Notes under the pieces: model-generated
Seen by the model: only the letters and a program-made list of their open reading frames with translations
What the model was told of the DNA's origin: nothing
Database searches by the model: none
Made by a program: the position numbers and the translations under genes
Assembly: GCA_012295275.1 (NCBI GenBank)
Contig: CM022671.1
Coordinates: 32,426,001-32,490,000, forward strand
From: Chrysomallon squamiferum
Lineage: Eukaryota; Animalia; Mollusca
Reading direction: 5' to 3'
Length of the DNA: 64,000 bases
In this document: piece after piece, positions 1 to 64,000 of the stretch
How the letters are laid out: each line of letters begins with the position of its first letter
Position numbering within the stretch: the first letter of the stretch is position 1

Positions 1-3000
1 TTTACTTGTGAAATTATGTGTTGGAGCTCCAGTGAGGCAGAGACGAAGTCATCACCAAACTCCGGTTTCACCAGCAGCACCAACCCCAGCGGCCAAAGCT
101 GTTGCCAAGGCTCTAACAAAACTTCTTGCTAATGGTCTGTTGTGGACTCCTCCACCATATGCTCCTGTGCCAAAGCTCAGGTATGTTTTTATTTCAAAGA
201 TTTATAATGTTGTTAGAAGAGTTTGATGAATATTGATTTAAGGAAATGTTTATGTTCCTTATATCCGATGTTTGCCATTCTATGATGATGAAAAGTTGAC
301 AAGCATATGTCTGAAAATAGGTTTGTAAGAAAAACTTTATCTGAGAGTGAATCAAAAGTACATATACTGCATATATGACTGGATTAATGTAGTAATCTGT
401 AAATGACATTTTAGCCTATTATAATAATTATTATTTATTTCTCTTAGAAAGAAGTTAAAATGAAAAAGAATATTCTTTTCAAAATGAAAAATAGCATTAC
501 AGTGAAAGCTTTTAGATTTTCAATTTTAGAAATCATTAGACACAGACTGTTAATTTTCTAGTTTGGTTTTGATGCATGATGTTGGGGGCAGCATATCTTC
601 ATTTCTTTTAATGTGTTTAAGAAAATTGTTTATTATTTAACAGGTGAAAAACAGCATTTTGTTTTGGGTGAAAATACATATTAATAAAAATGTTTGAAGA
701 CATAATTATAACTTACATTTACTGATGAATATCAGTAAAGTACACAGTGATGATTAAATAATAGTCAAGCACGTGTCTGAAACCTTTGAAACAAACTAAT
801 CTAAGTTGTACCACTTTGTTTAGTTATGTGTGTTTATAAGCTGTGCTTTGTTCTAAAATTTCTGGAAGCAGAGGATAATTTTTCATTAAATATTTAATTT
901 TTATTGTTTATGGCAATCATTTATGCATCTTTTCTAACTAAAAACATCTTATTTATTTAATTATTATTATTACAATTATTAAATTATATTTTTTTAAATT
1001 CTTATAACTTGTTTAAATTTTTTTATTATTATTTAACGGGTAAAAGAAAGCATTTTGTTTTTGGTGAAAATATATATTATAAATGAAAATGTTTGAAGAC
1101 ATAATTATAACTTACATTTGCTGGTGAATATTAATAAAGTACAAGTGATGATTAAATAATAGTCAAGCACATGTCTGATAGCTTTGACTGAAACAAACTT
1201 ATCTGAGTTGTACCACTTTATGTTTATAAGCAGTGTTTTGTTCTAAACTTTCTGAAAGCAGAGGATACTAATTTTCCATTAAATATTTAATTTTTGTTTA
1301 AGGTAATCATTTAGGTATCTTTTCTAATTAAAACATTTATTTAATTATTATTATTATTATTATTTTTTTTTTTTTTTTTAAATTCTTGTAACTTGAGGAA
1401 AAACTTTTTATTATTTAACAGGAAAAAGCATTTTGTTTTTGGTGAAAATACCTATTATTAATGAAAATGTTTGAAGACATAATTGTAACTTTCATTTACT
1501 GATGAATATCAGTAAAGTACACAGTGATGATTAAATAATAGTCAAGCACGTGTCTGAAACCTTTGACTGAAACAAACTAATCTGAGTTGTACCACTTTGT
1601 TTAATTATGTGTCTTTATAAGATGTGCTTTGTTCTAAAATTTCTGGAAGCAGAGGATAATAATTTTTCATTAAATACTGAATTTTTGTTGTTTACGGTAA
1701 TCATTAATGTATCTTTTCTAGCTAAATTTTTATTTATTTATTTTCATATTATTATTATTATTATTATTATTTTATTATTATTATTATTTAATTTTTTGTG
1801 AAATTCTGTATTAAACCAAAATACAGAAACTTGTCATAGAAATGTTCCATGAATATGTAATAAGTATTAAACAGACAGAACTCACGGTGATCAAATGCAG
1901 CATAAACATATTGCTCAAGCACATCTTTAATGTTACATGTTAAATTTTCAGGTTGACATTCCTGGTTTGTTCTGTGGGATTCACATCACCTATGTTGTTC
2001 CAGAAGAAGCAGCCCTATCATTTGATGTTGCAGATGTTTGAAGCATCAGGAGGCCAAGATGCTTTGTTCCAGTATGTTTGTGTATTTTAATTTTCAAAAC
2101 AAAGAAAATAACATAATTTACCATCAAGTATTTTTTTTTTTTTTTTTAATTATTTGAAGGAATGTTTCAGTGTCATTATAAATTAATTATAAATAACAAA
2201 TATTTAAGTCATTAACCATTTTCTCATTAAGGTTATAATTTTTCAGTGTTCTTTTTATGATTTTTGAAAAATTGTATTATAATTATTTTATTTTATTTCC
2301 TGGTACTCAAATGATGATTTAAATGTCAAGCACGTGTCTGATAAATGCTTTGATGAAACACATAATCTGAATTGTACCTTTATGACAAACTTTCAGAAAA
2401 ATGTTAAATACATATGTAATTAAGATAGGTTATAACATTTCTTATTATGAAAATTGGTAGTATTTAAAGGTATCATTAGTGTAGAAGCTGTATCAACATT
2501 TACAATAACTAAAAAAAAGCATGCATTTCATAATAAATTAAGGTAAACAAGTTCTCTGGTATTTCATTTTAATAAACATTTTATGTCAGAATGTTCTTAA
2601 ATGATACGATAAAATAATACCTAGAGTCATTGAAATGTTTCTTTTTTGTTGTTTTTCTTCAGAGATTTTTAATTTTATAATATTTAATTCTTTTTTTATT
2701 TTTTATATATAATGTATTTTGTAAATGTTTCTATTCTACTCTTCAGAGCTTTCTCATGGGCTTTGTCAATGGATGGGAAAGTTCCATTGACAGATGGACT
2801 GGAACATACAGAACTTCCAGGTTGGTGCCTTCTTCAGTTATTTTTTAACAGTATGTTAACTGATGTATAGGTAGCAGCACAATGTCTTGATTTCTTGCAC
2901 TCCATGATGATTATTTACAGACAAGCATATGTCTGAAAGTTTTTGAAAGACACCTTTATTACCTGAGAGTGACAAAAGAGTGTGCTACCTATAGAAACTA

Positions 3001-3076
3001 GAAATAGTTTATAGTTTGGTCTGTTTTTGTGCTTTAGTTTTATACTATTCACCTTTTTATTTCATTTTTTCCTGTT

Positions 3077-3138
<62 letters not shown>

Positions 3139-6100
3139 ACTTTAAAATATTTTGGTTGTTAAAAAATTGTTGTTTTTTTTGTGTTTGATTTAACTATTTT
3201 CATTAATAGATGGAAAGATAATTTCATCTGTTGTCAATCTTAGATAGGAGAAAGAGAAATTTGTTGATGAATTTTCAAGTTGTATTTTTTTATTTCTGTA
3301 CTAAAAATATGGTAGATGCTCAGTGATGATGAATTTGACAAGCATATATCTTAAGTATTTTGAAAGAAATATTTTGTCTGAGAGTTTACTGCCAAGTAAA
3401 ATGTGAATGATTTAAATCGTATACAACTCTTCATGTTTTCGTGTAGACATGTTTCATGTAGTTTTGTCAGATGTGGACAGTTGTTGATGTTATTCTTGTT
3501 ATCACTTATTCCATTTTGCACTTTACATAGGACATATTACTTGGTTATTTTTCATATATTCAGTGGAAAATATCAGAAATCCATTTCATTTCATTGGCAA
3601 GTTTTTCATAAAGCAACAGTGGATGATTTTTAAAAAGCTGAATTTTGTGTATTTGTCGATCAATATTCAGTTCAGTATGTTCAGTGATAAATGCTCAATG
3701 ATGATGAAATTGACAAGCATATGTCTTAAAATGTTTTGAAAGATAAATGTTTATCTGAGAGTATACAGTTGAAAAACAAAGCATTTAATAATGTGAATAG
3801 ATTTGGTTTCTATGTGTCTGCATGCATTGGAATTTGCTGGTTGATGGCTAACAAGTCTATATTTTTCCTTCATTCTTTTTCAGATGGATCAGGTGAATTT
3901 CTAGATGCCTGGCTGATGCTGGTAGAAAAGATGGTCAACCCCAAAACTGTGCTGGAATCAAACCACACCCTACCAACCAAGTCATCACAACCTGGTTTCA
4001 CTCCTTTCAGTCCAGTCCAGTATCTCATTAGCACTCAGAAGGTACGTTCTCATGGGTTTCAGTAGAACAATAATTGAAGTTTCTGGGTACATTTACCAGA
4101 GAATGGATATAAATTGCAATTTAAAGGATAAAATTAAACAGTATTTGGATTTATCATTTATATTGTATGAAGTATTTAATCATAATCTTAATATGACATC
4201 ACAGTGAATCTTTATCATTGTGTAAACAAACAGTTTTAAAATGATTGAGATGGAGCTTGTCATCTTTATAACAGACTTTAACAGTTTATCATGCAGAATT
4301 AGCAAAGCATAACAGCACATTACATTACTGCAGTACAAAGAAATTCTAGGATTTTAAGAAATTTTATTTATTGTGTATTTAAATTCAAAAACAGAGTGTG
4401 TGGGTAATAATATTTCAATGTAACTTTGATATTACTGTTTCATTTTGTGTTATAGGCTGCCTTTCATGCTGTGATGAATCTGTGGAACAAACAGCCTTTG
4501 AAGGTTTATGGAAGTCGAATGTCTGAATCCATCCTTGCAATACTTTGTCATATTATCAAAGGAGAAGGCATAATAAAGGTTTGTTTAATTATCTAATTTG
4601 ATAGCATTGAAATTCTTATTAAGAATTTAACTATTAATTTAACTTATTTTTTCATAATTAATTATTGTTATTTAAAAAGATTATCTCCAGTTAAAAGTAC
4701 TGAACATTATACATGGTTTGTTTACCACTTATGACTAAATTTGATAGACTTATTTTTAAAATGTATAATGCACACTTTCATAACTCATTTTATATTTTAT
4801 CCTCAAAAATATGTATATCTTTTTCAGCAGCCTCACTTAATCTGTTTTTTTTCCAGTTAATAATAATCTTTATACAGGACACATTATATTAATATCTTTT
4901 TTTTCTATTTTTTTTTTTTTTGAAGGAACAAATGGCAAAAGAAAAAGCCAGTCAAGAAACTGGTGATGGGGCTATTCCTTCTGCACCTCCACTAGTGGCA
5001 CAAGTTGCCAATAACCTGATCACAGCCTCAGTTCCATCTGCATCTCCTATCTCCGTCCAGAGACAAGAACCTGAAGTAAATGAAGGCTTCCTGCAACAGG
5101 TAGGCAGTGAAAAGATTAATGTATACAAATAAACTGTTACTGGAAAGTATTGGAAGGAAAATTCAAATTATTATGTTCTTGACCGACACAATAGTTTTAT
5201 TAGTATTATTATTGTTATTTAATATTATATTTTAAAGAGATTTTATTACTATATTTGTTAATGTTTAATTTTTTTAATACATTAAAAAAAATGGTTGTCA
5301 ATTTTAATAAACATTAACGTTCATGTCTGCTTTTCATTTTATTCCTGTTCTCAGAATTAGTATTTTATATCATTTATGTTCATTGTATTTTACTTGGTAA
5401 AAAGATACTCAGTGATGATGAAATAGACAAGCATATGTCTTAAAAAGTCTTGAAAGAAAATTTTATCCGAGAGTCTTCTGCCAGAAAAAAAGCCAGTTAT
5501 TAGTTTGAACAATTCTGACAAAATTTCTGTCATTAAGGCACACACACATATATTTACATGGGGTGATATTTATCATTTTCTGTTTGTTTGCAGCTTATTG
5601 ATATGGGTTTCAGTAGAGAACACGCCATTGAGGCACTGAGGCATACAACTACTCTGGAACAAGCCACAGACTACATTCTGTACCACCCTCCACCATCCTT
5701 ACCTGTAAATAACTTTTCTGAGAGTTTACACTGCACCCACACATTCCTGTTTATTTCAGTATACAACATACGTAATGTATTGTGAAACAGAATATAAATT
5801 AAAACTTAATAAATGCATTTTCAATTTTTGAGTTGACTGTATGCTTACCTGTTGTGATAACACCACAATTGGTAATACTACTACTACTACTAATAATAAT
5901 AATAATAAATAGTATATTAAAATCAGAAAAATATTTCTAATTGTTTATCTCAATGCTTTCAGCCCATTGCACAAGGTATTGACATGACTGAAGAAGATCA
6001 GATGATGAGAGCCATTGCCATGTCTTTGGGAGAGAATGTTGTAATGTCCACTGACCAGGTAAATATATCACTGCTTTTATTATTATTGTACTGAATATCT

Positions 6101-9100
6101 AAAATATTTAAAGGAATTAAAAAGTGATAAAAGAAAGATGATTGGGACACAGATATTCAAGGAAATAAATTTTTCAATCAGTTATTTTATTTCATCTTTG
6201 AGATTCAAAACCATTATTTGGAAAATGACTGTTGGATTAATATGAATTCAGAAATTTTGTATTTTATTGTACAAATCTTATTTTGTACAATTTCTATATA
6301 CTTAAAAATTATTATTATTTTTTTAAAAACATAGGAAGACACAAAGAAAGAAGAAGAAAAAGAACAAGAGAGTGAGACAGAGAAACAGGAAACTGAGGAA
6401 CCTCTAGACAAAGAAGTCCTGGACAACTTCACAGAAAACATGATACCAGGTTTGCTTTATTCCAGTACAGAAATACACACCATTACATAAACTTTGAATT
6501 CGTTCATTGTTACTATCCTCATTCTGTAATTTATTACTACACTTTTTCATTAATTATTGAAGAATGTTTTGTTCATAACTGCTAAGCCATATATCTGTCT
6601 TGGCCTTATACAGGTATTGAAATTGGTATAAAAGTTAATGAAAATGTCTTTGCAAAAACACCAAGAAACAACAAAAACATTAAAATGATATGTATTACTA
6701 ATTGAGCATAGTAGCCATTGTATAAAAGTTGAATGTTTATGTATTAATATTAGAGTGCATTAGCCATCTATACAATTCTAAACCTGTAAATTAATTGTTT
6801 AAAAGTATAATAATATACTAAATCGATTGCTTTCTTTTTAAAGGATGCATGAAATTGTTGGACACTCTGCCTGAAACAGTTTACCGAGTGTGTGATTTGA
6901 TAGTTGTGGTTACTCAGAGAAACGGGAATAACTGGAGGGATAAAACATTAGCAACACTAGTACAAGAGGTAAGTTAAAACATGACATGAAAAATAAAGTA
7001 AAGTGTAGCATATGTATTGATGCTGGAGTGTACATAGTCCCAAATCAGCCACCACAGGTTTTTGTACATTAAATGATCTTAATGGTAGCCTTTACTTGCT
7101 GAGATTTATTTATTTTTAATTTTTAATTTATTTACTTAACATCAAAGTAATTTCTGTAACTGTTTTAGTTTAACAACTGTAAGAAAGAAAGAAAAAAAAG
7201 ATTATAATATTCCAGAACCTGATATTGGTAACTTAACAGTTCTTAAAGTTTGTTAAGCTTGTCACTTGCAGGGACTTCCAAGAATGCCATATCCTTGTTA
7301 TAATATATTAACAAATGTTTTCTGAGGGGTTTTTGTTCTTCAAGAATAAGAAGTTTTGTTTAATAATTATATTTTCTCTTCAGATCAAAGCATTGGGGAC
7401 AAACCTATTGAAGAAACTTGTTGATGAAACAGCAACAAAAGAACATCTTGAGAAACTGTTCAATGATCCTCAGTGTGTCAAATTTGCTGTACGCCTTCAT
7501 CTGCTGAGTCTTTTGTTTGAGGTAAGTTTGTTTTAATTATAAATAAATTAAATATAACAAGACTTTATTATTAAGCTGTATTTTACTTGTCAAGAAATTG
7601 ATCTTTTATCTTTTTTTAATTTTTTTTATTTGGAGTACTGGCAATTAAGAAAAACCAAATTCAGCCATTATTTAATACATTATAACTAGCAAAATGTCGG
7701 TATTGATAAAAAAAAAATATATATATATATAAACAATTACAATGAAGTCAATAAAATATATTTACAACTCTGTTATTACTTCCACAAGAACTTTCACAGT
7801 AATATTTAATGTGGATGGAAGATTGTATCACGGTAAGGCTAAAAAGTTTGTTTTAACTTCATACTTTACTTTCAGGAAATGATGATGGCTTGTGCTGAAG
7901 CAGTAGAAGCTGAAAAGTTGGTTGATTTATTAGTCCAAGTTTTACATGCTGCGCAACTCTCACTAGCTCAGGTCAAAGATCTACCCACTCCTAAGTAAGA
8001 ATGCTCATACAATTTTATTCTGTATTTAGGATGGTTCAGGGTGGCAAAGCATTGCTTTTAAATCCTCATTTTTATGTTTATTTTATACATGTCATCTGCA
8101 AGTCAAAACTGGTATTATTTTATTTATGTCACATTAATATATAATTATATATTTTTTCCATTTAGTTATTAGCATCAAACTGCTTTTTTTATTATGTTAT
8201 TATTTTTTTTTATTTTTTTTATTTTAGTACTAAAAATGTCATTTTCCTTTTCCATTCCTTTCAGATGGCTTGCCCCATTACTGTTGATGTTAGATCTGTT
8301 TGAAAAAGTTTCTGTGATATCTAAGAGAAAAATTCAAGCTTTAGCTGTCATGGTAAGTATGGAAAACCAGAACCTTCTGTTTACTGAAAAAATGCATGAG
8401 AAATTTCTAAATTCAGTGGGAGAAAGAACCCTTAAGATTTCTAAAACAAAAACAAAAAGATATAAGTAATATAAATAAAATAAATAGATATGAAATATTT
8501 AGAAAAAAATGTATTATAATTGCAGAAGGACTGCCACACATGGAAATGGTTTGATGACAGCAGTGGTCGATGGTGTAAATACAGTTTGAGTAACAACAAA
8601 ACCATAGATGATGCATTCAGAGCAGGGGAGACCAGCATCAGGTTAGTGAAGTTCACAGTCCATTCGTTTTTGTTTTAGCTACTAATTAAAATGACAGTAA
8701 TGTTTACCTTTTAATAAATGTTAACAAGATGAAGATTACAGTAATGTTTCAGATGTCAAAAGACAATTTATAGGTATGAAGCTTTATGTGGTTGCATGCC
8801 TATTTTGAAATGTTAAAATTCAGGGAATTTTTTTAATGAATTATGTATAAAGAGGTTGATTATCTTTAAACCAGTTTGTTATTTTCTAGATTTCAGGCTG
8901 GAAGGAGAAGATATGCTGTTCAATTTGGATCAATGGTTCAGGTAGGTGTTATTTATTTATTTTGATATTTTCCAGATTTTTTCTTTTTTTTTCTTTTTTA
9001 GAGTGGCATATTTAAATTTCTTTACATTATTTTAACCAACCCCTGTCACCAGTAAATACTGATGCTGCTTTTCACATGTTATTATCTTGGCTTGTTGGAA

Positions 9101-12100
9101 CTGTAAAAAAAAATTAGTTCAAATGATTTAGACCTCTACAAAGATAGTTCAATCAATTTTATTACATTTGTATAACTTACTTATTTCTGTCTATTTCTTT
9201 TCTTTTTTAAAACCAGGTGAATGAAGAAACTGGAAACAGAAGGCCAATCATGTTGTCACTTCAGACAGCAGAAGAGAAACCACTGAAGGAAGATCAGAAG
9301 GATAACAACAGAAATGAGTTGGAAAGTGAGCCGCCAAAAGGTACTTTTCGATGTTGGTGAATGAAATACACAATGATGATAATTAAAAACATAACAGTGA
9401 ATTGCAGCTGTTAATGATGCTTATTAGGCATTCCATAGAATAAAGTATGCACCTATTGGTGTACCTGTACCATAGCAATAGATTGATAAAAAACAGATGA
9501 ACAATTTCACTTGGAGTGAAGTAATATTAAAGTGTTGTTAATCTTTTTATCCAGCAGATCGTAGAATCATAATGCTAATAACTTAACAGTACTGTTTTGA
9601 AAACATTTTAGCAAAGGTTCCTCGTGAATTATTCAGGGAAATCTGTCCTTTGACAGCAAAAGAAAATTTTGTTTGCTAAAAATAAAACTTGATTGTTAAA
9701 AAATACAAATAACAAAATTAAATTGATAAATGAAACCATTTTTAATTTCTATTCTGTGAAATTGTTTCTTTGTTGATATGATTCTCAACTTTTAATAATT
9801 TCCCTCAAAAGTCCATATCCTTATGAATTATTAAGAGAAAGCCAGCTGCAAACATCTGCTAGTACATATTTTATAAATAAATTTGAAGTTACATTTAATT
9901 TCAGATTGGGCTTTATCATATTTGTTTTATCTTCTAATTTGTAGAGGATAAGATGGAGACAGAATATGAAGAAGAACACAAACAAGAGCCAGTTCAGGTT
10001 ACAGGACTGAATGATGAACAGATCACAACAGTGATTAGGTAAAACTTTAAATATTAATATAAATACAACATCATATTTAATGTTTTTCAAGATGTAGAGA
10101 CTACTACAATTTTATATGAATGCTAAAAGCTCAAGAAAAACCAGTCTAACCTGTTTTTAATGTGAATAAATTAAATGACCTAAGTATTTTCTATTATTTT
10201 ATCTATTATCAGTTATTTCTGATTTTAAAATCTGGTAATAATAAAATCTCCAGATTAAACTTTTTGCATCTAGTATGTTAATATTTTTGTTTGTTTGTTT
10301 GGAATTGTTCTTTTTGTGGGTTTTTTTCTCATCCTGATCTAGATTTAAAAATTGTTTTTCGTCTTCTTAGGTCTATTGTTGCTCTGATTGGAATCCCAGT
10401 GGATCCAGACACTCTGCACGCAGCCCTGAGGCTCACTCTTCGAATCACAAGAGTACACAAGTATGCAGTATTGTTTGCAGAGCTTGGTGGTCCAAAACTA
10501 CTGCTGTCTTTAACACAGGCATCAGGCTTTCAAGGTTTCATTTCTCTGACCAATCTGATTTTCAGACATATTCTTGAAGAACCATCTTCACTGCGGTATT
10601 GCATGGAAAAGGTAAATGTTTTTGATATTGACATACAAGTTATTTTGTTAATTGGAAATATTGTTATAAGTATTATTATATTGTTTATACAGGTAATTAA
10701 AGTATTGTTTGGGGAATGCCGATTTATATAAAATATAAATTACAGTGACACACTGAATATTCAATATGACTTTTTAATTAATTTTCTTTGATTTTTAAAA
10801 ACGTTTATTTTGTTTTTGGTTTGCTTATTTTAAAATAGTTAAGCTTTGAACATTGATAACATTTTTTTTTTTACTCATTTTGTTTGTGTGTAATAATAAA
10901 ATAAATAAATATGTATATGTTCACTATAAAATGTAATGATACATAAAGAGTTCAGTGAGTTCAGTGAATGATTGTATTTAAACAATGTATATTTGTATTG
11001 CAGGTGATGAGAAGTGCCTGTAGTGGAATAGGCTCCAGTTTAAGTGGGGTGAACACTGGAAGCATTGGATCAAAAGAAATGCACTACATGTTCCGTGTGC
11101 TGGCCCCAGCTGCCTGCAGAAACTCAGAAATCTTCTCTGAGGCTACTAAAGAAACCCTGCAGATTGCACTGCCACCGCCAAGCAAAATTATTCGAGGTAT
11201 TTCTTTGTTCACAGTTCTTAATACAAGTAACTAGTAATGTATTCATTTATTTACACTGTAAGGAATATGTTACAAACCACCTAAGTACCTTTAATCATCA
11301 TTTTAACATCTCTGGCAATTTAGTGACTGTGTTACCAGTCATGATCTACTGAATTAAAACAGAATCTTGATTTCAATATGCCTGTTGGTAGTAAACAGGC
11401 TAATGGAAATTCTAACTGTTGGTTGTATTGTTAAAGATAAGCTGTTATTTTATTTGAAAATGTTTTGATTAACAGATGAGGATGAAGCTCGCTACACCGG
11501 GCCCAGTGCTCCACAGATTCTGAAATGTTCTCCAACAAAACACATTGCAATCCTCATAAATCAGTCAATCAAGGACGTTGTGTACGATCTTCTCAATGCA
11601 CTGATTGTTAAGGATAATGTCAAACAAGAAGATTGTAAGCACCAAGTTTTCTTCCTGTAATGAGCATTAAGTGTAATAGAAAGGAACTGTTACTGTTCTG
11701 ATTGTGATTGTGTAAAATTAGTGTTAAAACAATTTCTTAGTTGTTGTATTAATTTGTACTGTCTAATTTGTTCAAAATATGATTCTTTGGAACATACTGA
11801 TAAAATGATCTTAGGCTTAAATTTAAAAATAATTATAATAAAGATTTCTTAAGATGCAATAATTTTTTAGAAATTAATAAGAACCTTTGGATTTTTCATC
11901 ATCAATCTTCAGTAATAGTTTTGTATGAAATGTTTATAAACTTGGCAAACATGTTTTTAATACAATTATTTGTATTTTAAAAAAATATATATATATATAC
12001 ATACATACATGTATAAAACATAATTTTTTGTCTTCCTGTTGTAGTGAATGGTTTTGAACTGAAACCATCACAGACTCTCGCAGAAGCCATTTTAGAAGTG

Positions 12101-15100
12101 GTGAATGAAGTGAATCGAGAACTTGGAGACAGAAACACAGGACAGGTTGTCAACTTGACAAGTACAGCTCAGCCTCAGGAAGAGGATTCATTGGTAGATA
12201 GATTATTGATTATTTCAACAAAACAAAACGAATAACAATTGTTTAAATATTTTTTGGATTTTTTTTTTTTTTTTTGTTGTCAGGATACTTAGTGGTTTGT
12301 ACAAAAAGATCTAGATAATAATTTCCCAGTTGGGAGAAAATAATTATAAATTAAAGAAAAATTCAGATATTTAAACCTTACTTGTTTTTGTATTTATGCT
12401 TTTAAACAAAAAATTTATTGAAGAATTTTTTTTATTTTTTTTTTTTTTTTTTTTTTTGGATGCATTTTGATCAACATAATACAAGACTGACAAAAATCCC
12501 TCAAATAAACACTATTATTTTTATTGCATAGGCATCAACAGAGGCAGCAGCCACTGGTGAAAGTGAAGGTGATAAAGATCAGAAGGATGTGAAATCACTT
12601 GAAGATAACAAGAAGAGACATCCTCTGCTGCCGAAGTCAGCTCTGTTACGTTTGTTATCAGAAGTGATAAAGTCTTACGGAAGCTGCACTCACTTGATAA
12701 CTCAGCATACTTACTATGCTGGCCAGTCTGAAATGGTTCCTGAGGTACATAATTTTTCTTTACTTTTAAAGGAGAAAAGAGAATTTGACAGTTTCTGTTT
12801 AATGTTTCTTTCATAGTTGGTGGGTAATGTATTTTCTGCAGTTTTTTATCTACACAGATTTAAGAATAAGTTGCCTCAAAAATATTGTAATGTTGTTTTT
12901 CTAATAACAGGACTGTACAGTATTGGCCTTTGTGATGGATAACCTTCTGCACCAGAAACAACCAACAGGAGACAAAGACTGTCCAGATTTATCTCGTGTG
13001 TTTATTGCCAGTATTGCATCATGTAACTATTGCCCTGAAGCTCAGAACACTTTAGTAATGGAAGTAAAAAGTGCTCTACAGAGAGCACTTATACTGCCAG
13101 AAAGTCAAGAGAAACATTCGAGGATTCAGGCTCTGACAGGAATTATCAGCACCATAATGGAGGCCTGTCCTAGTCCAGGCCAAGTGCAGAACCAAGTATT
13201 CAAAGGACAGCAGAGTATTATGAACAACATAGTAAAAATTCTTATCAAACGTGGCCTTGTCACAGACCTTGCTCGAATTCCTCACAGTATTGATCTGTCT
13301 AGTCCATACATGGCAGCAACAATAAATGCTGCCCTAAAACCACTGGAGACATTGTCGCGCAGTGTCAATCAGCCTATGCAGAGTGTTGTTACCAAGCCTA
13401 AAGAATCGGGTACAGCAGAAGCGACAACTGTGGATCTAGGTGGAACAACGATTGCAGCCGAGACTCCTTTGACAGGTTAGTGAAAAATTAGTAAGAGAAT
13501 AGACATTATTTTTATATCTATACAAGGATTAAGATTTTAAAGCTTTCATCACAAAGATTTTATACTTGTTAACAGTTAAATCAATAAAAATAAGAAGGCA
13601 CCTTGACGAATTCGAAACGGTGCTATATTGTAATTTAACGAATAATTTATGTAAGATACCAGCAAGAATCTGACAGTGCCTAATGCAGCTGAGAATAATT
13701 TGGCAGTGGAAGATAATACCAACTGATTAAATCAGTAAAAACAACAATACAAAGTGACATTTTTTAATAACATTGATGAAACCACTATTAAATAATTTAT
13801 CAATATATTTTTAGATACTAATGAAACCCCAGCAGAGCCGAATGCAACTGAGAATAATGTGGCAATAGAAGATGTTTCTGACAGTTTGTATCTGGAAGAT
13901 ATAGAAGAAAGCACACATCATGAGACTGTGGAACCTGAACCTGACATTGGACACCATGTATGTATTAAATGTTAATCAGATTGTCAGTGTACAGTCAAAC
14001 ATACTTGTTGAATTAGGCTGAATAATACATCAGGGTCTGAATTGATATTCAACTATGTTTGTACTAAGGTATTCTTATATAATGATGACATACAATGCAA
14101 GAAATTATTAAAATCGTTTTGAAAATTCTATTTGGATTTTAAAAATAAAATCTTATGTCATAAAAACTGAAATGAAAAATCTGAGGAAATGTTAACATTT
14201 ACAACTCTTTGATATTCAGAAACACTGTTTTTAAATTCTTTGCTTCACGTTTTACTGCTTGTGCTAGGGACATTTTTATTTTTTACCTTTTTTTTGGTAA
14301 ATCACAAGCAAATTTAGACAGTATAGTGTGTTGTGAAACCGAACTGAGAAAATAAAAATATTTACTTGTTGCAGAATGAAAATCAGTTGGAGCAGGTGCT
14401 TGACACGTTATTACAAGGAAATGAAAATGCTGAATCACAGGTTCTGGCTGATGTTTCAATGAATGTTGGTATGTTGTCAAATTATTCACTTTTCATGCGT
14501 TTATTATCATGTTAGTAAACATTATTCATTGATAACAGAATAGATTAAGCAAAAATGCTGTATATCAGAAAAATAATGAATGCATAGGTAAGTGAATTAT
14601 TCCAAACCATCTACAATAAATATTTATTTTTGAAGGTACAAATTTTGAAGTTAAAGTATTTTTAATTTGGGTAAATTACATATTAAATACACAGTTGAAC
14701 CACCTGGGGAGAGAGGAGGGACAAAAAAACCTAAAAAAAAAAAAAAAACATCATGTGTGTAGCTTAATATGTTAGATAAACATACCTGACACTACTGAAA
14801 TAGATATTTAACACTGAAATACAAGTGGAAGTCAAATTAACAGGTGAAATTTTTTTTTTCTTTTTCTGTGATCTAGAATCAACTCCCACTACACAGACAG
14901 CAAGTGACTTCCATGATGTGATTATTGATGTAGAGTTTGAATCAGTTGATGTAGGACAGCACGACTCACAGATGGTCACACAGGAAATATCAGATGTTGA
15001 AGATGAAAATGATGTTCATGTTGAAGGTATGTATTATGCACTTATTATTGTTTTTTTGATATTAGACATGTTTCAGAAGAAGGCCCAGTGGTGTTACTAC

Positions 15101-16704
15101 AACAAAAAGAATTTTAAAATATATATACAGTGAAACATTTGTATCAATATTTTCAGGGATAAGACACTTTGAGAATTTGCTAAACATGTTGCAGTGAACA
15201 TTAGTAACACAATGTAATGTTTTGTTTATTGTAGATGAAGGAAATGTAGATGGTTCACCTGAAAGTGCTTCAGAAGCTGATGATGATGAAGATCCTGACA
15301 GAGAAGAACATGATGACGATGATGACGATGATGATGATGATGACGAAGATGATGAAGATGATGAGGTATTATTTTATTAATTTTTTTTCTAATTGAATTG
15401 AATTTTTATCTGCCTCAAGTAGAAATAATTATCCTACTTTTTGGTATGCATTTTAAAGGCCTTAGTATGAGGGAAAATGTTTCAAATAATATGACGACCA
15501 TTAAGCAAATTTCACTGATTTGTTGTTGCAGGGCTCTGATATGAATGCTGACGATGATGACTACTATGATTACCAGGATCGGGTAACAAACTCGATGGTT
15601 CCTGGTTATGAAGATGATCTTCTTTTCCACATGGAGGACATGTTTCCTTCCAATACATCAAGTTACAGAATTGCAGCTCCAAGCTACAGAATTGGTGGAG
15701 GTGGGTGTTCACTGACAACAGAATATGCTGTTCCTGTTTGGTTTCATTTACTAAATCAGTAATATGCATGACTTTTACCAGCAGTTCAGAAACTGATTTT
15801 TTTTAATTTTATATAGCACCTCTGCACCTTATTTTTAAAAAGCAGTTTGAATCAACAAATAAAAAGAAAAAAATTAAACCAAATATTTCAGAAATACAAC
15901 ACATTTCTCTTTACTTCATTTTAAACTTGTATTTAAAATTAAATTAAATTTAGATTTGGAGTTTCTTGTCTTTATAAATATCTTTTTTATTTATTATTAT
16001 TCCATAATACAACTTACCAACTACACATAAATGTAACTTTATTTTTTATTTTTTCTGTTTTTCTCATTTAAAAGCAAGACATAAAAATGATGTTCACAGA
16101 ATATAAATTCTAAATCTGTCGACCACCTTAATTTCATGCAAAATATCATGCATGCAATAAACAGAGGATTATGGCTTACCTCAAAATTTGTTTCTGTTGT
16201 TTGAAAGTGGGGAGATATTGAGAGTGCAGCACAATTTTGTTTGATATTAACAAAAATAACCTTTGGCACACATTGTGTTTCAGGTGGTGGTCAGCATATA
16301 ATATTTAATGATAATGCACAGATCAGAACTTATCAGTTGCCAGTGGCTCTTCATGACAATGATAATGGCAGTGATGGAAGTAAGTTACTGTCATGTTAAA
16401 AAAAAAAAAAAAAACATTTTTTAAAGTAACCAATACTAAAAAAAATAAAAATAAGAATATTTCAGAAATTTATATTAAGTAGTTTCTATTTTTTATTATA
16501 TTTACTATGGTTCGTGTCATTTTATTATCCAGATTTTTTATTTTAAATTTTAATTTTTAATTTTCGAAATTTTGTACAATATAATTCCATCAAAAGAATT
16601 TTAACATTAAATTTAAAGTACTTCATTTTTCAAATACATACAATAGTTACTTAATAGTTATGTTCCTAACAAAGATAATAAATTAAAGAAACTTCATAAA
16701 AAAC

Positions 16705-16744
<40 letters not shown>

Positions 16745-19700
16745 TCAATAAATAAATTTACTTCAAAAGATGTAATTAATTTTATTTATTTATTTATTAT
16801 TATTATTTTTTTTTTTTCCCCTAACAGTCCCAAGTTTGCCTCCTGCACCAAGCAGTGTGACAATGACCCATCCATTACTGGTTCGACAAACTGACCCACA
16901 TACTGTGATGGGTGTGGCAAGAGTGCATCGGGGAAATCGACAACGAGGCTCGTACAGACTGAACCCAACACAGACATTCCATGTTAATCTGCAAGGTGGA
17001 CGACAGCCCAATCCTCCAGTCATTCTACAGAGGTTAGTCACATGTGACATTAAATCAGATAAGACTTAGTCTTCATGTATGACTTGCAGCTGTTTGTACT
17101 TAATAAGAATTAGTTTCATGGAATTACAATTTAGGATAGTTTTTGTCAAAGGAATCTGGTTATGATGTTAACCATATCTGTATTGGCGTTCTGAAAATTG
17201 TCAAGAAATTAATAGATTATTATTGTTTTGTGTCAGTATTTTAATTCCCTTTTTTCTTAGAAGTATTTTTTGTTACTCCCTTTATATTTTTTTTAAATAA
17301 AATTGTTAAACATTTTTGTTATTAATATTTTTCTCTGTGTGTGTCTACTTTAGACTTCTTGGTCCAACAACAGCTTCTGACATTCTCCAGTTGACCGGTA
17401 CACTGACCACTCAGGCTGGAGGTCCAGCTCACACACGGGTCATCCTGGCAAATGATGATATGAGAGTATTTTCTCGACCAGAGGAAGAACTCTTTGAAGA
17501 CTTGTTTCAAGTAAGTGTCAGGGATAGATTGTTATTCTGAAAGGAGATTTTTGTTTTGTGTGCTAAGGAATTCTCCTTTGTTAATGTTTATTTTGCTATT
17601 TGTTTTTTTTGTGAGTGAGATATGTGGTTTGATCTATTGTGTTATATCATGTCCCAGGTTCCAAAACTAGGGGAAGCTGAATTTATTACCTTCAGGTTTA
17701 AGTAATAGATAACTTGTTTTTGTTTTGTATTTTTTCCCATTTTCTTTTTAATAAATACAAAAATATTTACTTAATGTTTTTTCTTCTTTTTTTTTGTCCT
17801 GACTTGCATTGTGGTTACAGTGGCCAATAGATTTTGTTAAACAGAATTAATAGTAATGAATTAGATTCAAATAACAGTATATCTGATTTTGAATCAGGGG
17901 GAAATGTAGGTGTTTGTTGTCATCTTAAACTTACTTCAGACTAGAGATCCTTACAAGTATTTAATATTATAACAAATATTGCTTTAGTCAAATAACTAAT
18001 AGCTTCTTATTGTTTTCTTTGAAGGAGAATTACCAAGAAAGTGGAGCTGTTTCAGGTTCTGGTGTTTTGTCTTGTGTTCCTTCCACTCTGCAACGATGGA
18101 CTGAAGAATCCAAAGTTTTAGATGGAGACAGTGTACACAACTGTGTGACAGGTTAGTCACTTCTTAATATTGCTGTTGCATTTAAACTAGTTCAGTGAAT
18201 AGACAAATTTTTCCTTAAACTGATCATTCTGTAATTAAAACTATTCCTCCCCAACCAAAAAAAAAACAATTATAATAAATATAATTTTTAACTTTTCTTT
18301 TTAAAAAAAATTTTTTTTTTTTTTTTTTATTACCTCTAGATCAAAGGCAATGTCATGGCTTGGGAGCCTTGAATCGTTGTCTTAAAATACATAAAAGTTG
18401 TATACAAATAATGACATAAAAACAGTTTTTTGGTTTTTTAAAAATCTCTGTTTGCTCCTACAATTAATTTCAGTAATCTAAATAATGATGATGGTTTAAA
18501 AATAAAGAATTAATAAAATAAAATTTAAAATACAAATTAAAAAATTAAAAATTTAAAATGATTGAAAATTATGTTAATTTAATATTTTAGGTATTTATAA
18601 AACCATTATATTCACTTATGGAAAATTTCAAGTTACAAAGGGAGACATTAGTAATTGTAGCTTAAAAAACATTTGACGACACTTTCCACCAACTGCTTTT
18701 GATGTGCTTGGTCTGCATTATGTCAGTTGAAATAAATTTTTAAAATTATTATTACAACAGCTTTAAAACCAGACATAATAAAGTGCCTTGTTAAAAGACG
18801 TGATGATGAGCTTGCAGAGAGGCGTGAGAAACGCAGAAAAGCAGCGGAAGAGGAAGGAAAGGATAACACAAAAGAAGTAAACAATCCTGCAGGAGCTACT
18901 ACAACCACAACAGTACTTATGTTTTACTTAATTTTTCTTTCTTTGCATTTCTTTTTTTGAAAAACAAATTAATCTATATTTTGAAATTTTTTCATGTTAC
19001 TTGCACTGAACTTATGAAGGGAAAAACATCAATATTATATCAATACTTTCTTGCCATAAATGATAAGGATACTTACAAATTCTGTTTGAATTTATATAAT
19101 TTAGCACTAAAGTTATATATTATTTTTTTTTTTAATATTTATTTATTTAAATTTTTTTGTCTTTGTCTGTCTACATATTTTCATCAAAAAAGATTATTTA
19201 TTGCACTTATAATAAATTCTCCCTTTTTTCTAGCCTTTTGCAACAACATCAGCAGCTGAGCCATTGACCTCAACACCTTTGTCCATTTCATCTGCAACAA
19301 CACCTTCAGCAGAAAATATGTCACGGCAGATCAGTAAGCATTTTGTACAGTATTTTATCATATATGTCATCACTCTTAATAAATTGTTGTTTGGTGAATC
19401 ACATGTCTCTTGGTCGTTGTTTTAGAGAAATATAATTTTTATTGTTGTAGTAAACATCTGTAATTGTATTATATAATTTAATTAAATTTCAGGTGTCAGT
19501 GAAGCTGTTGCGGCTGCCGAACGTCTTGCCTCAGCCATGGTTGAAGAAGTATTGTCAACACCTATGACCACAGCCATTGCAAGCACAGCAAGTGAAGCCC
19601 TGACAACACCATCCACCTCCAACACAACAACCACTGTGACCAGTACCAGCATCATTCAGACATCGTGTGCTGTGGCTCTTGCAGAAATACACGATTCCAT

Positions 19701-22580
19701 AGCGAGTGCAGCCAGCCAGAGTGCAGGAGCACAAACTTTAACCACTCCAGCCCAGCCTCTACCAATTACTGCATCGCAAGCTCCAGTGCCTCAGCCAAGA
19801 CGGTGTGTAGAATATTTAGTAGCTTTGTATGTGTTTGAGTGTGGGAAGCTGATAATATTTTACTTTATTTCACTTGTTTATTTATTATTTTAATTTCTGA
19901 TTTAATTTAATGAGAGAGATCAGATTCAAACTGATTCATAACAAAGTAATGTTTCTGCTTTTTTATCCCACCAAAGAAGAAATACAATTTTTTTTTATAA
20001 ACTTTTGTTTTAAAGATTTGTAGTCTGAACATGAAAATGTATGTATATGGAGATGCAGTTTATAGAGCACAGATGAGAGTTTTTTCCTTGCATATTTTGT
20101 TTACTGAATTAAAAAAAAAAAAATTCAAACAAGGCTTTTTGATTTTATTTCCAGAACACTTGCACAGAATGCCTCAATGTCCCCAACAAGTTTGGCATCT
20201 CTTCTGATGTTTGGTGATGAACGACCTATGGATTCCTCAGTTACTTCAACAGCTACTCCACCAACGACGTGTCCTGTGTCAGGTTCCAGAGTTGGGGAGA
20301 TGACAACAAGCACACCAACATCCAGTACTGACTCAGGTACATGTGCCCAGCCAACTAGTGAAACTGCTGTCACTCCAGAAGAAGTTTCTAACATCACTAA
20401 CTCAGATGCAGTTACTGTCCATTCTTCTGCCTCAGGTTAGTTTTATTTTTATTTTATTATTATAATCATTTTTTTATTTATTTAATTAATTAAATTTTAT
20501 TTTTAACCAATTTTTATTTATTTATTTATTTCAGGTGGTATGTTATTACATAGCAAATACATTATAATAATTTACTTACTATTTATTTATTATAACATTT
20601 GAAAAATCATTTCCATCCAATGCAATTAACTTAAGAAAATTCTGTATGTGAAATGTTTTGTGGATATATGTGTGAAGATTTTGGAAATCGTCCTTTCTGG
20701 CAGTTAATTTCTGAAATACCAAAAGGTTGACATTTAAATAAATTTACGGAACTTCATTATAATTTTATGAGGGAAAATAATTCAGGAGACCATAAGTTCA
20801 ACAATTTCTGATACAGTTGCCAAGATGGTTTAGTTTACAGTATTTTTTTTATTTTTCGTTTTTATTTATTTATTATTTTATTTTATTATTATTACTGTTT
20901 TTTTACAGGAAGTACTGATGAGCTGATACCTGCAAGTAATGCAGTTACCAGTGCTCTTGTTACATCGGGCACAACGACAATGTCCAACAACCTGCACAGT
21001 CTTGGAGCTCTCATAGCAGAGGTTGATGAGCTGATTGGACGGTCTGCTGAAACAACCACTACAACCTCAACCACCATTCAGAGTTCATCTCAGCAAAACA
21101 TGTTTGGAGGTTTGTTCTCTTTGTATTTTGTCTATCATCAGCCACCTGTTTTCTGTTGTAACGTGGTTTTACTGAAGTTGTCGTTTGGAAACATATTTCA
21201 GTATCAAAGCAGTTAAAGGAAATCACATCAAACAGACCTCTTCAGAATGTAGGTTAATTTGTATTTATCTGAAGGAATATAGTTTTCTGCTTAACTTACT
21301 GAATTAAACTAAATCTCTTAAATTTTGGTAGGTAAAAATTAGCATGCACAACTAACAGTTACTAAATAATAGTTCAAGAATGTTCATGTGAAAATGAGCG
21401 GGATGTTTAGTAAACATTTTTTGTTGTTTTTCCTGCAGAGGGTGTAGATCCATCATTTCTGGCAGCGCTGCCAGAAAACATTCGCCAGGAAGTGATAGCA
21501 GAACAGTTGAGACTGCAGCGCATTCAGCAGAGAGCACAGCAGCAGGCACAGAACACAGAGGCCATTGGAGGCATGGAAGTGAATCCAGAATTCCTCGCTG
21601 CTCTTCCACCAGCTATACAAGAAGAGGTTAGTGGCTTCTGCAGAATTAATAAACAACATTATTTTTAATATTTATTAGAAATATTAGTCACAATTTTGTA
21701 CTAGAGAGGAATGTGTTTTGAATGCATTTCCAAGAGTTCTAAAGTCTCTTGCCTCATAGCCTATCTTGCTTCTGTGGCAAATATTATTAATATAGTGAAC
21801 TTCAGAGCTTCAGAATATATGACTTTTTATTATTATTATTACTTTTTTTATTTATTTTTATTATTTTTAATTTTTTTTATTTTTATTATTTTTAATTTTT
21901 TTAATTTTAATTTTTAATTTTTTGTATTTTTTTAAAATTTTTGTTTTATTAATGTTCGCTTAACAGGTTCTTGCACAGCAGAGAGCTGAACAGAATCGTC
22001 TGGCCGCCCAGCAGCAGGCACCAGCCAACCCAGATGCTCCGGTCGATCCCGCCAGTTTTTTTGCAACTCTTCCGACGTCACTGAGGCAGCAGGTGCTGGC
22101 TGACATGGATGACAGCATGTTGGCAGTGTTACCATCAGACCTGGCCACCGAGGCACAGGAGCTGCGACGAGAATTTGAAGATCGACACCGCAGACTGATG
22201 CAGGAGCGGCTGTTTGCACAAGCCGGTGCAGCATCTTTATCTGCTATATTGCGTCATTCAGGTGCTCGAGAAAGAGCAGGTGTGAGCAAGGGGCAAACTT
22301 GGATCAGGGCACAATAATAAAAGCTAAAACCAGGGAAGGGGGTGGTATTTTTGGTGATAAATATATTTATAAGAAATTGGGCCAGTCAAATTTGAAGTTA
22401 ACTGTTGTTAAATACTCTGAGGATTGAGATTAATAATAGCACATTCACTTTCTTTTTGCAGTAAAGTGGCTGTGATCTGATTGGTTTATGTTACCAGTTT
22501 GTACTGATGGCTGCATGTTTGTAGCTTTAAAATCATGATTTATATTGATCAAAGCACAAGCTGGATAAATATAAAGAACA

Positions 22581-22631
<51 letters not shown>

Positions 22632-25600
22632 TTAAAATAGAAACCACAATTAAAACATACAAAAAACCAAACTCCCTTTTTACATTTCAATATTTTTAAA
22701 ATTTTATCTGTGTTTGCTTTACATGTATGTTGATGTCACATTCAGTGTAACTGTATTAGATGATAGGTATTTGTTGCCTCAAAAGGATTCCATAACTAGC
22801 AACACATATTATTGTTGATACCTTGTCATCAGTGTTGTAACGTATAGTTGTGTATCAGAATATGTTTATAAAACCATTAAATAATGGTGCAAGAGAAACT
22901 GCTTCCACTTCTCCTTCAAAAATTTGTGGTATTCTGAATAAAATGATACCCAGGTGAAGCAGATTAAGTTGGAAACACAGACAATAAATATAGATTATAC
23001 ATGTCTGTCTTTGGTAAACGTAGGTGAACTAAGATTAATAAGAGACAATATTTGAAGCCAGAATTGCCCTTTTCTTACCACCTGCTCAATTTATTTATAT
23101 ATTAGCTTTTGTTGCCTGCTTTTTTATTTTCTCTACCAGAAAATTATTCTGCAAAAAGCACTTGCCTTGTTTGTATTATTTTTTGTTAATAATACACCAA
23201 AATACAGAAATTTCTGCATATTCCTGCCACTGAAGCTTTTCATTTTGATTTAAAACTGATAATGATATTACAAAAGTTATTTCAACATGGTAATTTCATT
23301 TCTAAATCTTAATTTGAAATAAAATTTTGTTTTGTGTGTCAAGCTTTAGCAAATTAAGTAGAGGTTTAAGGAAGATTGTTTCCCGCTAAATATGTGTATG
23401 TGTGTGTGTTTATCTTTCTGTTTTGGGCCTACTGTAAATGTTGTTAATGGATCCTAATAGATGATTAAAGTAAAATTTAGCACTGACCAGACATTTTATG
23501 ATATCAGTAATCATAAATTCTTTGTTGCATGCCTTAAAGATTTGAATGTGCATTTTAGCAACAGGTTGGCCTATTGATGTTGGATACCTTTTTTGTAAAG
23601 TAATTCTGTTATTTAATCACTTTTTTTTTTTTTTTTTATGATAAACAGTTCTGATGATGTAAAATTGACAAGCATATGTCTTAAAATATTTTGAAAGATA
23701 AATTTTTATCTGAAAGCAGCAACTTAATGCAGATATGTTTCTTTCAGAACATTTTTTTAAATTAATTAAAACAAATTAAAATTCATTAGACTTACCAGAC
23801 ATGTTTTGCCAAATATAAACATAAGTCAGTTTCAATGTGAATCAGTGTGCAAGTATCCAAAAATAAAGAACTAGTTTTAGTTTATAACTCTAGTGTTTTT
23901 AGTTGATTAACAGTCTTAATCAAAATATTTATATCAAAAGAATACATGCACAAACAAATAAAACAGAAGTAATGTTAAAGGAACATTAAAAATAATACAT
24001 CTTAAATCTGTTATTGCAGGTCTTGCTGGTCGCCTTGGAACAAGGTATGCAATAAGAGCACCTCGAGGAGGGAGTCAGTGGGCATGGGGATCAGGACGCC
24101 TTGGAGTGCCAGCCAACAACAACAGCAGCACACTTAAAATGCGAGGTCGTCATCTCTTAGACCATGAGGCTCTCACCTGTCTTCTGGTGCTTCTTTTCAT
24201 TGATGAACCCAAAATAAACACCAATCGTTTCCACAGAGTATTGAGAAATTTGTGTTACCATGGTCCAACACGTGCATGGGTAATGCAGGCACTCTTGTCA
24301 ATTCTGCAGAAAACCAGTGAATGTAAAATTATAGAATCTGATGATCGAGGGAAAAATAAAAAGATAAAGGGTGTCCCTATGCAGACAGACTCTCCATTGT
24401 CTGTCAAAAGTGATATCAGGAATCAGACTTCTTGGTTGTCGGTCAGCTTAGAAGCTGCACTAGGGTGCCGTGCCAATGTCTTTCAAATTTCACGAAATGC
24501 TGGCAAAAAGCATGCCAATTCACCCAGTTCTAATGTTAGTATTCATATGCAGGCTGCCCCTGCTGTGTGTAGACATGTACTGGATACGTTGATATCTCTA
24601 GCCAAAGTATTTCCAAGTCAGTTTTTCCCTAGTTCTAAAGCAAAGGAAGTTCAAAAGTGTGATGAAGAGAAAGAGGCCGACAGCGGTAAACAGAAACAGA
24701 CTTCAGGTGGATTGTCTAGTCCTCAGGCGAGTCCTCGAGTTGCAAACAGGATGGATTCAAAACAGGACTCCAAAGAAGGAAAGAATGACACAGATTTCTG
24801 GGACATTCTGGTTAGACTTGACAGTGCATCTAGTAGTCGGAAAGGCAAGGGTGTAGCTAAAATGCATGGCGATGGTGATATGAATTGTGTGGACTATTCC
24901 AGATCTCCACTTGGTCATCTGATGAGTATGTTGTCACACCCGGTGATTCGCAAGAGTCAGGTCCTCACAGACCGACTGATCAGACTGCTAGCTTTGGTTT
25001 CCACATCCATGCCAGAAGCTATGCAGGCCACCAAGGCCAACATTCTGAATTCCTCAACAGCTCGCACAAGTACAGCAGCATCAGGACTTAATCCATCTGT
25101 GATGCTGCATCCCATTCTCCAACCACCAAAACCATTAGAAGGTATAGATTACAATAAAAATGAAATATGTTTCTAAGAATTTAAAAACCATATAAATTAT
25201 AATTTACCATAGATATCAGACAAGCACATCTTTAAAGAATCAGTTTTACATCTAAACAATTTTTCCTTTAGTTTCTTTCATTTTCTTTTTTTGTTTGTTT
25301 TTGTCAAAGGTGTGTACAAATCTAACTCTTATTTATTAAATACTGTATAAATATCATTCATTAATATGAAAATGATAGTGTCATTACATTATAAAATTTT
25401 AAAAACATTCTGATGGAATTGTAATTTCTTATTTATTTTCCCTCTCTAAAACGGTGGGGTGGTGGTGATGTATTTACAGTTTATTGAAAAAAAAAAATAT
25501 TTCTATTAAATTAAAGAACCCGAAGCAAGCAAGTCAGTGAAGGAAGAAAAAGTGCCTGAGATTGATGAAGAACCAGTTTTGAAAGATGAACTGCAGTTGG

Positions 25601-28600
25601 CTGTCCAGGTAGGTCTCAACTAACAGAAAAGTAGAAATCTTCAGTAAAAGTAATTACATCACATAAAGTAAGGGTGTCCTATATAATCTGATTTGTTAAC
25701 CGAAAAGATATGTTTAATTTTAGTTTTTAATTTTCATATGTACAGAAAATGGCAAATGTTCTCAGTATAATATACAAGAGGAGCTTGGAAAACAAAAAAT
25801 TGGGGTATCATTTGAAGAGTTTGTGAAAATAAAAATTGACAAAAAAACCAAAAAAAAAAACCCCTAAGAAATAAGAAGAAAATAAATATTATTTTAAAAA
25901 GAAAAACAAAAAAAAAAGAAACTAGGTATATTGAAGTATAATGGTTAATACGAATTTACAATTCAACGAATTCAGAAAAAGGTGTTAAATATATGGTGTT
26001 TTAAGGTTCTGACAACCAAAGCATGTTCTGAAGAAGGACTTGAGGATGCCACCAATCTGCTGTTGCAGCTGTCTTGGGCTAACAATGCTACAAGGAACAC
26101 CATCTTAGATCTTTTACTTGCTGGAGCCAGAAAGATAGGCCTTACAGTTTGTGCACACATTAGGTAGGTAGTCATTGGTCACATGATTATGAAATATTTT
26201 GAAAGAAAAATGTTCATTGTTGGAAACTGAAATGTATATTGATATTAGAAATCCAAGAATTTACTTAAGTGTCTTGCCGATTTTTACTACTGAGGTTTTT
26301 TATTTTTATATTTAATTTAAATTTTATTTATTTATTTATTGTTACGGAATGCATTTTTTCACATTGCTGTTTAATTCCATTGCTTTAAAAATAATAATAA
26401 TCCTGTGTGATCACTAACAGTAATGTTATTTTTTCTTTATATATCAGTCCGTCCTTAATCTTTTTACTGCCATTTTATAATTCACTTTAACATTTGGAAT
26501 AACATTATGATTTTTCTGTCTTGCAGAAACCTGCTTGTTGAGCTTCAGGATCTGAAAATGAAGACAAAATACGACCAGGCAGATACTGATGATGTGGAGC
26601 AAGTCTCTGATGCTCATCGTGGCAAAGGTGTTTTGACTGACAGGTAAGTTCATCAGTGTTTGAAGTTGTTCGGCTATAGAAGTTCTAATTTAAGAACCAT
26701 TTTCTTAGATATTTCTTTTATGGATTGGTTTTCCAGATGTAACTATAAAAATCACTAATGTAGTTAATAATTAATACTTCTGCTTTTAGTGACTTATTTT
26801 TTGATGGTTGAACTATGACAGCTAAGTTGAAACAAAAATGGTCACGAATATATACATACTTTCATTTGTATTGGAAGAAAGATTTAAAAACTCTTTTAAA
26901 ATAAAATAAAAATTTGATCGTTCCTTTTCACTGATTAACATAATAGAGTAGCTATTCATCAGTATATTACAAATGGCTGCTAAACAATTAGATTTTCTTT
27001 TCCAGTTATCTGATATTGTACTTTATTTATCTTACTCAGGTTTAATCCTACATCCAGTGTTGTGGTCAGTGCTCCAGCAAAGTTCAAGAGTGGTCGTGAA
27101 TTACAGCTGCCTTCAATATCACAGCTCACATGTAAAACATCAAGCCAGCAGTTCTTCCTACGCATTCTCAAAGTAATAATACAGCTGAGGGAAGCAGCAC
27201 GAGTAGCAGCAAAGAAAGCTAAGAAAATGAGTGAGTTGATTCTGTGTTAAATAATGAGATTAAGAAATAATGATAGTTTATATTTGAATTAATGAAATGA
27301 TCTACAGTGATTTGTATGGCATCAATGAAGTAAATCCCCCAATTATTTTGATTCCTGTTTTGGAGGGTGGGGGGGTGTTGTGTTTTTTTTCCTCTTTCTT
27401 CATTTGATCATAGCTTAATGCCATTCGTTTTTCCATGGTAAAATTAGATTAAACATTTTATATAGTTCTGGTAAATGTCAAATCGTTTATAACACAAATT
27501 TAAAATGTCTGAAATATTTTTGTATTTGTCATTTATTTATTTATTTATTTACTTACTTAATTCCTTATTTTTTATTTTTTATTTTTTATTTTTTTTCCCT
27601 TACAGAACAAAAAGCAGAAGGAGAAGAAACACTGACAGACTTAGATGCTGATGTTTTCAGTATTGTTGGAATGAGAAACCCGTCACAAGCAGCATCTCAG
27701 TCTACTGGATCCACATCATCAGAACAGCCCTCAGCAGAGCAGGCAACCCCAGCAGCACCTGCTCAGACCCCACAAACACCACAGACTCCCATCTCCGACA
27801 GTTCTGCGCCAGAGACAGGAATGTCAGAATCTGCAGCCTCAGATCAAACTTCAGAAATGCCCATGGAAGTTGAAGAAAATGGTAAATGTCATTGTAATAA
27901 GGAATGCAAAAGTACTGTTTTTATACTGACATTATTTTGTCTTTGTCACTCTAGGTATTAATTATTATTAATTATGGTCTATGCTGTTAATGTCTTGTCT
28001 GTATACTTTTTACTTCGTAAGTTTATTCGTTTTTTTTTTTTTCTTGCCCAAATATTTCATTTACATTTTCCTAAATCAATATAAAATGATTACAGAAGTA
28101 TTCTATTTTAGAAAAATGTAATGAAAGATTACAAAGAAAACAAAGGAAAAAGCTATTAGTAAATGTGTCATGACAGATGACATTTTACAAATGTACTATA
28201 AATTAATAATTAAATTCACAGCGGCTAAAGATGATGCCAAGAACAAAGAATCCAAATCTGATTCTATACCTGCCCTGCCTCGTCTAAGTGATCAGTTGAA
28301 TTTGGATGAGTTGTGGACAACTCTGGGAGACTGTCTCACTGAACTATCAAAGACAAAAGATCATCATGCAGTTCTCATCCTGCAGCCAGTGGTTGAAGCT
28401 TTCTTCATAGTTCATGCAGGTAATGTTTGCCTTTTACAGTTACTGGCCTTCAAGAATTATTGATATCTGATACCATTTGTAGGAAAATAATTTTTAAAAT
28501 GTCTAAATGTAAATTGTGTGTGTGTGTGTGTGTGTTTTGTTTTTAAATGGAACTTAAAGAATATGTCACTTTAAAATAATTTCATTTTTCAAACTGAATG

Positions 28601-31600
28601 AATGATAAGCATTTCAGCCTTAGATGTCATACATACTAAGAAGGTATGCAATTCAAAGAAAAAAATTGAATACAATTTATGATTAAAAATATACTTGACT
28701 TCATTTCAGGAGAAAAAGAAAGTAAGGCATCTGAAAATCAGCACAAGAGAGAAGATCAGTTAGCTCACTTAAATGCTGAAATGGCGCCACCATCACCATC
28801 GCCTGGTCCTTCAGTGTCAGAGGGTGCTAGCCCATCCCAGTCGGACAATGCACAAGGACTGACAAGAGAAAATTCAGTTGCATCAGTGTCCTCATTAGCT
28901 CATTTGCCACCAGATACACAGAAGTTCCTCAAATTTGCTGGTAAGTACTGATGAATATTTTACTTTGTTTATATAGTAAAACAAATTCAAAAGAAAAAGA
29001 AAAAGCCATTGCTTCCAATCAAGAGTAATAGACATGGTTACTTTAAAATTATTTTTGAAACTTGATAGCACAAAATATTCATTCCTGATCATGCTAATGT
29101 TGCCATAAAAGTAAATGGTTAATCCTACATTCAGCATAATAAAATAGTTCTGTAAGAGAAATAAGTTTTTAATAGAATACTTGAACATAAATTTAATGAT
29201 TGATATTCTGTAATATAAATATTATACATTATATTTTGTTGAAAACAGAAACACACAGGACAGTTCTGAATCAAATTCTGAGGCAGTCTACCACTCACCT
29301 TGCTGATGGACCTTTCTCTGTTCTTGTTGATCACACAAGAATTTTGGATTTTGACGTGAAGAGAAGGTATTTCCGACAAGAACTGGATAGTTTGGACGAG
29401 GGTCTGAGAAGAGAAGACCTCCCTGTGCATGTGAAGAGAGAGAATGTCTTTGAGGATTCGTTCAGAGAATTGTTCCGAAGATCAGCAGAAGAATGGAAGC
29501 AGCGATTCTACATTGTTTTTGAAGGTATGTTGAAATTACTTTTTTCATAATCATTTATAATTAATAACAAGAGTTCTGTTTTTGTTTTTTGTTTTTAAGT
29601 TTGTGTTTTTTTTTTGTGTTTTTTTCTTCTTTATAATAATAACAGCTGGATTTTTCTTTAGTCAGTATGCTAAGATTTTAAAATATGGGTTATCAATGTA
29701 CAAAACAGGAACACAAAACTATTGGAAAAAGTGTGCTGATATGCGGTTGTTAACTGTGTTGTGTACATAGATGGACAGAATATTGGAGTCTGGAAACTGA
29801 GAACTCGCATTACTGACCTGAATTTTTGTTTTCCAGGTGAAGAAGGCCAGGATGCTGGAGGGTTGTTGAGAGAATGGTACCTGATCATATCTCGAGAGAT
29901 CTTCAATCCTAACTATGCACTGTTCAAAACCTCACCAGGAGACCGTGTCACCTACACTATCAATCCAGCTTCCCACTGCAACTCAAACCATCTGAGTTAC
30001 TACAAGTTTGTCGGCCGCATCATTGCCAAGGCTGTATATGACAATAAGCTGTTGGAATGCTACTTTACCAGATCTTTCTACAAACACATGCTTGGACTGC
30101 CTGTCAAGTATGCATAGTTTTATCAGTTTTTAATTAATAGATATTATATCAGGGGTTTTGGGGGGGGGGGTTGTTGTTCTTAGACACTTTTATTTCATTC
30201 AAATATAATACTTTAAGTTAAGCAATATTTGGTTTTGTTTCATTGTTTCATTTCATAACCTTAAATTAAATTTGTTAACTTTTAAAAAGTAGTATGATTA
30301 CCAGAATAGGCTCACATTATGATATTTCAAATTTTAAACAGATTTTGGATTTTCTATATTTTCTATAATCAATGTAACATTCAGTATTAGAGGTATATTT
30401 TCTGTTGGCATGTTTTAATTTGTGACATTTCATTGTTTGGTTTCTGTTTCAGATACACTGACATGGAAAGTGAAGATTATGCATTTTACCAGGGTCTTGT
30501 CTTCCTCATTGAAAACAATGTGAAAGATCTTGGCTATGAACTCATGTTTAGTACTGAGGTAAGTGTCCAGTATTCAGTTAGCCATAACATAACACAAATA
30601 CTGATAATTGTAATTGTAAAAATTAAATTTTGTTTATTGTTGATCATCTGTGTCACTTTTGAAATTGTAATCATTGATTTTTTAAATTTATATTTTATTT
30701 TTTAAACCTCCTTAAAAAAATAGTTTATATCTTCTAGTAAAAAACTGGCATATTGTTTCTAAAAATGAAACAAATAATAATAATTACTTTGAAGTGAAGA
30801 TTTGGTCAAATAATTTACTAATATTTTTACTGGCATAATAACTATCAGATAAGCATATGATTGATAAAAATATTTCTAAACTGTTTTTGTTTCTATTCCC
30901 ATTATTTTCTTTTTCCAGATTCAAGAATTTGGAGTCACAGAAAGTCGTGATTTGATGCCAAATGGAAGAAATATTCCAGTAACTTCAGAAAACAAGAGAG
31001 AGTATGTAAAACTTGTGTGTCAGATGAAAATGACCGGAGCCATACGCAAACAGCTGAATGCATTTTTAGAAGGTTTTTATGACATAATTCCAAAGAAATT
31101 GGTTTCCATATTTAATGAACAAGAACTGGAACTCTTGATTTCTGGACTACCCATTGTTGACATTGATGATTTGAAGGCCAACTGTGAATATCACAAGTAC
31201 CAACCAAATTCATTACAGGTATAAACCTATTTTTATAACTAATTTTTTTTTTTTTTTTTTTTTTTTACTTATTTCTGTGGTTGGAAGTAGGTTTTTATCT
31301 TTTGTTTATATATGTATACATAGTGTGAAATTGCTAAGCATTTCAGTAGTGCACAGCTTATTAAAAAAAAAAAAAAAACTTGGTTATATTTCCTTTCACA
31401 TCTTTGTAGGTATATTTCAGTGAACTATATTTTACTTAAATACTTTGTATAATATTTGTTAATCTTTTTTAGATTCAGTGGTTTTGGCGTGCTCTAAGGT
31501 CATTTGACCAAGCAGAAAGAGCCAACTTCTTACAGTTTGTGACAGGAACATCCAAAGTGCCACTGCAGGGCTTCTCACACTTGGAGGGTATGAATGGCAT

Positions 31601-32252
31601 CCAGAAGTTCCAGATTCACCGAGATGACCGATCAACTGACCGGCTGCCTACAGCACATACTTGGTTAGATCATTATTCTTTAATACCCTAAAATATTTTA
31701 CCTTTCAGTAGCATCATTATAAATTTCATAAATCTCTATTTGTAATTCAGTGGAAATAAAGGAATCTTAGATGAAGCTGGAATTTATTAGACATGGTTCT
31801 TAATAACATAGAAATATGTTAATAAAGCATCAGCTTTCAGTAAAATAACTGCTGTCATTATTTTTAAATTTATTAATTATCTTCTATAATAAAGTGCACC
31901 ACCCCTCCCCAGACCTGGATTCGGTTTGTTCAAATCACTTTCACATATTGTTTCTCAGGTATTCTTGTTCTTTATTGGTCTTTAGCAATGGAAACTGTAA
32001 TTGATCATTTTCTACATTATGTTGCTTGGAGTATATCTGAGATGCAAGCTGGATGTTTAGAGAAAGCAATTTTATTTTCAAATGCTACATATGTTATTAA
32101 CAAAATAGCATTTAAACAACTGATTTCTATTTCCTGTTTTTGTTTTTAGCTTCAACCAGCTGGACCTGCCAGCCTATGAGACCTATGACAAACTGAGACA
32201 CATGCTTCTCCTTGCAATCAGTGAGTGCTCAGAAGGATTTGGGCTTGCTTGA
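1..32252 (+). CDS. HUWE1: HECT E3 ubiquitin ligase HUWE1, 5'-truncated by the window edge, about 53 coding exons
   Basis: Spliced translation matches HUWE1 hallmarks: [63 protein letters not shown] domain, UBMs, HECT ending [16 protein letters not shown]...SEGFGLA*. GT-AG exons with consistent phase: 1-180, 1952-2071, 2747-2820, 3884-4041, 4456-4578, 4926-5099, 5594-5704, 5963-6058, 6335-6449, 6844-6968, 7384-7521, 7876-7994, 8265-8352, 8526-8641, 8890-8941, 9217-9340, 9945-10038, 10371-10611, 11004-11196, 11476-11634, 12045-12193, 12532-12744, 12911-13475, 13815-13957, 14375-14468, 14877-15026, 15235-15365, 15532-15700, 16284-16379, 16828-17032, 17354-17510, 18025-18151, 18761-18912, 19234-19333, 19493-19802, 20155-20435, 20909-21109, 21439-21626, 21967-22261 (or 22279), 24020-25141, 25517-25608, 26006-26163, 26527-26643, 27040-27230, 27606-27881, 28222-28419, 28710-28940, 29249-29524, 29837-30107, 30453-30558, 30919-31218, 31473-31663, 32150-32252 (TGA). 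Confidence 0.98.
276..349 (+). ncRNA. SNORD27: Box C/D snoRNA, U27/SNORD27-like copy A1 (guide for 18S Am27/28)
   Basis: C box ATGATGA 282-288; guide GACAAGCATATG; D' CTGA 311-314; D CTGA 341-344; terminal stem CATTC/GAGTG. Guide is complementary to conserved 18S 5'-CAUAUGCUUGUC, and the D'+5 base pairs with A27 (human numbering). Confidence 0.88.
740..811 (+). ncRNA. Box C/D snoRNA, variant-guide copy B1 (degenerate D box, possibly decaying)
   Basis: C GTGATGA 747-753; guide GTCAAGCACGTG; D' CTGA 777-780; C' shortened; D box CTAA 801-804; stem GTACA/TGTAC. Confidence 0.6.
1139..1213 (+). ncRNA. Box C/D snoRNA, variant-guide copy B2
   Basis: C GTGATGA 1145-1151; guide GTCAAGCACATG; D' CTGA 1175-1178; C'-like TGACTGA; D CTGA 1203-1206; stem GTACA/TGTAC. 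Confidence 0.72.
1517..1592 (+). ncRNA. Box C/D snoRNA, variant-guide copy B3
   Basis: C GTGATGA 1524-1530; guide GTCAAGCACGTG; D' CTGA 1554-1557; C'-like TGACTGA; D CTGA 1582-1585; stem GTACA/TGTAC. Confidence 0.75.
2302..2378 (+). ncRNA. Box C/D snoRNA, variant-guide copy B4 with four consensus boxes
   Basis: C ATGATGA 2311-2317; guide GTCAAGCACGTG 2325-2336; D' CTGA 2338-2341; C' TGATGA 2351-2356; D CTGA 2367-2370; stem GGTAC/GTACC. Confidence 0.85.
2898..2971 (+). ncRNA. SNORD27: Box C/D snoRNA, U27/SNORD27-like copy A2
   Basis: C ATGATGA 2904-2910; 13-nt guide AGACAAGCATATG; D' CTGA 2933-2936; D CTGA 2963-2966; perfect stem CACTC/GAGTG. Confidence 0.92.
3076..3133 (+). repeat. Poly-T tract
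   Basis: About 57 T interrupted by a single C. Confidence 0.95.
3318..3385 (+). ncRNA. SNORD27: Box C/D snoRNA, U27/SNORD27-like copy A3
   Basis: C GTGATGA 3323-3329; guide GACAAGCATATA (one change next to D'); D' CTTA 3350-3353; D CTGA 3378-3381; stem GCTC/GAGT. Confidence 0.78.
3691..3764 (+). ncRNA. SNORD27: Box C/D snoRNA, U27/SNORD27-like copy A4
   Basis: C ATGATGA 3698-3704; guide GACAAGCATATG; D' CTTA 3725-3728; D CTGA 3755-3758; stem ATGCTC/GAGTAT. Confidence 0.86.
5407..5474 (+). ncRNA. SNORD27: Box C/D snoRNA, U27/SNORD27-like copy A5
   Basis: C GTGATGA 5412-5418; guide AGACAAGCATATG; D' CTTA 5439-5442; D CCGA 5467-5470; stem ACTC/GAGT. Confidence 0.8.
5594..6058 (+). other. HUWE1: HUWE1 UBA domain and UIM-like motif exons
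   Basis: [34 protein letters not shown], then [17 protein letters not shown]. Confidence 0.9.
8526..9260 (+). other. HUWE1: HUWE1 WWE domain exons
   Basis: [64 protein letters not shown] across exons 8526-8641, 8890-8941 and 9217 onward. Confidence 0.9.
21439..22200 (+). other. HUWE1: HUWE1 tandem ubiquitin-binding (UBM/DUF4414-type) motifs
   Basis: [70 protein letters not shown]. Confidence 0.88.
23647..23717 (+). ncRNA. SNORD27: Box C/D snoRNA, U27/SNORD27-like copy A6 (distal)
   Basis: C TGATGA 23652-23657; guide GACAAGCATATG 23667-23678; D' CTTA 23680-23683; D CTGA 23710-23713; weak terminal stem; body closely similar to copy A4. Confidence 0.75.
29420..32252 (+). other. HUWE1: HUWE1 HECT catalytic domain; catalytic Cys codon split by the last intron (TG|C, 31662-31663/32150)
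   Basis: [45 protein letters not shown]. Confidence 0.97.
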
Positions 32253-32542
32253 GCATTCAGAAAAATCTTCAAACATCCAGTCAGTTAATACCACCTAGAG
32301 AGATTATTTCGGTGGATTAATATTAAAATAAGGATTTAGAATTTGAATGAGCTTGCCATTATAAATGAACCCGAAGAGAACGCTGAATGTTATTATTTTG
32401 TATTTATTTATTTTTTTAAAAATTAAAAAAAAAAAAAGGACCAAATTTGTATTTTGACATTATGACATGTTGGCTCTGTTTTAAATGTGACAGCATAACC
32501 TAAAAGACCAGGATGAATCAAATGCCAGAGCCAGCTTGCAGT

Positions 32543-32573
<31 letters not shown>

Positions 32574-33877
32574 GTGTTTGTGAAACATTTGACTGACATG
32601 AACAGTTAAAAGTTAAATGTTCTTGTTATTGATGGCTTAAGATCCTATTAGTTACTTTTTTGCAAATGCTTAACATAAAAGGCTTAAGCCAAATTAAACC
32701 AAGTGCTAGAAAGACTTTGTGTTTTCTTGTTTAATACACATCAATGTAAAAATGTTAAACATGAGTGGAATTTCTGCAACAGTATACATAAGGAAACCAC
32801 TACAGAAGAGAGTATGAACTGGACAAAGGCTTTGGAATGTTTTACTGTATTGAACAAATTAAGAATAAAATATTCTTCCTTAAGATATGTATAAATGTAA
32901 CTGATATGTATATATACAGACAAAAATCACACAATGCTTGTATAGAGAATGTTAAAAATTGTTTGTCTGCACAGGGACTGAGTGGGGATTTGGTTAAAAT
33001 TGTTTGCTGCATTAGAACAGAGAAGAATCTTTGTACATTAAAATTACAGTGTAAAGATGTGAATTGCACCAGAATAAACACACCAGTGAGCTTTTATCCT
33101 ATTTAAGTCTTGAAGTGTTGGTAGAGGAAATGTTAAAAAAAATAATATTTTTTCCAAATATATACTTTGTAAATGTTTACAGATTTGACTATATGTGTGT
33201 GGAGCTGTATGCCTATTGATAAATTTACGTTAGTCCTGTGTTGATTTTTTTACTTAAGTCTAATGTTGACATAATTTGGCATGTGCTGATATTATGGAAT
33301 CTTAACACACACTTATTTATATTCAAACATGGGTTTGTGCATATTTTGTTCTCTCTCTCCCTCTCTCTCTCTCCCCCCCCACCAATTTCCTCTGTTTTAT
33401 TGTAATTGGTGTCTCAAACCAAAGACAAGATTGTTTTTAATTTTGCTTCCCCTTTTAAATTGCATCAACATCGTATTAATATTCATGCCAGATAAAAAAA
33501 AAAAAATTCTCTCCTATTTTGAATGAAAGGAACTGAAAAAAAAATCGAGTGAAAGGGTTAGGGATAGGAAACTTCTATAGAGAATGTGACATTTTGAGAT
33601 TAAATTGATGTTTGGGTTTTTTTTCTTGTACAGTTTGGAAATATTGATGCAAATACAGTAAAATGTCAGTTTTGTGAATTGTATTATACTTGAAAACTTG
33701 AAATGTTACTGTAAATGTTGCTAAATCCTGAAATTGTTCAGATGTGATGTCATTAGTTGTATTTGTGTTAAACGTCAATATAATCACAAAAAGATGAAAA
33801 AAAAAATGTTAAAGAATCATAAATAGTATCTTTGTTTACTGCAATTTTCAGATGTCAAATTGAAATTTCAAGTATAA

Positions 33878-33950
33878 ATTAAAAATGTTCTTCAGTAATA
33901 ATGTTTCCTGTGTTGTCTTTGCATTGTTTTGTGTTTTTTCTTCTTTTCTT
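33878..33950 (+). terminator. Candidate HUWE1 polyadenylation signal and downstream GU/U-rich element
   Basis: ATTAAA at 33878-33883 followed about 20 nt later by TGTTTCCTGTGTTGTCTTTG...; would give a 3' UTR of about 1.6 kb. Other AATAAA sites lie upstream. Confidence 0.4.
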
Positions 33951-34960
33951 TTTAAATTTTTATTTCCTTTTTTTTTAATTGCTTTTATTTTATTGATGCC
34001 CTTTCTTGATTGAAAAAATATTTTAAATAATCACTGTGCATTATACTAAGGTAATAGAAATTAGCCTATTCAGTGAAAATGGACATGTAGAAGTTGTCTT
34101 AGGATAGCAGACAGAAAAATAATTTGCGAACTGGATGGTGAATGCATTGCATTGATATTACATCATTTTAGCGTGGGACAATATAAATTACTGCATAAGC
34201 TATGTCAGGAACTCTGAAGTTTGTTTTGGACAGTAATAAACAGTTTTATGCAAAACTGAAAGAACAAAAATGGATTTGTGTAACCTTTCTCTTGAAAAAA
34301 GAGAAGCCACAAATATTTTGAGAAACTAAAGCTGTCATTGAATATTTTAAGAGAAAACCCACATTTTTGTTTATATGAACGTAGAGAGCAGTAAACTTGT
34401 GAACAAGCTGAGATAGTTTTGACTCAAAATGAAACTGAAAATAGATATTTGATTGCATACATATGAAAGGAATATGCTCAGTAATTTAATAACTCATCCT
34501 TTCTCAGGTTATAAAAAAAAAAAAAAAAATCAATTGAAATAAATTGAAAATTCGGTGTATTACTATTAAAACAAAAGCAGACAATATAAATATCAACACG
34601 CATAACAGTATATGAGACATTTAAAACATGAATGTTTATCTTAAGAGTCAGCATTGAAATTATTTTAATTTAAATTTTCTTTTTAAGTTTTAATCATCCA
34701 TTTTCAACTTTAAAAAAAAATCATTTTTCTTAGTGAAAAAAAATAAAAGCAAATTAAAAAAAAAAAAAAAAGAATGTTCTAAGAATAATAGAACAAAAAT
34801 AGCTAACCTCTTCATGTTACTTTTTAAATACATTTATTACTGTCAGTTTTAAATGAGTAATATAAAACAAGACATAAATAAGACTATAACATATTCATTA
34901 AGTAACAAAATTTATTTATAGATGTATTTATTTAATTATTTTTATTATTTAGGAGCTAAA

Positions 34961-34962
<2 letters not shown>

Positions 34963-35040
<78 letters not shown>
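34963..35040. repeat. (TAA)n microsatellite
   Basis: Direct reading. Confidence 0.95.
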
Positions 35041-35041
<1 letters not shown>

Positions 35042-35199
35042 TAATTAATTAATTTAATTAACAATCATAAAAAATGTTCTAAAATTTGGTAATACAAGCA
35101 ATAAAAACAAATAACGAAAAATGATACATGGAAAATGAAATAAATGGTGATAGGCAACATACGACTGAATAAAACTGCCTACTCAACATTGCAAGTAAA

Positions 35200-35669
35200 C
35201 TAATGTTTTGCAGTTGCTATGGTTCATTCTACCGATAATGAAAACTACTTTTGGAACACTGAACCTCGGGATTTCTCTTTATTTAAATCATTAGTAGCAA
35301 TTACCATCAAATAATATATCTGTTTATCTGTTTATCTACTGACACACAAACACACACGCGCGCGTGCGCGCAGATATATATATTCAAATTTGTATTCTCA
35401 GCTTTCTAAAATTTGTCCTGTCATCAAAAATAGCCTACTCATTATAATTTTTATAAAGTAATACGCCCGAAGTACACCATAGTTGTCACCCGAAGTTAGA
35501 CGGTTTCCATTCGTAAAATTATTTTGCTGAGCAACAGGCAGGCGCAACAGTTAAGCGACATCAGTGGATCATTTCTGAAAATGGAGAAGTTTGTTTGGAT
35601 TTTGGGTGATGGTGTCACTGTTTTGTAATCTGTTATAAAAAATATAAAAAAATTAACATTGAAAATATA
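35200..35669 (+). promoter_or_regulatory. Probable TRIM37 promoter / 5' UTR
   Basis: Local CpG enrichment in an otherwise CpG-poor window directly upstream of ATG 35670; CGCGCGTGCGCGC near 35359-35371 (NRF1-like); two CCCGAAGT copies at 35466 and 35489. Confidence 0.55.
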
Positions 35670-53424
<17,755 letters not shown>

Positions 53425-54954
53425 AAATCTTTTCAGCATCACAATCATTTCAGCAAAAACACTGTTTTAGTTGTGCACTAGAAAAAAAGTATTTATACGT
53501 GTAAAAGATATATTTTGAACCACATGATGTATGTAGCATTATTCAGTGTCTTGTCACTTCATCTTGGCTAGAGGTAGTATCTGTCACACACTCTGTCTGT
53601 CGTCTTTTATTAAAAATTAGTGTTAGTATTTATTATTAATTTTATTAGAAATGGATGGATGAATCTGCTGACTGTTTCTGTAAAACTTTTCTTTTTTTCT
53701 TTTATTTCGATTATTTTTTGTTTTTATTCATAGAATTTTCATGTGGATCTTTTAGAAACAAGTTTTCTTAAGAAAAATAATTAGTAAATGAACAGACATT
53801 TTAGAGGGAAAAAATTAGTGGAAAATCTTAATATAATAACTTTTTATTACTATTATTTTTATATATATATTTATTTACACACAGACACACACATATTTAA
53901 TGGTTAATAAATAATTAAGAACTGTGACAGATAAATAGTTTAACAGGAAAAGTTAATATTTTCAAAATATGTAAAACCATTAAAGCTGTGTATTTTGTTG
54001 TCTATATTATATATATATAAATCAACATAGGATGGCTTTGTTAATTTTAAAAGTAATTACGTTTTGGCTTCCATAAAATATTATTAAACTTAATTTGGCT
54101 TTTAGTGAATACCTTTTAAAAAGTAAAAGGTACTATCATATAACTTACCTTCTTTATTTTCTTTAATTTTTTTTATACACTTATTACTATTAATTTTATT
54201 ATTATTTATTTATTTTATATTTTTTTTATTTATTCCATAAAAAGATTCAGTTTCTTAAATATTGTTTTGATTAAGTGGTATAAATGTTAACATTTTACGG
54301 TTATCTAAACAGTTGAATACATACTGTTTAAAATATTAATTAGTGTGCTATCTGGGAATATTAATATTAAAAGTATTGTAGAGAGACAGAACAAAAGCTT
54401 AGATTTGTTTTTTTACTTTTATATTGTGGAATGTAGCTTTTAAGATATATTTAAGATGTGTTTAAAAAACTATATAAAAAAATATTCATCTTACTAGGAT
54501 AACAGATGTAGTTTATCTTGAATTTCATATATATTCTTGTATTTTTTAAATAAGATATATGGCATCCATTAAAAAAAATGTATTTTAAATTACATATATG
54601 ATTAACATATGAAGATTTATTAAGAAAGTGGTTATTTTAAGGGAAATTAATTTTTTGGTTTTCTTTCAAAATTGATTTAATAATTTGTGCTGAGAATTTA
54701 CTGTGATAACAAAGTTGGATTATTAAATATTGTTGTAAATATATAAAAACAGGTTGTTTGTAAGACATTGTGTGTAAAAATTAAATATCTGTGATTTTTA
54801 AAACAAATTTGTTTTGAGAATTAATAACAAACTGGACTGCTTCAGCTAGTATTTAAATTTGTATTCAGAATCTCTTTAGCAAAATTTAGAAAACTTAAAG
54901 TGAACGTATTAGCAAGAGAATTGACAAATAAACTAAACAAGGAATCATTCTTCA

Positions 54955-55110
54955 TTTAACATGAACATATCAGCAAACATAAAGTGAAAATTAGCAAGCA
55001 TTCACACATAATTTGAACATTAGCAAGCATTCATGTATGTCATGTGAAAATATTAATGTTCACATGTGTAAAATGAACACTAGCAAACATTTGCACATAT
55101 AAAATGAATA
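54955..55110. repeat. Degenerate minisatellite of about 30 bp (TGAACATTAGCAAGCATTCAC core)
   Basis: About five recurrences of TGAA.A.TAGCAA.CAT. Confidence 0.7.
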
Positions 55111-56358
55111 TTTTGGTTTATTATATCAAAGGATACTGGGATTAATTTTGTTAAATTGTTTTCAAGGTGTACGATTGCACATGGTGAAAGGTCATTTTGA
55201 ATTTGGGTTACATTCCAAAATAACCAAAAAAAAATGTTGAGTTACACTTTTCAGATATTTTATTTATTGAACTTTGCCACAGAAACTGAAAAAAAAGAAA
55301 AAGATTTTTGTATTATTTTAACTATGCATTTAATGTGTGAGAGAAGGAACAAATGATGTTATCAAACATTCACAGACACATTTTTATTTTCTTTGAGGTC
55401 ATTTAATGCACAGATTAAATGATGGTTGTGAGAACAAATACATATATTTTTTAACTGAAAAACAATTACAGTATTACAGGATAAACATGTCATTTATTTA
55501 TAATACCTTTTCCATTTCACAAATCATTCCTCATTTTGTAACACTTGTTTTCAAATTCATGAAGGATGTGAATATTTTTGTATGTATGGTAAGACTAATA
55601 CACCACTGAACTAATAATTTCACATTTAATTGGATGAAAGTTTGATGCAACAATTGGATTTCTTTATTATAATGTTATATGAAAACTGTTGGAACATGTT
55701 TCCTAGCACCACATTTTGCACTAATAAAAAATGTTTCTTCCTTGTGTTAATTTGGGTTGTTTGTTGTTTAATACATGCTGAAGTCTCTTATTGTTTCATT
55801 CATTTAACAGCAAGATCATAGCAGTAGCCATGATACTTTTTTCTTTCTTATGCTATACTGTAAGATAGTTGAGAATATTAAAGATAGAAATAATAATAAA
55901 AGTAAAGAAAAAAAATGTAAAATAAAATAAATGAAATACAGTTCATAAAAAGGTTACCATAAACTCATTTTAAGTATTTTTAATTTCATTTTTTTCTATT
56001 GCAGCTGTTTCTCCATTTACTGCTAAATCAAAAATGAGTAGCCCATCACATAGCTGCACTGTTTTCTTCTTGCATATTGCATAATCTTTAATCATAAAAT
56101 ACATTAAAAAAATTAACAGTATGATGAGGATTATATAAATAAATAAAAAATGTCTTTCTTCCTTACATGTATGACTTTATTATTTCCCAGTAAGTTAACT
56201 TCTAAAACAAGAAAACAATACCTATTGGTGAATATATTTTAATAACATCTCAACAAATCTATTTGGTGAAGTTATTTTGTAAAATCGGGGGGAAAATCCT
56301 GCTGTTACACTTACAGTGGCAAGAAGCTAGTAACAATCCTAAGTCTATTGACATATTT

Positions 56359-56512
56359 GATCCTGATACATCTGTTAATATATCTTACCCTGGTTCATTC
56401 AGTGTAAGTGATTTGGGTTCATCTGTTGATACAGCTTATCCTGGTTCACTCTGTATAACTGATTTTTGTTCATGTTGATTTTACTGATCCTGGTTACTCT
56501 GTTGATATAACT
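56359..56512. repeat. Degenerate 27/24-bp minisatellite (GATCCTGGTTCATCTGTTGATATAACT consensus)
   Basis: Six units of 27, 24, 27, 24, 25 and 27 bp. Confidence 0.8.
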
Positions 56513-59500
56513 GCATTGAAAGGCTCTCCAAGATCAAAATGAAGAAGAAAAATGAATTTTTTCATCTTGTGACATAATTTGGTATACTGAAATATTCACT
56601 TGGACCCAGTGTATTCATAACTGCAGAGAATCCTACTATCGTCACTCTAATTTGGCCTTGATGAAGGAAGCAATGTCTTAATGGCATCTCAACAAATTTT
56701 GATTTATAATTGTTTTGCTTTAGATTTTTTAAATATTGATGTAAGACAGGAAACCAACTATGCTGACCTTGTTCCATTGACTAGCAGCAAGATCCATATG
56801 AAAATAAAAACACATGTACCATGTCCTTTGGCTGCTAATTCAGAAACAGTTTAATGAAAATGCCAAGATGGACTGATCTTGCAGCAGTGATAGTGTGAAA
56901 TACAATATTCTCTATTTTTGTAAGATGAAAAATGATGGGCTGAAGAAAAAACAAAAAAACAAAACAAATATCTTAATAAATTATTTAATAAAAATGTTAA
57001 AAATATTTTTTTTTATTTTTTTTTATATATTTCTTTTTAAATCAAAATGTAAAAAATGCAAAAAAAAAAACAAAAAAAAAATATGTTCATTTTATTTCTT
57101 ATTTAACCATTTTAAATATTGCCAACTAAAGGCTGATTTATGATAAAGCATAAATATAATGCTTTGTTCCAGCTTTAAAAAATAGTGGATTTTCATGTTT
57201 TTTAAAGACCCTTGGTATCCATTATAGCTGTATTAGATTTTTAATTAAAGAGGAAACCACTAGTAGAGTTCAACAGCAAAGATATTTAACTATTTTATAT
57301 ATGTATATTCCTGCAGATGTGAAATACCATAGCTCTTGGCCAAAGTTGCATACAAAATTGAGTGTTGTTTTAAAAATTACTTATTTAAAATATATATATA
57401 TTGTGTGGGTATGGGTGGGTGCAATCATTTTCCTGTATTTTTAAAAATTAACTCTATTTCAGTAATGTCCAATCACGCATGATATTTAATACATAATTCC
57501 AATCCATCTTTGCTTTCTTTCATCTTAATCTTTATATAAAATATATTTTCTATTTTAATATAATTAATAATCATTGATAACATTTTTTATGACCATTAAT
57601 CTGGAATTAATAACAAAAAATAATAATAATAAAAATAATAATAAATTAACTATCAAATTTTTTATTTATTTTATTTTTATTTAATTTATTAATTAATAAT
57701 AAAACATTTAAAATCATCAAACTGTTTATTAATTGTTACATTTGAAATGACTTTGAATACTCAATAATAAAACAGTTTTTATTTACCATTGTACATACTG
57801 TATACAAAGCTTTCCTATTTATTTGTAATATTTTAATGGAATGATTATTTGTAAACTGATTATGCAAAGGCTAATTTGTTTTATTTTTTATTATGATATG
57901 TTCTGAATCAAAAGTACATGTTATGTGATATATAAGATATATAATCACTAATATGTTTAACAAAATAATTATACATTTTTAAAAATAAAATACTGATAAT
58001 ACATGTATTTGGATACACTCTATAATAAAAGGCTTAGTTACTTTTTTTTTTAAACAAACACAGTTCCATGTTTTTCTAATTTGGTTACAAATCACTTGTA
58101 TATAATAATATCATAAATGGTAAGTAGTATATACATACACATTATAAAAGGCACTATAACACAGTACATTTCCCAGGGGTCAGTTTTAATCATTTTGTTT
58201 TGACCATCTCAACTGACCAGTAGATTTTTGTTAGTTCTTAAATGCAAGATGCAGAGAATATGTAGGAAAGGACAAATTTTATATTTAACAGAATCAATGT
58301 TGTTGTTGTTGTTGTTGTTGCTGCTGCTGCTGCTGCATTTAAAAGGTCCATTTTGTTAATTCTGTTCATGAATTATGATTAAGGAATTTAATGGATTCTT
58401 TAATCAAGTTACATAGCAGATAATATTTATATTTTTTATTTTCTAAACATATAGATTTTTTAAATTTATTTATTTGTATTTTATTTTTTATACTTATTAT
58501 TTATTTTCCATTATTATTATTTTTTTTGTACGTGCTAGAACAAACTAAAAATTAAAGCTGGCCCCTCTGAAAGCAAGTGTCATTAAAAATAATGCAGAAC
58601 ATAATAATGTAAAATATGTATAATTTAATGAGCACTAAAATTTGTGTAAAAAGTCACAAAGCCATTAAGAAAACCATTTTTATAATAAATAATGTAGATG
58701 AAAGAAGTAATGTAAAAAATTCAAGCCAAATTGATTGATTGAAAATTTAATTTTGATATTTAATTTTATGTTAATAAATGAATTTTCAACAAAGAGAAAA
58801 TCGGTGTCCAAAAAAAAGAAAAGAAAAAAAAAACAACATAAAAAAAGAGCTTGAGAAAAAAAATCTTGTAATATATTCAGTTAATTATTTAAAATCATGA
58901 AAATTGAAAAAAAAAAATATTTTCATGATAACAAATTTCAAATTCAGACAGCACAAGTCAGCTGACTGTTATGTATAACTGCAGGGGACAAAAGATCCAA
59001 AAATATATAAAAAATAATAATAACAATTAAAAAAACAAATTAATGACTTAAAAAAGGTTTAAGTGAAAAAACAAAAGAAAAAGAAAATGGTTCAGATAGA
59101 AAGGCAAGTACATGTCTTAAGTATTCCACAAGTATTAAAATTACAAAAATAAGTTCTTTTGTTACTGGCAAAATATACACACGCCACAAGGCACTGAAAG
59201 TAAGTACGTTCTGGAAACCAGTCAACACTTCCCTGAGATATGCTTAATATCAGTTTTACAACACCACTACTGCTAACATTCTAACCATTAAAAAAAAAAA
59301 AAAAAAAAAAAAAAAGAAAAAGAAAAGTGCAAAAAGAAAATATCTCCTGAAGAAATCTAATTCAATAAAACAAAAATAAAAAGACAAAACATAACTATAT
59401 CAATTTTACAACATTTCTACCGTAACATTTTTGTTCTGACATACAGAAATGAATAATACATGCCAAAAGCTTTTTAGAAAGAAATTTAATTTAATTTTAA

Positions 59501-59559
59501 AAATTATAGCTATCTTAAAAAGTATAATTAATTCAATTTTAATAACAATCTTAATACAA

Positions 59560-60020
59560 AGTTTTTAACCGTAGAAGTGCAAAAATGGATAATCTTGATA
59601 AGAAAATATTTTTAAAGAAGTTTAAATAAAGCAAGGTACAAATATAATAATTTTCTTAATATTTATGTTTTAAAGTTTTTAAGCTTAGAAATTTGAAAAA
59701 GTATAATCATTAAAAGAATGTATTTTTAAAGAAGTTCAAATAAAGCTAGTGTAACTATAATCATTTTAAGCATTTATGTTTTAAAGTTCTTAAGCTTTGA
59801 AATGTTAAAATGGAAAAACGTTAAAAGAAACTATTTTTAAAGAAATTTAAATAGCTTATAATCGTTTTTAAATATTTCTATTTTAAAGTCCTCAAGCTTT
59901 GAAATGCTAAAATGAATAATCCTTAAAAGAAAGTATTTTTAAAGTCTAAGTAAAACAGGCCATAATTATATCAATTTTACAAACTTTCTTCAATAAGGTT
60001 TCTAAACCAAGAAATGCAGC
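59560..60020. repeat. Degenerate AT-rich tandem repeat of about 105-115 bp, about 4 copies
   Basis: Recurring TATTTTTAAAGAAGTT.AAATA and TTTTAAAGT..T.AAGCTT.GAAAT blocks. Confidence 0.75.
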
Positions 60021-60751
60021 AATGGACACAAAACGTATGAAGACATTTAATTAAATAAAATAAATTTAGTTGACATGATACAACTATAATAACTCAGCTA
60101 TGATACTTTTAAGCTTACATGTGCTTAAATGGATAATACTTTCAGAATATTCAGTTTCCAAGTAAGTTTGATTTAAAACAAATAATAACAATAAATGATT
60201 CAACTTAGTGTCATACAGATATACTGTATGTTAATAGACTCGTAATAAAATGAGTAAGCCACTAATCCACTAATCCATGTCTCACAGGTATAGTATCAGC
60301 TCCAGAATAACTGTGAGTACTAAAAATATTTTCACATCAATCAACAGAACACTAATGTTGGACTGCAAAAATGAAACTATTACAATAGATTTCAGATGGT
60401 GCTGGATACAAATGATGCAAAAATTGTGCAGTAACTTGGACGTGTCCTTGAAAGATTTTGGAGTTTAATTATTTTGATATGGTAAGAACAAGAGAGAAGA
60501 ATTAAATTTTCTTTATCTCTGTGTTATAATGGTTAAGCTACCAACATCAAGTCTACCACAGAGCTATCCATGGCAGATATAAAAACCATTGCTCTTTCTG
60601 TTTTCTAAAAGTAACCCTCAAAGATTCCAATATTTAACACATTCACATTGTTTAGGTACCCAGTCATGTTCTGTTGTTGAAGGCTTGATTGATTCATTTT
60701 AATATATAGTTCCTTCCCTTTCATTCTTTCTTTTATGTATTTATTTATTAT

Positions 60752-60794
<43 letters not shown>

Positions 60795-61944
60795 TTGTAA
60801 AAAGTGAAATTAGAAAAATTCACATTTCATTACTGTAAATGGAGCCATTTATTTATTTACTCAAGAGAACTGGATTCTGTCATCTCTAATTTAGAAATTA
60901 TACTTTAAAATAATGTGAAATATTAAAAACAGATTTTCTCTCAATAAACAAGATTTTTGACTTTCTAAAACTATTCTGTTGAGAGCTTTACTACTATTAA
61001 ATGCAAAACTGAGTTTCATATAAAAACATTTAAAAAAAAAAAAAAATTAATTAAATAAAATTATTCAATAAAATAAAAAAAAAAAAAAAAAATAAAAATA
61101 AAAAAATTAAACAACTGTAAAATATTTTCAGTTAACTAGTTTTACTGGCATGTACACAGGCAACAATAAAGGAAAATCCAAATTAACTAATAACAATATT
61201 CAATTTTTATAAATTAAAAAAGTGTTTTCAAATATTATCCAATTTCTTTCTTGGATGGATGTAGGGGTTTTTTTTATTATAAAATAAATGTAAGTTTGCT
61301 TCACCATGAATCATTTTAATGTCTGGTCTAATTTGTTCCATTGAAATAATATAAAAATGAAATACTCTGTGTCAATTTTCATGTAATCATGAAACATTTT
61401 AATAAATCATTCATGTTTATTTCTTGAATGAATACTGATATTTTTATGCTAAAAATGACAATCTGTTTAACAATATAAATAGCCACAATGTGTTCTTTCC
61501 TTACATACAATACCCACAAATTATCTGGCTCTTGTTTTCCGATTATATATATTATGTTCAGCTTATAGGCTCAATTGATGGTATAAATATGAAAATGTTT
61601 TATTATAATTCTGAATATTAAGAATAACATTGAAAAAGTGTTCTGAGTAAGGCTGGGGTGAGAATATAATGACAAAAATTCTATATTAATTGAGGTCAGT
61701 TGATATGGAATATCAGGAAATCTAGCACATCATTCAACCACAATCATATACACAGCTATAAAGATATTAAAAAAGTTTAATTGGAAATGTTAAAATTCTG
61801 CATACAAGACTGTATTACAGAAAACAAAAAAATAAAGGTTTGGTCTCTTGTTTTAGATTTTGAAACGTTTTCATTTTTTCGCACTAAAATTCTTATCTTC
61901 AGATCTGTTGAGCTGCATCAAACTGCAGTCCTCAGAAAAAAAAA

Positions 61945-63985
61945 TCAGGTTTCTTCATTTTTTTCATTCAAAACATTTTTCAGTGCTGCTGCCTTGTTTT
62001 CGCTGGGGATACACAACTGCTGAAAAAGAGCCAACATTTGATTGTTTTTAGCTGCCAGGTTCAATCTATGATTTGAAACATAATGGCTGGAATGCGAAAA
62101 AATTTCACGCCCGTCCCAGTCCTTTGACAAGTACACTCTTCTCATCTTTGGCACTTTAGCATTTCGTCTTCTACCACTTTTGTTTTTTCTACATCTGGAC
62201 GTTGTCCACTTCTTGTGACCGACAAAGCCACTGTCCTTGTGAGTGAATGAAGATGCCAGTGATCCCCAGACCTGACTAGACAAGTTAAACGATTTCTGAG
62301 CTGCTGCCTTGTTGAGAATGGTCCTCTTACCATCATGTTCAGAACACTCCTCATAAGAAGTCCTTTCAGTCTCCTCTTGGTCCTTTGACCCGTTTCTATT
62401 GGATTTACCATGAGAGGAGAGCTTGTCACCATCACTCTCCTCTTGGTCTTTAGGCCCTTCGCTGCTGGATTTACCAAGAGAGGAGAGCTTTCCACTCCCC
62501 GTTCCATTGTTCAGACCTGAATTGTCAGTATTACCTGAATCAGTATTCTTTCTGTCACTGTCGCCAAAGCCAAACATTCTGAAGTTGTTCATGCCGTTTT
62601 CAGACAGAGGTTTCGCTAAGGGTGTTCCCTGAGGTGCAGCAATATCATCTCTGAAAAACACAACAACTACAGAAATGTTGTCACTCGAGCCTCTGTCTCT
62701 GGACTGATCAACAATTGCTTTGGCGACTTCGGATTTGCTGCCATGTGTTTTGACGTGGGTGTAGACGATGTCGGGAATGTCGGAAGGTTCGAGAACATCC
62801 CAGACGCCATCGCAGGCCAGGACAACGTAGTCTTCTTGACCATCCAGTTCAAAACTTGCCACATCAGCATCACTGCACACAAACGGCTTCTGGGTAACAT
62901 CTCCTGAAATGGTAACAGCAAAGTCAGTAATAATTATTTCAGATAACTTATTTCAGTGAAATTATTTAAACGTTTATGAGGAAATGGCTAAAAAAACAGT
63001 CTTAAAAAAACATTCAGAAATAACAAAGATGTGTATTATTTTATTTAATCAAGTCTGCACCAGGTTTAAAATGAATTACTTTGAGATAAGTATGTTAATC
63101 AGGTAACATTAATGCAGTAACGATGACAGGAACTGATCAATGATGACAGTAACTGACAACAATCACCGTAACTGACCAGTGAAGACAGTAACAGACCAAC
63201 ATTTCCTAGTTACAGACTATTTAAACCTAAGTATTCTAATTAATGATGAACTGACCGATAGCTCTGGACACTGCAATATTTCCATTAACCCTCCATGCTC
63301 CAAAGAAGATAACGTATCCACCCAAAGCTTCAATTCTTGATCTTTCATCCTGCAATTATTTCAAAAACTAAAATTGTCAAATATCTGAGTCAAACTATAA
63401 CTTACATTAATCAAAATAAACAACCCCAAAACTCATCACACCTAAATATATTAGTAAATACACTAAAACCGAGATCTCACTAGAATTAACAATTCCTGTG
63501 TTGAGTCAAATTAACAAAAACAAAACAAACCAACATAAATGTACACACACAAATAAATACGTTAAAATTGATAATACCTCAGTAGAATTAATAATTCCGG
63601 CTTTCATTTATTTATTACCCGAATAATTTATTATTAGTTATTATTTTAACTAAATAAAAGTCTCAAAATATTACTAATAAAATTATAAATGCATTATTAT
63701 TATTATTATTACTATTATTGTTGTTACTGTTGTTGTTGTTCTCGTCGTGGTTGTTGTAGTTGTTGTTGTTATCATTATTATTTTTATTTTTTTTCCTATT
63801 AAATCCATTTTTTATTAAATGTTTAGTACAAAAGCGCACACCTCTCTCTCTGGTTTGTGAGGTTCCATGATGTTTACAACACCTCCATTCTTCACCAGAA
63901 TGGCCTGGGAGTCACCCAGCCAAGACACATGGAGAGTGCTGCCTCGTATCAGTGCTGTGACACACGTAGTACCACTTCGCAGGTT
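61945..63985 (-). CDS. PPM1E: PP2C-family phosphatase PPM1E/PPM1F (CaMKP-N / POPX type), last three coding exons; 5' part lies outside the window
   Basis: Minus-strand exons 63985-63842 ([48 protein letters not shown]), 63349-63256 ([31 protein letters not shown]) and 62903-61945 ([14 protein letters not shown]...[13 protein letters not shown]...[12 protein letters not shown] plus a long tail with a basic patch). Probably co-orthologous to vertebrate PPM1E and PPM1F. Confidence 0.92.
63105..63200. repeat. Degenerate 21-bp repeat (ATGACAGTAACTGAC core)
   Basis: Four to five recurrences of CAGTAAC.GA. Confidence 0.65.
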
Positions 63986-64000
63986 CTGAATGAAGAAAAT

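Follow-up and report, generated by a model that had tools for sequence, protein, structure and literature searches.

The introns of the HUWE1 gene in the gastropod Chrysomallon squamiferum carry a series of box C/D snoRNA-like elements, which raises the question of whether all of them guide the same ribose methylation. An earlier note had read them as ten U27/SNORD27 genes sharing one guide. We analyzed a window of 64,000 nt, the whole stretch of DNA under study, and all positions are given within this window (Table 1).

Ten box C/D snoRNA genes in HUWE1 introns

Judged by its sequence, the host of the array is HUWE1, as previously proposed, and the gene is that of a gastropod: 43 tblastn hits with query P0200, at 71% identity, mark its exons, and WWE and HECT domains were identified by Pfam. 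The 5' part of the gene lies upstream of the window. All ten elements are intronic and lie on the + strand, the HUWE1 sense strand, with starts at 276, 740, 1139, 1517, 2302, 2898, 3318, 3691, 5407, and 23647. Nine of them lie, in sense orientation, in introns whose splicing is confirmed by RNA from the expressed host: introns 181-1951, 2072-2746, 2821-3883, and 5100-5593 were spliced in all four RNA runs (one study). Copy 23647 was placed by tblastn only.

Each element comprises box C, a guide of 11-13 nt, D', a C'-like box, and D. A search of the window for this box pattern gave 14 overlapping matches, corresponding to exactly the ten loci and starts described before, and none in 100 dinucleotide shuffles. 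A custom model built from the ten elements recovered those ten in the 64 kb (54-73 bits) and no further copies, the next hit scoring 14 bits. We conclude that they are box C/D snoRNA genes, known here as genes whose mature RNAs are predicted. No other snoRNA family was accepted in the window; a SNORD87 hit at 17444 (E 6.9) was exonic. Between 30 and 64 kb, the sole hit was mir-297 on a CA repeat.

Table 1. Features of the HUWE1 locus (positions within the window)
Feature	Position	Strand	Observations
HUWE1 gene	1..32249	+	tblastn, Pfam, RNA joints; covers ~residue 1114 onward by Haliotis numbering, up to the C-terminal HECT exon
GT-AG intron	181..1951	+	four snoRNA genes (1 type A, 3 type B); joint in 4/4 RNA runs
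Type A copy 276 (SNORD27/U27)	about 277..348	+	SNORD27 45.5 bits; boxes all canonical; 12/12 with 18S site
Tandem triplication, recent	598..1800	+	unit about 390 nt, one type B copy each; flank identity 0.79-0.92
Type B copy 740	740..811	+	D = CTAA, 5-nt deletion in C'
Type B copy 1139	1139..1213	+	intact; SNORD121A 34.5 vs SNORD27 26.4 bits
Type B copy 1517	1517..1592	+	intact; SNORD121A 26.1 vs SNORD27 25.6 bits
Intron	2072..2746	+	type B copy 2302 alone; joint in 4/4 RNA runs
Type B copy 2302	2302..2378	+	perfect C' and D'; SNORD121A 29.8 bits; no SNORD27 hit at E<=1
GT-AG intron	2821..3883	+	three type A copies; joint in 4/4 RNA runs
Type A copy 2898	2898..2971	+	best Rfam match, SNORD27 51.6 bits (cut-off 52); canonical boxes
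Type A copy 3318	3318..3385	+	SNORD27 35.5 bits; D' = CTTA; +2 = A, 11/12 with 18S site
Type A copy 3691	3691..3762	+	SNORD27 41.8 bits; D' = CTTA; 3' splice site about 120 nt away
Intron	5100..5593	+	type A copy 5407 alone; joint in 4/4 RNA runs
Type A copy 5407	5407..5474	+	SNORD27 37.8 bits; D = CCGA, D' = CTTA
Intron	about 22262-24019	+	type A copy 23647; tblastn exon hits only
Type A copy 23647	23647..23717	+	SNORD27 36.0 bits; C = CTGATGA; weak stem

Copies 740, 1139, and 1517 lie in a recent tandem triplication, as the earlier note had recognized, which rests on repeat families D5, D8, D9, D12-D15, and D17. Outside this triplet, identity between copies is confined to the snoRNA bodies: in 42 of the 45 copy pairs, body identity was 0.64-0.88, and the 100-nt flanks, already thought to be dissimilar, were 0.54-0.67 identical compared with 0.57-0.64 in shuffles. 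The boxes and stems proved less uniform than first claimed. Boxes C (RUGAUGA) and D (CUGA) are both canonical in seven copies and damaged in 740, 5407, and 23647, and D' reads CTTA in 3318, 3691, 5407, and 23647. The ends pair as a terminal stem in the predicted folds of eight copies, with 740 and 23647 as the exceptions, and only the fold of copy 276 is better than all of its shuffles (z -3.15; others -2.0 to +1.2). By sequence, copy 740 is likely decaying and copy 5407 possibly so. One RNA contig carries a further D' change in copy 5407.

None of the ten copies reached an Rfam gathering score, the best being 51.6 bits against a cut-off of 52. The SNORD27 search suggested in the earlier note returned sub-threshold matches only. 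Nine SNORD27-type loci from metagenomes that we rescanned also fell short of 52 (30-48 bits), which indicates that this cut-off is strict for distant taxa. Similar arrays are therefore likely to be unannotated, as Rfam cut-offs miss all ten genes here.

U27 guides and a second guide predicted for 28S rRNA

The guides fall into two classes. The guide GACAAGCATATG had been ascribed to all ten copies; six of them (type A) keep the 18S A27 guide, and four (type B: 740, 1139, 1517, and 2302) carry GTCAAGCAC[A/G]TG instead. By the box C/D rule, methylation falls on the base opposite the fifth position upstream of D or D' (+5). Type A has U at +5 in all six copies and pairs with the 18S site at 12 of 12 positions in five copies and at 11 of 12 in the sixth. 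The SNORD27 model (RF00086; gathering score 52) matched these copies with 51.6, 45.5, 41.8, 37.8, 36.0, and 35.5 bits (E 1e-6 to 0.011). As had been expected, a mollusc 18S, that of the bivalve Perna, begins with the target CATATGCTTGTC (PMC6730533; possibly primer-derived). Type A shares with SNORD27/U27/snR74 (RF00086, 18S Am27/28) the guide before D', the length, and the box layout, and almost certainly guides 18S A27, a prediction from pairing. PMC11014333 lists the Am27/28 mark for fly, human, yeast, Arabidopsis, Xenopus, and Dictyostelium, and gives three U27 genes for the fly, of which two are shown to lie in Uhg1.

Type A differs from SNORD27 elsewhere in its host, HUWE1 being protein-coding and the others non-coding (Uhg1 in the fly and SNHG1, which hosts human SNORD27). 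It also differs in having at least six copies, with up to three per intron, in D' = CTTA in four of them, and in scoring below the gathering score throughout.

Type B mismatches the 18S site at +5 (C faces A) and +12 (T faces U) in all four copies and so cannot guide 18S A27; the reading of the array as uniformly U27 therefore holds for the six type A copies only. All four type B guides are instead complementary, at 12 of 12 positions, to the 28S site at which SNORD121 guides Gm4607 in human, taken from Fig. S5 of PMC1636440, with three to four G-U pairs and a Watson-Crick C-G pair at +5. The predicted target motif is CAYGUGCUUGRC/UAUGUGCUUGGC at the G4607 equivalent, which is position 3594 in fly 28S, with human 28S as reference. 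The two rRNA sites look alike (18S, CAUAUGCUUGUC; 28S, GUAUGUGCUUGG), and the U27 guide already pairs with the 28S site at 11 of 12 positions. Copy 1139 departs from the U27 guide by two letters (+5 T>C and +12 A>T). A fit to the 28S site was reached by only 2 of 495 two-letter variants of this guide and by 14 of 4,455 three-letter ones (0.3-0.4%), a proportion computed after the match had been seen.

Copies 2302, 740, and 1517 have an identical guide of 13 nt, and the flanks of 2302 are unrelated to those of the triplet, at shuffle level. Sharing of the changed guide despite diverged flanks suggests that it has been under selection. The same observation argues against type B being a spare U27 that drifts and guides nothing, as do copies 1139, 1517, and 2302, whose boxes are intact and whose ends pair in the predicted folds, and the fact that the changes fall exactly where they perfect a second, documented methylation site. 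Weak SNORD27 hits (22.8-26.4 bits for three of the four copies), the origin of three type B copies in one recent triplication, and the broken D box of 740 would fit such drift, which we nevertheless regard as very unlikely. We give equally little weight to type B guiding another RNA (another rRNA site, an snRNA, or an mRNA) with an incidental 28S match. The G-U pairs make the duplex with the human site weaker than that of SNORD121, and human SNORD27 has splicing targets (PMC7038934), but the full 12-nt match places the correct G at +5 in a site known to be methylated via a near-identical guide. Type B thus probably guides the 28S G equivalent to human G4607, as far as pairing can predict.

The known counterpart is SNORD121A/B (RF01191; 28S Gm4607 = Gm4637), which likewise has C at +5 and pairs at 12 of 12 positions with the same site; in both cases, the genes are intragenic duplicates in one host. 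SNORD121 is known from human, mouse, Xenopus, and chicken, with UBAP2 as host, whereas type B is found in a gastropod, in HUWE1, in an intron shared with U27. The guides differ at +2, +12, and +13 (and at +4 in three copies). At +2 and +13, type B retains a G, as in U27, and human SNORD121 as printed reads A and U. The SNORD121A model is the best Rfam family for three of the four type B copies, at 26.1-34.5 bits against a gathering score of 44. We rejected this score as proof of family because a plain SNORD27 gene from another animal (locus L084) scores 40.6 with the same model, above every type B copy. We accordingly describe type B as SNORD121-like by its predicted action, outside formal membership of SNORD121. 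Scans for the target motif gave 0, 0, and 1 non-rRNA match in viral contigs, 10 prokaryotic chance matches in species genomes, and no match in a jellyfish and a fly supplement.

Origin of the array and of the second guide

Locus L084 holds a SNORD27 gene (41.6 bits) between two HUWE1 exons of a different animal, likely one outside snails and bivalves. Hosting of U27 by HUWE1 is thus probably older than C. squamiferum, and HUWE1 likely hosted U27 before this lineage. The locus is one short contig, 1 of 51 SNORD27-like loci. It weakens the host switch postulated in the earlier note; the subsequent amplification may still be lineage-specific. The spread of the copies by cis-duplication, also part of that note, agrees with the general pattern of C/D copies arising in cis within one host (PMC8178906). 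The array resembles cis-duplicated C/D families under the "constrained drift" of hosts (PMC8178906 and PMC3511168), which likewise spread within one broadly expressed host, and differs from them in that the HUWE1-U27 pairing recurs in two distant animals.

Type B forms one clade (95/89) in a tree of 56 rows, most of which lacks resolution (29 of 52 forks are open), and it is not nested inside type A. The D'-D halves of type B score 0.26-0.32 against local type A and on average 0.06-0.14 against 46 foreign SNORD27-like genes, a closeness confounded by common AT-richness and distant comparison taxa. Between 1 and 4 of the 46 foreign genes are as close to these halves as local type A. In the alignment, the stems of types A and B do not line up with each other. 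SNORD27 and SNORD121 belong to no Rfam clan, and the locus suggests that the two are related through their look-alike targets. On balance, we lean toward an origin of type B from U27 by local duplication.

The main competing account makes type B and vertebrate SNORD121 true orthologues that go back to the bilaterian ancestor and have the same 28S target; this guide was perhaps born from U27 inside HUWE1 long ago, moved to UBAP2 in vertebrates, and lost in flies. Such descent would explain the SNORD121A matches, the +5 C and predicted site shared with human SNORD121, and the separation of type B from type A in the tree. It would also suit the apparent age of U27 hosting by HUWE1 (L084) and the frequent host changes among snoRNAs (PMC3511168). 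Within the tables compared, however, Gm4607 is listed only for human, mouse, Xenopus (PMC11014333), and chicken; Table S4 of PMC11014333 has no such entry under fly, yeast, Arabidopsis, or Dictyostelium. Nor does such a guide appear in the zebrafish list (PMC7668251 file 4), and inspection by eye of 120 metagenome matches (few animals, 47 of 64 parts) revealed no convincing type B gene. Type B is also only two to three letters from local U27 and retains U27 letters at +2 and +13. We therefore consider orthology unlikely, although a serious contender.

The model that we favor, and hold to be rather likely as a whole, is that HUWE1 hosts ten intronic box C/D genes of two kinds, six U27 genes directed at 18S A27/28 and four likely U27-derived genes directed at the 28S G4607 equivalent. 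Cis-recombination would have carried U27 copies from one HUWE1 intron to another and multiplied them inside single introns, and type B would be a duplicated U27 altered by two or three point changes. The changes +5 U>C and +12 A>U would complete the 28S match and abolish the 18S match. The U at +5 of type A would face 18S A27, and the C at +5 of type B would face a G.

Processing of multi-copy introns and significance

The usual rule in animals is one snoRNA per intron, and the HUWE1 introns run against it, with four copies in intron 181-1951 and three in 2821-3883, a feature missed by the earlier note. In human hosts, each C/D copy has its own intron ("one-gene-per-intron"; PMC8178906 and PMC7038934). 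The snoRNAs are predicted to be released from spliced HUWE1 introns and to guide ribose methylation. The likeliest release route would be trimming of the debranched intron by exonucleases to the outermost assembled snoRNP, so that each intron would yield one snoRNA or a snoRNA-ended long RNA, and inner copies would be redundant. According to PMC4234469, sno-lncRNAs (Prader-Willi region and RPL13A) presuppose at least two snoRNA genes per intron, as present in 181-1951 and 2821-3883, both of which belong to the major splice form. The examples there are mammalian and arise via alternative splicing, whereas HUWE1 has up to four snoRNAs in a constitutive intron, seen as genes only.

Hidden splicing, by cryptic exons or recursive AG/GT sites, could divide these introns so that each snoRNA has its own lariat, and would be compatible with the favored model. 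An AG/GT lies at 643/644, 100 nt before copy 740, and position 644 is where one intronic RNA contig of depth 2.4 begins. The remaining two repeat units, however, do not share this AG/GT, whose donor scores below threshold. Intron 181-1951 has nine acceptor-like sites in 1.77 kb, no denser than snoRNA-free introns (4.9 per kb), and no internal joint was found in these introns in any of the four RNA runs, whose contigs drop rare forms. Such splicing is quite improbable.

RNA contigs fell within 3366-3766 in three of the four runs, the deepest run having none; they come from one study and cannot show ends. Their depth of 3.6-9, compared with 17-38 for an mRNA contig, is a hint only. Of the 10 intronic RNA pieces listed, nine coincide at least in part with a copy, against an expectation of 5.9 (P about 0.03); by distinct places, the count is six of seven (P about 0.11). 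We did not count intronic contigs as evidence of expression because 45 further rows lay outside this listing and the libraries may contain DNA. A 63-nt skip at 3494/3558 was rejected as splicing: its ends are CT..AT, and it also occurs in run X5, which covers introns as DNA would, so that an allele is the likely explanation.

Neither the components nor their chemistry is new, and the surprise is limited accordingly. The 28S mark predicted here was found described only in vertebrates, and the array would show a new guide that likely arose beside its parent. A bolder reading, conceivable though with the balance against it, is that HUWE1 has hosted U27 in animals since ancient times, that this locus preserves the birth of the SNORD121 activity in a U27 duplicate that two point changes redirected from 18S A27 to the look-alike 28S site, and that its introns constitutively yield snoRNA-ended long RNAs (for example, 3318-3763). 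If true, such RNAs would be constitutive products in an invertebrate, and the "vertebrate" Gm4607 mark would either go back to the bilaterian ancestor or have evolved twice by the same short path. In two distant animals, HUWE1 can now be named as a host of snoRNAs, and its introns offer a natural case of three to four snoRNAs per constitutive intron for the study of animal intron processing. The origin of new rRNA modification sites has mostly been deduced by comparing distant genomes; here, one intron holds guides of the parent type and putatively retargeted ones, two letters apart.

A box C/D snoRNA gene array in HUWE1

All ten box C/D snoRNA genes of the earlier note, named here by start position, were found where it had placed them, on the + strand. 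The box C-spacer-guide-D' pattern gave 14 overlapping matches representing 10 loci; 100 dinucleotide shuffles yielded no match. A custom sequence model scored the 10 copies at 54 to 73 bits and everything else in the 64-kb window at 14 bits or less; as it was trained on the ten copies and on L084, a metagenome contig locus, their match is by construction, and the result shows only that the window holds no further copies. The Rfam search proposed earlier matched six copies to SNORD27 at the E-value level (35.5 to 51.6 bits), but at gathering level there were no Rfam matches in the window. Also borne out were a recent tandem triplication (unit, ~390 nt) containing three copies and the dissimilarity of flanks outside it: in 42 of 45 pairs, flank identity was 0.54 to 0.67, versus 0.57 to 0.64 in shuffles, with bodies at 0.64 to 0.88. 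Boxes are damaged in copies 740, 5407, and 23647. The array is genuine and of an ordinary snoRNA type. In one RNA contig (run X1, depth 5.1), the D' box of copy 5407 is changed at window 5439; its D box is non-canonical besides.

HUWE1 was confirmed as the host. Among 27 full-length homologues tried, the best were those of Haliotis (71%) and Patella (69%), making the animal a gastropod by similarity; bivalves and a chiton came next (64 to 68% identity). Directly downstream, at ~39900-48500 (+), lies a gene, likely TRIM37, whose exons include B-box-like and MATH ones (the match to Pfam MATH_2, E 3e-5, is short of the cut-off); it and HUWE1 would be ubiquitin ligases in tandem. Window 61945-62952 (-) carries the last exon, with a long tail, of a PP2C phosphatase gene (Pfam PF00481). 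An Rfam mir-297 match at 42633-42705 (42 of 90 bits) sits on a CA microsatellite and was rejected as an artefact.

HUWE1 introns carrying snoRNA genes in the window and in L084 (RNA contigs from the four runs of one study)
Feature	Position	Strand	snoRNA genes	Remarks
Intron	181-1951	+	four copies	GT..AG, spliced in RNA contigs, 4/4 runs
Intron	2072-2746	+	one copy	GT..AG, spliced in RNA contigs, 4/4 runs
Intron	2821-3883	+	three copies	GT..AG, spliced in RNA contigs, 4/4 runs
Intron	5100-5593	+	one copy	GT..AG, spliced in RNA contigs, 4/4 runs
Intron preceding large exon at 24020		+	tenth copy	tblastn only
SNORD27 gene in HUWE1 intron	L084:258-345	- (HUWE1 sense)		just before WWE exon, different animal

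Two guide types and their predicted targets

The base facing the fifth nucleotide before box D or D' (+5) is the one methylated (PMC7038934). All ten copies had been assigned to the U27/SNORD27 family; this holds for six (276, 2898, 3318, 3691, 5407, and 23647; type A) but not for four (740, 1139, 1517, and 2302; type B). Type A copies carry GACAAGCATAT(G/A)T before D', with U at +5, and pair at 12 of 12 positions (five of six copies) or 11 of 12 (copy 3318) with the 18S site CAUAUGCUUGUC, to which the consensus guide in Rfam is complementary. That site opens the 18S record of Perna, a bivalve, although in this opening stretch it is possibly primer-derived. Type B copies carry GTCAAGCAC(A/G)TGT, with C at +5, and mismatch the 18S site at +5 and +12.

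Against the human 28S Gm4607 site, that of SNORD121 (PMC1636440, Fig. S5 of the supplement), type B guides pair at 12 of 12 positions, 3 or 4 of them G-U. Extrapolating from this human site, the predicted type B target is the 28S G4607 equivalent. The U27 guide already pairs with it at 11 of 12 positions. Among variants of that guide (+2 to +12), 2 of 495 two-letter and 14 of 4455 three-letter changes fit the site fully with a Watson-Crick +5, and in this post hoc count all four type B guides fall among them. The 13-nt guide of copy 2302 is identical to those of 740 and 1517 despite unrelated flanks, which argues for selection. SNORD121A was the top Rfam family for three type B copies (26.1 to 34.5 bits), but this ranking was discarded as proof of family because the plain SNORD27 gene of L084 reaches 40.6 bits on the SNORD121A model, almost equal to its 41.6 bits on SNORD27. 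In the supplement of PMC11014333, Gm4607/4637 has table entries for human, mouse, and Xenopus; fly, yeast, Arabidopsis, and Dictyostelium have none. Chicken has a SNORD121-type guide inside UBAP2 (PMC2653536), and the zebrafish guide list (PMC7668251, file 4; 12 of 17 supplement files covered) contains no Gm4607 guide.

Origin of type B and age of HUWE1 hosting

We lean slightly towards type B having arisen locally from U27. Its guides are two or three letters from that of U27, both types share an intron, and type B keeps the G of U27 at +2 and +13, positions taken by A and U in the printed human SNORD121. The D'-D halves of type B gave 0.26 to 0.32 against local type A and on average 0.06 to 0.14 against 46 foreign SNORD27-like genes, 1 to 4 of which were as close as local type A, a comparison confounded by AT-rich composition and distant taxa. 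The tree counts against a local origin, as B is set apart from A (95/89) and not placed within it; ancient orthology of type B with SNORD121 is the less likely reading.

A shared-pattern metagenome scan (47 of 64 parts) yielded 120 loci, 51 of them with a total of 55 SNORD27-like genes having a D box. The L084 gene lies between two exons with 61% and 67% identity to HUWE1 exons 8260-8358 and 8541-8666 of the window, the second being the WWE exon; the counterpart window intron, 8353-8525, has no snoRNA copy. The WWE motif is WCNY in L084, as in amphioxus and a chiton, and WCNC in Lingula; the window has WCKY, as does each of the 10 named homologues listed from snails and bivalves, so L084 likely falls outside the latter two groups. 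No other of the 120 loci matched HUWE1, 40 of them having just ~300 nt of flank and many probably not being from animals. A host switch into HUWE1 followed by lineage-specific amplification had been proposed; U27 in HUWE1 of a second, distant animal makes inheritance of the pairing likelier, and independent colonisation in the two animals is the less probable possibility. Human SNORD27 sits in SNHG1, and let-7f-2/miR-98 sit in human HUWE1. Fly U27 is hosted by Uhg1 (PMC11014333), and snoRNAs are mobile between hosts (PMC3511168, PMC6984369); HUWE1 is absent from the fly supplement (PMC11014333) and from the main text of the latter two.

Other metagenome contigs carry grouped genes: two SNORD27-like and one SNORD70-like within 1.3 kb (L009:1369-2669), and SNORD27-like pairs 2.3 kb (L107/L108) and 1.5 kb (L114/L115) apart. 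L106, L052, and L117 have two or three SNORD27-like genes in tandem, ~90 nt apart, with a conserved 3' guide in common, and are possibly double-guide polycistronic clusters.

Multi-copy introns and significance

According to reviews, animals follow a 'one-gene-per-intron' rule, polycistronic clusters being found in plants and less so in fly (PMC7038934, PMC8178906); here, in contrast, single constitutive introns hold four and three copies. Two snoRNAs in one intron are the stated prerequisite for sno-lncRNAs (PMC4234469, PMC10557570), an arrangement present in these two introns; release by endonucleases is another known route (PMC10557570). Intronic RNA contigs were confined to 3366-3766 in three of four runs of one study, the deepest run having none; contigs cannot reveal RNA ends, and as a lead only, these would fit a long RNA with copies 3318 and 3691 at its two ends. 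Between those copies, 63 nt (3495-3557) are replaced by 4 letters in runs X2-X4 and in X5, a further run covering introns like DNA; this is likely a common allele shortening the spacer. Cryptic splicing between copies is unlikely: acceptors occur only at background density, and RNA contigs contain no minor splice joints inside multi-copy introns. The first repeat unit has a ratchet-like AG/GT motif at 643-645 that neither of the remaining units keeps unchanged; an RNA contig of low depth begins there, at 644.

To judge by title and opening of the abstract, none of the open-access papers found, PMC1636440, PMC8336889, PMC2653536, and PMC12205218 among them, deals with such an arrangement. Uncommon here are a second guide class, two letters from U27 and predicted to act like SNORD121 in a non-vertebrate; constitutive introns that each hold several snoRNAs; and one host-snoRNA pair, HUWE1-SNORD27, in two distant animals.

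Follow-up and report, generated by a model that had tools for sequence, protein, structure and literature searches.

Box C/D snoRNAs with a U27-like guide in HUWE1 introns of a mollusc are predicted to target the 28S rRNA site of vertebrate SNORD121

In this mollusc, introns of the HUWE1 gene carry ten box C/D snoRNA copies, six with the guide of U27 (hereafter U27-type or A copies) and four with an altered guide (B copies). Judging from the complementarity between guide and rRNA, we consider it highly probable that the B copies are box C/D snoRNAs guiding 2'-O-methylation of the 28S rRNA G equivalent to human G4637. A preliminary description of the same DNA had regarded them as candidate orphan snoRNAs, naming no canonical rRNA or snRNA that matched the proposed target, and had stated that a match to an already described snoRNA family with this guide would count against its reading. 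With G:U pairs allowed, the target it proposed coincides with the 28S position that SNORD121A/B guides in vertebrates (human Gm4637), and SNORD121A/B is such a family. One supposed orphan thereby disappears, and methylation of a specific 28S position close to the sarcin-ricin loop is predicted for an invertebrate.

The window, by which we mean the whole 64-kb stretch of DNA analysed, begins within the host gene, whose largest exon has its best named relatives in bivalves (Pinctada, 56%; Dreissena, 53%), one further protein reaching 84%. RNA contigs from runs X6 and X8 show joints at 176/1948 (180/1952 once the cut is moved by +4) and at 2071/2747. As these joints are separate, copy 2302 lies in an intron of its own. 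Splice joints and exon cover in both runs indicate that HUWE1 is expressed, the B copies being intronic. Four snoRNA copies share the intron at 181-1951 and three that at 2821-3882. The CpG observed/expected ratio of the snoRNA-bearing introns is 0.22. The relevant features are as follows (Rfam scores in bits).

1..31688, + strand: 3' part of HUWE1 (HECT E3 ubiquitin ligase), the host gene, from exon translations and homologue searches.
181..1951, + strand: HUWE1 intron with one U27-type and three B-type copies, from a splice joint and RNA contigs of X6/X8.
2072..2746, + strand: HUWE1 intron with copy 2302, from a splice joint and RNA contigs of X6/X8.
598..1726, + strand: three-unit tandem duplication carrying copies 740, 1139 and 1517, at spacings of 398-399 and 378-379 nt.
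740..811, + strand: B-type copy, first tandem unit, likely pseudogene; guide 764-775 intact, D box CTAA at 801-804, C' box 4 nt short; SNORD27 22.8, SNORD121A 20.6.
1139..1213, + strand: B-type copy, second tandem unit, with A at D'+4; C 1145-1151, guide 1162-1173, D' 1175-1178, C' 1184-1191, D 1203-1206; SNORD121A 34.5, SNORD27 26.4.
1517..1592, + strand: B-type copy, third tandem unit; C 1524-1530, guide 1541-1552, D' 1554-1557, C' 1563-1570, D 1582-1585; SNORD121A 26.1, SNORD27 25.6.
2302..2378, + strand: B-type copy, intact, alone in its intron; C 2311-2317, guide 2325-2336, D' 2338-2341, C' 2350-2356, D 2367-2370; 5-bp terminal stem; SNORD121A 29.8.
277..348, + strand: U27/SNORD27-type copy in the intron of the tandem B copies; SNORD27 45.5; 12/12 Watson-Crick pairs with the 18S 5' end.
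2899..2970, + strand: U27-type copy with the top score (SNORD27 51.6, cut-off 52).
3318..3385, + strand: U27-type copy with D' CTTA and a guide ending in A, from Rfam and box parsing.
3693..3762, + strand: U27-type copy with D' CTTA, from Rfam and box parsing.
5407..5474, + strand: U27-type copy with D' CTTA and D box CCGA, from Rfam and box parsing.
23648..23717, + strand: U27-type copy in a distant HUWE1 intron, with a C box starting with C and D' CTTA, from the profile and Rfam.

Elsewhere, the window holds a second gene (exons 39287-52972, + strand), which from its translation we take to be TRIM37-like, and the final exons of what is presumably a PP2C-type phosphatase-like gene (61948-64000, - strand). 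No tRNA gene was found in the 64 kb, and an Rfam match to mir-297 (42633-42705, - strand; 42 bits for a cut-off of 90) was discarded as a TATG microsatellite.

The B guide reads GTCAAGCACGTG-T-CTGA at 764, 1541 and 2325, with a variant, GTCAAGCACATG-T-CTGA, at 1162 (copy 1139), which confirms the guide letters previously given for the four copies. The U27-type guide occurs at 298, 2920, 3337 (where the final letter differs), 3712, 5426 and 23667. Allowing at most one mismatch, the guide pattern shared by both types has 15 matches in the window for 1.67 expected, a number reached by none of 100 shuffles, and ten of the 15 matches lie within box C/D frames. A profile built from nine of the copies recovered the tenth (23652) and nothing further above 15 bits. 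Among the U27-type copies, four of six have CTTA as D' box with an intact guide (3350, 3725, 5439, and 23680), a D box reads CCGA at 5467, and a C box begins with C at 23651. CTTA may be a tolerated variant that these copies share, or they may be a set of decaying copies.

Boxes C, D', C', and D in order, together with a terminal stem, are found in copies 1139, 1517, and 2302, but not in copy 740. The four good boxes previously attributed to copy 2302 are thus present, and the terminal stem of GTAC type described as proper to the subfamily appears in the predicted folds of three B copies, but is absent from copy 740. Whole-RNA folding energies of the copies are no better than those of shuffled sequences (z from -0.03 to -1.87). 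The preliminary description had overlooked the broken D box and shortened C' box of copy 740, as well as the tandem repeat. As a single tandem repeat with a unit of about 390 bp holds copies 740, 1139, and 1517, they represent one lineage and not three. From its boxes, copy 740 is probably dead, and copies 2302 and 1517 are likely to be active genes.

The 5' end of 18S rRNA was taken from another eukaryote (locus L011) and stands in for that of the host. Against it, B guides mispair at D'+5 and +12, with a G:U pair at +4 in three of the four, in agreement with the earlier claim of a misfit to 18S A27 at D'+5 plus a second mismatch. B copies thus lack the perfect D' guide for 18S A27 that characterizes U27/SNORD27. 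Duplex energies of the B guides are -8.5 to -8.8 kcal/mol on 18S and -16.0 (three copies) or -16.4 kcal/mol on the LSU site of the fragments L006 and L012 described below, whereas those of the U27-type guides are -16.7 kcal/mol on 18S (-14.9 for one copy) and -12.1 kcal/mol on the LSU site (-12.4 for one copy). The contig used here (L011:1-4652) is a eukaryotic rDNA contig within a bacterial assembly. It carries an LSU 3' end and an 18S 5' end, together with a 5S gene on the other strand.

Scanning the genome collection for sarcin-ricin loops provided seven LSU fragments, all from other eukaryotes. All four B guides pair at 12 of 12 positions (+2 to +13), with C:G at +5, with two of these fragments (L006 and L012), in which the 12 nt that begin 29 nt after the A of the sarcin-ricin loop read TATGTGCTTGGC. 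Complementarity to rRNA of at least 10 nt upstream of D', with a Watson-Crick pair at +5, is therefore present against L006 and L012. The other five fragments show one to four mismatches. The G opposite D'+5, 32 nt past the sarcin-ricin A, is present in all seven, which supports the original proposal, with its register, that a G would be methylated, and the site starts with CACG, the exact complement of B guide positions +2 to +5, in three. In L006 and L012, G, U, G, and A are located 14, 17, 19, and 47 nt upstream of the target G, which are the spacings of human Gm4623, Um4620, Gm4618, and Am4590 relative to Gm4637. By the matching register of the D' guide and these landmarks, the target corresponds to human 28S G4637. 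Out of 2000 trials with shuffled guides, 2 and 1 yielded a 12/12 site in 394 nt of L006, which extrapolates to about 0.01-0.015 over 6 kb (although this null overstates the surprise somewhat, as A guides already fit the site over 10 bp). The site is drawn as a variable helix strand in the Rfam LSU consensus. The LSU fragment of L006 also contains a group I intron (L006:62-373). Viral contigs yielded no 18S 5' end and a single match to the loop motif, which is not rRNA-like.

Several observations suggest that the B guide is likely to be under selection. Outside guide and boxes, copy 2302 is only 60-63% identical to the tandem copies (30/50 to 32/51 columns), and no homology of its flanks with theirs was detected over 150 nt on each side (local scores 22 and 21, for shuffled means of 25 and 19). 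Yet, its guide matches theirs at 12/12, 12/12, and 11/12 letters, and the chance of a 12/12 match at an identity of 0.60 is 0.60^12 = 0.002. In addition, the B guide retains a CpG despite the CpG depletion of these introns. A tree built with the guide masked (unrooted) separates B from A copies at 100/100 support, and the branch of copy 2302 is 0.51 changes per column long. The preliminary description had argued for a distinct subfamily, for an identical guide amid the diverged surroundings of copy 2302 and for selection on that guide, and all three claims are supported. The retained CpG further suggests a C opposite +4 in the host 28S. If so, copy 1139 would be partly decayed; if this position is a U, all four guides would fit.

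In assembled long-RNA libraries, the contigs that overlap B copies (644-874 and 1465-1695) are long intron pieces, with depths of 2.4 and 3.2 as compared to exon depths of 108 and 37.6. No mature snoRNA is apparent among the contigs over B copies in these libraries, which are silent on mature snoRNAs, and the guide of copy 2302 is covered by none of the RNA pieces listed. Run X5, which bears the same species label as the other runs, represents a diverged population or a close sister form, with 31 listed differences in 1-3050 that are absent from X2, X6, and X8 where covered. None falls in a guide or box and one lies directly before a D box; as the expectation for the guides was below one change, this pattern is no evidence.

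Could the B copies simply be decayed U27 copies, one of which mutated and was then duplicated with an unselected guide? Three of the four do form one recent tandem repeat, copy 740 has a broken D box, and the long-RNA contigs show no mature RNA. Copy 2302, however, has accumulated about 0.5 changes per column outside its guide and yet kept the 12 guide letters, the CpG, and four good boxes, and decay is accordingly a highly improbable explanation. We give almost no credence to a variant class of 18S rRNA whose 5' end would match the B guide, with position 27 still modified: the ordinary guide is kept in six U27-type copies, the variant would require a G at position 27, and a known 28S site already fits.

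The orphan reading, in which U27 offshoots were selected for a target outside rRNA (an mRNA, snRNA, tRNA, or other RNA) and the fit to 28S is a leftover, draws on the fact that U27 itself pairs over 10 bp with the 28S site, so that part of the fit comes free. Nevertheless, both changes common to all B copies (+5 and +12) improve the fit to 28S, from U:G to C:G and from a mismatch to U:G, respectively. Furthermore, guided methylation is known at this site, with a C at +5 of the guide, and the best Rfam family for three copies is SNORD121A. An orphan box C/D snoRNA has no antisense element to rRNA or snRNA, whereas the B copies form a 12-bp duplex at a known methylated site. Other candidate targets (another 28S stretch, U1, 7SL, and a tRNA-Ala) each seemed to us a poorer fit, and we hold the orphan reading to be very unlikely. 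A scan of metagenomes for a C box followed by the B guide and D' gave five matches, all judged to be due to chance (inside or among ORFs, without a box C/D frame), and thus no copy from a relative.

Box C/D snoRNAs act with the proteins fibrillarin, Nop56, Nop58, and 15.5K, and methylate the base paired at D'+5 of the guide. If the B copies function as 28S guides, their RNA would be released from the spliced HUWE1 intron and would assemble with these four proteins, as in the standard box C/D pathway. The D' guide would then pair with the stretch of pre-rRNA that lies 29-40 nt beyond the sarcin-ricin loop, and the base opposite D'+5 would be 2'-O-methylated.

Where did this guide come from? The U27 guide already pairs over 10 bp (+2 to +11) with the 28S site (-12.1 kcal/mol), with U:G at +5, so that a single U-to-C change would switch specificity and at the same time spoil the pair with 18S. 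Outside guide and boxes, similarity between B and U27-type copies is low: for 24 pairs, which are not independent, z averages 1.65 and ranges from 0.4 to 2.9, none reaching 3, as compared to a mean z of 3.15 among U27-type copies (comparisons made without an unrelated snoRNA control). Derivation from U27, as proposed in the preliminary description, is favoured by shared introns and by a guide two or three letters away, while the weak similarity outside the guide speaks against it and the unrooted tree does no more than separate the two groups. As two families interleaved in one gene, with an intron in common and nearly equal guides, would be an odd chance, we favour birth from U27: provided that the B copies do guide 28S methylation, they probably arose from U27 by local duplication. 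This may have happened either once, before the split between vertebrates and molluscs, or separately in the present lineage. On balance, we lean towards the view that this locus preserves the origin of an rRNA modification, in which a U27 duplicate switched target by one change at +5; either SNORD121 is an old U27 paralogue, or the same mark was invented twice from one parent guide. If SNORD121 is an old U27 paralogue, thought to be restricted to vertebrates, then an ancestral linkage with U27 survives in a mollusc. If the U27 origin is true, it would be a clear example of a guide moving from an 18S site to a 28S site via pre-existing partial complementarity, with parent and daughter in shared introns; it would be useful for the study of snoRNA evolution, although it involves no new mechanism.

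Rfam gave no match in the window at the gathering threshold (44 bits for SNORD121A and 52 for SNORD27); the families emerged at an E-value threshold. All four SNORD121A scores of the B copies (34.5, 29.8, 26.1, and 20.6 bits) are thus below the gathering score. SNORD121A is the top family for the matches at 1139, 2303, and 1512, with its guide aligned on the B guide, although its margin over SNORD27 is 0.5 bit at copy 1517; for copy 740, SNORD27 scores higher. SNORD27 scores are 35.5-51.6 bits for A copies and at most 26.4 bits for B copies. The U27-type copy with guide 3337-3348 has A at +2, like the SNORD121 consensus, and reaches 33 bits with SNORD121A while keeping U at +5. Given the low scores and this A copy, the Rfam match is a lead only.

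The study in which SNORD121A/B received their names (PMC1636440, Table 1 and Fig. S5) gives a 12-nt 5' guide, 28S-Gm4607 as the site, and UBAP2 as host, and the duplex published there has GUAUGUGCUUGG as its target, in the register of the B copies and with target letters that are nearly identical. According to a cross-species table, Gm4607 and Gm4637 are one site in two numberings; Gm4637 is entered there for human, mouse, and Xenopus, and left blank for fly, yeast, Arabidopsis, and Dictyostelium. Homologues of the SNORD121 guide are reported in chicken and Xenopus, the UBAP2 host being conserved in human and chicken (background on these snoRNAs and the site also comes from PMC11550049, PMC2653536, PMC4914119, PMC3890542, PMC11014333, and PMC6984369). 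As the mark is tabulated for vertebrates only, a guide in a mollusc would extend its range. By title and start of abstract, none of the papers naming SNORD121 among those searched deals with invertebrate animals, and our search, which most subscription papers lay outside, brought up nothing about this locus or about SNORD121 descending from U27. The label SNORD121A has also been given to a fungal RNA, whose predicted targets are different and which sets no precedent. A BLAST map in PMC3511168 places RF00086 at human LSU centre 4601, near the site; as we could not relate its numbering to G4607, this entry was not counted.

Compared with U27/SNORD27 (RF00086; yeast snR74; 18S Am27), the B copies share architecture, length, host gene, and one intron, and 9-10 of 12 guide letters plus the +1 letter are equal, but they have their own terminal stem and C' box, and mismatches with 18S at +5 and +12. 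Compared with SNORD121A/B (RF01191), their guide has other letters at +2, +12, and +13, three copies also departing at +4, their host is HUWE1 instead of UBAP2, they score below the Rfam cut-off, and they occur in an invertebrate whereas the mark is tabulated for vertebrates. As both the cut-off and the host gene are missed, we file the B copies as box C/D methylation guides and leave orthology unclaimed. Nevertheless, like SNORD121A/B, they have a single D' guide of about 12 nt, identical at +3 and from +5 to +11 (also at +4 in copy 1139), with C at +5, the same target G in the same register, and several intronic copies within one host gene.
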